Part shown: positions 1 through 64,000 of the stretch, in pieces | Position numbering within the stretch: the first letter of the stretch is position 1 | Layout: each line of letters starts with the position of its first letter | Origin: Promethearchaeia archaeon | Lineage (GTDB): Archaea > Asgardarchaeota > Lokiarchaeia > Sigyniarchaeales > SOKP01 | Length of the DNA stretch: 64,000 bases | Assembly: GCA_029856145.1 (NCBI GenBank) | Contig: JAHQWK010000008.1 | Coordinates: 1 to 64,000, forward strand | Reading direction: 5' to 3' | Made by a program: the position numbers and the translations under genes | Notes under the pieces: generated by a model | What the model was told of the DNA's origin: nothing | The model's database searches: none | What the model saw: the letters and a program-made list of their open reading frames with translations, nothing else

Positions 1-64
1 GTACTTTTTCACAATCAAATTTACTTTCTTTTGATATCAAAAATAAGCTAAAAAAAATTAAATT

Positions 65-745
65 TTATTTTTTATATGTATTATATAATAATCTATCTAA
101 TTCCACGCCTTCTAAATCCAAGGGCTTACAAATGATTTCCAGTATATCTTTTTCTATTTCTGGATATAATTTTTTATCATTATAATTATCTGGAATATTA
201 ATTCCTACATCACGTAGACTCTTAACAACTCGAACATCCAAAGCGATACTATTACGAATTAAACCTAATTCCATCAGTAAATCTCTGGCACTTTTATTTC
301 CTATATATTCCAATTCTTTGGCAACATATCTAATGCGATCTTTTTCATTTAATCCTTCCACATAAGTAAAAAATCCCTTTACCTCGTTAGGATAATGTTT
401 AAAATAGTTTAAATTCTTGGTGAGACATTTTGCTTTCTTATCTTCATAAATATCATCGCCAACCCACATTGTACCTATTGCTCGTAATACTTTATGAATG
501 ATTTCACGTGCATTATTCTCATTCTTTAATTTTCCATACGCTATTGTTTGTTCATATTTATCTATTTTACCCGAAGCCACTGGTCTTGAATTTCCCACGA
601 CCACAACTTGCTTAAAAACATCAAGCCAAAGATCATCATTGGATTTATTTTTCCAATTATTTTCCGTAGGTATTCCTATATTAGGAAGATACTTATCACG
701 AATTATTTTTAGCTGTTCAATAGATTTTTGAGTTATGTTTAAAAT
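65..745 (-). CDS. HhH-GPD superfamily DNA glycosylase/AP lyase, Ogg2-like
   Basis: C-terminal half (ELEYIGNKSARDLL...IALDVRVVKSL...LYPEIEK...LEGVELDRLLY) follows the archaeal Ogg2 pattern: HhH Lys, then catalytic Asp. The frame is open upstream of the called GTG (604) to an ATT at 745, 5 nt after a perfect AAGGAGGTGA (751-760). Confidence 0.7.
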   Translation of the reverse strand: MLNITQKSIEQLKIIRDKYLPNIGIPTENNWKNKSNDDLWLDVFKQVVVVGNSRPVASGKIDKYEQTIAYGKLKNENNAREIIHKVLRAIGTMWVGDDIYEDKKAKCLTKNLNYFKHYPNEVKGFFTYVEGLNEKDRIRYVAKELEYIGNKSARDLLMELGLIRNSIALDVRVVKSLRDVGINIPDNYNDKKLYPEIEKDILEIICKPLDLEGVELDRLLYNTYKK

Positions 746-1307
746 TTACTTCACCTCCTTATTCTAAATTAAGAAAATAAATAAATAATAACAAAAAAAT
801 AATAAATCGATTGATATTAAAATTTTTCCGATTGTATTTACAAGTCTTTGTCCCATTATTCGATTACCTCGTATTTATCCTGACCTTCAATTAACATTAA
901 CGTACTTAAATGTTTGTAAAAAAAAGTTGTATACAATAACAATTATATAAAAATTTGTTAATTAGGATTTAACTTCTTTAGGGTATGTCCAATAGATAGA
1001 AAGTGAAATCATATATAATTAGGATATATCACAAATTTTCGAGTCTCAAAGTAATTCACTTATTTAAATCTTTACAAATTGGAAATCCGGTAATCTCACA
1101 CTCTTTAATTTGTCAAATTTTTTGTAATATACATAGGTACAACCGCATAGCAGTTAGGGGTTTATAAGTTGAGTGAGAGATCTAATATATTGTTAACTTC
1201 TATTCATAGCTCGACTTCTATTTCTTGCTCATATTTCAATGCGTTATGACTTGCTATGCGTTGTACTTTTTTTCTATTTACTGCTAGTAAAATATTAAAA
1301 TATTATT

Positions 1308-1475
1308 TTAATATTTCAATACACCTGATACAGCTATCCCTAAGAACCCTACAATCGAAAGTACAAATCCCACCAGAACCAAATTGCTTGGATTATTTAT
1401 ACTGCCAATTATCATTGCAAGTCCTACAACGACAAGTATCAGTGAGAAAATAAATAATAACCTATGGATCTCCAT
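1308..1475 (-). CDS. 55-aa small membrane protein with two TM helices (not in ORF track)
   Basis: Translated by hand: MEIHRLLFIFSLILVVVGLAMIIGSINNPSNLVLVGFVLSIVGFLGIAVSGVLKY. AAGGTG SD lies 5 nt before the ATG. Confidence 0.7.
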   Translation of the reverse strand: MEIHRLLFIFSLILVVVGLAMIIGSINNPSNLVLVGFVLSIVGFLGIAVSGVLKY

Positions 1476-1646
1476 TTTAACACCTTTTTTCGGTATATGG
1501 ATTATTTTATATTTCTTTTTCCTTACTATATAAAGTTTATCTGTAATTTTCTACTCATACAGAAATTGGATGGAAAGGTAAAGATATACCAAAATGTAAG
1601 AAAAGAAAGCTCGTTCTTTAAAAGAGTATTTTTTTATACTTTCTTA

Positions 1647-1862
1647 ATGGTTATGGCAGAAGAAATACAATTACTGGTGTACCCGACAAATAAGAAGGAC
1701 TTCCCAGAATTGTCCAATCTTATCAAAAAATTTCTACTCTCTATTCATATTAAAGGAATTTCTTCTGATCACGACTATAGTAAAAACCCTAATAACGCCA
1801 TTGGAGTATACCCTAAATTTACCCCAGATATACGGCTATTCATCGGAGGTTTGATTGTATAG
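1647..1862 (+). CDS. small hypothetical protein, abutting the NYN gene
   Basis: The 3' part of track ORF 1464..1862 looks protein-like from MVMAEEIQLL. Its stop abuts the NYN TTG, and a GGAGG inside it could serve as the NYN SD. Confidence 0.45.
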   Translation: MVMAEEIQLLVYPTNKKDFPELSNLIKKFLLSIHIKGISSDHDYSKNPNNAIGVYPKFTPDIRLFIGGLIV

Positions 1863-2384
1863 TTGGGAAAAGAGCGAGCGATGATATTTGTAGACGAGGC
1901 CAATGTCTATTATAGCCTAATGGAAAAGGATCCTAAGAAGCGTATTGATTATATGAAATTTAAAGATATTTTAGCAAAAGAATGTCATTTAGTTGGACCG
2001 TTTATATTTATGGGAAAACCACGAAATGTAACAGATGAGCAGCAGAAATTTTATGATTATTTAAGGAGTGCGGGGTATGTAATTCTATTTGGAAGAGTTC
2101 AAAGATCCAAAAATGGAAAAAGAAGACAAAAAGGCATTGATATTTTAATTTACCAACAGATTGTAGAGTTAGCAGAGCAAGATTCGTATGATAAATGTAT
2201 TCTCGTAAGTGGTGACGGTGATTTTGCCTTGGTTGTAGAAAAATTAAAGGAATTAGGTAAAAAAGTCGAAATATGGAGTTTTATGAACTCTCTCTCGAAG
2301 AAATTAATTGAGAAAGCAGGACACAAAAATATTTTCTTTATTGACCCTATCTTAGATGATATAGAATACGTACCTGACAATTAG
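1863..2384 (+). CDS. NYN domain (LabA/DUF88, PIN-like) ribonuclease
   Basis: IFVDEANV, QKGIDI, ILVSGDGDFALVVEKLKELGKKVEIW and LSKKL motifs. Confidence 0.9.
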   Translation: MGKERAMIFVDEANVYYSLMEKDPKKRIDYMKFKDILAKECHLVGPFIFMGKPRNVTDEQQKFYDYLRSAGYVILFGRVQRSKNGKRRQKGIDILIYQQIVELAEQDSYDKCILVSGDGDFALVVEKLKELGKKVEIWSFMNSLSKKLIEKAGHKNIFFIDPILDDIEYVPDN

Positions 2385-2411
2385 GGATTTTCACTACCAA
2401 AAGATAAAAAT
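2379..2411 (+). repeat. 33-bp direct repeat A, copy 1 (includes NYN stop codon)
   Basis: AATTAGGGATTTTCACTACCAAAAGATAAAAAT; 32/33 identical to 4139-4171. Confidence 0.95.
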
Positions 2412-2463
2412 TCAAATATCCCTCTTATTCTAAATATTTATCTAGAAAAAATGTCGAAATATC

Positions 2464-4053
2464 TTATTTTTTTCTAGCATTCCTATTTTTGTTGAGTTCT
2501 AATACATGATTTAAAAGATTCCTAAAGGATTCTACATCTTCTACTAAATCTAATTGAGCTCGTATCTGGCTATAAACTTTTGGTTTAAATGTTCTCGAAT
2601 ATAATTTAATTCTTTCTTTAATTATATCTTTCCCATTGTTTTCAATAATTCTTTCTAACAGCCATTTTATGGATACTATACATGATTCATAATCATCTGA
2701 TTTTATCAGCTGATGGCTCCTTTTTTCCTGAATAGTTCCTGAATAGTCCTGAATAGACTCTTTAGTGGAAAAGATAAAACCAAAAATTCTTTCAATAAAA
2801 TGCTTAGTTGCCTTAAAGAATAAAGAATCTTTACTCTTTAACCCCTCAAATAATCTCTCTGCCAAATCTTCAAAATAAACTTCTTTATTTTTAAGGTTAG
2901 GACTCATAAAAAAGTCTAAGTAGGTGAAATCAAGACTTGCTAATCCTAAGACAAAATCTTTAGGTTCCATCTGATTAACTATATGAGGTACGTATAATAT
3001 TTCTTTTAGCTTTCTAAATTTTATATATTGACTTAACGGCTTCTGCTGTTTTCTCTCCCCTGCAAAAGATTCTCTTTTTAATAAATTAAATATCTGTGGG
3101 GTAATTTTTCCTGTAAACCTTTTTCTTAAATCGAGTAAATAATCTGGAGATAGATAACGTATATAATTTTCTTTAATTAAGTAAAGGATAACTGGGAAAT
3201 AACCTGCTTCTAGTCTATTTACAATCTCTTCTTTAAATCTTATCAATGCAAATTGATCTCCTGCATCTGATAGTTCTTTTAGTAGAGGGAATGAAAGATT
3301 TGAATGAAGTAATCGAGTGTCATAGTTATGTTCCACCCATGCTTGGAGGTTTGAACAATGTCCCCAAAATTCTTCTTCAGGACTAATGATATAAGAATGA
3401 TTTTCTATAGGTCTTAGAAACTCACCTTTAATTATCGTATTCTCAAATAAGAATTCATCAAAAATCTCTGTGGCTTCGTCAATAGATTCAATTTTTTCAT
3501 ACAAATTTGTTTTGTCCTGTGGGATATGCAAAAAAAGACGCATACACTGAATAAACCTCTTACTTTTTATGTATATAAATGTTTTATCATCGATCAACCT
3601 TAATGTGATTAACTCATTAACTTTAAATTCTGGATAATCAATTTCTTCTGCTAAACCAACGAAGATTTTGAATTGTGTAGGCTCGATTCCCTCCTCGATA
3701 TGACGAGTTATTGTATGCGTAAGTATAAACTTCATTCTTGGTTTCATAAAAATAAAATTTGGAAATTTCTTCAAAAGTAAATTTTTTACAATACAAGCGC
3801 CTACTGAGGATTTCGCATTTGATTGCATTTGGGTGGTAGTGTTACTTCCATACCAAAGCCATGCTCTACCCAGGGTGAAATCTATGAAAAGAACTAATTT
3901 ATCGGAGTCTAAATTTTTATAAAGAGGGAATTTCCTCTCTATATCTATAAAGGTTCCCGTATTATCATTATACTCAAATACCAGTACGGGCTTTAACTCT
4001 TGCTCATTCACTGTCTCTAACTTCTTGTAAATTGATCCCAATATAAACAACAC
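2464..4053 (-). CDS. fusion of a Loki-type single gelsolin-like domain with the Lokiarchaeal EEFWGHCSNLQAW domain (usually N-terminal to LRR proteins) and a helical tail
   Basis: N-term LDSDKLVLFID...AWLWYGSNTT...IEEGIEPTQFK fits a gelsolin repeat. Central EFKVNELITLRL...PEEEFWGHCSNLQAWVEHNYDTRLLHSNLSFPLLKEL is a recurrent Loki domain. No LRRs seen. Confidence 0.7.
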   Translation of the reverse strand: MLFILGSIYKKLETVNEQELKPVLVFEYNDNTGTFIDIERKFPLYKNLDSDKLVLFIDFTLGRAWLWYGSNTTTQMQSNAKSSVGACIVKNLLLKKFPNFIFMKPRMKFILTHTITRHIEEGIEPTQFKIFVGLAEEIDYPEFKVNELITLRLIDDKTFIYIKSKRFIQCMRLFLHIPQDKTNLYEKIESIDEATEIFDEFLFENTIIKGEFLRPIENHSYIISPEEEFWGHCSNLQAWVEHNYDTRLLHSNLSFPLLKELSDAGDQFALIRFKEEIVNRLEAGYFPVILYLIKENYIRYLSPDYLLDLRKRFTGKITPQIFNLLKRESFAGERKQQKPLSQYIKFRKLKEILYVPHIVNQMEPKDFVLGLASLDFTYLDFFMSPNLKNKEVYFEDLAERLFEGLKSKDSLFFKATKHFIERIFGFIFSTKESIQDYSGTIQEKRSHQLIKSDDYESCIVSIKWLLERIIENNGKDIIKERIKLYSRTFKPKVYSQIRAQLDLVEDVESFRNLLNHVLELNKNRNARKK

Positions 4054-4138
4054 AAGTAAGACATTTAAATCTCATAGTTCAAAACTTTAAGGATTTATAA
4101 AAATACGCAGTTGAAAGCTCAATTAAAGAATTTTTCAT

Positions 4139-4171
4139 AATTAGGGATTTTCACTACCAAAAGACAAAAAT
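4139..4171 (+). repeat. 33-bp direct repeat A, copy 2
   Basis: AATTAGGGATTTTCACTACCAAAAGACAAAAAT, 1760 bp from copy 1. Confidence 0.95.
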
Positions 4172-4244
4172 CAACGATCTATCAATTTTTTTGTTTAAAT
4201 AATTAGGATTCAAAGATAATATAAGACGATCAAGAGATATTAAA

Positions 4245-4445
4245 ATGAAAATTATTAATGAAAAAACTTTTTGGGGAGAAGATATTAACACTCCAGAGGG
4301 ATTTATCGAGGATTTATGTAATAGATTGAATACTGTATATACTACTGCAATGGAAGAGGAAGATAAAATGAGACAGTTAGCATATTTAATTGGAGCGATT
4401 ACAGGAATTACAGGAAGACTAAATAGGGTATGTGAGAAGGGATAG
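4245..4445 (+). CDS. hypothetical protein (66 aa)
   Basis: ATG start, natural composition, 2 nt from the next ORF. Confidence 0.6.
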   Translation: MKIINEKTFWGEDINTPEGFIEDLCNRLNTVYTTAMEEEDKMRQLAYLIGAITGITGRLNRVCEKG

Positions 4446-4447
4446 AC

Positions 4448-4768
4448 TTGGCAAAAGATAAATCTTGGGTAGTTAAATGGGAGTTTTTAATAACCCGACT
4501 TAAAGAACTTATCGCCCAAAAAGGTCAGGAAATAATAGTGGTTAATATCGATGCCATGATGGACGCTGAAGAACAGTATAAAAAGTATATGAAAATGGTG
4601 GAGATGATGAAAACTCAGTTCAATGCGGTGGTTACAACTGGCTTACCAGGAGAAGAGCGGATTTTTTGGCCTTATCACGATGTACAGTTTTATATTAGAG
4701 AGGACGAGGAGAAAATACAATCAACAGGAAACTATGAGGTTATTCAAAAAGTAATCAATACCAAATAA
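4448..4768 (+). CDS. hypothetical protein (106 aa)
   Basis: Coupled to the upstream ORF; followed by T-rich terminator-like tracts. Confidence 0.6.
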   Translation: MAKDKSWVVKWEFLITRLKELIAQKGQEIIVVNIDAMMDAEEQYKKYMKMVEMMKTQFNAVVTTGLPGEERIFWPYHDVQFYIREDEEKIQSTGNYEVIQKVINTK

Positions 4769-5061
4769 ATTATTTTTTTATCTAATTTTTTTATCTAATT
4801 TTCAATTTTAAAAAAAAAAAAGTAAGAGATAAATAACTACAATCTTTCTTAGAAACGTAGAGATTAATGTATCTTTGGATAGAGTAAATATATAAAGATT
4901 AAATTTAGGCATAAAGATTAGGATTATCACAGAAATGAATATGATATTTTTTATTACACTATGAGGTCCTTCATACATGAATAGTAAATATGCTAGGTAT
5001 ATATAAAAGAAAATTTTGATATTAATTATTTAGAAAAAATTGTAGTCAAAGTGAATTCCAA

Positions 5062-5418
5062 GTGATCGTCTCGAAAACTGATAATATTCCCAACCAAAAG
5101 ATTATAAAAGTTTTAGGAAAGGTCAAGACAAGACTTTTTGCAGAGCCTTGTGAAAGCACCGAGATCGCCGCTAAAGAGAAGTTGAAGAGAAAAGCTAAAG
5201 CTTTGGGAGCGGATGCAATAATAAATTTTGATTACAAATGTTGGGGGTTTCCTGAGACTCTTGTAACAGTATATAGGGGACTCGCGGTTAAGACAGATTT
5301 CACTTTTCCAATCCAGCAGGCACTAAATACAGACGTATGCTGGAATTGTGGTACTAAGATAAATAAAGATCAACTCTACTGTAGAGTTTGTTTTGCTAAA
5401 AACAGAGAGATCGTATAA
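5062..5418 (+). CDS. YbjQ/UPF0145-like (heavy-metal-binding) domain with C-terminal zinc ribbon
   Basis: IVSKTDNIPNQKIIKVLGKV...LKRKAKALGADAIINF...YRGLAVK, then CWNCG...YCRVC. Confidence 0.8.
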   Translation: MIVSKTDNIPNQKIIKVLGKVKTRLFAEPCESTEIAAKEKLKRKAKALGADAIINFDYKCWGFPETLVTVYRGLAVKTDFTFPIQQALNTDVCWNCGTKINKDQLYCRVCFAKNREIV

Positions 5419-5648
5419 GATTTATTTTTAAGTAATTAACCAATAATTAGACACTTTTGTATTTAAACTTAGGAGATAAAAATCTTCTGCTTTATCTTTA
5501 TTATTCTCCATGATTTTCACATGTGCATAGGAATTATGTCATTTATAATGTATACTCTTTCTAATTTAAGAATTTCTAATCTATCAAATTTTTCTTTAAA
5601 TAATCTTGGTTTAATATTCATATAAACATCGTAAAAAGAGTAAAAATT

Positions 5649-5852
5649 ATGAAAAAAGAGATATATGAGAAAATAAAAAAGGACCTCCCAGAGCAGTTAA
5701 TCAAGGATATTGAAAAGTATGGATTAGAAAACTTTGAGTTTGAAATTTTGGACACTGCATCAAACCAAGAAGAGCTGGATAGAAAACAGAAAGAATATAT
5801 CAAAAAATATAATTCACTTGAACCAAACGGATATAATTTACATGATGATTAA
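5649..5852 (+). pseudogene. GIY-YIG endonuclease C-terminal half (truncated)
   Basis: DIEKYGLENFEFEILD...EELDRKQKEYIKKYNSLEPNGYNL is the second half of intron-type GIY-YIG domains. The GIY/YIG strands are absent and the catalytic Glu position appears to be Gln. Confidence 0.7.
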
Positions 5853-5998
5853 AAATCCTGTTCTTTTCTAAACTGAGCAGAGTGCTAGATCTCTATCAAA
5901 AAATATAATTCACTTGAACCAAACGGATATAATTTACATGATGATTAAAAATCCTGTTCTTTTCTAAACTGAGCAGAGTGCTAGATCTCTATCAAAAA
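5798..5998 (+). repeat. perfect 96-bp tandem duplication with 9-bp junction microhomology (TATCAAAAA)
   Basis: 5798-5893 = 5894-5989; TATCAAAAA at 5798, 5894 and 5990. Confidence 0.95.
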
Positions 5999-6041
5999 TT
6001 TCAAATTGTTTTCACCAAGAAGTTATATGAGAATTCAATTA

Positions 6042-6079
6042 TAAAAATTTCTAATCTCTCAAACTTTCGTACTTTAAAT
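6042..6079 (+). repeat. 38-bp direct repeat B, copy 1
   Basis: TAAAAATTTCTAATCTCTCAAACTTTCGTACTTTAAAT, identical to 7190-7227. Confidence 0.95.
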
Positions 6080-6286
6080 TACTGCTTTTATATCAATAAT
6101 TAATTCGTAAGGGAAATATTTTCTTTCTTCTTATAGAAGTTATTCTGCAAATTGTAATATATCTAATTCTTGCGGAATTTCTAGGTAAACAAATTTATCT
6201 TTTCTATTAATGGGTTAGAATGAAAATTTTAAATATTTATTAATTAATTGTTAATTCAATAATTAATTTTTTCTTAAAAGATTAAA

Positions 6287-7120
6287 ATGCCAGATATAAA
6301 ATTTCTTGAAAAACAACCCCTCTATACTAAATTCCCATTTAACGTTCCAGAATTTATTCTACAATTTGATCAAGTAAATATTAACATGTTTTGCAATGTT
6401 TGTGATGGTAATAGGACTTTCAATATGACGAATGAATATGATGATAGTTTTATTCATATACATCCAAAGTTGCTAAGAGAATCTGAGGCTCGTTCTAACA
6501 TGAACAAATATATTACACTGGATTATCTTTGTGCATCCTGCAAAGAATTTATGAGATTTTTTTTTATAAGAGTTGACGAGAATTTTGAATACATTCAAAA
6601 GATTGGTCAATTTCCTCCATTGGATATCTCTATTCCTGAGTATATAAAAAAAGTTATAGGAAAAGAATATGAAGATTATTTTAAAAAAGGAAGAATTTCA
6701 GAGAATTTTGGATTTGGTATTGGAGCACATGCCTATTATAGACGAATTATAGAAGGAATTATCGATGATTTATTAGATAAGATTTCCAATCTACTTCCGG
6801 ATATTGAAAAAGAAAAATATGAGGAAGCCTTAACTAAAGCTAAAAAAACAAAAAATGCAGCTGAAAAAATTGAAATTGTAAAAGATTTGATTCCTCCAAT
6901 ATTGATTCAAGATAGATATAATCCTCTAAGAACTTTACATGAAGCTTTGAGTATAGGAATCCATGTAGAATCAGATGAGATATGTATAGAAAATGCTATT
7001 ATTATTAGGAAAAATTTAGAATTTCTCGTGGAAGCAATATACCGATATGAAGAGAAAAGTAAAGAATATATAAAGGATATGGATAATTTAAAAAAGAAAT
7101 TGGAAAAATATAAATCTTGA
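6287..7120 (+). CDS. Zn-ribbon + DUF4145/HEPN-like domain protein
   Basis: CNVC and CASC pairs, then KIGQFP, GIGAHAYYRRIIE and NPLRTLHEALSIGIH, typical of a widespread prokaryotic DUF4145-like family. Confidence 0.65.
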   Translation: MPDIKFLEKQPLYTKFPFNVPEFILQFDQVNINMFCNVCDGNRTFNMTNEYDDSFIHIHPKLLRESEARSNMNKYITLDYLCASCKEFMRFFFIRVDENFEYIQKIGQFPPLDISIPEYIKKVIGKEYEDYFKKGRISENFGFGIGAHAYYRRIIEGIIDDLLDKISNLLPDIEKEKYEEALTKAKKTKNAAEKIEIVKDLIPPILIQDRYNPLRTLHEALSIGIHVESDEICIENAIIIRKNLEFLVEAIYRYEEKSKEYIKDMDNLKKKLEKYKS

Positions 7121-7189
7121 AGTAGATAAGAGTTATGGATATAACTTCTTTGTAAAATAAAATAATCTCTACCCCGCTCATGCATTTAT

Positions 7190-7227
7190 TAAAAATTTCT
7201 AATCTCTCAAACTTTCGTACTTTAAAT
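7190..7227 (+). repeat. 38-bp direct repeat B, copy 2
   Basis: Identical to 6042-6079; a degenerate copy lies near 5567-5601. Confidence 0.95.
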
Positions 7228-7622
7228 ACTCATAGTGTATACATATAGTATTGAAAGTGGATTTTGAATTCATGAAAGTGGAGCTGATCTTAAAAACCTC
7301 AGAAAAGAGTCAAACTCAATACCGAAATTCTACCCATCCTTTTTACGTAAATAGCAGATTTGCGTAATACTACCTTGGGGGATTAGAAGCTTTTTTTAAA
7401 GACTTCCAGTTGTGCTCGGCAAGCCATCTGTTTTTTCTTAAACAAAAATCCCCCTTCTCTTTTTTTCTCTTGTTTTTTGGTTTTTATAGAAATCGCTTTA
7501 TGACAAGTTCTATTCTTGTTCTATAACAGTTTCTCATTCTTACCAAGAAAATTCTCGCACTTTAAATAATCATGATCGGACTATCCTAATAGTTTTATAA
7601 CTATTGCCGAGTACATTGGAAA

Positions 7623-8369
7623 ATGATTGTAAAAAAGATAATATATTTAGATAGTAATATAAAAGTTTGTTGTGTCAAGACAGAAAAGGCAGAGGTCGAA
7701 AAAATCTCTCCTGAGCTTGTCCAACATGTATTTTTTTGTTATAGTATAGGATTGATAGATAATCCTGCAAGTAGAGTGAAAGAAACAATCAAGATTGAGA
7801 AAAAAGATATTATTTTCGTTAGGAATTATATAGTTATTTCCTTTAATTTTGATGGTCTTCTTAAACCAGAGGAATGTGAGTTCTCCATCCATTCAATAAC
7901 GTTCTTTCTGAGAGATAATCCTCGATTGGAGGTACATATTGGAAAAACGGAAGCGTTTAAACATATCGAATCAGACCCAGTGATTATTGAGAATTTACTC
8001 AAAAGAACTAAAAAACCTTCAGGTTCAAATCACATACCTCACAATAAAAACAAGAATTTACCAAATAAAGTAAACGCTAAATCCGTCTTAAATGAACCAA
8101 AAGTGAATGTTGAAGATATTAAGCATTTCATTGATTCATATGAAAAGTTTAAGACTCAATTTAAAGACTCTGAGATACAAGAGCTTTTGGAAAATAAACC
8201 AAGTACTATGGACTTTAATTTAAAGAGCTTCGGAATTTCACTTCTGTGCAAACTACTTCTACTGATAAAGTCTGTAAATGAGTTAGTGGACAATGATTTC
8301 CAGAAAGATCTCCACCAATTTTTACGAGACCAAATACTCAATAGATTGAAAACCGAGGTGACCGCGTAA
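7623..8369 (+). CDS. hypothetical protein, first gene of the primase operon
   Basis: 248-aa ORF; its 3' end carries the GAGGTGA SD of the AEP gene. Confidence 0.75.
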   Translation: MIVKKIIYLDSNIKVCCVKTEKAEVEKISPELVQHVFFCYSIGLIDNPASRVKETIKIEKKDIIFVRNYIVISFNFDGLLKPEECEFSIHSITFFLRDNPRLEVHIGKTEAFKHIESDPVIIENLLKRTKKPSGSNHIPHNKNKNLPNKVNAKSVLNEPKVNVEDIKHFIDSYEKFKTQFKDSEIQELLENKPSTMDFNLKSFGISLLCKLLLLIKSVNELVDNDFQKDLHQFLRDQILNRLKTEVTA

Positions 8370-8370
8370 G

Positions 8371-10707
8371 ATGAGCATATATTATAAGGAAAAGATAAAA
8401 TACATTACAGACGATCTAATGCTGCAAAAATTTGATTTATATGCAACGTTCAATAAATTAAAGGAACTACTACAGGATGAGGATCACCCTTATTACTGGA
8501 ATAAATTGTATAGACTTAGAGTTACTATTCAAATTCAGACTCCTGACTATAATCTTTTGGACCAATTTTATCAGCAAGGAATCTTCAAAAGCCATGAATT
8601 CGAAGCTATCGTGGACATGGTTAAAGCAAAGGTCAAGAGTAATATCACTATTCTCACTAACACATTAGATTATACTCTCAATCAATACAGCTCCTTAAAA
8701 AATTCACTTTCTATTAAACGCTTTGAGGCTTTTGAGAAAATGAAAGGGAAGCGATCTGTTCGAATTGATAATGTAGAGTTAATCTTTAACCTAAACAAAT
8801 TAGACTTAAAAGATGTAGTTGCATTACTAAAATGGTGGAATGTCGATGATTTTTCATTTTCAAAACAGATTCTTCTGAACATAGAAGGAGAAATCAGAGG
8901 CACTTCTAAATTTGGAAAAATCACCACTTTTGAAGTGAATAAAAGACCTGTACAAGAGATTGGGAATTTTCTTTCTCATAAAGACCTTGAAAGAACTAAT
9001 GAATTCTTAGGACATGAAAGATACTTTGAGGTGTTAAAAACGTTCATGTTTCCTGAAGGATTCGAAAATCAAGCAGAGATCACCCTTGATATTGTTAAAG
9101 ACGAAATATATCCTCAGAAGCGAAGAGCCGTATCGACTAATGGCTCATCAATGAAATTCCATCAATTAATAACTAAGCTAACTCCTCATAAAGAGTATCA
9201 AAAAATCATAAAAGAAAATAGAATTGTAGGAATATACTGTTCAGTAAAGAGTGTAAATGACGATCTTCTATACTTTTTAATTGATATTGACGTTCCCCCA
9301 TTATTTTATAACTTATTCCCCCACCAGACAGTATGGACGCTCACATTAAATATTGCGAAATCCATTATGAGAACCGCTTCTCGATTTGGACTACCTCCAT
9401 TTAAAGTCTCATTTTCAGGCGCGAAAGGTCTCCACTTACTTGCGAAATTAGAAAATCCAAAAGTTGTCCAGGATGTGGAGCAGTATGTAAATTTTTCAGA
9501 ACTTTATCGGTTCTCCCTTCTCCCCGGCATGAAAACGCTGAAGAAAGAGAAAACTAGCAGCTTAAATGACAAGTTTAAGTTTGCTAAATCTCTTCTTCAG
9601 TCATTATTGCTATATACAGTATATAGGGAAGGGATCATCATACCTACTGAAATTATCAGAAAATTACGAATAGTATATCCTTATCAGTTATTTCGGTTAT
9701 CTGTGGATGCGAAAAATCGTTTAGCAATACTTCTTGATTGCTCTTCCATGAGTAGGGGAGTATTTCGCCTATGCAGCCCACACCCTTCTTCAAAATTGGT
9801 ATCCATTCCGATTTCAGATATGAGAACAAATAAAGTCTGTGAAGAATATCTGGACTATGAGAAAGTACGTGAAGATGCGAAGCTCGAAAATGTTATTGAT
9901 AAGTTTAACAAGGATGGTATTGAACTATTTTTACAAAAACCAGCCACTATTACCAGAGATCATATTAAAAATCTTTTACGCCCTGATAAACTGCTTCCTG
10001 CTTTTGCCACATTACTCAGATTCGGAACCATTTATTCTATAATGCGTTCGCCAAAAAGTTTTAGCTTCTGGTATCGATTTTTTGAACTAAGGAGTTTTTA
10101 TGCTTATATCCATGACCTAGTAGAATCGTATGATGGTAAGGTGCTAAAAGATTTTATTAATTTTATTAGGAATATGGCCTCCAGATTGAGGGTAGAAAAT
10201 AAGGATCAGCTGCTTAACTTAGTAAAATTACATTTAGAACATAAGAAGATAAGCTTTCCTCTCTTTAAACACTGGTTAAATACCTATTATTATATTGAAT
10301 TTTTCTTTAATCTAAAATCCGAAGTATTTTTGAGAGAGAATGAAGAGAGTCTAATTGAACTATTTCAAAATGAAGTTCAATTCCATAACTTTCTCTCTCA
10401 AGCTCAAGAAATATTTAATATTGCGGTGTATACCATTTCAAGTCAAGTGATTTTAGGGGATAATGAAGATCTTACAAAAGAACAAATTGATTGTGTGAAT
10501 GAATTTTACAATGACTCCACTTCGTTAATTCATCTTGTACGATATTATTTAAGCGAGCTTACTCACGATCCAGCTTCTGAAGGAAATGAAGGACGATTGA
10601 TTAGGACTATTCATTTCATTAGCAAACTCTATTTTTCTTCCATAAAATTTATCCGTGAATTCTACAGTTTAGGTGAGCAATCCAAGGTAGTTGAAATATG
10701 GAGATAA
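8371..10707 (+). CDS. archaeo-eukaryotic primase (AEP) / primase-polymerase family protein
   Basis: Motif I FLIDIDV, motif II SFSGAKGLHLL, motif III LLDC..SRGVFRLCSPHP; long N- and C-terminal extensions. Confidence 0.85.
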   Translation: MSIYYKEKIKYITDDLMLQKFDLYATFNKLKELLQDEDHPYYWNKLYRLRVTIQIQTPDYNLLDQFYQQGIFKSHEFEAIVDMVKAKVKSNITILTNTLDYTLNQYSSLKNSLSIKRFEAFEKMKGKRSVRIDNVELIFNLNKLDLKDVVALLKWWNVDDFSFSKQILLNIEGEIRGTSKFGKITTFEVNKRPVQEIGNFLSHKDLERTNEFLGHERYFEVLKTFMFPEGFENQAEITLDIVKDEIYPQKRRAVSTNGSSMKFHQLITKLTPHKEYQKIIKENRIVGIYCSVKSVNDDLLYFLIDIDVPPLFYNLFPHQTVWTLTLNIAKSIMRTASRFGLPPFKVSFSGAKGLHLLAKLENPKVVQDVEQYVNFSELYRFSLLPGMKTLKKEKTSSLNDKFKFAKSLLQSLLLYTVYREGIIIPTEIIRKLRIVYPYQLFRLSVDAKNRLAILLDCSSMSRGVFRLCSPHPSSKLVSIPISDMRTNKVCEEYLDYEKVREDAKLENVIDKFNKDGIELFLQKPATITRDHIKNLLRPDKLLPAFATLLRFGTIYSIMRSPKSFSFWYRFFELRSFYAYIHDLVESYDGKVLKDFINFIRNMASRLRVENKDQLLNLVKLHLEHKKISFPLFKHWLNTYYYIEFFFNLKSEVFLRENEESLIELFQNEVQFHNFLSQAQEIFNIAVYTISSQVILGDNEDLTKEQIDCVNEFYNDSTSLIHLVRYYLSELTHDPASEGNEGRLIRTIHFISKLYFSSIKFIREFYSLGEQSKVVEIWR

Positions 10708-11354
10708 ATGAGATGCAAAAATGGAATATCGCTAATAGGATTAATAGTAATTATGATTTTGCTTCAATAATAAAGGAATTGGAGCTCGTAAAAAGACCCG
10801 ACTTTATTAAACTTGTAAAAAAAAAAGGTGCAATTAATAAAAGTCCTGATATGTATAAAATCGCTATTTTAGATTTCGAGGGATCACCTGTATTTTGCTG
10901 CGGAATTTTAATTCATGATACCATCCTAACATATTATATTGAAGACTCTTCTCACAAAACAGATCTCTATAATTTAATTTTCACATTACTAGGGATTGCA
11001 AGAGATCTCTCGTTTTTTGCCTTTAGCGAACATGAACGAGTTGAACTTTTAAATATGTATCAATACCTGCAAGTTCAAGGTGAAGACATCTCTAAGTTCA
11101 GTTTCATTACGACATTTCCTATTATCAACATTCAAAAATCAGAGTCCAAATACGAGTCCTTAACAGAAGCGTTCTATTCGATACATCCACATTCAGCAAA
11201 AATGACAGGTGATGCGCTATTTCGAAATAATAAACTCATTGATAAGCTATTTGCTGCTCAAAAGTTTAACGAGATTATATTACATAATCAGAACTGTTTG
11301 GTAAATGAATATCTGATATTTTTAGTTCGATGGTATAAAAATTATAGAATTTAA
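10698..11354 (+). CDS. RNase H-fold (DEDD/YprB-like) 3'-5' exonuclease family protein
   Basis: IAILDFEG ExoI-like motif and IILHNQNCLVNE ExoIII-like helix; overlaps the AEP stop. Confidence 0.6.
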   Translation: MEINEMQKWNIANRINSNYDFASIIKELELVKRPDFIKLVKKKGAINKSPDMYKIAILDFEGSPVFCCGILIHDTILTYYIEDSSHKTDLYNLIFTLLGIARDLSFFAFSEHERVELLNMYQYLQVQGEDISKFSFITTFPIINIQKSESKYESLTEAFYSIHPHSAKMTGDALFRNNKLIDKLFAAQKFNEIILHNQNCLVNEYLIFLVRWYKNYRI

Positions 11355-11407
11355 GGTGACACGAAAAATAAAGATTTGATAAAAATGAAAGATTATGGTG
11401 AATCCAA

Positions 11408-11635
11408 CTGACTGAAAAAAAACAAACAAAATATAAGAATGTGCAGGTGCCAGAATTGTTAATCGATACTATCCTTATTTTTATCCCTGATTTAGGATAT
11501 AGAACACATCATGAATTTATCATGGAAGCTATCAGACGACACGTTGGAGATGCGATTGACACGATTTCAAAACTTGATAAGCTGAAGGCCTCTAAAAGCC
11601 TAAAGAAGAAATTAAAAGAGATCGCTCTTGATTAG
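11408..11635 (+). CDS. ribbon-helix-helix (CopG/NikR-like) DNA-binding protein
   Basis: YKNVQVPELLIDTI...LGYRTHHEFIMEAIRRHV. The frame extends to a CTG at 11408, 6 nt after GGTGA, which restores the RHH beta-strand. Confidence 0.75.
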   Translation: MTEKKQTKYKNVQVPELLIDTILIFIPDLGYRTHHEFIMEAIRRHVGDAIDTISKLDKLKASKSLKKKLKEIALD

Positions 11636-11991
11636 AGATACCTATGTTGGTTGGATAACTTTTAAAAAATGATATTTCCTTATTTTTTACTATTTTTTAA
11701 TTGTATTTAATATTCAAAATCGAATATTTTCTTCTAAAAGGTTTAGGATTTTAACATTTTCAGTCTTTTTAAGCTCTTTATCCATTTCGGATTTTGCTAC
11801 TTATATAGCAAAATAAGAAGAACTATCGAATCATTTTGAAAATTAAAAGAGATAGCCTTCAATTAAATAATCAGAGACAGCGTTTTTTCAGTATTAAGTT
11901 CCATAATGGTTGGATAATTTATCAAAGTTTATATTTCTTGATTTTCTTATTATTTCTTGCATGTAGTAAAATATGACAATAATTTTAAAGA

Positions 11992-12375
11992 GTGAGATCT
12001 TCAATATCTGCTCTAAAAAATAATAGAATAAATAATTTACATCGACAAAAAATAATGGTACATAGAAAAACAGATTCAATGCACATTGCAAAAAGTGAAA
12101 TATCGAAAATAATCATTGGTCTAAATCTATTCGCTTTCGAGGACTTTAAGAAGATCATTTTAGAAAAATATGCAATGATTAGCGAAAAACTTCGAAGAAC
12201 CACGAAATATCGAGATCCACGACTTCTCATTCCTCTTATTATCTATACATATTTGCGACTTAATGACCACAAAATCAGTAAATCACAATTACTATCAGTC
12301 TCTCATATTTCAAGTGCCGACTTTAATGATTTCATAATGCAATTAAAAAATTATCTTAGCAGAATGATTAAATAA
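11992..12375 (+). CDS. stand-alone cyclin-fold (TFB/TFIIB repeat-like) domain protein; true start probably 12055 or 12079
   Basis: AKSEISKIIIGLNL...KYRDPRLLIPLIIYTYLRLNDHKISKSQLLSVSHIS matches the helix pattern of one TFIIB cyclin repeat. Confidence 0.5.
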   Translation: MRSSISALKNNRINNLHRQKIMVHRKTDSMHIAKSEISKIIIGLNLFAFEDFKKIILEKYAMISEKLRRTTKYRDPRLLIPLIIYTYLRLNDHKISKSQLLSVSHISSADFNDFIMQLKNYLSRMIK

Positions 12376-12553
12376 CAGGGATTAGTATGAATATGAAAAT
12401 TCAATTTTGTAGCGATCAAAACGTACAAGACTTCAGAACAGTATCTTTTTTAAACATCAAATTTTTCCACATGTGTATAGGAGTACAAATTTGTACAATT
12501 CTTCTAGGGTTAGGGGTTAAAACCTTACTTTTTAAAGAGAGGTATTTAGCAAA

Positions 12554-12640
12554 ATGACAAAACCAACAAATATGCCAGTTGATTCAATCATAACCTTACT
12601 TCGAGAGTGCATTTTTTATTACCTAAGGGGAGGTTTATAA
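12554..12640 (+). CDS. 28-aa leader ORF translationally coupled (TAATG) to the ParB-like gene
   Basis: GAGAGGT SD, then MTKPTNMPVDSIITLLRECIFYYLRGGL; its stop overlaps the ATG at 12640. Confidence 0.4.
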   Translation: MTKPTNMPVDSIITLLRECIFYYLRGGL

Positions 12641-13974
12641 TGATAAAAGAAAACAATAAGCATCCTCCATCACCTAAAAGAGAATTAACTGTTCAAGAGT
12701 TTCCGCTTGCACACGTTAAGGTAAATCCGCAAGCGAGGGTTAGACAGGAGTTTGGTGATTATAAGAATGACCTAAAATATATAGCTCTAAGAGAATCGAT
12801 GGCTAAATTCGGTTTAAGAAACCCCATTTCTTTAAACAGTAATTGTGTATTAGTTGAAGGTTTTCGGCGTTTTTCTGCCGCTACAGATCTTGGTTGGGAG
12901 ACGATTCCTACTATTATAGATCATCTTACTGAGATGGAAGCCTTAGAATTGGAATTGGAAGAAAATTTTTTAAGAAAAGATTTTACCGATTATCAAGTCT
13001 ACATAGGAGTTGCAAGACTTAAACGATTACATGAGAAAGAATACCCGAAGACAAAGAGAGGAAAATATGACCGGTCTTCAAAGTATAAGCAAGATCACAA
13101 AACCATATTTCCATCGGGTGGAAATATGATCAATAATTCTCCTTCTTTTAGTGATACGTATTGTTCCATCTTGGGACTGAAAAAAAGCGCCTTATACAAT
13201 AAAACTCAAATAGGGGAAGCCATACTTAATAATAAGTTTAATTCTAAAACAATCAAAGCAATAAAAGATGAAAGAATAACACAGAAGCAGTTATTACAGA
13301 AATTAAGGCAGATTGAGAATAAAAAGATAATAAGGGATAAATTAAAAGACGTTCTTGAAGTTCCTACTACTACTTCAGAGAAGATTCCTGAGAAGAATCT
13401 GCTAATTAATGATGAATCTCACGATGTTAGAAACCCCTCAACAACAGATGCACAAGAATTTATAAAAGCCGAAAAAATTATAAAAGCAGGAATAAATGAT
13501 CCTGAAGCCCAACAACTAGTAGAAAAAGTAAAAAAGAATGAGATCTCCTTAGATACTACCGAGAAAAAGGTAGATAAAATTGAATCCTTAAGCAAATCTA
13601 TTCGAGAGCATAACATCAATAAATATAAGGAAGCAGGGAATAAATTCAAGAAATCACAAAATAAAATAACTTCAATGAATAACAAAAAAAAGACGGATTA
13701 TGGCTTAGAAGAGAAATACGAAAATGATAATTGTGGATCATGTTCTCTAGCACATCTTTTCGTTATGGAGTGTTATAAATGTGATACCATTGCCAAGTGC
13801 ATACAATGCAAGACTCCAATATATGCAGTTATTTGTGAGCATGATATTATAAAAGGTGTTCCGAAATTCAGGAATCCTAAGTTGAAAAAGTGTAAGTATT
13901 CTCCTGAATATATCCCACCTAATAATACTAAAGTTCGTATAAAAAATAATCTTATTCAGGAAGAATATCTTTAA
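12640..13974 (+). CDS. ParB/Srx N-terminal domain protein with HTH-like middle and Cys-rich C-terminus
   Basis: LRESMAKFGLRNPISL...LVEGFRRFSAATDLGWETIP...ELEENFLRKDF. GGAGG SD before ATG 12640. C-terminal CGSC, CYKC, CIQC. Confidence 0.85.
   Translation: MIKENNKHPPSPKRELTVQEFPLAHVKVNPQARVRQEFGDYKNDLKYIALRESMAKFGLRNPISLNSNCVLVEGFRRFSAATDLGWETIPTIIDHLTEMEALELELEENFLRKDFTDYQVYIGVARLKRLHEKEYPKTKRGKYDRSSKYKQDHKTIFPSGGNMINNSPSFSDTYCSILGLKKSALYNKTQIGEAILNNKFNSKTIKAIKDERITQKQLLQKLRQIENKKIIRDKLKDVLEVPTTTSEKIPEKNLLINDESHDVRNPSTTDAQEFIKAEKIIKAGINDPEAQQLVEKVKKNEISLDTTEKKVDKIESLSKSIREHNINKYKEAGNKFKKSQNKITSMNNKKKTDYGLEEKYENDNCGSCSLAHLFVMECYKCDTIAKCIQCKTPIYAVICEHDIIKGVPKFRNPKLKKCKYSPEYIPPNNTKVRIKNNLIQEEYL
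13104..13128. promoter_or_regulatory. intragenic inverted repeat, candidate ParB-binding (parS-like) site
   Basis: CATATTTCCA-TCGGG-TGGAAATATG, perfect 10-bp arms. Confidence 0.5.
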
Positions 13975-14131
13975 TATCAATTTCTCTTGATACTATTAAT
14001 TTATAAGATTTAGGCCTTTTTGAACTTACTATTTTAAGAATTCGTTTATCTACAAGGAAGTTTAAGGATCTCCAAAAAAATTGATTTTGGATTGATTTGA
14101 AGAGCTAATCTTATGGGATAAGGTTAAAATC

Positions 14132-14335
14132 ATGAATGGAAAGACTATAAAATATCGAAAATATAAAGGGCAAGGTTCTGGAACGTTAAATATTCCAATT
14201 TCTATCGCAGATGCGTTAAATTGGAAAGATCACGATAAAATAAGTCTTGTCATTGAGGTCATAGATGGTCAAAAGGGTATTTTCTTATTCAAGGAGGAAA
14301 AATTATTCCCAAAATTCGTTCGGAATTTTTACTGA
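14132..14335 (+). CDS. AbrB/MazE/SpoVT-family DNA-binding protein
   Basis: GQGSGTLNIPISIADALNWKDHDKISLVI..GIFLFK swapped-hairpin pattern. Confidence 0.75.
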   Translation: MNGKTIKYRKYKGQGSGTLNIPISIADALNWKDHDKISLVIEVIDGQKGIFLFKEEKLFPKFVRNFY

Positions 14336-14595
14336 ATATATTAAAATCCTTAACCGAACGATTAAAGTACTTTTTAGAACTTTATGAGTAATGATTTCTA
14401 AAAAATAAAGTAAAGACATTAATTGATCTAACCAATTTAAACAAGCTCTATAAAATGCAATTCTCATACCTAATGAATCATATTTAAAGGAAAAATCCAC
14501 GCAGGAAAATAGACTATAATGTTTATATCTCACTTGATCTTATATGAACTATAGACAAATAATTCATATAAAAACTAATAATAGACAAAAAATGG

Positions 14596-16077
14596 GTGAT
14601 TATTATCAATAATTTAAAAGAAAAAGCTGCACTTTCAATTTTGTTCTTCCTTCTCTTTACCATGTTTGTAGGATGTTGGTATACTTCTCCTTATGAATCC
14701 AGCATTGAAAAGGATGGAGATTTCCCTATAGAGAAAGAGATTAGATATGCCGGATATTATAATCTAACAGGGACTCCGATACTTATAGATGGGAATGGGG
14801 ATTGGGCTGCTGCCACTGCGAATGATTGGTGTTATTTTAAAAATGGGTTCTACATCATAGAAAATGTTACTATTGATGGATTAGATGCTGACAGTTGCAT
14901 TACTATTATGAACTCGGATGTGCCCTTTATTATTAGAAATTGTACCCTCTATAATAGTAATTATTTTTATGCTGGAATTAATTTACAATATGTGGAAAAT
15001 GGAGTAGTAACAAATAATAACTGCTCATATAACAACGGAAATGGTATTCGTGCAGATTCAAGTCAAAGTACCATAATTTCAAATAATTTAGTCAGCCATA
15101 ACGCTGAGTTTGGCATATTTACAGTAGAGGACACACTAGATGAAATTTATGGAAATACAGCCTTCGGTAATGGACAACCTGGAATTGAACTCCAAAGAAG
15201 CAATCATACCAATGTCTTTAATAATGAAATATATAATCAGCCTAATAGGAATGGAATATCTCTCAATAGAGGAGGAGTGACTTATAATAAGGTTTTTAAC
15301 AACACAATCTATAATGTATGGTTCGGAATCTCTATTGCTAATGAATATAATGAAATAACTTTAAACGATATAAGAGATTGTGATGTTGGAATTTCAACAT
15401 CGAATGTGATAACAGGTGCAGGTTATAATAATATCACAAGAAATACTATAGTAGGTAACAATCGTGGAATTTATGAGTCTTATGGATCTAATCTCTTTTA
15501 TCTAAATTATCTTGATAATACAGAAAATGTATATGAGGCTACAACGGAACTTAACTATTGGGATAATGGATCAATAGGAAATTATTATTCAGATTATAGC
15601 GGAAAAGATACTAATGATGATGGAATTGGAGACTCGGTGTATGATATTCCCGGAGGACCCGGAAATCAAGGTCAAGATAATTATCCGATTTGGTGGGATG
15701 CTCCTATGATCTCGATAATTTTACCTAATGTAACAAAGACATTTGAAAATGCTCCCTCTTATGAAATATCGGTTGATGAAGGAATTGCAGATATAATGTG
15801 GTATACTATAGATCATGGAATTACAAATATTACATTCACAAGTTTAATAGGGTTTATTAATGAAACTGCATGGGATAGTGCATCTGAGGGACCAATAACC
15901 ATCATTTTTTATACAAATGATTCAAGAGGATATATAGGAAAAGCAGAAGTACAAATCATAAAAGAAATTGATCAAGGCTCCCTTGGACCAGCAATACCAG
16001 GATATCATATGTATTTGCTGTTAGGTACTATTTCAATTATATCATTAGTGTATATAAAGAAGCGAAAAAGGAAGTAA
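14596..16077 (+). CDS. secreted NosD/pectin-lyase-like right-handed beta-helix protein with Loki-CTERM-type sorting signal
   Basis: Signal peptide, Asn-rich NNxxxNNxxGI repeats, GNYYSDYSGKDTNDDGIGDSVY motif, and C-terminal IPGY + TM + KKRKRK. Confidence 0.85.
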   Translation: MIIINNLKEKAALSILFFLLFTMFVGCWYTSPYESSIEKDGDFPIEKEIRYAGYYNLTGTPILIDGNGDWAAATANDWCYFKNGFYIIENVTIDGLDADSCITIMNSDVPFIIRNCTLYNSNYFYAGINLQYVENGVVTNNNCSYNNGNGIRADSSQSTIISNNLVSHNAEFGIFTVEDTLDEIYGNTAFGNGQPGIELQRSNHTNVFNNEIYNQPNRNGISLNRGGVTYNKVFNNTIYNVWFGISIANEYNEITLNDIRDCDVGISTSNVITGAGYNNITRNTIVGNNRGIYESYGSNLFYLNYLDNTENVYEATTELNYWDNGSIGNYYSDYSGKDTNDDGIGDSVYDIPGGPGNQGQDNYPIWWDAPMISIILPNVTKTFENAPSYEISVDEGIADIMWYTIDHGITNITFTSLIGFINETAWDSASEGPITIIFYTNDSRGYIGKAEVQIIKEIDQGSLGPAIPGYHMYLLLGTISIISLVYIKKRKRK

Positions 16078-16194
16078 AAAAATATTTTTTTCTTCTATTT
16101 ATATTTTTTTTTATTTATATTTCAAACCCTAGTTTTTTGTAATTTTATTCAAATTATTTATTAATTAAGCTTTATCAAAAAAAAAGAAAAAAAA
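16078..16194. terminator. bidirectional T-tract terminator region between convergent genes
   Basis: Poly-T runs on the + strand after 16077 and poly-A runs next to 16195. Confidence 0.55.
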
Positions 16195-17934
16195 TTATTT
16201 AGTCTCGATTTTAGATTTTTTCTGCTTTTTCACCATAATTACTGATATTACAAACACTACTCCTACGAAGAGAAATATATTATATCCCGGAATTCCAGTT
16301 GGTGGTGCTATTTGTGGGGCATAAAAGATTGACAGAGAAGGATCATGAATAAAGCGTTCTCCCCCCCATATTGGATAATTCTGAGTCTCCATACGGAATA
16401 GATCATCCGCCACGGTAAATGTGGTGTCTAGTGCCACGAAATCATCTAATGTATATAAAAGATTTTGCAATGGTGCATCTGAGAACGATGTTTTAGTACT
16501 ATATCCGATCACGTTTGGATGAATGCTCCCGCCTTTGGATTCAAACTCGGTATCAGCTCCAAAATAATCATAGACCGTATAGTTTACCTTCTCTGGGTTT
16601 TCCATATTAATTTCTGCCACAATTGTATCATTTGACTCAAAAGTAAAAGTTTTAGTAGGAACACTTAATTGTTTCTGATCAACTTCAGCAAGATCAAAGG
16701 AACCTAAGAAATAATTATATTGAGGCATGACAAGTCCGCAGTCTTTCACTTTTTGATATAGTGTGTCATCAGTGATCTTACCAATCTCCCAAGTCATATC
16801 AAGATCTGCCTGATTCTCTCCCAATGAGTAATCGAAGTCATAGGAAAAGCTGATTGGAGTCGTTTCTTGATATGTCGCGTTCAAGGGGGTATAATACCCC
16901 AACTTCATGCTGTCGACGTTTATTGGGAAGTTTGGATAGTCAATACCCCAAGATATCTCTGTATCAGTAGTAGCTGTAGGCGGAGTAAATTCAATTGTAG
17001 ATGCAATATCATCAATTGTCATATCGTAAGGATTTGACACATTCCAAGTAAAAATGACTCCTGATGGTTTCCAATCATAAAGCATGTAATAACTTTGCGC
17101 AATTGGTTTCATTAAACCTAGAAATTCAGTACTCCCCAATAAAGAAGGAACACCCTCGTGGGAATTACCAGCGCTATAGATCAAGTTCTTATCTTTATCT
17201 TTGTACATGATGAAATCACTGAAAAGATTTGCCCACGCTATTTTGTCATTATTTTCCGTAGTATACATTTGGACCGTGAGAATAAGAGGCATTGAGAATT
17301 CTTCATTTCTAATTACATGCTCAACATAGGGATCATCCACGTCCTCCTCATAATGAGTTATGTTAATCTCATCAAAAACCGTATCTGTATCTGCCCACGT
17401 GTCGGTTATTTCCCACCCTGGTAAACTAATATTATAATAGGTACTTTCGATATATCGCTTACTTTCTTCATAATATGTATAATTTCCAGAAATAGATGTA
17501 AAGTAATGTTCTTGGTTGTATATCCCTTTTTTCACAGCAAACCAGTAAAGCTTTACTCCAGTGCCGTAATCAACATTTACGCGATAGACATCTAAGTTAA
17601 GGTCTACAGTTAGATTACCCGAGATTATATGCTTAAAATAAGTAGAAAAATTAGCTTCAAGATAGACTGTACGCAACTCCTTTATAACATAGTCCTCAGT
17701 CTCGCTGTAATTATAATCGGCTTGGGTATACACATCAGTGAAAGTCCCGGAATTTTCTACTTCATACGTTTCGTTATCAAATACTTTTTGAGTTGAGTAA
17801 GAGAACGTCATCTCTTGCCATGAAAATCTTGGTCTGACTGGAGGTGCTGCGTGAACTCCGATAATAGTAAATAGACCTGCTATCATACACCACAGGACGA
17901 TAATTATGGTGATAGTCTTTCTAAATTTTATTAT
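16195..17934 (-). CDS. cell-surface (S-layer-like) glycoprotein with Loki-CTERM-type sorting signal
   Basis: Acidic, Tyr/Thr-rich, with many N-x-S/T; C-terminal IPGYNIFLFVGVVFVISVIMVKKQKK. Extending to ATA 17934 (6 nt after AGGTGA) gives a full signal peptide, IIKFRKTITIIIVLWCMIAGLFTIIGVHA. Confidence 0.8.
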   Translation of the reverse strand: MIKFRKTITIIIVLWCMIAGLFTIIGVHAAPPVRPRFSWQEMTFSYSTQKVFDNETYEVENSGTFTDVYTQADYNYSETEDYVIKELRTVYLEANFSTYFKHIISGNLTVDLNLDVYRVNVDYGTGVKLYWFAVKKGIYNQEHYFTSISGNYTYYEESKRYIESTYYNISLPGWEITDTWADTDTVFDEINITHYEEDVDDPYVEHVIRNEEFSMPLILTVQMYTTENNDKIAWANLFSDFIMYKDKDKNLIYSAGNSHEGVPSLLGSTEFLGLMKPIAQSYYMLYDWKPSGVIFTWNVSNPYDMTIDDIASTIEFTPPTATTDTEISWGIDYPNFPINVDSMKLGYYTPLNATYQETTPISFSYDFDYSLGENQADLDMTWEIGKITDDTLYQKVKDCGLVMPQYNYFLGSFDLAEVDQKQLSVPTKTFTFESNDTIVAEINMENPEKVNYTVYDYFGADTEFESKGGSIHPNVIGYSTKTSFSDAPLQNLLYTLDDFVALDTTFTVADDLFRMETQNYPIWGGERFIHDPSLSIFYAPQIAPPTGIPGYNIFLFVGVVFVISVIMVKKQKKSKIETK

Positions 17935-17999
17935 TTTATATCACCTGAATTTTAATCTTTTTTTATAGATTTACTTATGAAAACAGTATTACGATAACG

Positions 18000-18007
18000 T
18001 ATATAAA
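18000..18007 (-). promoter_or_regulatory. candidate TATA box (TTTATATA) of the surface-protein gene
   Basis: About 65 nt upstream of the inferred start. Confidence 0.4.
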
Positions 18008-18037
18008 TATTACCAACTTTTCGATACTAAACCTTTG

Positions 18038-18061
18038 AGACTCGTCACATGTGATGAGTCT
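18038..18061. promoter_or_regulatory. 24-bp near-perfect palindrome, candidate operator
   Basis: AGACTCGTCACA|TGTGATGAGTCT, one mismatch; half-site ACTCGTCAC recurs at 18711-18719. Confidence 0.6.
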
Positions 18062-18194
18062 TGCTTCAGAATCATTCCTAAGTTTTTGTGTAAAAATATT
18101 CCAATATTTTCTCGATTTTGTGTTAAAAATGTTCTGTATTCTGAGTGATCTATATTATATTTCATAGCTTTTGATCTTCGTTGAGCTCCTTCAT

Positions 18195-18527
18195 TTATCC
18201 GTCATTGTAAAAACTATGAAGGATTTCTGCAAGTGTAGTTAAATACTGTTTAGCTTGTTCAGTAAGAATATAATTATAGTAATGGGTTCCATTCCTTCGA
18301 ATCTTCTTTCCTTTTTCTACTAATCCCTCTAATTCCAACCTTCCTAACAGAGTCCATGCATACCTTTTTGATATATCACATGCATAGGATAGGTCAATTG
18401 AGGTATTGAAGACTCCCGTCATCTCCCTCTTGGCAATACTTATTAAAAAAATATACCTTTTATGAAGAAAAATATCTAACACTTCATTATTATTACTATT
18501 CTCATCGATATCGTTTTCTACTATCAT
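18195..18527 (-). CDS. winged helix-turn-helix transcriptional regulator (MarR/PadR-like)
   Basis: SIDLSYACDISKRYAWTLLGRLELEGLVEK...YNYILTEQAKQYL. Confidence 0.8.
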   Translation of the reverse strand: MIVENDIDENSNNNEVLDIFLHKRYIFLISIAKREMTGVFNTSIDLSYACDISKRYAWTLLGRLELEGLVEKGKKIRRNGTHYYNYILTEQAKQYLTTLAEILHSFYNDG

Positions 18528-18964
18528 GCTCTTTTACATCACCATTCTTAATTTTATTAAAGTTACAGAAAATAGATCTATTTCTTTATAAAGAAAAAAT
18601 CCAGTTACGGTGACATCTTTGTACCCATAAAAAAAATATACTGTTTACAAAAACCTGAGATGGTTCCAATGAAATCTATAATTCTTACCACACAAATCTT
18701 TTTTTTATCAACTCGTCACTTCTGTATAGTGCATGAGAATTTCGAAAAACTATAAATACTAGATAATTTTAATATTTCAATATCAAGAAAAGCAAAATCA
18801 TAGGTCATGAATTCAGATATCAAGAACATACACTTTTATATTTTGAGTGTAGAAGCTATAAAAAGGCAGAATTTGGCATTTTTTCTTTTTAATAAGAATG
18901 TCAATTTTCCTTTAAATATGGATATCAATATTATTTTAAAATAAGTTAATGTGAGGATAGAAAG

Positions 18965-19255
18965 ATGGCTATAAGTAAAAATAGGGCGGAAATTAGTCGT
19001 GAACTGGCTAAATTTAATAATACCTTTTTGGACTCTAGACCAGCTTCTTCTGATCAACTATATAGAAAGATATTAAAGGTAAATTTTGATTCTCTACGTC
19101 CTATCGCGCGACGACAGATTGCAAACCTCATGAGACAATACAAGTATCATCCTCACAGGTCTATTTATATTTTTTACATAAATCTTATCATTTTAGATGA
19201 GAAAGTATTTCGAAATTTAAATTATTGTAGTTTATTTACAAAAAAAAGTGAGTAA
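18965..19255 (+). CDS. 96-aa basic protein overlapping the giant ORF; possibly its frameshifted N-terminus
   Basis: GTGAGGA SD-like site upstream. The ORF ends across the A8 run (19240-19247), and a 1-nt deletion there fuses it in frame with 19248. Confidence 0.55.
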   Translation: MAISKNRAEISRELAKFNNTFLDSRPASSDQLYRKILKVNFDSLRPIARRQIANLMRQYKYHPHRSIYIFYINLIILDEKVFRNLNYCSLFTKKSE

Positions 19256-22200
19256 AAGAATGAGTAAAACAGAAAGAAAGGAACCATCAGAATTGAATCG
19301 CTCTGTCCATCAGGATTCTGAACCTCCTGAAGTGGTGTATAGCAAATTATTTCAGGACGGAATAGCACGATATAGAATAAAAGAACATTTAGTTAAAGCT
19401 CATGAAAAAAAGAAACTTATCGACATTTTTTTCTTTGAGCTCTCTAAGGAGCCCTTACCAAAAGGTCATCTTGAATTCCTAGATGAGTTGATTTATCGTT
19501 CCAATAAGAATAAAAAACATACAATGAAGAAGAACATTCATTGGAGAAAAATCGATCTATGCCATCATAAAGAATCCCCAAAAGACTCTTCTCATAAGAC
19601 AATAATAGATAAAGATGAGTTTTTAGAAAATGCTATAGAAAACTTTTCAGATGATTCTGTAAAATTCCAAGCAGAACCTCAAGAATCCCAAGACTCTCTT
19701 ATTGAAGCAAACGATTCAAAAGTAAAAAAACAAATATGTCTTGCAAAAATATTTGCTCCCGATTTAGTCTTTATAGATTCTAAGAACACCTCTAGTAAAA
19801 AATCAAGACTCAAGAAATTTGGTAAGACCTTAGGATTTTCTGTAATTGTGGAATTGTCAGTACTATTATTTATAGCTCTTGCATATCTTTGCTTTCCAAT
19901 ATCCTTTTTCATCATCGAATATCATCTCGATCTGTTTATTGTTGTGCAAATGCTCTTTATTACTCTAAGACAGTTTATTCTATTTCGAAAGAAAGAGCGT
20001 ATCTTCCATGTTCCCCTCTTTTTTACCATAATAATGTGGTTGTGCGTTTCAATAGCTCATATATCATATAATCAATTGACCTTCATTGCCACTTTCTTTG
20101 GAGCTCAGTTCTTTTTCATATTATCTGAGCTGGTTTTATACTTTATGAAATATGATGTTTCAAGAAAGCAGGTTATTATCTTTCTATCCGTGTCGACATT
20201 GCTCTGGGGTTCATATTTTATTACCTCATTTCTTCCCTTGGATTTGAATTTTATGTGGATATATGTTCAGATAGGAGTGTGGTTTTTTGTCGCTGCTGGG
20301 ATTATTGTTTCATCTGTCCTTGGATACATACCAAAGCTCTTTAAATTTCTGTTTTCTCTCATTAAGAAGGGATGTGTGTGGATAGGAAGTATTTTCATTA
20401 GAATCGCAAATTCTTCTGCAATTGTTACACTTCGTAAAAAAGTAAAATCCTTTATTGGCCAAATTAAAATTAGAATCGAAAATATCAGAAATCTTCATAA
20501 TATTAAGCTCTATGTGAGAAGTGGAATACTTCTTGGTTGTATTAGCCTTGTTTTCTTTATAAGGTATACAGCTCATCTGGTAATAAATCTTGCCACCATC
20601 GGTATCCTCTTTTCTATATTAGCTGTTCTAATGACAGTTGGATATTTTCTTATATTCAGAAATACAGGCAAGACCAACTTTTACACTGGTAAGGATGATT
20701 CCCACGTTCAAAAACAAGGTATCTCCAAGGAATCCAGTGAAAAGAAACTCGAAGATATTATTGAAGAGATTTTCTATAAGTATGAAAAATACAAAAAAAT
20801 CCAACATCTTACTCCTGAAGATTTTCTTTTCGTAAGAATTGTAGAGAGTTATTCTGACTTAGAGTGGTCGTATAAGCAATTAATTAAAGAAATTGAACGA
20901 TCCCAGCGTTGGGTTAAGGAACATAATTTAAGATATATACTACCTCACAAGGTCTTATGGACGATATTATCTATTTATCTCCATTATAGAAACACAAGAA
21001 ATTATTATCCCGAAGGTTTTCTTTTCCTTAAGAAAATAGCTAATCAGAGATCACGTCACTCATTAGATAATATATCAAAAGAATATTATAAAGCAATTAA
21101 AAAAGAAGAAGACGCGTTACTCGAATTCCTTAAAGAAAATAAGAAGAAATATAAAAAATTTGAGGAGTATCAAGTTGAAGATTATTTATCATTATATAAT
21201 GATGATGTTGTAGAACCAAATGATCAAGAATTGAGTATTGAACCACAACTGTCTTTCCATTATCCTGCTAAGAATTCAAGAATTCACTATTTTAATAGTC
21301 CAAAAAGTAGGAAATTGTTTGACGCTTCGCAAATAATAGCAGATAATATTGAACAAATGGAGCAATATTCTAAGAAGAAAGGAAGTTTCAAAATTATAAA
21401 TAAAGTAATTCAGACACAAATAAATGAATTCACTTCACATGAACAAGAAGGATGGAAATTAATAAAACTAATATATGAGCTCAAAGTATCTCAAGATTTT
21501 CTTTCTGCTATAGTGAATAATAAGAAATTATTTACCAAATATCCTGAAATTGATCATCATGCATTCTTCCTCTTAATGCTAGCTCCAATCTTGGGGAAAG
21601 AATTGAATTTCTTAAAACTTACTCAACATAGAAAATTGTATCCTCCCTACTTGTGCTCTATAGGTATAAGTGCTGACATTTGTAATAGTTTAGTTTCCTT
21701 TTTACAAGAAATGGAACAGAAATATATAAATGCTAAAAATTGTCATTATTCGGAATTATTAGAATCCAATAAAAAACATAAACTCACTAAAAAGTTTTCA
21801 TATCTTAAAGAACAAACCATTACAAACGTAGAAAGAGAGTGGTTGGATTATAAACAAGGCATAGTGAGGGATGGTGACACGATAAAATCTATCTCGCCTA
21901 TTCGAAAGAAAGCACGTACTCATATTCTAGATCTCATATATAACAATACTGCGATTGATTATGGTCAAAATACCCCAGAATTCTTCTATCTAAATAATGA
22001 TAAGACAAAAATAATCAGAAAAGAGCTATGTGAACTAAATAGAAATTCAGAGCTCCTTGTTTTTGTTCACGCACGTGATTATATTAAAGAAATAATTGAT
22101 TCTTATATTAATATCTATGAAGAACATAAGAAGGTAATATCTACACGAGAACTTGAGAGACCAAAAAAACAGAAGTCATTCGAACCTGTAGAATCTAGGC

Positions 22201-25200
22201 AGGTTATTGGAAGCATTTTAAAATCAAGTATCGCATTAGCTATCTTTATAGTACCATTTTTCTTACAATTATTTTCTTCAGAGACTAAATTTTTCTATGA
22301 TTTTCTTTACTTTGTTCCATTTTATCAGGTATTAATTTTTGCCTTGTTCCTTCTTATTTTTACTTTTAATATGAAATTATCGCAATCTCGCCAACTTTAT
22401 ATGATACTGGCTCCCATTTTTTTGGTTCCCTTTATCATAGGCATGCAGCATATATTACCTTCTATAGTTACGGTATGTATTATACCTGCTATGATTATTC
22501 CAAGTTATATTATTTTCAGAGGACAACCAATAATTAGACAAAGAATCTCTAAGAAACGAGATTGGTCAAGATTTAAGAGTTTCTCTCTACACAATTTTTA
22601 TCATAGATATAAATACGCTCTTTTATGGCGATGCTTATTTATCCTTACTGTTGTATTCTGCATTTTCTTTATTTTTTTCCCTCAATCACTTTATATTGCT
22701 GCTGGTCTGTTTATAGTTTGTATATCTGTTTTTACAAAAGAAAATAAAGTGAGAGATAATTCGAACCCTCCAAAGTATAGTGCGAGAATGCTCAGAAACA
22801 CACTATTGATCGCTTTCTTTCTCGTGTTGATGCCCTTAATCTTTACCGTAAACTCTATGATCAGACTTAACAGTCCACAACTTCAGTATGCACAAATTCC
22901 ACAAGATTCAAGAATTGAAGGTTCATGGGTGGATTATAATTCTCTACAATATTATGACTCCTTAGAGAAGTTCAATGAATTTACCATTAATGATGCATTC
23001 CTTTCTCGATGTGAGATCTCTACGGGTCTTGGAGAATCAGCGGGAATGGAATATAATTTAATTCCGATAGACGTGCCCGAAGTTGAGGGATATTATATAA
23101 AAGAAATTTACTCAATTGCTTCAAGGCGTATTAGTGGTCCATTAACTAGATACGATCTGATTGGGGAAATTCATCTTAATCGACTTGATCTTCTTCCAGG
23201 AACCTACGAAATTTCGACGTCGTATAATGTTCAAAGTGGGTTTGGCAAAAGATATGCAGAACCTGAAGTGTATGAAATTAAAATAGTAAAAGATAAGTTA
23301 AGAGCTCTCCCAAATGAAGATTTTGATCTCGAAGTAGACTTTGGGGCCGTCTACACGTTGAAACAAGAAGGTTCTTGGAATGTTCTCTTCGATGGACAAA
23401 TTGTAAGCAGCTTGAATGAACCAATCCCGCTCGAAGATTTGGATCTTTTTATTGAAGTAAATGATCGATGGCAAGAAGTAGCCTCATTAGACACTGATAG
23501 TACTGCTAGATTTTACTTTAATCACACGATATATGGCTCAATTGAACAAAATCTCTTAGTAAAGATCGAACATGAAGGTAATGAATTCTATAAACCACTT
23601 GAACATATTGAGTATGCGGGAATTGAATGGAATACCGCCGATAAGTTCTACTTTATCCAAGACGAGTACGGCAATATTGAATGGCCTTTCAACCTCTATG
23701 ATTTACTTGAAGTATTAGCAAGTTATGCTGAATCACCCCTTCCTTCTTCATTAGATTTTATGGCTGAATTTGAGGAGAACTCGGGAACAAGCACCTTTGA
23801 TCGAGTTCATAATTTGGAAGGTCAGCTTCGCGGAAATACTTCATGGACTACAGGAAAACGAGACTATGGGTTATTATTTGACGGTGACGGCAATCTTGGT
23901 GACAGTGGTATTCCAGCTATAGAATCGTGGACAGAAAAAGGGAGTACAACAGGCTCGACAACCTTAACATTAGATAAGCCTTCTGGGGTTGAAGTAGGTG
24001 ATTTATTACTACTCATCGTAATGAATGATGATACGTCTGCAACTGCTTTTTCAGATAATAAAGCCGGTTGGAATTTCATAGATACTTCTGGTAATAGTGT
24101 TTCTGATGCCCATATTGCTGCTTTTTGGCGAACTGCGGATGGAACGGAAGAATCAACTGAGAGTGTAACTTCCGCAGGGGCAGATGAATGGATGGGATAT
24201 TATCTTAGGATCACGGGGGCTGATGATACAGATCCAATCGATGTCTATAACTTCGCCCAATCTTCATCAAGTAGTAGTAATCATGTTATTCCAGCAGTTA
24301 CCACTACCGTTGATGATTGTTTATTGCTTTATGGGTTAAGCTTTGATGGAGGAGATGGGTATCAGTTCAGCGTATCGGGAACTGGATGGTCGGAGGTTGA
24401 TGAATATCAGACAGGAACGTCTGGCGCGGGCGATGTGAGCGGAAGTTTTGGTAGTAAGGTTCTAGCCTCTCAAGGTTCTTCTGGAGATGCTACAGTCGGT
24501 TGTAGTGTCTCAGACGGTACTGCTTATTTTCAAATCTCGATTGCACCAAGAGGTCTTACTTATGAAGATTTCGATTATATAGGTTTCGGAGATATTTTAG
24601 ACAGTGCCCTTGGGGATTTAAATAACGAGTTTGTAATCTCAGGCTGGATCCGGCCTACAGTATTTTTATCAAATCAATCTGAGAATGGAATTCAAAATTG
24701 TTTTGTTTCCAAGAAAGGTATTGTAGAAATTGGTGTAAATGAGAGCGGGTATTTACAAGTATATTTGAATACAAATAATGTGGAGACTGCTGCGACCTAT
24801 GGCTACCCTTATGCCGTCCCTCTTAATGCATGGACATATATAGCTGTTCGTTATAATAATTCTAATGTAGATATCCTCATAGGTGACACATGGTGCCGTT
24901 CTGCTCTTGGAGGAGTGAATGAACCATGGAACAACGGAGGAAACCTAAAAAGTGGGGGTGCTTTTATTGTTGGTGCAGAGACAACCTCATATTCCTGTTT
25001 TGCTGGGAAATTAGATGATATTTCTGTGTTTAATTCTTCAATATCTGACGCTGAGATCGAAAGTCATAGTAATGGTCCTGTAATTGAGATTGACGTAAAA
25101 GTATATAAAGAAGATAGCCAAGATGTGTGGACTCCCATAACAACATCAGGTGAAATTATAGATGGATATCTTCTTTTTGAAGTTAACAGTACTGGAAAAC

Positions 25201-28200
25201 CAATTGAGACATTAGAATTGTACCTATCTGATACTGAACCTAATTTACAAAATCCTAATCCTAATGATTGGAATTTAGTTACTTCTTTCAATTATGATAA
25301 TTCTCTTTACTCCTATGTAGCTAATAGCTGGGATTTACCAGACGATCCGAGTTTTTATTTTGTGGTTAAAGCTACTGATGATCTTAATAACGCTGTGTAT
25401 GATTATTATAATACTTATTTTGGTATTAATCATTTTGACGAGCTCGTGAATTTCACCTATCTGGACAAACAGGGAAGAATCAACCATAATTCTGAGATTG
25501 GAGTCTCTCCTAGAGAGGGATTTGAAGGGCATATATCATCTTTGAATGTCTATATTAATTATTCTGATGATATTGACTTTCTAACTAATGTAGAATATAA
25601 TGATTTATATTCGAATTATTGGTTAATCTATTTAGATTCATTATCAGATTGGGTTACTAATAAAAGTTTAACTCCTGATAATTACAATGTTAATTTCATA
25701 ATTGAAGCAAATCTTACTTATGGCACCGGCTTTCCATTCTATACCTATAATTATACATTAGAACAGATCACTTTAGATATTGAAGGACCTGCTATGACGC
25801 TGTTATCTGGTATTCCGTATTCCTTGACTCTTGGAAAGACCTATGACAATATTCAAGAAAACATGATTACTATGGGTATTAGCTCGACTGACTTTGATTT
25901 CTATAAGGTTAAGATAGAGTATAAATATCAGACTCCTACAACGGCAGATTGGCTAACTTATGGGACTTTTTATGCCGATAATACTTCGCTTGCCGAGATC
26001 CTCTTTAATATTATTAATCTTAGGGATGACTCTATCGTTTTTCGATTTACAGGGTATGATGATTTAAATAATGAATATATTCTTTCTGATTCAAGCTATT
26101 GGATTATTAAAGATTTGAACAATCATGAATTCTTCACTATAGAAGGTCTAAACAGCACTATATTATATGGCCTTGATGTGAATGGTATGATTGATATTGA
26201 ACTGAAGGTTCTTCCTGTTGATAATGATATTACAAAAGTTACTATTTCCACTAATTATGAAAGCTTTTCCCTTACAAATGCCGTCTCTGAACTCGATTAT
26301 TTATATTTCGAGGATGATGGCGTTGAAGATGTAGATATAAAACTCAACTCAACATATTATAATATTTTTGGTTCTGATTTTGTATTTATTCCCGTTTCAG
26401 TTAAATTATATCAAGGTACAACATGGATCACTTCAGAATCGATAACAATTTGCGTAATTACTGATTCCTTTGATTTTCCTGTAGAGGTTTCAAATCTTAC
26501 CGTAAACCTATCAAGTGACGAAGATAATATTTGGATGAGCTTTGTAACCGGAAGAGATGCCTATAATAATAGCCATTCTATTCCATTTATCCCAAATAAT
26601 AATCCTCCAGTACTGAAAGTATATAATTCTCATAATGAATTAGTTGAAATTATACCTCTGTGGGCTTATCTTGATTCAAGTGATACTGAAGTATATAATA
26701 GCGGAGTTATAGAAATAATTGATAATAAATTTACTGTTTCATTACCTACCCCTGCATCAGGAGAGTTATGTTCAATTGAAGAAGTTGATGTGAATGGCAC
26801 TGCCTATGACTTCTCGTATTTTATTAATAGAAAAAATAATAATCTCTTAATTACTCTCATTACAAGCGAGACTCTCGATGGTACCTATGGCTCATTAGCC
26901 CCCATTTCTATAGACTACGGTATATCTACTTCAGTGAAGACATCCGACCAATTTGTAGGAAGTTTCAATTTCACAATTCTCCCACAAGATAGTTATACAT
27001 TTAAGGGTGAGTTTTATGATATTTCTGGGAGTATCTCTACTTTTGCTATTTCAGAACCTATAGCAATCGATTTTAGCGGACCAGAGATCTATCCCCAATT
27101 TTTAACCCTTAATTCTACAATTAATCCTGAGACTTCAACAATTTCATTTGTTATTAATGATTTTTCAGGAGTCGATAGTTATTTCTTTAATACTTCGATC
27201 TCAGGGTATTGGAATGTTATTAGTAATATCTATACATTCTTCTTTAATGATTCTGCCATTATAGAAGGATTAACACATATTAAATTTACATGTAATGACA
27301 CTTTAGGATACACATCTGATCTTCTATTACTGTTAATTTTTGATAGATCCAATCCACAATTTTCCGGTGTAAGTACAACCGATACTATTGCAAATGATTT
27401 ATTTGAAATTTATGTAAATGTAACTGAAACTTCTGATTACTCTCTAACCATTCAGTTTACTCATAATAATTCTGGCACAATATTCACAAATATAGATTTC
27501 ACTCTTATTGAGCTCTTTGAGAATGAATGGTATTTCACATTTGATAGTGCCCAATTACAAGATGGGTATTACGATATCACAATATTCGCAACAGATTCAG
27601 GAGGCAATTCAAATAATACTATTATTGAAGATATTTATTTTGATAATACCTTTGCTCATGTTACTGCTTTCGAAGAATACATATATGTAGAGACCGAAAA
27701 CATCTATAACAATACTATTTCTGATGAGCTATGCTTCAATGAAGAGGAATTTATTGCCATAACCGCATTTGATGAGATGTTCGATGATTTTGATTGGAGT
27801 CAAATAGACCAGACACTTGCAGACCAGCTTGGTGTCAAAAATATTACTTTATATTATTCCAATCCTCTTACTTGGTATAAGATTTCGATCTCCAGCACAC
27901 TTAATTATGAACAGTTTACATATGTAATTACAGGGTATGATGATCCAATTAATACAAATATCCAAAATATAAAGGGAATTCAGAGTTTAACAATCAATAA
28001 TTATACTGTTGATGAATTCGATGTGTTGTTAGATGGTACTAAAATATTACTTAAAATTGATGAGAAATATCGATATCTTCTTTCTTCACAATATACAGAC
28101 CATATTTATGCTCAATTTTATGAATTTATCCCTGAAAACAACATAGTTTTAGATTTTAATGCTGCACTAAGTAGATGGGAGCTAAAATCTCTTGATTTGA

Positions 28201-31200
28201 ATTATTTCAATATTTCAGACTATCTGAATCTTACAGAAGGAGATGAGTTTTTATTCTGGTTTGTGATTGAAGATGGGTTAGAAAATACGCTCCACTCACA
28301 TAAAATGAGGGGTGTTTTTGATAATACTATGACACAAGATCCTGTTGACCAGAATGTGTTTGAATGGTTCTTAGGTACTAACTCAACCGGTTCTGGGATG
28401 TTTATTTTCGGTTCTGATAACTATCTTGATAGTACAATTCAAGTAAATGTAAGCTCAGTAGTGCCTACTTTCTTAGGTGAAGTTGATATCGGTAGAATTA
28501 TGCTTTACGGTTCAAATGATACGACTACATGGCAATATCTCGGAAGGGCATATTTCACTGGTGAAGAAAATATGTGGAATTATTATTGGGACTATGATCC
28601 AGTAAATATTATTCCATCTGAGAATTATAATATAAAAGCACTTCTCTTTGACAGAGCAGGTAACTATTTAGCTCATTCGCATGCTCTTAAATTATATGAT
28701 TATAGAACCATTACTCTTTTAACTGAACTTGTGTTTGGTCATATTTTTGAATATAACTCTTCAGCCCTTACAAATGAAAATGAAATTGAAGGGGTGATAG
28801 AAGATCTCTTCGGTTCTACTGATTTGTGGGATTTAATTGCACAATTTTACGATCCTTTACGAAAAGAATGGGTTCCCATGACAACCAATCCAGCTACCAT
28901 CCTCTCAAATGGCAGTTATTCAATAACGTGGGATATAAACGAAGATGACGAATTTAAAGCTTCCATGTATGACTTCACTTACGAATATTTGCCACTACAA
29001 GTCGTATCTCCTGTAAGTTCAGATTTATGGGGATCATGGGGATTATTTGGTGACAATACTGAATGGCAACCTATAATTATTTCAGAGACAAGTTCTAATG
29101 TAGACATTACCATTTTCGAATTTAGTAATACTACAGGCTGGCAGGTTGATAGCGCTCTTAGCACGGAGGCTGTAATACCATCAATAGAAGGACAAGTGTT
29201 TAAATTATGGGATATCAATAATAATGATAAATACGAGATAATTCGTATATCTTCCTCTCAGATAGATGTTATTTACTTTAACAGCACTTCAGAATGGGTT
29301 ATAAAACAAAATGTAACTGGCTTATCTGAATATTCATATTATGCATTTGATATTGAGTATGAAGGAAAAACATCAAATACTCTGCTAACTGTAATCCAAA
29401 AGGATTCCACACAAGCCTTCTCCATATGGAAATATGAGTTTGAGACGAATTACGACCTTACTCACCTTGATCATTGCGATGCTCCACTTAATTTCATCCC
29501 TTCAGCAATTAAAATCGTAAATGACTTTTCTGCTTCCGATAGGAAAGCCATATTAGTTAGCGGATTAATTGAAGATTCATATTATTCCCAGTTATTTGAA
29601 TATGATTTTAATTTGGACATTAGAAATGTTCTTGTTAACGCTATTTTAGGAGAAGTCGTAGTAGTTGAATATGATGAGATAAGTGGTATAGATACAATAA
29701 TCCTTGGAATTACCCGTAGTGCTGTTGGTAAAAAGGATGCAGTTGTAACCCTACGAAGAAAATCCGGTACAGAAAAATGGGTAAACTTTGAAGTTTCTGG
29801 GTTTGATGATGTTCGGTTTGAGATTTTAGATTTAATCACCATCGCAGATAATAATTTACGCAAGCTTATAATCGGTTCGAAGACGGGAATCTATCAGACT
29901 AGAATTACATTTGAAGAAGATACCACTGAAATCACCAGTCCTATTTGTTATACTTTTACAACCTTTTCAAAGGGAGAATTAAGTCCCATTTATTATCCTG
30001 AAATTGAAGTAACACAACTTCCACTCCAAAAGCCTATTCATAAGGTAAACTATATATATTATAAAGTTTCTGGAAGTTCTCAATGGCAAATTTTAGAAAG
30101 AAGTAACTTTAGATATTCACGAAATAGTATTCTCATTGATCTGTTATCTATATGGTCTAATTTGGAATATATTAAGATAGTGTACTCTTATGAATCGTTT
30201 GTAAGTGAAGAGCGCACTGCAATCGACCCCTCATTTCAATCATATCATGGGGTTTCCGACACTCAGACGATATCTGCTTCTGCTATGTTCTTTGACGAGA
30301 CTGCACTTCCATTCTTATGGTATAATCCCGCAACAATATCAAATCTTAATTATCTACCTAATAGTATGACCTATCAATATACTCCAGTAATTTCTGGATT
30401 AGGCAATAAAGTATTTTATCCAACCATCCGATCTGAAGTTGGTTCTGAATATAGTAATATGCCTGAGCTAGAAAATAGTCTAATTTACTATGGGGATTCA
30501 TACGATTCTGGCCAGCTTTCCCAATACCTCAATTCAAAGGACGATTATTATGAAGAGACTATGTTCGGAGGGAACTATGAGAATAATTATATCGACCAGC
30601 TATGGTTATCCAATCCATACATCAGTGAAAATTTCAATTTTACGGATATGTACTATTCTCAAATTCACGATGATTCAAGCACTTCAGGACTCTATAATTA
30701 TTATGATACTGCTCAACAAGTATTAGTAAGAAATCGCTTAACAGACATTTCTCCTTATAATGCAAGTTATGCCCTTATCTATGATTCGGGTTCACTCCCT
30801 ACTTCAATGACTCGGTATAATCTATCGACAGTTGACTACGGCACTTTAGGAGGTTGGAACACAGGGGGAGAAGTGCTTTATACTCAAGTCAACGATACTA
30901 ACTATTATGAGATGGAAAGTGAACATTATGATAGTGGACCTCCATGGTATTTAATAGATATTGAGACATTACATGCTTATTTCAAAATTGTTGGCGGGTA
31001 TGGGGGAGGTGATTATTACATTTCATGCTATATTGAGACAGAAGGAACAACAAACGCTAAATTAAAGGTTAACTATGACACCTTAGAATCTGGAGCGGTA
31101 ATTGATATCAAAGATGCATATATCCAAAATGTGAATTCAATATATTACAGTTTTGAAGAGGATGAGCCTCATGATACAATAACTGCAAAAGTGTATTATT

Positions 31201-34200
31201 TCAAGGTAGAAAAGGTATCTTCGGATAGCCCTGCAGTTCAAGGCGCCTCTATGGAGGAACTTGAGGATGTCCTTTTAGATTGGGACCAATATATTTCCAC
31301 TTATAAGGATGAATATGGAATCTTTGGCTTCGAATACACCTATGAACTTCCTGTCGTAAGTAGAGAATCTTTACAATCGCTCCAATTAGCTTTTGATGCC
31401 ACATTATCCTCGACCTCATTTGTTCAAGAATATCCTCTATCTATCCAATTATATAACTTCGAAACCAGTCAATGGGAGAGTATTCCTCTAGCGGCCTTAG
31501 ACGGAATTTATACATATAATGATGATAAATTAGATTATGATTTCTGGAGGTGGACTCCTAATAATGAATCAACAGATTCTATGGTTAAATTTGAGGTTGG
31601 TGAAATCACATTAGATGACACCATTGACCAAAGTGAAAGTGAATCGATCACTTTCGAAAATATTTATAACAATCCTGTAGTGGTTGCCTATATTAAATCA
31701 CGTGATAACGACGAATCTGTAGATGTGCGTGTAAAGGACGTTACCTCAACTGGTTGTACCATCTTTATGGAAGAGCCAGATAACGGAGCTCATTCAAGTG
31801 GCGAATCAGTAGGATATATGGTTATTGAAGCAGGTGAATGGGAATTCCCAGACGGGACTGAAATTAAAGCTGGAACGGTCAGTACTGACATTGATCATTA
31901 TTATGGGGGATCAACTACAGTAGGAGTTCAAGTAAGTTTTGATACTGCATTTAGTGCAACTCCAGTTATTTTACACACGTTAAACACTTATGAAAATGGA
32001 GCATTTAAATCTACAGCTTCTCATACAATTTCTTCTAGTTCCTTTAAAGTATGTCAAGAAACCGCAGAGACAGGTATTTCTACAAGCACAGAGACGATTG
32101 GTTGGATTGCAATTGAATCAGGAAAAACAGGAACATTCCAAGGTGTCAAATATGAAACGGGAAGAGGAAATGATGGAAATAAAGATGGCTTTGATGACGA
32201 TGGTCACACATTTACATTCTCTCAATCATTTAGTTCTGCTCCCATAATTATTACCAAACAGAATTCATTAAACGCTGGCAATGGCGCATGGGCTCGTTCT
32301 TATGGCACTCTTTCTTCAAGCTCTCATATTACATGTTCCGAGGAAGATCAAGTAGGGGATTCAGAACGTAGTCATAATGATGAGACCTTTGGATTTATAG
32401 CATTTGAAGAATCTTTATACTCCATAGGATCTACAGATGATCGATTTAGGCCAATATGGGGAACTCAAAATGTTGAAAGTATTAATACAGTATCCTATGG
32501 TCAGACTTTTCCAAGTAGTATAGATAACGACGGAAATCTTGTTATCGATAATTCTCTAAAACAAGGAGCAAATTTTCTGGTCAATACAAAAGATAATAGT
32601 TCCGTAAATAACTTTTTTTCAGATAGTTATAAATTCTTAACATTTGATACTTCTGGATATGATGCAAGTAAGTATCAGTTAAAAAATATCATTATTAATA
32701 TTACAAATTTCTACACCTCTGCAAGCGACTTTCCCTCTTACCAAGATTCACAGAGTTTTGCACTCAAGAACTTTTATGAGGAATTTTTAAATGATCTTCA
32801 CGAGTTTAAGATTCGCGTTATAACGCAAAAAGAAAATGCTCAAGATGAAGATGCGTTAGCTTATCTCTGTATTGGCGATTTTAATACATACACTCAAACT
32901 ACAACTAATTATTTGAATTATGAAGAGTTTGAGTCGAATGCTATTCAAGGATACCATGTAAGCGATAAATTAGAGTTTACAGAAGATGGTATACAGTTAA
33001 GTGGGATGAGCGGGTTTAACACTAAAGACGCTCCTGAGACTCAGAAATTTAGAGATAATTTCCAGACATCCACATGGAACTTACTAGGCGCATCCGAACC
33101 AGATATCATCTTTACAGAATCAATTGAGCAGGATGCGATGACACGTTCCTTACATCCAAATTCGAATTATAATAGTCAAGAGTTCGATTTATCTTCATTT
33201 AAAATTTCAAATCCTTTTACCTATTGCTTATGGCAGGATACCATAATTAAAGGAACAGAGATCGCCTCATATCCAGATGATACTCGATATGATGATATTA
33301 CATATCAAATATATGGTGCAAATCTATACGGAAGTAATTATGAAATACAAGTTCAGGATAATTATGATTTTGAAGGGGCTAAAACATGGGATCTTGAATA
33401 TCTTATGTTTACTGATATAAATGTCGATTCTATTAAGCTTTATTCTGATTCTGGCACTATTGATGAGACTATTAATGGTAATACATTAAGTGGTACAGCA
33501 CGTGTAGAAGATTTGAAAGAATTATATATTAGCACTACTGACAACTTAGATCATGAGATATCTGTAGATCTTCTGATTTATACAACCGTAGTGGAAGAAT
33601 ATGAGACGTATATTGAAACTCAATCATTTAACTACAATTATTTAACATCGGGTAATAATGATATGCGTGAACTTATCGTTACACGTCCTTCAAGCTTAGT
33701 CTATCAAGGCCCATATATTTATGTATATTCAACTGGAGGTTTTGATGAAACTATTGTTACTTGGAATAGCCGCCCAGCAACTTATGATCTTCTATCACAA
33801 GCAGAGGGTTTGGACGATAGCACTCCTATTACATTCCCAATTAACTTAGGGAAGATTACTGAGAATAATTACTTCAAGATTGATGCTACAGATGGAGGGA
33901 TTGATTATTATAACGATCCTCCCGTAAGATTCACAATAGGCAAAAAACATCAAGAAGGAAGCTTAATGTACATGCAAACCAACATTACTGAAACGCTTAA
34001 GCTTAAGAGCGCTGTCTATCCTTCAAGTACCATAATAACAAAAAACGATCAAATTGTCATTGATTGCAAGGCAGCTACAAATAGTGAAGTTATATTGACT
34101 CTATTTAGTGAGGGTGAGTTTGTGCGTAATTTCACTGTTATAGAGCAAGGAAATCAAGATTACTCTTCACAAATTTTAGTATTTACGACAAATGAGACTA

Positions 34201-37200
34201 TTCAGTTCGATCAATTACAATTTACTAGTACACTTGGAAAAGAACAGTATTTTGTCGTTCATTCGATTGATGTGATTGCCGGAGCAAGTGTTATTGATGC
34301 TAAATTATGGACCTATGACTTTACTGGGCGAAATTTATATTCATCTAATACTGTAGAGGAAACTTCATCTAATTTTGCTCTTTTTCAAGATAATTTGTAT
34401 TATAACCTAACTTCGGGCTGGATTAATGATCAATATGAAATCCAAATTGAGTTCGAATTTATACTTCCAGAATCAGAAATGACTGATGTCGATAAAATTG
34501 ATATTAATTTAGTAGGAACGGGGACTGGCGTTTCATTAGGAGGTGCTAAATTTAAATATTTGAATTTAGCGACAGGTCCATATGAGAAAATTGAGTATAC
34601 AAACACAGGTGACACTTACACATTCTCAATCGATAATGTTCAAAAGATATTTGATAGCAGTAGTGCCACATATCAAGTTCACTTCTTAATAACTTTAGGT
34701 TCTTCTGATATTTTCACAGTTCATATAGATAGTGTTAATGCAATTACATATAAGGAGTGGTCTGCTCAACATGATTTATACAGAGCTTCATTTGTGTTTG
34801 AAAGGATACATAGCAATAATAACGCTAGTGTAACCATTGCCGTAAGTGATGAGATTTCATTGACCATAGAAGATTCAAAATTGTATATAAACGGTTATGA
34901 TAACATTATGTCTTTCTATTATAATTGTACTGAACAGCAATGGCACGCATATTTAAATGAAGAAACTACTGATTTACTGGTCAATGCAACAGAGAGTGAA
35001 CCTACACCAAAATTACGCATAGAATCCAACTACAATTCTACCAGTTACGGTATTATTGTAAAATCAATTGAATCGCAATATTATAAGAGAGTTCGCGATT
35101 CTGCTGATTTCGAAGAATATAAATCTGTCCTTGCGAGTTATAGAGCAGTCCAAGGACACGGAGAGGTAATAGAGCTTGATTCCCGAGATGCCAATATAAC
35201 CCCTGAGAACACCTTTGCTCAAGTATGTGCTGATGTTGATATTATATATTCTTTTCATGATGATATGCAAGAAGAAAATATTTTTTCATATGAATTAATA
35301 CCCACTTTTAGTTCAAGTTCTTTTGATAATCTAACTTCAGTAGTATATGATGAGACTGGGTTTATTTTTAGTTCCGTATCTGATCTTACAATCTACAATG
35401 TAACTTCTGTTGATGGTGATGTTACTAAGACATCTGGAGATTTATCAGATTTAAATGAAAAAGATGATTATAATTGGGTTAAATTTGATTCAGCATGGAA
35501 TACTGAAAGGTATGATAACTCCCCTGAATTTTATAAAACCCCCTCTGGAGCTTCCGGCTCTCCTTCAGAACCCGATGATTGGGATATTAGGGACGAGGGC
35601 ACCTGTAGAGAATATACTGTTATTTCTGGAACATCTTCTGTAAAAGCAGAAGATATATTTTCTTTTAATGGTCTACCAAGTTGGGCAGGTTCAGCAAAAG
35701 ATAAAGAAATTGAAGTGAAAATTTGGTGGGATGACAGTATCGGAGCTACTTTGAAATATTGTAAACTTTATGTTATGGATTGGGGTGATCCTTATGACAC
35801 TGATGACACCTATGTAGAAAAAGCTAGCTTTTACGAAGCTCAATGGGATACTAGGACTATTTCTCTTGCATCGGGCAATATTAATAGATGGCTTGATTAT
35901 AATACAAAACTCTATCAGACAAAAATCAAAATTGAAACGTATGTTGAAGCCAGTCTTCTCCCTGCACTGGATGTAAATATCGAATACCTTTATTTAGATT
36001 TTAAAAAAGATGATAAAGATACTTCTGCCGTTGAGTTTGAGTTTGACGATCTCATAAACGGAGAAAATGATTTCTATGTCTATTTTAGGGGGAAGACTGA
36101 CGGCTTAGACTTTACATCTAAATTACTCATCGACGGTGTGGAAAAACTTTCCTTCAACAACACTTTTGAAGAATATGCGGGATTTGTTAGTGATGTTGAT
36201 TCTATTAAAGTATGGATTGCTGATGATGGAGAAATCTATCACCCCTCATTAGATAACAGAGAAGTCATTTTGGATTATCTGGTGGTAAAATGGGTAAATG
36301 AAGATATCAATTTTACTGTGTATAATAAGGATTCAATCTTGCTTAATTCTTCACTTTCCCATACACAAGCAAGCTCAACTCCAATTGATAGAGGGTTTGT
36401 TGAATATAATCAATATTTTGGGAAAAACACTCTTCATTTCACGCTTAAAAATAGTATCCAGACACCAATTTTTGGGAGGAATAACAGCTTAATTTATGCA
36501 GATCTTGACCTTACCGATTTAGACCTTGATTTCACTCTCTTTCCAGACGAATCCTACGAAGATTTTCCTACAGAACATCAGAACGTAGAAGGAAAGAATT
36601 CAACTCAATATAATACAGATATTCTTAAAGATTATAACGAATACAGTAATAGCAGATTCAAGAACTCCGCTATAGACGATATTCAAATCCCTTTAATGAC
36701 TCCTATTGAGATGGATTTTGGAGATATTAACCTTGATGATTTTTCTGATATTGATTTAGAAATAGTTTTAGATTATGGCCTTGCACTTCAGAATAGAGCG
36801 AAAAATAGCGAGTGGAGTTGGAGGTTCAGGTTAATTTATTATAATTATACTTCAGGGGCTTGGGAAGACTTTAAAGGGCTTTTAAGAGCAAAAAACATGG
36901 GATATGAACGTTCCGTATGGGATCCTTCAAAGAACTTTGCAATGTACCTTCAAAATCCAGAAGTGAATGATTTCATTCCTATTTTAGATGATAACGACAT
37001 TCAGCTAAAGAATCCAATTCTCATTGACAGTATTACCAACGACACATTATCGGATGGAATATTCAAATTGGCGTTTGTATCCTATATTTTACCTGGTAAT
37101 CTATCCATTATGGGTGAGATTTACCAAGGCGAATGTTTCTCATATGAACGTGAAGACCCACTAGTTCCTATTAGTATTTCCCAGACGGTGAATATGCTTG

Positions 37201-40200
37201 AATGTATTCTTATAAGTGAATCTAGAGAAATAATATATCCTGAATCATCTGTAGTTGTTAACTTAGAATTAAATGAGAATTTAAAAGCTAATTTAAGCTC
37301 CATTTCCAATTTAGGAGAAATTGTTGCGGTAAAAGGGAGATATATTGATAATAAAGAGATTTTATACGAATATCCAATTCATTCCTATTGGGTCACTGCT
37401 GAAGACGAGCTTGCTTTTAATTCTCCAATGAAATACTTGTTTACTAATGTTACTATTGAGTATGTACCTCAACTTGCTCTTAATTATAACGCTACTGACG
37501 GATATTGGTATTTACCCAATAATGTATTTATAGCAAGTAGGAACTTTAGTCAACCGTTCTTTGTGAGTTCCTTATGCGTAAATAATACCTTCTACGGCAC
37601 ATATATCCATCCAGATGTGGACGTGGGATACACAGTCGGATTTTTAGGTAATCGAACGTATGTGAAATTTGCTGAAAATATTCACCCAGATTCCACAGTA
37701 AAAGGGGCAGTTCATTTTGCTAAAGTTGGATATAAATATCTCTATAAATTCTCCTTAAAAGATGAGCTATTATACTCCTATAATATATTAAATGAAGATA
37801 CTCCGTTAATTGACGGTATATTCCATATAGAACTCAATGCGGGATTTAAGGATGTAATTTATTCTGAGCTCTCCCAAGTTGCCTGTGAAGATTATCAATT
37901 ATTTATTAATATCACTCGTGTTGATACTTACACCGGTGAGACAAGATCTATCGGGTATTCCAGCATTGAATTAGACAGTAGTCTATTAGGGTATCATCTA
38001 TATAATTTAGATGTTAGCTTAGATGAATTTACCTTTGTTTCTAATGGAAGAGATCTACTAAAAGAAGCAATTACTCGAGGAACACATTATGATTTACAGG
38101 TTACTCTAGAAAGTTCTATTAGTAATTGTATTGTTGATGGTCATTTATTCAAAGGGATGTATGCTCATGAACTTCTTATTGCAAGTTTTGAAATAAAGAC
38201 AGAAGAATCAGAAATGAAATTTAATGGAGACCAAGTACAAACTCCGTATATCCCAATACCTCAAAAGAGTATCATTCTTGCCAGATTAGATACCGCGATG
38301 TACCAATTTAGCGATTTGGATTATAGTTTCGATTTTCTTATTGACGCTATCCGTACTGAAAAATACGCCCTTTATGAGAATATAGATTATATTTTTGATT
38401 CAAGCCAAAGCACAATTATCTTAATAGGCGAGTATAGAGATTATTCTGGGTATCTTTTTGCGGATATAACCTATAAAGCATTTGAATGGAAAGAAGGTTC
38501 TGTTTCGAGTCTGGAACCTATAACACTTACATTTGATAACGATTATGGCAGAAATATTTCAAAATTCTTAGAATTTTCCTTACAATATAATTTAATCCCT
38601 GGATATGAGTTAGAAAAAGTTGACTATACCTCTGGAAGATTAGTGCTGGCAAATGAAGAAAAAAGTTCTGCGTTAATGAATATCTATTTATATAACTTTA
38701 ATGATAATAAATGGGATAAAATTGAGTTTGTTGTATATGACGACTATACGGGAACAAATACCTTCTCGTATGTTGTCGATAGAAACTTTATCACATTTGA
38801 GGATTACTTTAATAAAACAACGGGAGATGAATTTGAAGTTAAAGCTGTTCTTGCCGTAGAAGAGGTTATAGGTGATTATTTTGTATCGCAAGCAAGTTTC
38901 GGGATCACCTCTATTAACGCAAGTATCTATTATGATACTCCTGATACGGAACATACTATAAACCCAGAAATTGAATTTGATGTTGACCTTACCGAATTCT
39001 TTACAGGTGACTCTAAATATTTAGAACAAATAAAAGTAGATTTACAATTTTCAGGAGAGATTGAATTTGATTCCGCTTTTATCTTCTCTCAATATGCTTT
39101 GTTAGAAGAAAATTATAATTTTTATATAAGAAATAAATATCTCGATTTTGAACAGTTTACATTAGAAGATAATACAATTATTCTTTCACGAGAAGAAATT
39201 AATCGCCTAATATTCCATGATATTGAAAATGAAAAATATTACTTACGTGCAAAATTAGAGTATGATTGGACCTGTATTCTTGAGATGAATCTTGGAAGTA
39301 ATTCTAGACTTGAAATTGTTTCTACTCTCAACTTAATTAAATATGATCTATCAGCTTCCTACACTTCATACGAGACCACAAGAATTTCAGCTCAAGAAAT
39401 TGATACTCCGTATGATCTCTGCGAGATAATTGCTCCAGACTATATTGAGACTGATTCAGGTATTTCTGTTTTAGAGAGCGATAATGAAATTGATATTGGT
39501 ATTTTTGGAGGTTTTCTAAGAAATGCAAATACACGACAGAGGTTAATGGTAAGACAGCAATTATATTATACATTCAATGAAAGTACTTCTGGACCACAAG
39601 CGATTTTATTAGATCAAGAATACACCGATGCGATTTTACGGTTTTTGATTCCGCTTGGATATTTAGAGCAGCCATATACTTATTTGATAAATAAGACATA
39701 TTTTACTTTTATAACTGATTTTGAGGTTATAGATGTAAAACTATACCGTTATAATGGTGTTTCAGACGTATTTGTGGCAAATATGACTCCTCATTCAACA
39801 AAAGTAGGTATATTTGAATATACATGGGACGACGTTGAAGGGGATACTGAAACAACTTCTGGTGATACAGTGGAGCTCATGTTCCTCTTAACTGATGTTT
39901 TTGAAAACACTGGAAGTTATCGTTATAATTTTACAACCGATTTCAATCCACCTAATCCAGAAATTTCAATAGGAGACGGTTCAGAAAGTTTTGAAGATTG
40001 TACGGCAGATCCTACCACATCTCTTACGTTTACTCATACTGAGGAAGGATTATACACCGAATATTATAGAATTATTGATAATATGTTAGGTAGTACAACC
40101 GATTGGATTAAATTTAACTCAACTGAGCTTCTTATTTTAGATGATTTAGCTATTCTACCAGAGAACTTTACAATTGAATATAACGTTATCGATGCTGCGG

Positions 40201-43200
40201 GAAATGAGAATATTACTTCAATTTATAATTATAATTATCAATACATCACATTTTCAAGGGAAAAATCAATTACCCTTACCGACGATACTATTGATTTGAA
40301 CGGATTTTCTAATAGAGAGATTTCCTTTACCGATACAGGACAGTTTAATAACAGCCAGAATTTAGATGTCTATATTAACGGATTTAGATATGGTACTGCC
40401 TACTTAGATTCTGGCTCATATAGGCTTTCATTCGGCAACGAGAATTCTAAAGAGACTTTGATTGCTTACTCCGACTCATTACTGTCAGACTACATTTATT
40501 CTAATATCAATCCTCTCAACCATATCAGTTGGGAAGTTAGAGAAGATGAATACTATGCTATAGTGAAACATGTGCTTGTGGATAGCGATATTGTCATCAC
40601 CAATCCTCTTACTTATAATATTACGACTGAATTTGAATTGGAACACCTTTATAACAGAGGTTTTGGATTGTCAGACTATATGAGGATAAAGCAAGTATAT
40701 TATATCAACGCTTCAGACGGTAGTAAGATTCCTCTCACTTTAGGTCCTGATTTTATCGTCTATGAGGAAACTGGAATTGTAGATTTCCCAGAGTATTCAG
40801 TTGTCTATAATTTATATGAGAGCATAAGTGAGGTTAAGGATGGAATCATTTATTTCGAGTATGACGCCTCTCCTTTTGCTGACCAATTACGACTTTCGAA
40901 TGCAGATGGTTTTTTCATCAACTTTACCATGCCTTCAGTGTATTATGAACATACAACAATCGAGAAACTTGTTATTAGTTTAAACGATTTTGCCGGCAAT
41001 TCTTTTGCAAAAGTCTATTATGATATTGATTTACGGCAATACTTCTTAGATAATGTAAAAGGTCAATATGAAGAAGATATTTTTGGTCTAGGTAAAATGA
41101 TGACCATTCCGTTATATATTGATCTGAATGAAATTGCAATTTCCAATATTGATAAACAATTTGATCTTAAATTATTAAAATCTGTTTCCATAACAGTTTC
41201 TGATCATGAAAGATGGCCAGGTTCATTTATTCAAAATTTTGAAAATTATTCTGTTATGAACTTACCTTATCAACGTATAGGAGTTAAAGATATCAAACTA
41301 TATAATTTGATTAGTGATACCATTGAAGCAGATGAACAAGGATATGTAAGCGCCTCTATTATGTTTAGAGCTTCCGATTATTATAATCTCTTTGCTGAAG
41401 CTGAGTTTAATATTAAGAAGCTTGATATTGAGTTTACAAACACTAAAGCTTACGCATATAACCAAGAGATTGACACTTCAGTTGATATGGAATATTCTGA
41501 TTTCATTGAGTTAAATTACCGTTGGAACAATTCTTTAGCTCAAGTATTGCTCAATGATATTGTATATTTGCCTGTGTCTATGATTAATGCCACTTCAGGA
41601 GAAGAACTTGGATATAGTACAGCAAATTGGATAACAAAATTTGATTATGATTCTTTATCAAATTATCTCACAAAATACTATTACTCGAAATTTGAAGTAC
41701 CAAAAACATTAGGCGAAATTGATATTTCCTTTAGCTCTCCGGGCACATCTCTTTTCAATATTACTTTCATAGATGCGCCTACAATTGCTTTAAATGTTAC
41801 TCAAGAATCTCTATCCACAGATCCTATTTATCTTCCAGAGACAGATTATGAGCTTGAGTACGGTCATACCTTATTACTTGAGGGAGCTATACTTGACAAC
41901 GATGAGTATTTAGTAGAAGATAAGGTATATAATTATAAGTATCAAGAAGCACTTGACGGAAAGACAACTCACGCCCTTGACATAGTCTCTCCTTATGGAG
42001 ATCCTGATTTTATTGATAGGGAAGAATTTGCAATTTATTATGTAAATGATGAATTAAAGATCCTTCCATTATTTTCAACGTTAAACGGTCGATATTTCAC
42101 AAATAAGACAATTTTAGATTATAATGAAGATCCCACTATAAGTTACATAGATAATTCATTTGTGCTCAATATTTACTGGAGAAAGAACTCTACAAATTTT
42201 ATTCATTATGATACGAATCTATTAATTACCCATAAAGTTGTCAATGGAAAACCAATTTCTCCAATTTCCTATAGCTCTCTTGATTCATTTGGAAACGATA
42301 AGCAGCAGAACCTAATGGAGATCCCTTTCGCGCGATATGATATGCTTACGAAGAACTGGGTTACTCAAGATACCTTCACTCAACAATTCCGTATTGATAA
42401 AGTGTTGCTTTTTGAGGATGTTGAGAGTTCTGGTACTACTATTAGGGGTCCTTCTTTCGAGGTCGGACAGAATAATATTACTACAGGGATTATCGATATC
42501 GGAGATATATATGAAAATAAAACCGATTCTGAAATATTTGAATTAGTAGATGAGGAAGAATATTCATGGTTAATTAATACGAATGGAGAACTTGTGGTTT
42601 CTGGATTGCCTTATGTATCAGGAGACACCTTCAAAATTTCATATTATGCATATTATCCTGTAGCAATACCCCACTCTCTAAACAGCCCAAGCTCTTCCAT
42701 CGTGTATATCAAAGTAATAAACAACTCAGGATATGAGTTTGAATTCGCTTTAAATACCGATTATAAGTTTTCTGAAGATGGGTATTCTGTGTATTTTCTC
42801 GATTTATACAACTCAATTATTAAAAGTGGTAATTTCTCTATTTTTAATACATTTGAGGTTAAATATACTGCCCCACTTACACGAAAAGTTGATTTATCTA
42901 CCAATATTTTATTGATGCTTCAAGATAATCTTGGCAATGATATTCCTATTGATGTTATTCCTATTGATAACTTAGGATTCTTTGAATATGAACAAGTTCT
43001 TCGAGAAGATAGCCCACTCTCGATCCCTCTTGGTGGGGGCAAGAAGCTTGTTCATATGCTCTTATCTTATTTACCATTAAGTGTCCATAACAAATCTTCT
43101 GGTACTTCCATTTCCATATCATATTCCGATCCTGAGTTCGGAAATATTTATCCATATATAGAGAGTAATAGTTGGGCAAAACCAATAACCATACTTACCA

Positions 43201-46200
43201 TCCCCGATAACGTCAAACTCACGATGGTTGAGGATCCATTAGATAATATTGTATTTAGTCAAAAATACTTTGAAGAGAGAGATTATGTATATAATTATAA
43301 TCCTATGGAAGCCTTAGAGGAAGGAGAAGAATATACAAAAGTGATGATTGATGCCCTTGTACAGCAAGAGTATACTTTTGCCTTTAAATTGACAACTGCT
43401 GAAGGAAAATCCATAAACAATTCAATAGTCTGGGCTCATATTGGTCTACTTCCGAAGAGTGAGAAGCAATTCCTAAACGATAGGATGGTTATTGAGGATC
43501 TTGGAATCTCACCATACTTTGAAGCCTTAGGTACCCAAGAAATCACCTTCATAGGTCCTGGTGAAAGTCCTAATAAGATGTTTGGAAAACCACTCCTATA
43601 TGAGACAGATGGCTATAATACTAATTACAGTGCGTACGGACCTTATTACTGGCTCTATTCCACCACCAATGAAAATGGTGAAGCTACATTTGAAGTTTCC
43701 TTTGACCAAGATTATCTTACCGACTTTACTGATATTTTCGGTTCACGCGAAGGGTTTGATTCAGTGGAGGATGTGGTCTTATATCTCCGTGTGTTTAATT
43801 CCTATTTTGACTGGGACGAATTTGAAATTGATACCCCTAATCAATACTTATGCTCAAAGGATGGTATGATCTATAATGGGTCTACCGCATTAAATAATTA
43901 TAACTTTGATAAATTAGCATTACAAGACTCTACATATGTAGAAGGACTAATCAGATTACATAAAAAAGATATTTCCGTAGCTACCAACGATTATTACAGC
44001 TACCAACTTCCTGATGCCGATCTTGGACAAAACTATGAACCTCTTACTTTGCATCTACGGGTTCATGAAGCAAGCCCAATTCCAAATGGCGAGGCTACAA
44101 ACATCGAATCCCTTACAAAAGTTTATACCAGTTCTGAATTAGAACCACTTCCAGTAAATATTCTAAAGGGAGATTACACATATTATGCCGCTATTCAATT
44201 CTATACCCCTTCGGGAACGTTAGTCGAGACGCTCTATAAAGCAATTGAACCTGCGTATAATGATGGTATTGTAGAGATTGACAATGAGACTGTATATACT
44301 ATTTTAGATAAGCTCGGTCCGGGAATTTCCACCCTTAAAATCCAAATATTAGAATCAGAATCATATAAAGCCTCACCTGTTATTATCATCCCTATCGAAA
44401 TTCAACCGTCAAATTGGATTAAATTTGGGCAAAAGAACTCCCAAATTGATTTAATCAATCCGTTTGTATCAGCATGGGGTGTTGCCTATAACGGCGCTGA
44501 CGAGATGCCTTTTGAATCGTGCTATCCACACTTGATCGGTAGTATGTGGGTTGAACCATTCTTCAATGCTACAGGTGGAGATGAGTCAATTCAAGATTAT
44601 ATTGATATTAATTTAGATTGTACTATCTATAATGATGATGGCACCACCAGTACCTTCCCATTACAAAGTAATATCATGCTACGTCCGGGTAATTGGGACG
44701 GTATTTTAACCTTCGATATCGGTCTAGGTCCTGAATCCGCTTTTCTGATGGGACTTCAATGCGATCTGAACTTATCATTTAGTATAGATTTCAATAGCGA
44801 CAAAATTTTTGAAGATCAGAGGGATGTGTCAATTTACCTATTAGATCTACGGTTAGAAGCCTATCCATCAAGCAGTACACCGATCACCACATGGTCAATC
44901 TATGATGATGGCTTTAGTGATACAACCATTAAAGTAAAGGAATTGGATACGGTAAGCACAAATACTGGCACATTAGACTTAGGAGGAACTCAAAGTGGGG
45001 TAGTGTATGGACAAGAAGTAGCATTCTTATTTGATAATAGCACTTTAGATTATGCTTTAAACGCCGAAAGTGAGCTGTTAAACCTACTAGCTCTTGACGG
45101 AATTGAAGTGATGAAAGTTGCCGGAATTAAAGATGGAGATGAATATAGTTTTATTAAAGACACAGATTATTCAATCCCATATGCTTCTTCTGGAATTCTA
45201 GCTAATGAATCTGCTATTAAATTCTTAGGAAACGATGTACCTGATGAAGGAACAGAATTTTCCATAACCTATAAGCTGAAATTTGATTTCGATACCAATA
45301 AGTATGGAGTTATTACATTAGGTTATACAAGTAATGAGAATGTAAGCTCCATTGAACTTCAATTACATGAAGACTTCTTGCCAACCAGTAATAGTTCCTA
45401 TTCACCATTATTCATTCAATTTACCGATAGATTTACAGGTACAGGCTCTCAGACCGAGTTTACAGTTAATTATGGGTTAAGCGGAGTATCTTCGTGGAGT
45501 AGTGATTATTTTGTTATTTACAACGAGCAAGAATTAATTGATAATTATGGCTCATTTACAAAAACAGTTTCTTCAGGAAGACCAAAATTAACCTTTTCCA
45601 CTGCTCCCCCAAATCAAGCAAAAGTAAATATTACCTATGGAATAAAATCACAATACAACTTATCATATGGATTCCAGAAAGTTGACAAACCATATAGTTC
45701 TTCTGTGAGGTTGATTCAAAATGATGATTATTCTCCAAGTATAAAAGATGAGGCAAATAATGAGTTAGCTACCTACTCACTTTCTGATCCCTCAATGTAT
45801 ATTTCTCTTGATGATTCTGCTGAAAAGACCCTTTTAAAACTGTTAAATATTCCATTGTTATATGATCCAGAAATTAATATGACTTTTGCTTTTGATGGCG
45901 TTCTTTTAGATTTAATTGATAGCTTTGACACTGATTTTAATAACCTTACTATCCAATTTAAATATATCACCAATGATGGATATTATGAATTTTATTCTGA
46001 TCCAATGGTTATTCCACTTGATTATTCAGAAATTTCTCCTGATATTGTAGACAATAGTTATGTTATTTATTATAATAAAGACCTTCAAGCCATCTATGAT
46101 ATGGTGGGTGCCAGCAGTTTTGATATTGAAATTATTTTAAGTCAAGTCGGAAGTAGCGATAATTATATTCCTTATATTTTATTAGAAGAGTTCGAGTACA

Positions 46201-49200
46201 TTTCCAATACCCATATTGTAGAAAATTTTGGAAGTATGCCCCTAGATAAATACGGGAATATGGACACAAAAGCAATTGTAAACAGCCCACATTACTATCA
46301 AACATTTAGCCGACCGTTTATCGATTCTGTGTATGGAAGTTCTCCATTTAACTTAATTGATGGAAGCCAAGTGACAGTTGGACTTCAGAACTTACCTAAC
46401 TGCACATTAATTTCAATGGATTCTGATGGAGAGACCTATAACTTCAACTATTTAGGCGACTCCTCAACTCTTACGGTAAATAATACCAATTTCTATATGA
46501 TTCCTAATGTTGCCATGTATATTGATACTTATGGAATCGAAGAAACATTATACCAAGATGGGTATCTTGATTTATATTATGGTTCGGGAACAGAGATTGA
46601 CGGAGAAGAGCGTTATACCGCAAATATTTTAATGGATTATGAAAGTTCTGCAATTGAGGATTACCGATCTTCGATTTCCAATAAGGTTCCTACTTCATGG
46701 GAAGATACTTATAATTTTACTAATCAATTTATAACTACAGACATCATAACTGTACAAGGACGGGTATTTTACCACCAAGTATTTGATTTAGATACTGATA
46801 CAAACAGCTCCTCTTATATTAATGACATATTTCCAAATTATCCAAATACAATCTATTTCGGTTTGCAATTACCTGATAATTTCGATGTAGCTCAAATAAA
46901 GAAAGTTGGCGAGCCATATGAGTACGCATTATCGGTTCATGGATTCCCAACTGGAAAATACCAAGATAAGTATTGTAGACTTCCAGAAACATATAGCGGA
47001 CCACTCCCCGAAACCGAGTATGTGCTTACATCTTCTGATTACGCATTAGAGTTTTATGAGAACGGGACTGCATATGTTCTTTTCTTCAAACCTGCAAATG
47101 AATTAAGCTCTTATACCGATGATGAAAATAGAATTATGATTGATTATTGGATAAATCACGAATTTTTGAAGAATTCAGATTACTCCATCCATGAAGATCC
47201 TAACGATCCATTTACCTCTCAGATTGACTGGGACTTTGCCTTTACCAGTTTAGATACTTACCACTTGCATCCTGATTTTGACAATGATGCCTTCTTTACT
47301 GTAGAATATTCTGCTTTAGAATGGGAGATATTTGATAGCCAATATATTCATAATGGTACCGATGATTTTACCTTCCAACCACGCGAATATTATAATGTTT
47401 CTGTATTATATACAGGAGGCACAAGTGATCTCTTTAGTGTTCAATATATCGTCCCAGAAGGACAGTATCATGATGATGAAGTACTACTTTCCTATCTTTA
47501 CGCGCTTGCTCAGAAAGGCGATGATGAAGAAACAATGGAAGTATTCTGTGTACCTAATACGGAGACTGTCAATAGCATTGAACAGAATGCTGCAGATTCT
47601 TATAACTATACTATTTATTTCAGCACAATTGAGACATACATTAAAGATACTTATGGTCAAGATTACGAGCTTGTTGACAATTCATATGTATATGTAGCAG
47701 CAAAATATTTTACTACTCAATTAAGATATTCATTGAGCCATACACCATTTAATTATGAATATTTAAGTGCCGGGAACAATCCTTACCATATTGCCCTTTA
47801 TATTGATGATACATTTATTGCTTACTCTTACGAATCCACATTTGATGATTATGTAGAAAAAATTGAGGATGAGTATATTTATTTCCACAATCGATCCTCA
47901 GGTGAAGATGGTTATATTGCTCCATTGAGCAAAATTCACCTTGAATATAAATTTAAGCTTCAACCAGGACTTCTTGATAGGAAAAATTTCCTAATTGTCA
48001 CCTATCCATGGACCAATCAATTTAATACCATAATGGACTCCATTCCTGCATATCGCGAGGAGTATCGTAAACTGAGTGGTGGATCTATCATAAGTCCATT
48101 CGAATACAGTCTTTCTATCGATAACAAGTACAGTATGTACCTAACCTACCGCTTAAACCAGAGGGATTATTATGAAGAGAAATTTGAGATAGCCTCTGAA
48201 CATTACAAGAGCTCTGTGAACGGATACGTTTATGAATTCATGACTCAAGAACTTGATAATTATGTTGATGTAATTGAAGCCAATGGAGAAGAAGCGTTAA
48301 GTGTATATTATTTCGACGGATTCAGTAAAATGAGGTTCTTAGATTCCACTCATTATGAAATTAACTTAGCCCAACGTGAGATCGTGATTAAGAATGATGG
48401 CAATCCACTTGCTTCACCTAATGGCCTCAGTGAATTTTATGTGTCCTTTATCCCAGATGGTCCTGATAGAACGTTTAGTAGTTATAAATTTTCCTATGAG
48501 AAATCCTCTAATATGGCAGATACATTACAAATGCCTTATTGGGACGTTCTCGAAGTAGAAGGTGTAGATGTAGTTCCTAACTTAGATGCGTTTTATTTCA
48601 TGAGCGAAAATGAATCTTCCATCAATAACATTGTATGTTATGCTTCCCAAATTGCCATATATCTTTCAGATAATACAGAAAAGCTAGAATTTAATATAGA
48701 TGGGGCGCTAACGGGATTTGATGAAGATATAATTAATGATATCCATACAGGCGAATTTCTTGCTCTATATATTGATACGAATATTAAGAATATTGAGAGT
48801 TTAGACTATCTTACAATAGAACTTTATGATAGTTCAGATTCATTAATCTCTGGTTTTACTCAAATGATCACCAGAGAAGAACTTGAGCTTTATGATCATA
48901 ATATAAGAATCGAATTGCCAACCAGTACAAATACATTAAAGAAAATACAATTTATCCCAACCTTTAGATCGGACGATGAGTACAGTTCAAATAATAATAT
49001 TGGTATTGCAAGATACCAAACTTTACAATGGGATTCCGAATTGGTATCGATTATGGAAGATGGTCAGAAATATATGCATGTTGAGTTGGAACATGATCTT
49101 AAGACCAATAATTCACAGTTAGCATACATCTATAATGATAAATTAGAGTATCTTACTTTCCCAGAAAATGTGTCGATATCATATACGCTTGAAAATTATA

Positions 49201-52200
49201 CTTCTACCATAAGTAAATATATATTACATATTCCAGTCAAATATGTCCATCCTACCACGAATGAAACCGAAGGATTTAGAGAGGAACAGACCTTAGTCCT
49301 ACGCTATAATTCTCCTGTTGATAGTGGAATTGCCATGGGTATTGGAAACATGTATTTTGAAGCGAAAGGATATAATTATGCGGCTCACCCAGATCTTCCA
49401 AAAGCAGAGTTTATGTTAGTAACTGCAAATGATTCTTCTGTATATTCAGAATTTTTAGATGATTATTATTATCAAAATTCGCTTCAATTAACTCCGTTTG
49501 ATACTGAATATAACAATAGATATAAATCTGTAAAAATCGACCTAAATTTGACTTCTTTATATGATTCTACCGGTAAAAATATATTAAACTTTACTCATCT
49601 GATCTTTTCAGTTCCCAATCCTACCTATGAACTTACCATTTCCGAAGTAGTCATCTTAGAAGAGACTCTAGACGCTTCTGAAGAATATGGAAGTATTGAT
49701 AGTAGGCTATGGCAATATACTGAAGCAGAAAGTTTTATTGCAAGCGCTGCCCCAGAGAACGATGAATATCAGTTAACTTTAGAAAATACTCCAATATTCT
49801 ATCCAAGTTTAGAATGGTTAGATTACCTTACCATTTATGATGAAGAAGGTAATTACTATACTGCGGGAATTACTGGAAATGATCATCAACTTCATTTTGA
49901 CTCAGCTACCAGTAAGTTTACTTGGAACCCCTCATTCAATCAATTCCCTGAATATTTTGGTATGGAATTTGAAGAACCTTTGATTGTGAATCCAAACATT
50001 ACCCTTTATTTCGAATATGCGACCAACACTTCATGGGCTCAACCAATTCTTCTTGAAGTGGAGAACATTGATCTTAGTTCTATTCGAGTGATTTATGATT
50101 ATAATTACTTACTGAAGCCAGAATTTTATGAATGGTACTCTTCGCTCTACAACATGGATCATTCCTATGAGAATATTGCCTATTCTTTCAAAGAAGAATC
50201 TGAATATAGAGTTGTTCAATATTATTATGAAGGATTTACCGTATATACCAGCTCATCAGAATATACCCACACGTTCAATATTGGCGATCTTTCATTTGAA
50301 AATGATTTTGTCAATCTGAGCCTCTATAAAGTAGTTGGAATTACCCCCACCTTAGATTATGAAATTTTAACTGATAACACTAATTACACCATTACATTCA
50401 ACAAAGCCACCAAAGAATTGAAGATCACCGACCTCAACTCTGGAAATGGATTATTAGATACATTTGACCAGATTACTGTCATTCTCAACTACTCTTGTGC
50501 TCCAATCTCAAGTTATACTGAAATTTATTTACGAAAAGAGTTTAACCAGACTTATCTTTCTGATCCAAAGGATACCTTCTATAATTACGTTGATATTGAT
50601 TACAAATACACTACAACAACAGGTGTATTGTTCGCTGAAAACTCGGCTATTTTGACCAGCGATACTACATCATTTATTTCCATTGATTATAGCCGTAATG
50701 CTGATATGAGTGCAAGTAATAAGTTAATTGGCTATGGTTCTGAGCTTTATGATAATTTCGAGATTTATTACGATGATACGTCCATACTATATGTTGCAGA
50801 TGTTGATATGGACGGAGACCCCGACTATAAGCTCACGATTGATGTTGATGGGAACGGGGAACTAGATATTATAAAATATGGTATTGATGATCCTCAAGGT
50901 TCAGGAGAAATTTATTGGCATACTGTTATCCAAGATTTCGAAAATTATCAGGTTTCAGTAGAAAATGATCTTGGCGAAGAAAAAAGGACACAATGGTTTG
51001 ATATAGATGACAGAATTTTTGCCCGTTTCGATTTTAATGTAGGAAAATTGCTTTTATACGCTTTATGTTTACCATTGTTACCATTCTACATTACCAAAAT
51101 GATGTTACCCGATGTGGACTATTGGGCGCAGAAATCCGTTCAAAACGAAGTGAGGAAAGAAGAGCATGTTTATGTATCTTACTATAGTATAAAGGTAGAT
51201 AATGATCGAGACGGTTTACCTGATACTCAAGTTGATTATGAATCCACCGATATCGATATTTACTATGAAATTATGGAGTATCGGGAGACTATTTTAGCAG
51301 CAAAAACTCAGAATATCTTCACAATATTAGGTGAATATGTTGCAAGAAGTATTTCTTCATTGTTTGATGGACCAAGAAATGACATTGTATTTAATAAGTA
51401 TCTCACAAAAGATCATCTGGAGTCTGGAAATTTTAGTTCTTGTCATTGGTACGTAAGGGCAAATGCTCCAGTATTAACTTCTACCTATCGCAAGTTTACT
51501 GAGAATGTCACCACTACATATATTGATAGTTTTAGCAAATCGACATTAACTGTAATCGATTTTGATGATGAAGGAGAGATTGAAGAGCAAAGAACATACA
51601 CTGATGATTTTGAAAATTTTGAAGTTGGACTAGACGAGTTTTTCTCCGATTTAGTTGAAGAACACTCTATAACAGATATTAATACAGGACAAGAATCTGA
51701 AATAAGTTTTGATCCTGATTTACCATTTACCCATTTTGAAAATCTTACATGGGATACACAGACATGGGGACCTGATGGAGTTCCTGTAAAGTATGACTCC
51801 TTATATGTCGAGGGAGATGGGTATAATTATACTTCAAACGCTTTCGAGAAGACAATCATCCTTAGAATTCCAAATAGATATTCATTATATGAGGATTACG
51901 GGGTAACTTCACGATACAAGACAAGGAATAGCGGATGGGCTGAATTTACAGCAACAGGGATGCTTATTAGACCCCTTGATGGTAAGGTATATTATACTTC
52001 TGATGCAGAAGCATTTGCTGAAGGAACAGCTAAGACCGACGGCTTTTATTTCTATGTAGATAGCGACTCAAATGGATTCTATGAGACAGTCTATATCTTA
52101 AGCGATACATATCTAAGAACTGACGCATCTGGGCTATTACAGTTTAACGTAATGGCAATAGGATATAACTATGACGGTTACCATGATCTCGTTCCGTACG

Positions 52201-55200
52201 AGAGATTAGGAAAGACAGCACTGCCAGTTTCTGACCTCGACAATTTAGGACATGAATCAACAAAATTTGGAACCGATTGGGTCTATAATTTTAATAACCT
52301 ACGTAATTGCAGACTCTTATGGGAAGAATTGACACCTTTAGAAGAATTAGGGTTAAAGCCAAAAGATCATATTTTTGAAATTTATAAACTTGTGGAACCA
52401 AGTGAACAGAATAGTAAATTCTCTTCATTATTCTACGATGTGAGGCACGAAACCTATTCAAATGCGTGGGAACAATATAGGAAACAATTAGTAGGAGATA
52501 TCATTGAGCAAGTGTTTATGTCCGTGACTGCAGGAATTCTTAGCGCATTTGTAGAATCTACTATATGTATAGCAACATTTGGCTTTGGAACAGCTCTAGC
52601 CAAGTTTTTAGGCGCACTTACATACTTTTTAACATACACTTTAATGACTAAGCTTTCCATCGATATCAAACTCCAAGCATCTCAAGCACGTGAGCGTTCT
52701 AACACCTTTTATGCAATTTCACAAGAGAATTATGAGCCTACCTCACTCAACCATAAAGCACCTGGTGATAGATATCTTCAAGATTCGATGGCGGCAGCTC
52801 TTATAGGACATCCCGGAGGATATTATACCACAATTAGTGGAGGTGAACCCGGAAATCAATATACCGCTCAAGCTTTAGTGAGTCCGCCAAATCTATACCG
52901 TGTGAGAAACGCATTTGCGGGATTTGGTGCTTTATTATGGGGAAATTTATGGAACATGGGAGAATCCGACCCTGATGTGTTTACAGCTCTTGATTTTGAT
53001 GATCGAAACTTAGACTATCTTCTGCATACCAGCGAGCTACCATCTTATAACCAAAAAGAACATTACACGTACGAAAACACTGTGAGATCTACCAACCTCT
53101 ATAATATTTATAAATTTACCACATTAGGATATCTCGAGAATGAAATAAAGGATGCTTCTAATAATCAGTTAAATACCATAAGACCTACATGTGTTGATGG
53201 ACAACCCCTTTATGAATTTGTAGACGGAGATCAATATGAACAAGTATTACCACAGCAAGTATTATTTAGACCAATTATTTTAAGTGAACGACGTTATTCT
53301 AAATTAGCACCAGTATCAGGCCATCTTACTGTTACTACTCAATGTAAGGATTATGGAAATACAAAAGGTGTAGATCCATACGAAATGACACCTTTGGAAG
53401 TTCAAGCAGGGTATAAAGCAAAGATCCCTCTCATGAATGATAGTTTTTACTATCCATTAATATCAGTTATTATTGATATCGTGAAGGAATCTGACTCTGA
53501 GACTGGACATTTCGCAAAGAATCTCATTATCAATAGCTCGTATTATAGGCTTGATTCTGGGAATTTATATTTCACTAAATCACTTGAGACAATCATTTCA
53601 GAAAAATATCCTGAATTTGAGACGGTATTAAGCCAAACATGGATAGAAGAGTTCCTTGATTGCGTAATTTATTACAATGTTCACATATATTTTGAAGTTT
53701 TTGTTCCCGATACTACAGAACAGACTCATCAATTAGCATTAGCCCAGACGACTTTCTACACAATCATGGATTATTTCAATCAGTATACTTATGCAGAGGT
53801 TTCGGCAAATATGATTTCAGAAATTGCATATACTGAGACACTAACCTTTTGGTCTACCTTAATCAGTGCCCCTCTTATCTTTTTAGGCTCTTGGGCTGTG
53901 AAAGGTTCCGATCAAATGATAGGTAAAGCGGGAATGGAATTAGTGAAAGCAGGCACTTCATCTATGCAACAACAAATCCGTAAAATGCTTATTAGACAAG
54001 TCATTGGTATAGCTCTAGCACCCCTTCAAGAAGTCCTTCAAGAGATCATCCAAGATGGCTTTATGGAGGCTGTAATTGAGAACGTGGTAGATATTTGGGG
54101 CTATTCAGATGATTTAGGATATTGGCTATCCTCGTTAGCCACTTCAGCGAGAGAAACGACAGGCGCATTAGGACGATTAGCCCTTGGTATTGATAACGAT
54201 ACGAAGTTAAACTTCATGTCTATTTTATCTTTAGCAAAAGCGAGATTAACTGGGGATACTGAATTAAGAACCAATGTTATGAACAATCTCCAGCAAGAAC
54301 AACAAGCTGACCTACAAAGACAAGCAGAAATGGGCATGTGGCAAAAACTCTGCAAATCAGGCTTTCTCAAAGGCTTTCTCATGCTCATCCCAAGCCTCTT
54401 TTTCGGCTCATTTAGCTTCATGTTCATAACCAGCTTTACGAATATGGTTGAAGGAGCGACTTCACTTGGACCACAGCTCTATAGCGAGTATAAGGCTAGA
54501 AGACAGGTGAATGAACATACTGAAGCTAAGACTGAGTTAAACTCCATGCTCAAAGATGACCCATCTATGTCTATGGACAATCTGTGGCTTAAAAACATGA
54601 GAAGACCTTCCAATCCCGATATAGAAGCTCTTAATAATCGATTTAGAGAACTTCAGCAAGATCCAAATGGTGATACAAAGACCGACTTAGAAGAATCTCC
54701 TATTGTAGATGTTTCCAGACTTACTAATCCCAACCCTAAGATTGATGAGTTAATACAACAATTCAAGCTTACAGACAAATTCCAAGAAATTCAAATAAAT
54801 AGTTGGATTTCAGAGCTCGGTCAAGACGCTCGTTTTGAGAGTAAGAAGGCAGAGCTAAAACGTGTAGCTGAGAATAAAAAGACAATTGACTTCGCCGGAC
54901 AAGTTGAGGCAATAAGAAAAATTATAAGGAATGCCCTAGAAGATTATCCGACACAATTAAGATATATGGATTATACAGGAGTCGTTCTCTATGACCCCAA
55001 GCATATAGGGTTCGGATTCAGATTAGGGCCAAATGCAAATCCAAAGATTTCTGGAATTTTACAATTCAGGGAAGATTTTCCTGAAACGCTGTCGACTGAG
55101 GATTACGCAAATGAGTTACAAAAGGCTTATGACGTTAAGACGCCTTTACAAGTTTGCTTATATAAGCAAGGAGAACTGATCTTAATGCCTAGAACCACTC

Positions 55201-57458
55201 AGTCTCATGCGGAATGGTTGAAGCAACACGGACATAATATCAAGACAGATAAAATTGTATTGATTCCAAAAAGCAAAGTAAGCAGTTTTAAGAATAAATA
55301 TCTTCCGACATACTCTAAGGGTGCTTGGGACTCTTCAAAGACCAGTCCTTACTTCGCAGAATTTAAATTGTTTATAGACGCAATAGAATCTACTTTAACA
55401 TATCATAGCGTAATTAATAAGCGGTCTGATATTAACACAATATTAAGGTTGAGTGAAGCCAATCCTAGTATCGACACATTAGATAAAGAAATATACCTCC
55501 TATCTAAGACGAATTTAGACGGTACTCCTAGTTCTAGGGTTAATTGGAATAAAGCAGAGGAGACACTTAACACATGGCTTGTCCGAATCCTTAATAACAT
55601 TGAATCAAGCTCAAGAATAGCTCCAAAAGATAAAGGTAGAGTGATACAGTCAATTAAAGCAATTTTTAATAACTATTATGAAATTTCAGGCTATAAATTT
55701 AAACATCCATTATATCGGGATGCAAAATTAACACTTTATCAGGTAGGTGAAGTATTGACAAGGATAGGAGCCATGACCACATTTTCAATTGAGAAATTAG
55801 ACGAATTACTCAAGACTGTGAATAAGCCAGGAGTTAGTAGTCTTTATAGGAACTTACAGAGGAATTCCGAAAGTAGACCTAGAACTACGACGGTTGAAGC
55901 ATTGCGCGATAACATTATTTTAGCAGCTACAAGTGCTGGCATTAGCCTTACCAAATCTCACGAGAAGCTCATCCAAGATATATTTAATGCTTATAGAGAT
56001 AAAGTTAATGACTTTAGATTAGCTAAAAATCAATTATCCGGTTATGATAGGACTTACCGACTGGAATTGATTCAAGATTTAATAGATAAATGTGGGCCCC
56101 TCCGACATGTATTAGCGATATCTATACGAGATTTTAACAAACTAGTGTTTAAAAAGGATCATAAATCCTTTACTGGAGGTTTCTTGAACCCAAGTAACGC
56201 TCGGGATCGCCCTATGCATAACACCATATTTGAGATTATCTACAATTCGGATGATTGGTCTACAAAGACCTTTAAGGATCTTGGAATATCTATGTCATAT
56301 AGTGAACTCAGGCAAATGAGAGCTGATATCAAGAATTTGGTGTTTGATTGGATTATTAAGGCTAAATTTCGACCTGCGCTCTTCAATACAAGACTTCTTC
56401 GAACTTCCAACTCTGTCGCTCCAGAGTTAGATCTTGTCTATTCTCTTTGGGTTGCTGCTAGGCGAAAGACTGGTAGCCCAAAGTGTGATTTCGAAGCAAT
56501 TTATAAATTACGATTGTTAGGTGATAGTCCAATTCAATATAATTTAAAGGAAGGCAGTGTATTTAGTGAAGATTCTTTGAAGCTGTTTAAGCTTACTATA
56601 CAGAAGTGGCTAAGGCGAGAAACCGACATTAGGAAACCAAGCCCAGACAGACGTAAGGTTGTTGCTTATGAAAAAGCGCTCAATAAAATCGGATTTTATG
56701 CACAAATCCGTAAGAAAGACCTCAGAGGCAGTCCAAAAGGAAGATCTCCTAGCACTCGAGGAGAATTTAATAAAGAACAAGCGAAGGTTTATAATGTTAT
56801 CCTCGGTTTGGGACGTCATTTAGGGTTCGATCCTGCTTTCTTTAGACCTGTTGAAGACCAAATGTTTGACATGAATGCTGGAGTTAAACAAAAATTGAAG
56901 GCATTAGGAAAGAAGCTTTACATATACGTCCGACATCATTTCAAGAACAATCCCGACCGTGCGTCGATCTCCATCATGGATCAGGTTATCACCCACTCTG
57001 GTACTCACTTTTACTGGGAAAATCTTATATCAGAAGATGAAGCACTCGTAGCAATCCAAGTGCTTGAAAATCTTGTAAAATATAACCGTAGGATTGATGC
57101 GACAGATATAAAAAATGAATTCAAGAAATTTGACAGGGAATATAGGTGGATTATGGCAAACTGGTTAAATGATCCAGATTTTGATGAAAATCTAAAGAAA
57201 TTTAACGATAGGAAAGATGATATTAAAGCTATGACGATTGACGAATTCATCTATACACATTATCGAAAGACGTATGATAAATTTATTAAAGTCTTACTGA
57301 AGACAGAGCATATTGGAATTCTAGCCATCATTCAAGCTATGCATCCGAATGTTGATGTTTCAGGATTGGTGAGTCTCGGGAAAAATAGCAATTACATAGG
57401 ACCTTACTCGACAGTATTTGCTGAAATCTTGAAGATGTATAAGTATCCGGTTTACTGA
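19248..57458 (+). CDS. giant 12,736-aa membrane-anchored surface protein with LamG, H-type-lectin-like and Ca-binding modules and a putative C-terminal HNH-like nuclease toxin
   Basis: 38.2-kb uninterrupted ORF in AT-rich DNA. TM clusters at ~19830-20660 and ~22200-22860; acidic, sequon-rich stalk at ~22860-50800; DxDxDG loops at 50790-52100; hydrophobic helices at 52500-54440; basic tip to the stop. The confidence is for the CDS and its architecture; the toxin role is inference. Confidence 0.85.
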   Translation: MSKRMSKTERKEPSELNRSVHQDSEPPEVVYSKLFQDGIARYRIKEHLVKAHEKKKLIDIFFFELSKEPLPKGHLEFLDELIYRSNKNKKHTMKKNIHWRKIDLCHHKESPKDSSHKTIIDKDEFLENAIENFSDDSVKFQAEPQESQDSLIEANDSKVKKQICLAKIFAPDLVFIDSKNTSSKKSRLKKFGKTLGFSVIVELSVLLFIALAYLCFPISFFIIEYHLDLFIVVQMLFITLRQFILFRKKERIFHVPLFFTIIMWLCVSIAHISYNQLTFIATFFGAQFFFILSELVLYFMKYDVSRKQVIIFLSVSTLLWGSYFITSFLPLDLNFMWIYVQIGVWFFVAAGIIVSSVLGYIPKLFKFLFSLIKKGCVWIGSIFIRIANSSAIVTLRKKVKSFIGQIKIRIENIRNLHNIKLYVRSGILLGCISLVFFIRYTAHLVINLATIGILFSILAVLMTVGYFLIFRNTGKTNFYTGKDDSHVQKQGISKESSEKKLEDIIEEIFYKYEKYKKIQHLTPEDFLFVRIVESYSDLEWSYKQLIKEIERSQRWVKEHNLRYILPHKVLWTILSIYLHYRNTRNYYPEGFLFLKKIANQRSRHSLDNISKEYYKAIKKEEDALLEFLKENKKKYKKFEEYQVEDYLSLYNDDVVEPNDQELSIEPQLSFHYPAKNSRIHYFNSPKSRKLFDASQIIADNIEQMEQYSKKKGSFKIINKVIQTQINEFTSHEQEGWKLIKLIYELKVSQDFLSAIVNNKKLFTKYPEIDHHAFFLLMLAPILGKELNFLKLTQHRKLYPPYLCSIGISADICNSLVSFLQEMEQKYINAKNCHYSELLESNKKHKLTKKFSYLKEQTITNVEREWLDYKQGIVRDGDTIKSISPIRKKARTHILDLIYNNTAIDYGQNTPEFFYLNNDKTKIIRKELCELNRNSELLVFVHARDYIKEIIDSYINIYEEHKKVISTRELERPKKQKSFEPVESRQVIGSILKSSIALAIFIVPFFLQLFSSETKFFYDFLYFVPFYQVLIFALFLLIFTFNMKLSQSRQLYMILAPIFLVPFIIGMQHILPSIVTVCIIPAMIIPSYIIFRGQPIIRQRISKKRDWSRFKSFSLHNFYHRYKYALLWRCLFILTVVFCIFFIFFPQSLYIAAGLFIVCISVFTKENKVRDNSNPPKYSARMLRNTLLIAFFLVLMPLIFTVNSMIRLNSPQLQYAQIPQDSRIEGSWVDYNSLQYYDSLEKFNEFTINDAFLSRCEISTGLGESAGMEYNLIPIDVPEVEGYYIKEIYSIASRRISGPLTRYDLIGEIHLNRLDLLPGTYEISTSYNVQSGFGKRYAEPEVYEIKIVKDKLRALPNEDFDLEVDFGAVYTLKQEGSWNVLFDGQIVSSLNEPIPLEDLDLFIEVNDRWQEVASLDTDSTARFYFNHTIYGSIEQNLLVKIEHEGNEFYKPLEHIEYAGIEWNTADKFYFIQDEYGNIEWPFNLYDLLEVLASYAESPLPSSLDFMAEFEENSGTSTFDRVHNLEGQLRGNTSWTTGKRDYGLLFDGDGNLGDSGIPAIESWTEKGSTTGSTTLTLDKPSGVEVGDLLLLIVMNDDTSATAFSDNKAGWNFIDTSGNSVSDAHIAAFWRTADGTEESTESVTSAGADEWMGYYLRITGADDTDPIDVYNFAQSSSSSSNHVIPAVTTTVDDCLLLYGLSFDGGDGYQFSVSGTGWSEVDEYQTGTSGAGDVSGSFGSKVLASQGSSGDATVGCSVSDGTAYFQISIAPRGLTYEDFDYIGFGDILDSALGDLNNEFVISGWIRPTVFLSNQSENGIQNCFVSKKGIVEIGVNESGYLQVYLNTNNVETAATYGYPYAVPLNAWTYIAVRYNNSNVDILIGDTWCRSALGGVNEPWNNGGNLKSGGAFIVGAETTSYSCFAGKLDDISVFNSSISDAEIESHSNGPVIEIDVKVYKEDSQDVWTPITTSGEIIDGYLLFEVNSTGKPIETLELYLSDTEPNLQNPNPNDWNLVTSFNYDNSLYSYVANSWDLPDDPSFYFVVKATDDLNNAVYDYYNTYFGINHFDELVNFTYLDKQGRINHNSEIGVSPREGFEGHISSLNVYINYSDDIDFLTNVEYNDLYSNYWLIYLDSLSDWVTNKSLTPDNYNVNFIIEANLTYGTGFPFYTYNYTLEQITLDIEGPAMTLLSGIPYSLTLGKTYDNIQENMITMGISSTDFDFYKVKIEYKYQTPTTADWLTYGTFYADNTSLAEILFNIINLRDDSIVFRFTGYDDLNNEYILSDSSYWIIKDLNNHEFFTIEGLNSTILYGLDVNGMIDIELKVLPVDNDITKVTISTNYESFSLTNAVSELDYLYFEDDGVEDVDIKLNSTYYNIFGSDFVFIPVSVKLYQGTTWITSESITICVITDSFDFPVEVSNLTVNLSSDEDNIWMSFVTGRDAYNNSHSIPFIPNNNPPVLKVYNSHNELVEIIPLWAYLDSSDTEVYNSGVIEIIDNKFTVSLPTPASGELCSIEEVDVNGTAYDFSYFINRKNNNLLITLITSETLDGTYGSLAPISIDYGISTSVKTSDQFVGSFNFTILPQDSYTFKGEFYDISGSISTFAISEPIAIDFSGPEIYPQFLTLNSTINPETSTISFVINDFSGVDSYFFNTSISGYWNVISNIYTFFFNDSAIIEGLTHIKFTCNDTLGYTSDLLLLLIFDRSNPQFSGVSTTDTIANDLFEIYVNVTETSDYSLTIQFTHNNSGTIFTNIDFTLIELFENEWYFTFDSAQLQDGYYDITIFATDSGGNSNNTIIEDIYFDNTFAHVTAFEEYIYVETENIYNNTISDELCFNEEEFIAITAFDEMFDDFDWSQIDQTLADQLGVKNITLYYSNPLTWYKISISSTLNYEQFTYVITGYDDPINTNIQNIKGIQSLTINNYTVDEFDVLLDGTKILLKIDEKYRYLLSSQYTDHIYAQFYEFIPENNIVLDFNAALSRWELKSLDLNYFNISDYLNLTEGDEFLFWFVIEDGLENTLHSHKMRGVFDNTMTQDPVDQNVFEWFLGTNSTGSGMFIFGSDNYLDSTIQVNVSSVVPTFLGEVDIGRIMLYGSNDTTTWQYLGRAYFTGEENMWNYYWDYDPVNIIPSENYNIKALLFDRAGNYLAHSHALKLYDYRTITLLTELVFGHIFEYNSSALTNENEIEGVIEDLFGSTDLWDLIAQFYDPLRKEWVPMTTNPATILSNGSYSITWDINEDDEFKASMYDFTYEYLPLQVVSPVSSDLWGSWGLFGDNTEWQPIIISETSSNVDITIFEFSNTTGWQVDSALSTEAVIPSIEGQVFKLWDINNNDKYEIIRISSSQIDVIYFNSTSEWVIKQNVTGLSEYSYYAFDIEYEGKTSNTLLTVIQKDSTQAFSIWKYEFETNYDLTHLDHCDAPLNFIPSAIKIVNDFSASDRKAILVSGLIEDSYYSQLFEYDFNLDIRNVLVNAILGEVVVVEYDEISGIDTIILGITRSAVGKKDAVVTLRRKSGTEKWVNFEVSGFDDVRFEILDLITIADNNLRKLIIGSKTGIYQTRITFEEDTTEITSPICYTFTTFSKGELSPIYYPEIEVTQLPLQKPIHKVNYIYYKVSGSSQWQILERSNFRYSRNSILIDLLSIWSNLEYIKIVYSYESFVSEERTAIDPSFQSYHGVSDTQTISASAMFFDETALPFLWYNPATISNLNYLPNSMTYQYTPVISGLGNKVFYPTIRSEVGSEYSNMPELENSLIYYGDSYDSGQLSQYLNSKDDYYEETMFGGNYENNYIDQLWLSNPYISENFNFTDMYYSQIHDDSSTSGLYNYYDTAQQVLVRNRLTDISPYNASYALIYDSGSLPTSMTRYNLSTVDYGTLGGWNTGGEVLYTQVNDTNYYEMESEHYDSGPPWYLIDIETLHAYFKIVGGYGGGDYYISCYIETEGTTNAKLKVNYDTLESGAVIDIKDAYIQNVNSIYYSFEEDEPHDTITAKVYYFKVEKVSSDSPAVQGASMEELEDVLLDWDQYISTYKDEYGIFGFEYTYELPVVSRESLQSLQLAFDATLSSTSFVQEYPLSIQLYNFETSQWESIPLAALDGIYTYNDDKLDYDFWRWTPNNESTDSMVKFEVGEITLDDTIDQSESESITFENIYNNPVVVAYIKSRDNDESVDVRVKDVTSTGCTIFMEEPDNGAHSSGESVGYMVIEAGEWEFPDGTEIKAGTVSTDIDHYYGGSTTVGVQVSFDTAFSATPVILHTLNTYENGAFKSTASHTISSSSFKVCQETAETGISTSTETIGWIAIESGKTGTFQGVKYETGRGNDGNKDGFDDDGHTFTFSQSFSSAPIIITKQNSLNAGNGAWARSYGTLSSSSHITCSEEDQVGDSERSHNDETFGFIAFEESLYSIGSTDDRFRPIWGTQNVESINTVSYGQTFPSSIDNDGNLVIDNSLKQGANFLVNTKDNSSVNNFFSDSYKFLTFDTSGYDASKYQLKNIIINITNFYTSASDFPSYQDSQSFALKNFYEEFLNDLHEFKIRVITQKENAQDEDALAYLCIGDFNTYTQTTTNYLNYEEFESNAIQGYHVSDKLEFTEDGIQLSGMSGFNTKDAPETQKFRDNFQTSTWNLLGASEPDIIFTESIEQDAMTRSLHPNSNYNSQEFDLSSFKISNPFTYCLWQDTIIKGTEIASYPDDTRYDDITYQIYGANLYGSNYEIQVQDNYDFEGAKTWDLEYLMFTDINVDSIKLYSDSGTIDETINGNTLSGTARVEDLKELYISTTDNLDHEISVDLLIYTTVVEEYETYIETQSFNYNYLTSGNNDMRELIVTRPSSLVYQGPYIYVYSTGGFDETIVTWNSRPATYDLLSQAEGLDDSTPITFPINLGKITENNYFKIDATDGGIDYYNDPPVRFTIGKKHQEGSLMYMQTNITETLKLKSAVYPSSTIITKNDQIVIDCKAATNSEVILTLFSEGEFVRNFTVIEQGNQDYSSQILVFTTNETIQFDQLQFTSTLGKEQYFVVHSIDVIAGASVIDAKLWTYDFTGRNLYSSNTVEETSSNFALFQDNLYYNLTSGWINDQYEIQIEFEFILPESEMTDVDKIDINLVGTGTGVSLGGAKFKYLNLATGPYEKIEYTNTGDTYTFSIDNVQKIFDSSSATYQVHFLITLGSSDIFTVHIDSVNAITYKEWSAQHDLYRASFVFERIHSNNNASVTIAVSDEISLTIEDSKLYINGYDNIMSFYYNCTEQQWHAYLNEETTDLLVNATESEPTPKLRIESNYNSTSYGIIVKSIESQYYKRVRDSADFEEYKSVLASYRAVQGHGEVIELDSRDANITPENTFAQVCADVDIIYSFHDDMQEENIFSYELIPTFSSSSFDNLTSVVYDETGFIFSSVSDLTIYNVTSVDGDVTKTSGDLSDLNEKDDYNWVKFDSAWNTERYDNSPEFYKTPSGASGSPSEPDDWDIRDEGTCREYTVISGTSSVKAEDIFSFNGLPSWAGSAKDKEIEVKIWWDDSIGATLKYCKLYVMDWGDPYDTDDTYVEKASFYEAQWDTRTISLASGNINRWLDYNTKLYQTKIKIETYVEASLLPALDVNIEYLYLDFKKDDKDTSAVEFEFDDLINGENDFYVYFRGKTDGLDFTSKLLIDGVEKLSFNNTFEEYAGFVSDVDSIKVWIADDGEIYHPSLDNREVILDYLVVKWVNEDINFTVYNKDSILLNSSLSHTQASSTPIDRGFVEYNQYFGKNTLHFTLKNSIQTPIFGRNNSLIYADLDLTDLDLDFTLFPDESYEDFPTEHQNVEGKNSTQYNTDILKDYNEYSNSRFKNSAIDDIQIPLMTPIEMDFGDINLDDFSDIDLEIVLDYGLALQNRAKNSEWSWRFRLIYYNYTSGAWEDFKGLLRAKNMGYERSVWDPSKNFAMYLQNPEVNDFIPILDDNDIQLKNPILIDSITNDTLSDGIFKLAFVSYILPGNLSIMGEIYQGECFSYEREDPLVPISISQTVNMLECILISESREIIYPESSVVVNLELNENLKANLSSISNLGEIVAVKGRYIDNKEILYEYPIHSYWVTAEDELAFNSPMKYLFTNVTIEYVPQLALNYNATDGYWYLPNNVFIASRNFSQPFFVSSLCVNNTFYGTYIHPDVDVGYTVGFLGNRTYVKFAENIHPDSTVKGAVHFAKVGYKYLYKFSLKDELLYSYNILNEDTPLIDGIFHIELNAGFKDVIYSELSQVACEDYQLFINITRVDTYTGETRSIGYSSIELDSSLLGYHLYNLDVSLDEFTFVSNGRDLLKEAITRGTHYDLQVTLESSISNCIVDGHLFKGMYAHELLIASFEIKTEESEMKFNGDQVQTPYIPIPQKSIILARLDTAMYQFSDLDYSFDFLIDAIRTEKYALYENIDYIFDSSQSTIILIGEYRDYSGYLFADITYKAFEWKEGSVSSLEPITLTFDNDYGRNISKFLEFSLQYNLIPGYELEKVDYTSGRLVLANEEKSSALMNIYLYNFNDNKWDKIEFVVYDDYTGTNTFSYVVDRNFITFEDYFNKTTGDEFEVKAVLAVEEVIGDYFVSQASFGITSINASIYYDTPDTEHTINPEIEFDVDLTEFFTGDSKYLEQIKVDLQFSGEIEFDSAFIFSQYALLEENYNFYIRNKYLDFEQFTLEDNTIILSREEINRLIFHDIENEKYYLRAKLEYDWTCILEMNLGSNSRLEIVSTLNLIKYDLSASYTSYETTRISAQEIDTPYDLCEIIAPDYIETDSGISVLESDNEIDIGIFGGFLRNANTRQRLMVRQQLYYTFNESTSGPQAILLDQEYTDAILRFLIPLGYLEQPYTYLINKTYFTFITDFEVIDVKLYRYNGVSDVFVANMTPHSTKVGIFEYTWDDVEGDTETTSGDTVELMFLLTDVFENTGSYRYNFTTDFNPPNPEISIGDGSESFEDCTADPTTSLTFTHTEEGLYTEYYRIIDNMLGSTTDWIKFNSTELLILDDLAILPENFTIEYNVIDAAGNENITSIYNYNYQYITFSREKSITLTDDTIDLNGFSNREISFTDTGQFNNSQNLDVYINGFRYGTAYLDSGSYRLSFGNENSKETLIAYSDSLLSDYIYSNINPLNHISWEVREDEYYAIVKHVLVDSDIVITNPLTYNITTEFELEHLYNRGFGLSDYMRIKQVYYINASDGSKIPLTLGPDFIVYEETGIVDFPEYSVVYNLYESISEVKDGIIYFEYDASPFADQLRLSNADGFFINFTMPSVYYEHTTIEKLVISLNDFAGNSFAKVYYDIDLRQYFLDNVKGQYEEDIFGLGKMMTIPLYIDLNEIAISNIDKQFDLKLLKSVSITVSDHERWPGSFIQNFENYSVMNLPYQRIGVKDIKLYNLISDTIEADEQGYVSASIMFRASDYYNLFAEAEFNIKKLDIEFTNTKAYAYNQEIDTSVDMEYSDFIELNYRWNNSLAQVLLNDIVYLPVSMINATSGEELGYSTANWITKFDYDSLSNYLTKYYYSKFEVPKTLGEIDISFSSPGTSLFNITFIDAPTIALNVTQESLSTDPIYLPETDYELEYGHTLLLEGAILDNDEYLVEDKVYNYKYQEALDGKTTHALDIVSPYGDPDFIDREEFAIYYVNDELKILPLFSTLNGRYFTNKTILDYNEDPTISYIDNSFVLNIYWRKNSTNFIHYDTNLLITHKVVNGKPISPISYSSLDSFGNDKQQNLMEIPFARYDMLTKNWVTQDTFTQQFRIDKVLLFEDVESSGTTIRGPSFEVGQNNITTGIIDIGDIYENKTDSEIFELVDEEEYSWLINTNGELVVSGLPYVSGDTFKISYYAYYPVAIPHSLNSPSSSIVYIKVINNSGYEFEFALNTDYKFSEDGYSVYFLDLYNSIIKSGNFSIFNTFEVKYTAPLTRKVDLSTNILLMLQDNLGNDIPIDVIPIDNLGFFEYEQVLREDSPLSIPLGGGKKLVHMLLSYLPLSVHNKSSGTSISISYSDPEFGNIYPYIESNSWAKPITILTIPDNVKLTMVEDPLDNIVFSQKYFEERDYVYNYNPMEALEEGEEYTKVMIDALVQQEYTFAFKLTTAEGKSINNSIVWAHIGLLPKSEKQFLNDRMVIEDLGISPYFEALGTQEITFIGPGESPNKMFGKPLLYETDGYNTNYSAYGPYYWLYSTTNENGEATFEVSFDQDYLTDFTDIFGSREGFDSVEDVVLYLRVFNSYFDWDEFEIDTPNQYLCSKDGMIYNGSTALNNYNFDKLALQDSTYVEGLIRLHKKDISVATNDYYSYQLPDADLGQNYEPLTLHLRVHEASPIPNGEATNIESLTKVYTSSELEPLPVNILKGDYTYYAAIQFYTPSGTLVETLYKAIEPAYNDGIVEIDNETVYTILDKLGPGISTLKIQILESESYKASPVIIIPIEIQPSNWIKFGQKNSQIDLINPFVSAWGVAYNGADEMPFESCYPHLIGSMWVEPFFNATGGDESIQDYIDINLDCTIYNDDGTTSTFPLQSNIMLRPGNWDGILTFDIGLGPESAFLMGLQCDLNLSFSIDFNSDKIFEDQRDVSIYLLDLRLEAYPSSSTPITTWSIYDDGFSDTTIKVKELDTVSTNTGTLDLGGTQSGVVYGQEVAFLFDNSTLDYALNAESELLNLLALDGIEVMKVAGIKDGDEYSFIKDTDYSIPYASSGILANESAIKFLGNDVPDEGTEFSITYKLKFDFDTNKYGVITLGYTSNENVSSIELQLHEDFLPTSNSSYSPLFIQFTDRFTGTGSQTEFTVNYGLSGVSSWSSDYFVIYNEQELIDNYGSFTKTVSSGRPKLTFSTAPPNQAKVNITYGIKSQYNLSYGFQKVDKPYSSSVRLIQNDDYSPSIKDEANNELATYSLSDPSMYISLDDSAEKTLLKLLNIPLLYDPEINMTFAFDGVLLDLIDSFDTDFNNLTIQFKYITNDGYYEFYSDPMVIPLDYSEISPDIVDNSYVIYYNKDLQAIYDMVGASSFDIEIILSQVGSSDNYIPYILLEEFEYISNTHIVENFGSMPLDKYGNMDTKAIVNSPHYYQTFSRPFIDSVYGSSPFNLIDGSQVTVGLQNLPNCTLISMDSDGETYNFNYLGDSSTLTVNNTNFYMIPNVAMYIDTYGIEETLYQDGYLDLYYGSGTEIDGEERYTANILMDYESSAIEDYRSSISNKVPTSWEDTYNFTNQFITTDIITVQGRVFYHQVFDLDTDTNSSSYINDIFPNYPNTIYFGLQLPDNFDVAQIKKVGEPYEYALSVHGFPTGKYQDKYCRLPETYSGPLPETEYVLTSSDYALEFYENGTAYVLFFKPANELSSYTDDENRIMIDYWINHEFLKNSDYSIHEDPNDPFTSQIDWDFAFTSLDTYHLHPDFDNDAFFTVEYSALEWEIFDSQYIHNGTDDFTFQPREYYNVSVLYTGGTSDLFSVQYIVPEGQYHDDEVLLSYLYALAQKGDDEETMEVFCVPNTETVNSIEQNAADSYNYTIYFSTIETYIKDTYGQDYELVDNSYVYVAAKYFTTQLRYSLSHTPFNYEYLSAGNNPYHIALYIDDTFIAYSYESTFDDYVEKIEDEYIYFHNRSSGEDGYIAPLSKIHLEYKFKLQPGLLDRKNFLIVTYPWTNQFNTIMDSIPAYREEYRKLSGGSIISPFEYSLSIDNKYSMYLTYRLNQRDYYEEKFEIASEHYKSSVNGYVYEFMTQELDNYVDVIEANGEEALSVYYFDGFSKMRFLDSTHYEINLAQREIVIKNDGNPLASPNGLSEFYVSFIPDGPDRTFSSYKFSYEKSSNMADTLQMPYWDVLEVEGVDVVPNLDAFYFMSENESSINNIVCYASQIAIYLSDNTEKLEFNIDGALTGFDEDIINDIHTGEFLALYIDTNIKNIESLDYLTIELYDSSDSLISGFTQMITREELELYDHNIRIELPTSTNTLKKIQFIPTFRSDDEYSSNNNIGIARYQTLQWDSELVSIMEDGQKYMHVELEHDLKTNNSQLAYIYNDKLEYLTFPENVSISYTLENYTSTISKYILHIPVKYVHPTTNETEGFREEQTLVLRYNSPVDSGIAMGIGNMYFEAKGYNYAAHPDLPKAEFMLVTANDSSVYSEFLDDYYYQNSLQLTPFDTEYNNRYKSVKIDLNLTSLYDSTGKNILNFTHLIFSVPNPTYELTISEVVILEETLDASEEYGSIDSRLWQYTEAESFIASAAPENDEYQLTLENTPIFYPSLEWLDYLTIYDEEGNYYTAGITGNDHQLHFDSATSKFTWNPSFNQFPEYFGMEFEEPLIVNPNITLYFEYATNTSWAQPILLEVENIDLSSIRVIYDYNYLLKPEFYEWYSSLYNMDHSYENIAYSFKEESEYRVVQYYYEGFTVYTSSSEYTHTFNIGDLSFENDFVNLSLYKVVGITPTLDYEILTDNTNYTITFNKATKELKITDLNSGNGLLDTFDQITVILNYSCAPISSYTEIYLRKEFNQTYLSDPKDTFYNYVDIDYKYTTTTGVLFAENSAILTSDTTSFISIDYSRNADMSASNKLIGYGSELYDNFEIYYDDTSILYVADVDMDGDPDYKLTIDVDGNGELDIIKYGIDDPQGSGEIYWHTVIQDFENYQVSVENDLGEEKRTQWFDIDDRIFARFDFNVGKLLLYALCLPLLPFYITKMMLPDVDYWAQKSVQNEVRKEEHVYVSYYSIKVDNDRDGLPDTQVDYESTDIDIYYEIMEYRETILAAKTQNIFTILGEYVARSISSLFDGPRNDIVFNKYLTKDHLESGNFSSCHWYVRANAPVLTSTYRKFTENVTTTYIDSFSKSTLTVIDFDDEGEIEEQRTYTDDFENFEVGLDEFFSDLVEEHSITDINTGQESEISFDPDLPFTHFENLTWDTQTWGPDGVPVKYDSLYVEGDGYNYTSNAFEKTIILRIPNRYSLYEDYGVTSRYKTRNSGWAEFTATGMLIRPLDGKVYYTSDAEAFAEGTAKTDGFYFYVDSDSNGFYETVYILSDTYLRTDASGLLQFNVMAIGYNYDGYHDLVPYERLGKTALPVSDLDNLGHESTKFGTDWVYNFNNLRNCRLLWEELTPLEELGLKPKDHIFEIYKLVEPSEQNSKFSSLFYDVRHETYSNAWEQYRKQLVGDIIEQVFMSVTAGILSAFVESTICIATFGFGTALAKFLGALTYFLTYTLMTKLSIDIKLQASQARERSNTFYAISQENYEPTSLNHKAPGDRYLQDSMAAALIGHPGGYYTTISGGEPGNQYTAQALVSPPNLYRVRNAFAGFGALLWGNLWNMGESDPDVFTALDFDDRNLDYLLHTSELPSYNQKEHYTYENTVRSTNLYNIYKFTTLGYLENEIKDASNNQLNTIRPTCVDGQPLYEFVDGDQYEQVLPQQVLFRPIILSERRYSKLAPVSGHLTVTTQCKDYGNTKGVDPYEMTPLEVQAGYKAKIPLMNDSFYYPLISVIIDIVKESDSETGHFAKNLIINSSYYRLDSGNLYFTKSLETIISEKYPEFETVLSQTWIEEFLDCVIYYNVHIYFEVFVPDTTEQTHQLALAQTTFYTIMDYFNQYTYAEVSANMISEIAYTETLTFWSTLISAPLIFLGSWAVKGSDQMIGKAGMELVKAGTSSMQQQIRKMLIRQVIGIALAPLQEVLQEIIQDGFMEAVIENVVDIWGYSDDLGYWLSSLATSARETTGALGRLALGIDNDTKLNFMSILSLAKARLTGDTELRTNVMNNLQQEQQADLQRQAEMGMWQKLCKSGFLKGFLMLIPSLFFGSFSFMFITSFTNMVEGATSLGPQLYSEYKARRQVNEHTEAKTELNSMLKDDPSMSMDNLWLKNMRRPSNPDIEALNNRFRELQQDPNGDTKTDLEESPIVDVSRLTNPNPKIDELIQQFKLTDKFQEIQINSWISELGQDARFESKKAELKRVAENKKTIDFAGQVEAIRKIIRNALEDYPTQLRYMDYTGVVLYDPKHIGFGFRLGPNANPKISGILQFREDFPETLSTEDYANELQKAYDVKTPLQVCLYKQGELILMPRTTQSHAEWLKQHGHNIKTDKIVLIPKSKVSSFKNKYLPTYSKGAWDSSKTSPYFAEFKLFIDAIESTLTYHSVINKRSDINTILRLSEANPSIDTLDKEIYLLSKTNLDGTPSSRVNWNKAEETLNTWLVRILNNIESSSRIAPKDKGRVIQSIKAIFNNYYEISGYKFKHPLYRDAKLTLYQVGEVLTRIGAMTTFSIEKLDELLKTVNKPGVSSLYRNLQRNSESRPRTTTVEALRDNIILAATSAGISLTKSHEKLIQDIFNAYRDKVNDFRLAKNQLSGYDRTYRLELIQDLIDKCGPLRHVLAISIRDFNKLVFKKDHKSFTGGFLNPSNARDRPMHNTIFEIIYNSDDWSTKTFKDLGISMSYSELRQMRADIKNLVFDWIIKAKFRPALFNTRLLRTSNSVAPELDLVYSLWVAARRKTGSPKCDFEAIYKLRLLGDSPIQYNLKEGSVFSEDSLKLFKLTIQKWLRRETDIRKPSPDRRKVVAYEKALNKIGFYAQIRKKDLRGSPKGRSPSTRGEFNKEQAKVYNVILGLGRHLGFDPAFFRPVEDQMFDMNAGVKQKLKALGKKLYIYVRHHFKNNPDRASISIMDQVITHSGTHFYWENLISEDEALVAIQVLENLVKYNRRIDATDIKNEFKKFDREYRWIMANWLNDPDFDENLKKFNDRKDDIKAMTIDEFIYTHYRKTYDKFIKVLLKTEHIGILAIIQAMHPNVDVSGLVSLGKNSNYIGPYSTVFAEILKMYKYPVY

Positions 57459-64000: not shown

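Follow-up and report, generated by a model that had tools for sequence, protein, structure and literature searches.

Our results suggest that a 12,736-residue protein of a Lokiarchaeia-type Asgard archaeon is probably a self-anchored, contact-dependent polymorphic nuclease toxin, and that the small gene lying just downstream encodes its cognate immunity protein. The stretch of DNA analysed here (hereafter the window; 64,000 nucleotides) had been described in an earlier note as encoding a protein with the layout of a tethered contact-dependent toxin. Comparative genomics supports this toxin-layout interpretation and points to polymorphic-toxin logic on an archaeal scaffold; transfer between cells, DNase activity, toxicity and neutralisation are inferred.

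The giant gene constitutes a single open reading frame (ORF) whose translation contains no internal stop. Its start codon is GTG, with an in-frame ATG four codons on, at 19260, and the G+C content of the genome is ~33%. The single protein announced in the earlier note is therefore a real uninterrupted ORF, and every feature listed there from the sequence alone was found present. Halomucin of Haloquadratum walsbyi is a very large archaeal surface protein of 9,159 aa, and the remark that the protein studied here exceeds it is true by length. It is not the longest archaeal ORF, since the open frames of relatives extend up to 20,619 aa (genome G206, contig C13), and proteins of the family range from 9,000 to 20,600 residues. 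Other relatives display frames of 14,833, 14,557 and 14,473 aa, and the G206:C13 frame (locus L062) spans 20,619-20,625 aa with its module at 138726-142454; given these far longer frames, the window's protein is mid-sized within its family. The giant gene, its parts and the gene that follows it are located as follows:

19248..57458 (+): giant gene, ORF of 12,736 aa.
19248..19847 (+): N-terminal basic soluble region, aa 1-200, presumed cytoplasmic; 4 sequons vs 1.0 expected.
19848..20657 (+): first cluster of about 8 hydrophobic helices, aa ~201-470, from hydrophobicity.
20658..22202 (+): basic loop of ~515 aa, aa 471-985; pI 9.0, 2 sequons vs 3.3 expected.
22203..22862 (+): second cluster of about 6 hydrophobic helices, aa 986-1205, from hydrophobicity.
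22863..50420 (+): acidic sequon-rich stalk, aa 1206-10391, from pI and sequon count.
24615..25058 (+): Laminin_G_3 / concanavalin-like lectin domain, aa 1790-1937; Pfam E 1.7e-11.
31644..31769 (+): H-type lectin match, aa 4133-4174; Pfam H_lectin E 3e-6.
50421..54464 (+): conserved family module, aa 10392-11739, present in 51/134 family genomes.
50799..52076 (+): four DxDxDG Ca-loop-like motifs (aa 10518, 10532, 10651 and 10938), from motif.
52515..52652 (+): Gly/Ala/Ser/Thr-rich hydrophobic hairpin, aa 11090-11135, from hydrophobicity.
53835..54452 (+): hydrophobic helix aa 11530-11552, amphipathic helices aa 11575-11660 and hydrophobic helix aa 11703-11735.
54465..57455 (+): swappable tail, aa 11740-12736; pI 9.4, 0 sequons vs 7.4 expected.
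55056..55295 (+): ubiquitin-like beta-grasp at the linker/cargo junction, tail residues ~198-277, from structure match.
55317..56714 (+): all-helical cargo domain, tail residues ~285-750; model pLDDT 80-95.
56637..57344 (+): predicted HNH (beta-beta-alpha-metal) nuclease-fold domain, from motif, model and structure search.
56934-56939 (+): His-His pair of the HNH domain.
57006-57008 (+): helix His of the HNH domain.
57510..57956 (+): 148-aa basic CxxC..CxxC zinc-ribbon partner gene, presumed immunity; co-directional ORF.

According to Kyte-Doolittle hydrophobicity, hydrophobic clusters are located at aa 205-462 and 986-1205, and the first 1,200 residues have a pI of 9.3-9.5. These about 14 hydrophobic helices in aa 200-1205, together with the basic N-terminus, agree with the multi-pass transmembrane anchor with basic cytoplasmic loops read earlier from the sequence; the N-terminal part common to other giants of the family corresponds to the second cluster only (aa 986-1205, 6 helices). 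The stalk (aa 1206-10597) displays a pI of 4.1 and 136 N-x-S/T sequons vs 110 expected, and its Pfam matches are Laminin_G_3, H_lectin and a weak Big_13, as anticipated for the acidic, sequon-rich stalk with lectin modules. Most giant adhesins are tandem-domain builds, unlike this stalk, in which BLAST at E 1e-4 found no internal sequence repeats along its ~9,200 residues (window 22863-50420). No known bacterial secretion or trafficking domain was found by Pfam in the giant protein or in the neighbouring genes, and searches of Pfam, NCBIfam and PADLOC recognised no family for the tail, the module, the N-terminus or the partner, the three stalk domains being the only matches. That neither the tail nor the partner matched a toxin or immunity family in these collections weighs against the toxin reading.

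Beyond the stalk lies a module of ~1,350 residues (aa 10392-11739) for which the search of 134 other genomes of this Asgard family gave matches in 51, often in several copies per genome, with 37-66% identity over full-length matches. The check proposed in the earlier note was whether homologues conserve the 50.8-54.5 kb region and vary at the tip and the downstream gene. This is the pattern that we found: the module region (50.4-54.5 kb) is kept across homologues at the identity given above, and tails and partners vary by class and co-vary with each other. The same holds for three paralogues in the window's own genome (G000), which have the module in common and not the last ~1,000 residues. 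The Ca-binding loops claimed previously are present as DxDxDG-type motifs, and the Gly/Ala hydrophobic helices were located as well, both at the positions listed above. Across 26 homologues, the hydrophobic-helix parts of the module are short of sequons, with islands that tolerate them at aa 10742-10840 and 11292-11440; a helix region and a tail both poor in sequons are as expected if the helices insert in a membrane and the tail threads through it. The ESM Atlas, queried with the module's helical stretch, returned nothing better than an uninformative score of 0.76.

In order to compare the region beyond the module, 37 family members were taken with their downstream DNA, which together with the window yielded 38 tails. 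Their length varies from 670 to 1,880 residues and their structure is mosaic: the first ~100-270 residues form a shared linker, beyond which the tails belong to unrelated classes, separated by sharp junctions. For instance, L046 and L053 share 69% identity over 100 residues, and L001 and L003 share 65% over 105 residues, both pairs being unrelated thereafter. The modules nearest to that of the window (57-66%) bear tails that are at most 25% identical or unrelated, and the tails nearest to the window's (62-64% identity; genomes G225 and G182) sit without any module; thus, the histories of module and tail disagree. The earlier note had named invariant and non-toxic homologous tips among the results that would speak against it, and the tips fall instead into unrelated classes. 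The window's tail (aa 11729-12736, pI 9.4, 15.5% Lys+Arg), which corresponds to the Lys/Arg-rich tip noticed at the outset, was found only in its own family when 400 genomes of the phylum were searched, in 33 of the 134 genomes. Of 15 other tails searched with Pfam, only two gave a match: L060 contains a ubiquitin domain, and the tail L064:4946-7141:- (G274:C37) matched PBECR1 weakly, at an E of 1.6e-4 that falls below the cut-off. A stand-alone 809-aa tail homologue with its partner in G225 has neither signal peptide nor transmembrane helix, which indicates that the tail domain can exist as a soluble cytoplasmic protein and weighs against the toxin reading.

The window's tail is organized sequentially as a linker, a ubiquitin-like beta-grasp, a helical domain and a domain of HNH fold (whole-tail model pLDDT 70). 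The earlier note had proposed that the tip carries a DNA-acting domain, and the predicted structure of its end is that of an HNH-fold domain. The alignment of the class displays the invariant motif RHHFxxDPxxKxSxxxxDxxxTxxxxH, with the conserved histidines of the domain at His824, His825 and His848. A word-indexed homologue search with the whole tail gave 5 proteins, whereas an exhaustive search with a profile of the last ~236 residues gave 210 cluster representatives among 1.84 billion, with the HNH domain at or near the C-terminus among the matches listed. The AlphaFold model of the domain, built on 80 sequences, has a pLDDT of 88 and contains strands 97-101 and 116-120 followed by helix 121-130, with the His-His pair ending strand 1 and the third His in the helix (model residues H100, H101 and H124, at least 90% conserved in the 80 sequences). 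The model thus displays the beta-beta-alpha-metal core with a strand-1 His and a helix His/Asn that is expected of HNH nucleases, and curated sequence profiles (Pfam, NCBIfam, PDB) gave no match. The best match in the structure search was Cap5 (Z 6.0, rmsd 2.9 over 92 residues; further Cap5 entries at Z 5.5 and 4.5), followed by IscB, several Cas9 HNH domains, McrA, T4 endonuclease VII, and retron and Cascade HNH proteins, such that HNH nucleases make up ~25 of the best 35 rows. Foldseek found no match in the PDB at E <=0.001 for either the whole-tail model or the HNH model, and PDB profile searches with alignments A2 and A4 gave nothing significant. With Z values of at most 6 and no Foldseek match, what speaks for HNH is the motif, the topology and the predominance of HNH entries among the structural hits, and we regard the modelled fold assignment of the tip as good but not certain.

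Regarding the other parts of the tail, the beta-grasp matches RA, FERM-F1 and RAWUL domains (Z 5.5-6.8, rmsd 2.3-2.9 over 61-71 residues), and the helical cargo domain had no convincing structural match. In the G274:C1 tail (L060:4039-7203:+), Pfam recognises a ubiquitin domain (PF00240, E 1.1e-7) whose span, tail residues 235-294, sits where the window's tail has its modelled beta-grasp. Cleavage of the ubiquitin-like domain at Gly-Gly was considered and rejected, as the beta-grasp ends in (D/S)KI(V/Y)(L/V)xP, with no Gly-Gly. The stretch that follows the HNH core (model residues ~113-191, within window 56637-57344) matched EF-hand regulatory light chains at a non-significant E of 0.3, and relatives have a 'GSGPNxEIT..D' loop after the core.

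The small downstream gene mentioned in the earlier note corresponds to a co-directional ORF of 148 aa, located 52 bases downstream of the giant gene, which encodes a basic zinc-ribbon protein of CxxC..CxxC type. Such an arrangement is common in the family, given that in 31 of the 37 members a co-directional ORF follows at a distance of 28-130 nt, and the partner families track the tail class, with leucine-rich-repeat (LRR) proteins as partners of many other classes. Among the 29 matches containing the window's HNH domain, 24 are directly followed by a zinc-ribbon gene, and in about 10 of these 24 the tip is a truncated or stop-ridden remnant beside an intact partner (tips of this kind were found in G182, G193:C18, G198:C39, G215, G230, G252:C221 and G266). 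Furthermore, the partner family extends far wider than the tail, being present in 89 of the 134 genomes with up to 14 copies per genome, and the window's genome carries three extra partner copies for one HNH domain only. Intact partners next to decayed tips, along with surplus copies, are as expected of antidote genes. The three extra copies, with no detectable adjacent HNH domain, are C4:22778-23269 (+), C30:71050-71541 (+, with an in-frame stop) and C22:1169-1471 (-). Tandem zinc-ribbon genes, 80% identical, follow one giant gene at L050:7027-7365 and 7415-7753 (G241:C77), and a similar pair occurs in G266:C2.

Two traits of the partner weigh against the toxin reading. HNH tails of the same family are also paired with LRR genes (L058, L077 and L084), so the pairing of tail and partner is not one-to-one; and the zinc-ribbon protein is basic, whereas many nuclease toxins are countered by acidic immunity proteins that mimic DNA. 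Complex prediction with the helical domain of the tail, the HNH domain and the zinc-ribbon partner gave 0.51, 0.00 and 0.00 in its runs, an outcome that speaks neither way on binding.

One particular trait of the tails is the avoidance of N-glycosylation sequons. In the 38 tails, which are mostly unrelated to one another, 4 N-x-S/T sequons were observed vs 315 expected (1.3%), and 35 of the tails have none; for the window's tail, the absence of any has a Poisson P of 6e-4. N-x-C is likewise absent (0 vs 7.3 expected), whereas the non-acceptor N-P-S/T is over-represented (24 vs 9.9), and control patterns are normal, namely [ST]-x-N (294), N-[ST] (300) and N-x-x-[ST] (343), each vs 315. The N-P-[ST] excess (loci L001-L084 and window 54465-57455) looks as if proline had disarmed former sequons. 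In an independent set of 145 metagenomic representatives, 35 sequons were counted vs 362, with 362 also in the reversed control. Other sequences of the same genomes do not show the depletion: the observed/expected ratio in ORFs of the window's genome is 0.91 for those without transmembrane helices and 1.29 for those with them, partner genes contain 61 sequons vs 69 expected, a frequency of cytoplasmic type, and the presumed cytoplasmic N-terminal parts of the giant hold 6 vs 4.3 expected, the first 200 residues in particular being not purged. A sequon purge accompanied by normal controls indicates that the tails come into contact with the extracellular glycosylation machinery and have to be kept without glycans. 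On sequence grounds, such selection against oligosaccharyltransferase acceptor sites would make sense only if the tail lies on the outer membrane face, free of glycans.

The gene neighbourhood was also inspected. An actin gene of 381 aa (window 58273-59418, - strand; PF00022, E 1.5e-132) is convergent to the partner gene and is part of the evidence for an Asgard host of Lokiarchaeia type, and in G225 two actin paralogues (L081 2620-3765 and 5333-6493), 99.5% and 93% identical to the window's actin, adjoin the stand-alone tail/partner cassette; the order tail, partner, actin is thus conserved between two species. A mobile-element context was considered and rejected, as there are no tRNA genes in the window and the flanks are housekeeping genes (actin, FrhB-like and Fe-S proteins). 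Upstream genes (window 1863-2384, 12607-13974 and 14596-16077) include those for NYN-domain, ParB N-terminal-domain and NosD/beta-helix proteins, and the 778-aa and 563-aa neighbours had no Pfam match.

In the mechanism that we propose, the N-terminal multi-helix block would serve as the anchor in the membrane of the producing cell, and an outward stalk, formed by ~9,200 acidic and glycosylated residues that include lectin-type domains, would present the distal module to a neighbouring cell. The ~1,350-residue module, with its Ca-loop motifs and glycan-free helices, would then bind and breach the neighbour's membrane; the exchangeable glycan-free tail would be the cargo, which would enter the neighbour and cut DNA; and the 148-aa zinc-ribbon protein would act as cognate cytoplasmic immunity, protecting the producer and its kin. 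The more specific proposal of a delivery machine made of a single polypeptide, i.e., an anchored filament of 9,000-20,000 residues whose distal glycan-free helices thread a swappable cargo of up to ~1,900 residues across the membrane of another cell, is put forward tentatively, at slightly less than even confidence.

Three other explanations were weighed against a contact-dependent toxin. The protein could be a two-ended surface loop, in which the helix at aa 11710-11728 re-inserts in the producer's membrane and the basic tail lies in the cytoplasm as an output domain that signals, binds DNA or connects to the cytoskeleton, regulated by the zinc-ribbon protein. That helix is hydrophobic enough for a stop-transfer anchor, comparable to some N-terminal helices, so sequence-based topology alone leaves a cytoplasmic tail possible, which weighs against the toxin reading; moreover, the pI of the tail resembles that of the cytoplasmic N-terminus, a soluble stand-alone homologue lies by actin genes in G225 just as the window's gene neighbours actin, and the L060 tail contains a Pfam ubiquitin domain. 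However, cytoplasmic sequence is under no pressure to shed N-x-S/T, and the tails retain 1.3% of the expected sequons vs 91% in cytoplasmic ORFs and 6 vs 4.3 in the N-terminal parts. The earlier note had stated that it would fail if the late helices simply returned the tip to the producer's cytoplasm, and it is this sequon count (4 vs 315, with normal cytoplasmic controls) that argues against such a return. A surface loop would also leave tail swapping and orphan partner genes unexplained; we consider it very unlikely.

The sequon evidence for an exported tail, together with its nuclease fold, would also fit a surface-tethered extracellular nuclease for nutrition or matrix remodelling, whose partner, of cytoplasmic-type sequon frequency, would be a cytoplasmic inhibitor or an export chaperone (cf. 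barnase/barstar, NucA/NuiA), and whose stalk lectin domains could bind polymers. Yet such an enzyme has no obvious need to shun glycans over 700-1,900 residues beside a sequon-rich stalk, and it leaves unexplained the swapping of tails among unrelated classes, the decayed tips by intact partners, the up to 14 partner copies per genome, and the glycan-free hydrophobic helices ahead of the tail; we find it quite unlikely. Export, swapping and partner linkage fit any delivered cargo, and therefore also a non-lethal device for delivery or recognition, with cargo passed to kin or syntrophic partners (kin recognition, DNA exchange or manipulation) and modulated by the partner protein. Many tail classes have no recognisable toxin fold, and in the window ~750 of the 997 tail residues are not nuclease, as this explanation would allow. 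On the other hand, tails of this class conserve a terminal predicted HNH domain whose catalytic motif is intact, and decayed tips with intact partners are a pattern typical of antidotes that are retained against the toxins of others; we consider a non-lethal function unlikely. A contact-dependent nuclease toxin with its immunity protein is the explanation that we retain.

If the single-polypeptide delivery machine proves true, an archaeal route of cell-to-cell protein transfer would have been assembled from unknown parts, and could serve for warfare among kin or the manipulation of syntrophs; if delivery is real, Asgard cells would exchange large proteins by contact, which bears on competition and on partner cells. 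The family is lineage-specific and multi-copy, and occurs in the archaeal lineage closest to eukaryotes. Further, the sequon purge constitutes a purely computational marker for exported, unglycosylated archaeal polypeptides that could find other exported cargoes. No paper on this giant family, or on any contact-dependent or polymorphic toxin system in Asgard archaea, came up in our literature search. What is new here is the scaffold, the candidate translocation module, the tail classes and the partner families, with the zinc-ribbon proteins as a second partner class beside LRR.

Compared with halomucin, by description and not by sequence, the window's protein has a multi-helix N-terminal anchor, a non-repetitive stalk and a toxin-like end. 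Asgard proteins exceeding 3,000 or 10,000 aa have been recorded (Wu et al., 2022, PMC8813620; West-Roberts et al., 2023, preprint, 10.1101/2023.11.21.568195); these works list giants without function, and the module, tail swapping, partners and sequon avoidance do not appear in them.

With CdiA, the giant shares the order of anchor, long stalk, distal binding/translocation region, toxin and immunity gene. The single-polypeptide analogue of CdiA and polymorphic-toxin logic proposed in the earlier note thus finds its counterpart in the same functional order and in co-varying partner genes, a likeness in logic only. Pfam searches of the 12,736 residues and neighbouring genes detected none of the CdiA features (TPS domain, FHA repeats, VENN or other demarcation motif, CdiB-type transporter), which places the giant protein outside the CdiA family; the cell envelope also differs from that of CdiA hosts.

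Polymorphic toxin systems have been reported as rare among archaea, and the few archaeal cases have been taken as bacterial imports (Zhang et al., 2012, PMC3482391). Five of the features that define polymorphic toxins in the sense of that work were found here on sequence or model grounds: a large, presumably exported multi-domain protein with an N-terminal anchor (helices in aa 200-1205, then the stalk); a C-terminal domain replaced on a conserved body (module 37-66% identical, unrelated tail classes); a predicted enzymatic fold of toxin type at the C-terminus, with modest Z; a downstream, co-varying candidate immunity gene, judged by linkage (31/37 loci; 24/29 HNH tips); and orphan or displaced tip-immunity cassettes (the decayed tips and the stand-alone tip/partner pair of G225). 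Like CdiA-CT/CdiI, Rhs and MafB (PMC3482391), the giant combines a conserved body with a recombining C-terminal domain, and it resembles polymorphic toxins further in its putative HNH-fold tip, its adjacent small downstream gene and its orphan tip/partner cassettes, whereas it differs from them in its archaeal host, in the N-terminal transmembrane self-anchor and non-repetitive stalk, in that no known trafficking domain was found, in a module unrelated to known pre-toxin domains, in a zinc-ribbon partner that matches no immunity family searched, and in a tail of ~1,000 residues vs 100-300 (PMC3482391).

With respect to the tip, the modelled domain shares the beta-beta-alpha fold, the strand-1 His-His and the helix His with HNH / His-Me-finger nucleases (Cap5 of CBASS, Cas9, IscB, McrA and colicin-type DNases); unlike known HNH domains, its core is embedded in a helical scaffold of ~236 residues specific to the Asgard family (210 cluster representatives) and without a profile match. 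Bacterial Tox-REHH has been described as a case of deeply divergent HNH toxins that escape annotation and pair with several unrelated immunity families (2026 preprint, 10.64898/2026.09.22.753552). These multiple immunity families parallel the zinc-ribbon and LRR partners found here, and the LRR partners at sister loci recall the Imm-LRR class named in PMC3482391.

Follow-up and report, generated by a model that had tools for sequence, protein, structure and literature searches.

Organization of the locus

The window analysed (64,000 nucleotides) contains a single open frame of 12,736 aa in DNA of about 33% GC, and this frame carries every string quoted in a first-pass annotation of the region (Table 1). 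The locus is chromosomal and adjoins an actin gene, one paralog adjoins ribosomal protein genes, and a ParB_N gene lies 5 kb upstream of the giant. A Kyte-Doolittle scan places hydrophobic segments at aa 205-1205 (about 14 TMs) and finds the next one not before aa 10597. The hydrophobicity-free gap is thus 9,390 aa, so the first-pass annotation was right to put these helices over 9,000 aa away from the anchor. The N-terminal TMs have Hessa dG values from -3.1 to +2.3. The stalk that follows them is acidic (D+E 15%, K+R 5-6%) and holds 136 N-x-S/T sequons where 110 are expected; its only Pfam matches are Laminin_G_3, H_lectin and Big_13.

Table 1. Features of the giant gene and its downstream neighbor.
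Feature	Position (nt)	Strand	Basis or remark
Giant ORF, 12,736 aa	19248..57458	+	single open frame; counterparts in relatives
N-terminal anchor: about 8 + about 6 strongly hydrophobic TM helices, K/R-rich cytoplasm-like loops	19860..22862	+	hydropathy, Hessa dG, composition
Acidic sequon-bearing ectodomain (stalk), about 9,300-9,400 aa	22863..50747	+	composition, sequon count, Pfam
Ca-type loop 1, DVDMDGDPD (aa 10518)	50799-50825	+	upstream of aligned family core
Ca-type loop 2, DVDGNGELD (aa 10532)	50841-50867	+	upstream of aligned family core
H0, hydrophobic helix-turn-helix (aa 10597-10620)	51036..51107	+	hydropathy; kept in close relatives
Ca-type loop 3, DNDRDGLPD (aa 10651)	51198-51224	+	nearly invariant D-x-D-x-D-G-x-x-D; tip of predicted long beta hairpin
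Ca-type loop 4, DSDSNGFYE (aa 10938)	52059-52085	+	family conservation
H1/H2 helical hairpin, 50 + 38 residues, hydrophobic tip (aa 11089-11136), GFG turn	52425..52703	+	AF2 helices 501-550 and 556-593; hydropathy
Alpha/beta domain between H2 and H3	52704..53717	+	pLDDT mostly >90
H3, 69-residue helix, hydrophobic part aa 11534-11553, conserved T-x-x-S-T	53718..53924	+	AF2 model; alignment
Acidic stripe E-x3-E-x3-D-x3-E, then R-E, invariant	54030..54155	+	family alignment
H4, last hydrophobic segment, Gly/Phe/Ser-rich, about 28 aa	54363..54446	+	hydropathy; Hessa dG +1.0
Linker common to many family members, NPNP motif, beta-grasp-like domain	54483..55277	+	BLAST links among tails
Exchangeable C-terminal domain, 726 aa	55278..57458	+	recurs in relatives; invariant columns
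Zn-ribbon protein, basic, 148 aa, partner gene of the 726-aa tail type	57510..57956	+	recurs behind the tail domain

A conserved module between stalk and tail

Used as bait, as the first-pass annotation had proposed, the region following the stalk recovered relatives, among them open frames of 11,376-20,619 aa that share the N-terminal anchor as well as the module. In genomes G013, G023 and G177 anchor and module lie within one open frame, and the second TM cluster of the anchor is kept in their giants. Comparison at the sequence level reveals that the module is an undescribed conserved family of about 1,150 residues, confined to one Asgard family, invariably preceded by a long acidic stalk and followed by a tail that is rich in K/R and changes fast. 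The family comprises 181 cluster representatives at E≤1e-3, 90 of these at E≤1e-30, and is present in 16 of the 40 genomes of the host's own Asgard family. In the other 26 Asgard families the sole match is one stop-containing fragment (43 genomes of one family); the remaining 117 genomes gave none. Module and tail are patchy in distribution and often pseudogenised.

The hydrophobic segments reported earlier to follow the loops are indeed present, at aa 11089-11136, about 11534-11553 and 11706-11733. The first of these is a helical hairpin; the second is weakly hydrophobic in the giant and strongly so in its paralogs. A fifth segment, H0, which the earlier annotation lacked, lies just after loops 1 and 2. 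It is modeled as helices 39-46 and 49-60 beside 28-residue beta strands, and in this model probably packs on the sheet and does not span the membrane. By Hessa dG the C-terminal helices are marginal, with values from +1.0 to above +3, versus values down to -3.1 for the N-terminal TMs. K and R are enriched across the family after H2, after H3 and before H4; for H4 the mean K+R count is 3.85 before the helix and 1.54 after it. The charge flanks of H3 and H4 are also compatible with helices seated in the membrane of the producer. The best-conserved residues of the module are the acidic stripe and the R-E pair (E1595 59/59, E1599 59/59, D1603 58/60, E1607 60/61, R1635 58/58, E1636 58/58).

The AF2 model of the module is confident (pLDDT 81, pTM 0.82). 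In the comparison with colicin, RTX and Rhs pre-toxin helices that had been suggested, no significant likeness was found with Pfam, Foldseek or VIA. Pfam, PDB sequence and fold searches with the module returned nothing significant, and no known translocation or pore-forming fold was matched significantly by Pfam, Foldseek or VIA. The best Foldseek hit in the PDB has an E value of 0.15, and a wide VIA search reached Z scores up to 8.0 with generic two-helix hairpins alone (52-61 residues, rmsd 1.4-3.0); because the query model spans about 1,200 residues, the likeness of a single domain may be overlooked in both searches.

Calcium-type loops

All four loop strings pointed out in the first-pass annotation are in frame in the giant ORF. 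The whole 12,736-aa protein has five matches to D-x-[DN]-x-[DN]-G, four of them within 430 residues (aa 10518-10946), while shuffling of aa 1206-11732 gives 1.07 ± 1.04 matches. The family alignment covers loops 3 and 4; loops 1 and 2 lie outside its core. Conservation is high in loop 3 (D651 18/18, D653 16/18, D655 17/19, G656 18/19, D659 20/20), which the AF2 model puts between strands 64-91 and 101-128, and in loop 4 (D938 42/42, N/D942 41/43, G943 37/43, E946 39/46). Both loops also conserve the further acidic ligand looked for beyond the DxDxDG pattern, as D or E at position 9. The loops are single and dispersed, unlike the tandem nonapeptides of RTX proteins: Pfam searches of the last 2,736 aa at E≤1 found no family, and GGxGxD nonapeptide arrays (HemolysinCabind) are absent.

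Exchangeable tails and their partner genes

Three paralogs in this genome, P0004, P0005 and P0006, encode proteins that are 90-99% identical up to aa ~1410 of P0004 and about 20% identical beyond it. In their DNA all three pairs are 89-94% identical and the similarity stops at one shared nucleotide, some 27 codons past the last helix, after the junction motif ...DSADSLFELKDAVKxILESxHQ. Close relatives thus have a fixed junction followed by unrelated C-termini, as expected of polymorphic toxins. The 5'-truncated orphan cassettes of such systems are also found: the P0004 locus, P0157, P0158, P0159 and one in G177 keep the end of the module and a tail. P0004 is regarded as an orphan copy because its homology starts 50 nt upstream of its ATG, and the G177 orphan lies 5 kb downstream of that genome's giant on the same strand. 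Tail lengths range from 400 to 1,700 aa. A single BLAST-linked cluster contains 36 of 54 tails, which at about 1,000 aa greatly exceed classical toxin tips in size and uniformity. The linker shows a weak VIA match to ubiquitin-like folds (Z ~6.5, 71-81 residues, rmsd 2.5-2.9).

Several relatives end in putative domains of toxin type. LAGLIDADG_3 is found in P0033 and P0048 (29.4 and 23.0 bits, above the cut-off of 22.5), and the extreme C-terminus of P0080 resembles Toxin-deaminase PF14424 (27.3 bits, below the cut-off of 29.6). S24-like matches of 16-21.6 bits, below the Pfam cut-offs, occur in six members (five database representatives and P0158), one of which carries GVSMYP. Visual inspection found GIY-YIG-like motifs in both P0157 and P0005. 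According to Zhang et al. 2012 (PMC3482391), the parts of polymorphic toxin systems include pre-toxin domains, releasing peptidases, Imm-LRR, Tox-URI and BURPS668_1122 deaminases.

The giant's own 726-aa domain has no family or fold match in Pfam and fold searches. It contains an invariant RHHF-x2-NP-x-R...H-x2-W...E at nt 56931-57035 and a beta-beta-alpha element at tail residues 815-848; the HNH-like motif is read here as a conserved pattern only. The domain also stands alone in P0163 (46% identity) and in P0162 (62% identity), in the latter with no membrane part, and is seen as remnants. The giant's tail is basic (K+R 15.5%, net +29) and resembles the N-terminal cytoplasm-like loops.

Small genes specific to the type of tail lie downstream, another trait of polymorphic toxins. 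Behind the tails of the three paralogs lie three different small genes. In a set of seven tails, each has a small ORF behind it on the same strand; five of these ORFs are unlike any other, and two are LRR ORFs that are alike. Behind the S24-type tails of the G177 orphan and P0158 (40% identical) lie LRR genes (35% identical). The Zn-ribbon gene recurs behind the 726-aa domain in four other loci (47-66% identity), even where the tail is cut to 212 aa. G177 retains 94 aa of the giant's tail as a remnant, and the gene behind it is a paralog of the one downstream of the giant itself. A counter-case is provided by P0005 and P0006, whose tails are weakly alike yet whose partners differ. The partner ORFs have normal sequon counts and no signs of export. 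Complex prediction lends weak support to pairing of tail aa 2300-2736 with the Zn-ribbon protein: the median score is 0.59 and the best control 0.00. Of 80 solved complexes 58 reach the mark used, as do 2 of 110 mismatched pairs, but passing scores of 0.60 or less include just 7 of the 80 solved complexes and both passing mismatches. Contact agreement among the runs was at least 0% and partner pLDDT at least 68.

Depletion of sequons

The tails almost completely lack N-x-S/T. In 53 tails (45,491 residues) 4 sequons are observed and 331.5 expected, a ratio of 0.01, and the same residues hold 280 S/T-x-N, 350 N-x-x-S/T and 28 N-P-S/T, the reversed motifs being normal in number. The background ratio for proteins of this genome that lack hydrophobic segments is 0.92, and only 1 of 107 such ORFs with at least 4 sequons expected is sequon-free. 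The giant's N-terminal cytoplasm-like parts hold 6 sequons (about 4.3 expected) and its 726-aa domain none (7.4 expected). Within the module, sequons are purged at aa 1001-1250 and again throughout from aa 1491 on. Across the family H1/H2 has 0 sequons versus 13.8 expected, and the first 100 residues of the alpha/beta domain 0 versus 34.6, while its last 140 have a ratio of 0.85. The continuous purge begins at H3 and runs to the C-terminus, with 3 sequons versus about 70 expected between H3 and H4; in the giant one persists there, N-D-T at aa ~11651.

An STT3/AglB gene is present in this genome. Provided that the local oligosaccharyltransferase uses N-x-S/T and acts outside the cell only, the tail, with 4 sequons versus 331 and a normal background, would meet an outward-facing glycosyltransferase and have to stay bare, which counts against a tail resting in the cytoplasm. 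The pattern indicates that the part from H3 to the C-terminus would leave the producer's cytoplasm and have to remain free of glycans, as for a chain threaded through a membrane.

Comparison with known systems

The template of polymorphic toxin systems consists of a trafficking part, repeats, a pre-toxin domain, an optional releasing peptidase and a toxin, with an adjacent immunity gene, LRR-type partners included, and spare cassettes (Zhang et al. 2012, PMC3482391). The giant follows this general template, with its tail as the candidate toxin, as do the archaeal examples of Makarova et al. 2019 so far as they are summarised in PMC8416519. It differs in that its pre-toxin module is an undescribed family, that LAGLIDADG ends have 0 occurrences in the survey of Zhang et al. 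2012 (PMC3482391), and that its family's sequon avoidance has no bacterial counterpart.

Close parallels exist with CdiA: a filamentous surface protein of great length, a fixed junction with unrelated C-termini in near-identical genes, a small partner gene directly downstream, 5'-truncated orphans retaining part of the conserved region, and a pre-toxin segment thought to enter the target's membrane. The giant, however, belongs to a single-membrane archaeon, is anchored by about 14 N-terminal TM helices and has neither a TPS domain nor a CdiB partner. Its module is helical with hydrophobic hairpins and not beta-helical, and its family's tails measure 400-1,700 aa versus about 200-300 aa in CdiA. 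Pfam finds no FHA, TPS or PT-VENN in the giant, and the paralog junction motif is not VENN. Pfam likewise finds neither the tandem GGxGxD repeats of RTX toxins nor, in any third of the giant, an RHS or YD family such as would mark the YD shell and core junction of Rhs toxins, or any other family beyond Laminin_G_3, H_lectin and Big_13.

Like the diphtheria toxin T domain and the pore-forming colicins, the module has a moderately hydrophobic hairpin with polar flanking helices, upstream of the part that would be delivered, and conserved acidic residues near the hairpin; low pH is the trigger in those toxins. Foldseek and VIA gave no significant fold match to them, and the module is five times their size, with a beta-rich Ca-loop domain and an alpha/beta domain in addition. 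VARTIG of the Thermococcales is also a large archaeal surface protein, one whose C-terminal part recombines and whose downstream genes vary, and its authors have likened it to polymorphic toxin systems (Makarova et al. 2021, PMC8416519). The part that varies in VARTIG is an Ig domain, and a nuclease-type end was not found there (PMC8416519), whereas the tails of the giant family are large, basic and sequon-free, some with enzyme domains.

Interpretation and alternatives

The module is best explained as the delivery (pre-toxin) part of a giant protein that resembles polymorphic toxins and is membrane-anchored at the surface of a Loki-type Asgard archaeon, a reading that we rate slightly above even odds (about 0.55). 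The pre-toxin or translocation role proposed in the first-pass annotation is supported in part, by the placement of the module between the stalk and swappable tails with partner genes and orphans and by the loss of sequons from H3 to the C-terminus; the calcium gating suggested there would have the conservation of the loops behind it. No structural likeness to colicin, RTX or Rhs parts appeared in the Pfam, Foldseek and VIA searches. In an unlikely alternative, the producer inserts the C-terminal helices through Sec as ordinary TMs, so that the giant forms a loop with an anchor at each end and a signalling tail in the cytoplasm. Such a tail, rich in K/R and helices, might be freed on contact by the S24-like peptidase, in the manner of a membrane-tethered regulator. 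The four to five conserved hydrophobic segments, the cytoplasm-like composition of the tail, the K/R enrichment around H2, H3 and H4, the self-cleaving regulators that carry S24 (LexA-type) domains elsewhere and the tail domain standing alone in P0162 all fit this. Yet a cytoplasmic tail needs no sequon loss, and the loss is nearly complete against an ordinary background and leaves N-P-S/T and reversed motifs untouched. The tail swaps at a fixed junction, the 5'-truncated copies scattered in these genomes, the ends with deaminase-like and endonuclease domains, and the patchy, often pseudogenised occurrence of module and tail also speak against a second anchor.

Charge flanks and sequon purge would both be accommodated if the helices acted first in the producer's membrane, holding the tail in its membrane or cytoplasm until contact at the stalk tip released it for export and transfer, since the tail would still cross the outer face once. 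This CdiA-like programmed arrest retains the toxin reading and has a precedent, the C-terminal half of CdiA being reportedly held back until receptor binding. We consider it improbable to much the same degree, as no machine for a second export step is evident at the locus and the purge between H3 and H4 is unexpected for a segment resting in the cytoplasm and later in the producer's membrane. Less probable still is a non-toxic role in recognition or adhesion: the protein could be a tag for kin discrimination, a fusogen or a conduit that transfers DNA or elements, with tail and partner as matching identity determinants. Alternatives of the recognition type have been raised for VARTIG (Makarova et al. 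2021, PMC8416519). The same polymorphism and linked partner genes would be expected, the giant's own tail has no detected toxin fold, and the ParB_N gene is nearby. Against this, tails of relatives bear nuclease- and deaminase-type domains, the partner ORFs lack signs of export and have normal sequon counts, and the setting is chromosomal, beside genes for actin and, in a paralog, ribosomal proteins. The suggestion of a fusogen or element-transfer conduit in the first-pass annotation finds no support; no fusogen-like fold was matched by Foldseek or VIA.

For the preferred reading, delivery of the tail, we infer calcium binding, membrane insertion, translocation, cleavage, toxicity and immunity. 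The whole chain past the N-terminal anchor would be exported, and the marginally hydrophobic C-terminal helices would not be kept as ordinary anchors. Extracellular calcium would stiffen the beta-rich part with its conserved loops. Upon contact with the neighbor, H3, H4 and the hydrophobic tip of the H1/H2 hairpin would enter its membrane, and the helix with the invariant acidic stripe would line or gate a path through which the unglycosylated, positive tail would be pulled, perhaps driven by the membrane potential of the target. The S24-like peptidase of some members would then free the tail by cutting, and the tail would act on nucleic acids unless blocked by its partner protein. The evidence favours a built-in device that passes an exchangeable end into a neighboring cell.

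Results

Architecture of the giant protein

The giant gene is one open frame of 12,736 codons in DNA of about 33% G+C. The actin gene beyond it speaks for a Loki-type Asgard archaeon as the source of the window. In the giant protein, hydropathy marks about 14 strongly hydrophobic helices (aa 205-1205); 9,390 residues without a hydrophobic helix follow, and then a small number of weaker segments (aa 10597-11733). Composition divides the protein in the same way. The N-terminal loops are rich in K and R. In the long middle, which has an acidic composition (K+R 5-6%), N-x-S/T sequons, which are N-glycosylation sites, stand at or above expectation, and K and R become frequent once more in the final 1,005 residues (15.5%). 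The anchor at the N-terminus has an unusually elaborate build, with about 8 and then about 6 transmembrane (TM) helices, a 200-aa basic head before them and a 520-aa K/R-rich, cytoplasm-like domain between the two clusters, which is more than simple anchoring needs. It has no match in a Pfam search, and its conservation in other giants is limited to the second TM cluster. The stalk that follows is nearly devoid of Pfam content and comprises about 9,000 undescribed residues of an ectodomain that is presumably beta-rich.

Locations of features. Window positions are nucleotides; L numbers denote loci outside the window and aa positions refer to the giant. For module segments, giant aa = number + 10000, and sequons are given as ratios or as observed / expected counts.
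Feature	Location	Strand	Description
ParB_N-domain protein	window 12607-13974	+	upstream of giant
NosD/right-handed beta-helix protein	window 14596-16077	+	upstream of giant
563-aa gene	window 16195-17886	-	left of the locus by synteny in two relatives
Giant	window 19248-57458	+	
N-terminal anchor	window 19248-22862	+	
Stalk	window 22863-50747	+	
Laminin_G_3 domain	aa 1790-1937		one, stalk (Pfam)
H-type lectin match	aa 4133-4174		one, stalk (Pfam)
Big_13 match			one, weak, stalk (Pfam)
Module segment	module 701-850		sequon ratio 0.84
Module segment	module 1001-1059		sequon ratio 0.07
H1/H2			sequons 0 / 13.8
Module segment	module 1153-1250		sequons 0 / 34.6
Module segment	module 1351-1490		sequon ratio 0.85
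Module segment	module 1491-1560		sequon ratio 0.04
Module segment	module 1561-1700		sequon ratio 0.05
H4			sequons 0 / 10.7
Linker after H4	window 54483-55277	+	tail model residues 173-270
Zn-ribbon gene	window 57510-57956	+	148 aa
Actin	window 58273-59418	-	next gene but one after giant (Pfam Actin, E 1.5e-132)
Actin, two copies	L026 13203-14363 and 15931-17076		one relative
Actin	L027 7777-8898		
SUFU-domain protein	L026 1809-3392	-	relative lacking giant's body
PemK toxin	L026 888-1256	+	same relative
Ribosomal protein S3	L008 4865-5683	-	KH_2 + Ribosomal_S3_C
20,619-codon open frame	G023:C13, about 86,500-142,500		relative's genome; same anchor and module

The conserved module

Near the C-terminus lies a conserved region, the module (aa ~10500-11745), in which the first-pass annotation had seen Ca-binding loops followed by pore-former-like helices. 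All the loop and helix strings that it quoted are present in the giant where it placed them. The whole giant has five matches to D-x-[DN]-x-[DN]-G, four of them at aa 10518-10946, against 1.07 ± 1.04 matches in the whole ectodomain when shuffled. The two loops covered by the family alignment show almost no variation, and this holds for the acidic residue at position 9 as well. The first-pass annotation had overlooked one hydrophobic segment (aa 10597-10620), and the succession of Ca-type loops and hydrophobic helices is confirmed.

AlphaFold2 with the family alignment gives a confident model of the module (pLDDT 81, pTM 0.82). It comprises a beta-rich part with strands of up to 28 residues and Ca-type loop 3 at a hairpin tip; a helical hairpin (H1/H2) of 50+38 residues, with the first of the quoted hydrophobic stretches at its tip; an alpha/beta domain (pLDDT >90); a 69-residue helix containing the second stretch; and further helices of lower confidence that end in the third. 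Foldseek finds no PDB match at E≤0.001, VIA-align finds nothing significant among 48,161 chains, only generic two-helix hairpins (Z ≤8.0, 52-61 residues), and a fold search of the ESM Atlas gives TM scores by query of at most 0.18. The long strands show a weak likeness to barrels and beta pore-formers in fold searches. The most conserved residues sit between the last two hydrophobic helices (H3 and H4); a stripe E-x3-E-x3-D-x3-E is conserved in 59/59, 59/59, 58/60 and 60/61 sequences and is followed by R-E (58/58 each). On the Hessa scale the C-terminal helices are marginal (+1.0 to above +3) and the N-terminal TMs reach -3.1. Neither charge flanks nor the positive-inside rule assign a consistent topology to the C-terminal helices.

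An exhaustive HMMER search with aa 10545-11744 recovers 181 cluster representatives at E≤1e-3, the majority of them fragments of long genes. Intact giants with the module span 11,376 to 20,619 codons, the latter far beyond the sizes usually quoted for prokaryotic proteins, and three of them have the second N-terminal TM cluster in one open frame with the module. A family profile, A1, built from 91 of the 181 representatives, is matched in 16 of 40 sampled genomes of the organism's own family, in one of 43 genomes of one other family (a fragment with stops), and in none of 117 genomes from 25 further families of the phylum. Copies are often several per genome and often broken. The module gives no meaningful match in a profile search against PDB sequences, the giant's last 2,736 residues have no Pfam match, and the module belongs to no described family.

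C-terminal tails and partner genes

Three further module copies are present in the same genome, 25-26% identical to the giant's. The proteins P0004, P0005 and P0006 are mutually 90-99% identical, except over their last 600-750 residues (about 20%). In the DNA of all three pairs (89-94% identity) similarity ends at the same nucleotide, about 27 codons past the last helix; the sequence C-terminal of H4 is here called the tail. One paralog is a 5'-truncated orphan whose homology to the long gene starts 50 nt upstream of its own ATG, and truncated copies in relatives (P0157, P0158, P0159) begin within the module. P0006 and its 153-aa partner ORF directly adjoin the gene for ribosomal protein S3; the loci therefore lie in a core chromosomal context and not on an obvious mobile element.

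The order in one relative, G177, is giant, small ORF, 94-residue remnant of the giant's tail, paralog of the small ORF, orphan (module end plus a different tail) and LRR gene, a layout that is classical. The orphan's tail is 40% identical to that of P0158, and an LRR gene lies behind both. Behind each of seven tails examined there is a small same-strand ORF; five of these are unlike any other and the two LRR ORFs are alike. The G177 giant and P0157 have related downstream genes, which prompted a comparison of their ends; the last 130 aa show marginal homology (E 0.03 in a two-sequence search).

Among 54 tails of at least 200 residues, 36 form one BLAST-linked cluster and the remainder fall into eight others. 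LAGLIDADG_3 lies at the end of two tails, above cut-off. Below cut-off are a C-terminal BURPS668_1122-type toxin deaminase in one tail (27.3 bits, cut-off 29.6) and an S24-like peptidase in six members, namely five representatives and P0158 (16-21.6 bits, cut-off 23.3); P0158 has a GVSMYP motif, and GIY-YIG-like motifs were seen by eye in other tails. A regex search of the tails for deaminase, LAGLIDADG and S24 motifs found none, and single-sequence searches of PDB sequences with three relatives' tails gave no match. Pre-toxin domains, releasing peptidases, Imm-LRR, URI (GIY-YIG) nucleases and BURPS668_1122-type deaminases are among the parts of polymorphic toxins described by Zhang et al. 2012 (PMC3482391).

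The giant's own tail and its neighbours

Relatives encode the giant's last 726 residues as separate genes (62% and 46% identity), and behind each of these lies a Zn-ribbon gene homolog (47-49%). One such locus is syntenic with the window (upstream 563-aa gene 44%, actin 99.5% identical) and lacks the giant's body; at another only the last 212 residues of the tail are left beside an intact Zn-ribbon gene (66%). Of 24 other genomes of the genus, 3 carry the 726-aa domain, two of them as a remnant. AF2 models the domain as helical (pLDDT 73.6), with a part that weakly resembles a beta-grasp. A profile search against PDB sequences gave no meaningful match, Foldseek no PDB match at E≤0.001, and VIA wide only generic helical hairpins, 4-helix bundles and weak beta-grasp. 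A pattern RHHF-x2-NP-x-R...H-x2-W...E is invariant and located on a beta-beta-alpha element, compatible with a candidate His-Me finger. Modelled as a complex, tail aa 2300-2736 and the Zn-ribbon protein have a median score of 0.59 (best control 0.00), which weakly supports an association; of 80 solved complexes 58 pass the mark, as do 2 of 110 mismatched pairs, and passing scores ≤0.60 belong to only 7 of the 80 solved complexes and to both passing mismatches. Contact agreement between runs was at least 0% and partner pLDDT at least 68.

The linker after H4 has a weak ubiquitin-like (beta-grasp) match (Z about 6.5), and a relative's tail has a weak ThiS Pfam match at the same relative position. 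Actin adjoins the pair of tail and Zn-ribbon genes in three loci (the window, L026 and L027), in two arrangements, and the pair at a fourth locus, L033, has no actin beside it. Actin next door suggested that the tail is a conserved cytoskeleton-linked core protein. That reading was dropped because the domain is in few genomes, because one pair has no actin, and because actin is 99.5% identical where the tail is only 62%; the link may be chance or local synteny. ORFs around the upstream ParB_N and NosD genes have no Pfam matches. SUFU, found with PemK near the tail pair in L026, is among the polymorphic-toxin immunity families of Zhang et al. 2012 (PMC3482391).

Depletion of glycosylation sites

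The 53 tails counted, 45,491 residues in all, contain 4 N-x-S/T sites (x not Pro) where 331.5 are expected, and two of the four survivors fall within the last five residues. Control motifs in the same residues are frequent: 280 for the reversed motif, 350 for N-x-x-S/T, 318 for D-x-S/T and 28 for the non-acceptor N-P-S/T. Among ORFs of at least 250 residues in the same genome, the sequon ratio is 0.92 without hydrophobic segments and 1.27 with TM-like segments, and of 107 cytoplasm-like ORFs in which 4 or more sequons are expected, a single one has none. Sequons are undepleted in the giant's N-terminal cytoplasm-like parts and in downstream partner ORFs. The genome (G000) encodes an STT3/AglB oligosaccharyltransferase. 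The only other sequon-free long ORF without hydrophobic segments in it is one of 2,119 aa, starting MQNPEALAQEALKLLEIAQKF (zero against 5.8 expected), possibly another exported-but-bare protein.

The purge is seen in all unrelated tail clusters and is therefore not one inherited accident. Along the module, the sequon map indicates that two folded surface patches tolerate glycans, and that the flanks of the first hairpin and the stretch from H3 to the C-terminus do not. Selection against such acceptors would make sense only for sequence that meets an outward-facing enzyme and has to remain bare.

Discussion

The best reading of the region is a delivery (pre-toxin) module in a giant that resembles polymorphic toxins, with a probability of about 0.55. 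The first-pass annotation had proposed a Ca-gated pre-toxin module; placement, family, junction, partner genes, orphans and the sequon purge are established and agree with the pre-toxin part of that proposal, and the delivery steps we infer. Ca-type loops would stiffen or gate the module, the hairpin and H3/H4 would enter a neighbour's membrane, and the acidic stripe would take part in a path through which the bare basic tail passes. S24-like peptidases may release the tail in some members, and the tail may then act on nucleic acids. The alternatives of a fusogen or a DNA conduit found no support.

The C-terminal helices were initially judged, at somewhat better than even odds, to be ordinary anchors returning the chain to the cytoplasm, a view overturned by the sequon counts. 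The same data speak against a purely cytoplasmic signalling tail, which is disfavoured. In a CdiA-like variant of the delivery reading, the helices may hold the chain back in the producer at first. In its working the giant's system would resemble CdiA, Rhs and other polymorphic toxins of bacteria, but Pfam searches and the junction reveal no TPS, FHA, VENN, YD or RTX elements, by which the CdiA, Rhs and RTX families are recognized.

Contact-dependent toxin delivery is well studied in bacteria and barely known in archaea. No description of such toxins in Asgard archaea was found in the literature searched, and only unrelated giant genes are noted in Asgard genomes by Wu et al. 2022. New in the present analysis are how the module is built and conserved, and a sequon map in which the bare zone starts at H3.

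The physical work of membrane crossing would fall to the module, which has about 1,150 residues, a confident model and no significant fold match, and whose conserved Ca-type loops and invariant acidic stripe are direct targets for mutagenesis. The sequon map is a topology readout from sequence alone, marking parts that would meet an outward-facing glycosyltransferase yet stay bare, and other archaeal surface proteins could be read in the same way. More tentatively, and with the odds somewhat against it, Asgard archaea might carry a self-contained single-polypeptide machine that moves a later-folding protein across another cell's membrane. Its path would consist of a Ca-stiffened beta domain, marginally hydrophobic helices and the invariant acidic-stripe helix, and its basic cargo of several hundred to 1,700 residues would be stripped of all N-glycosylation sites for bare threading. 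If true, this would be a principle of protein translocation without a described relative, in the closest archaeal relatives of eukaryotes, and the mechanism would bear on how syntrophic, protrusion-forming Asgard cells deal with their neighbours.
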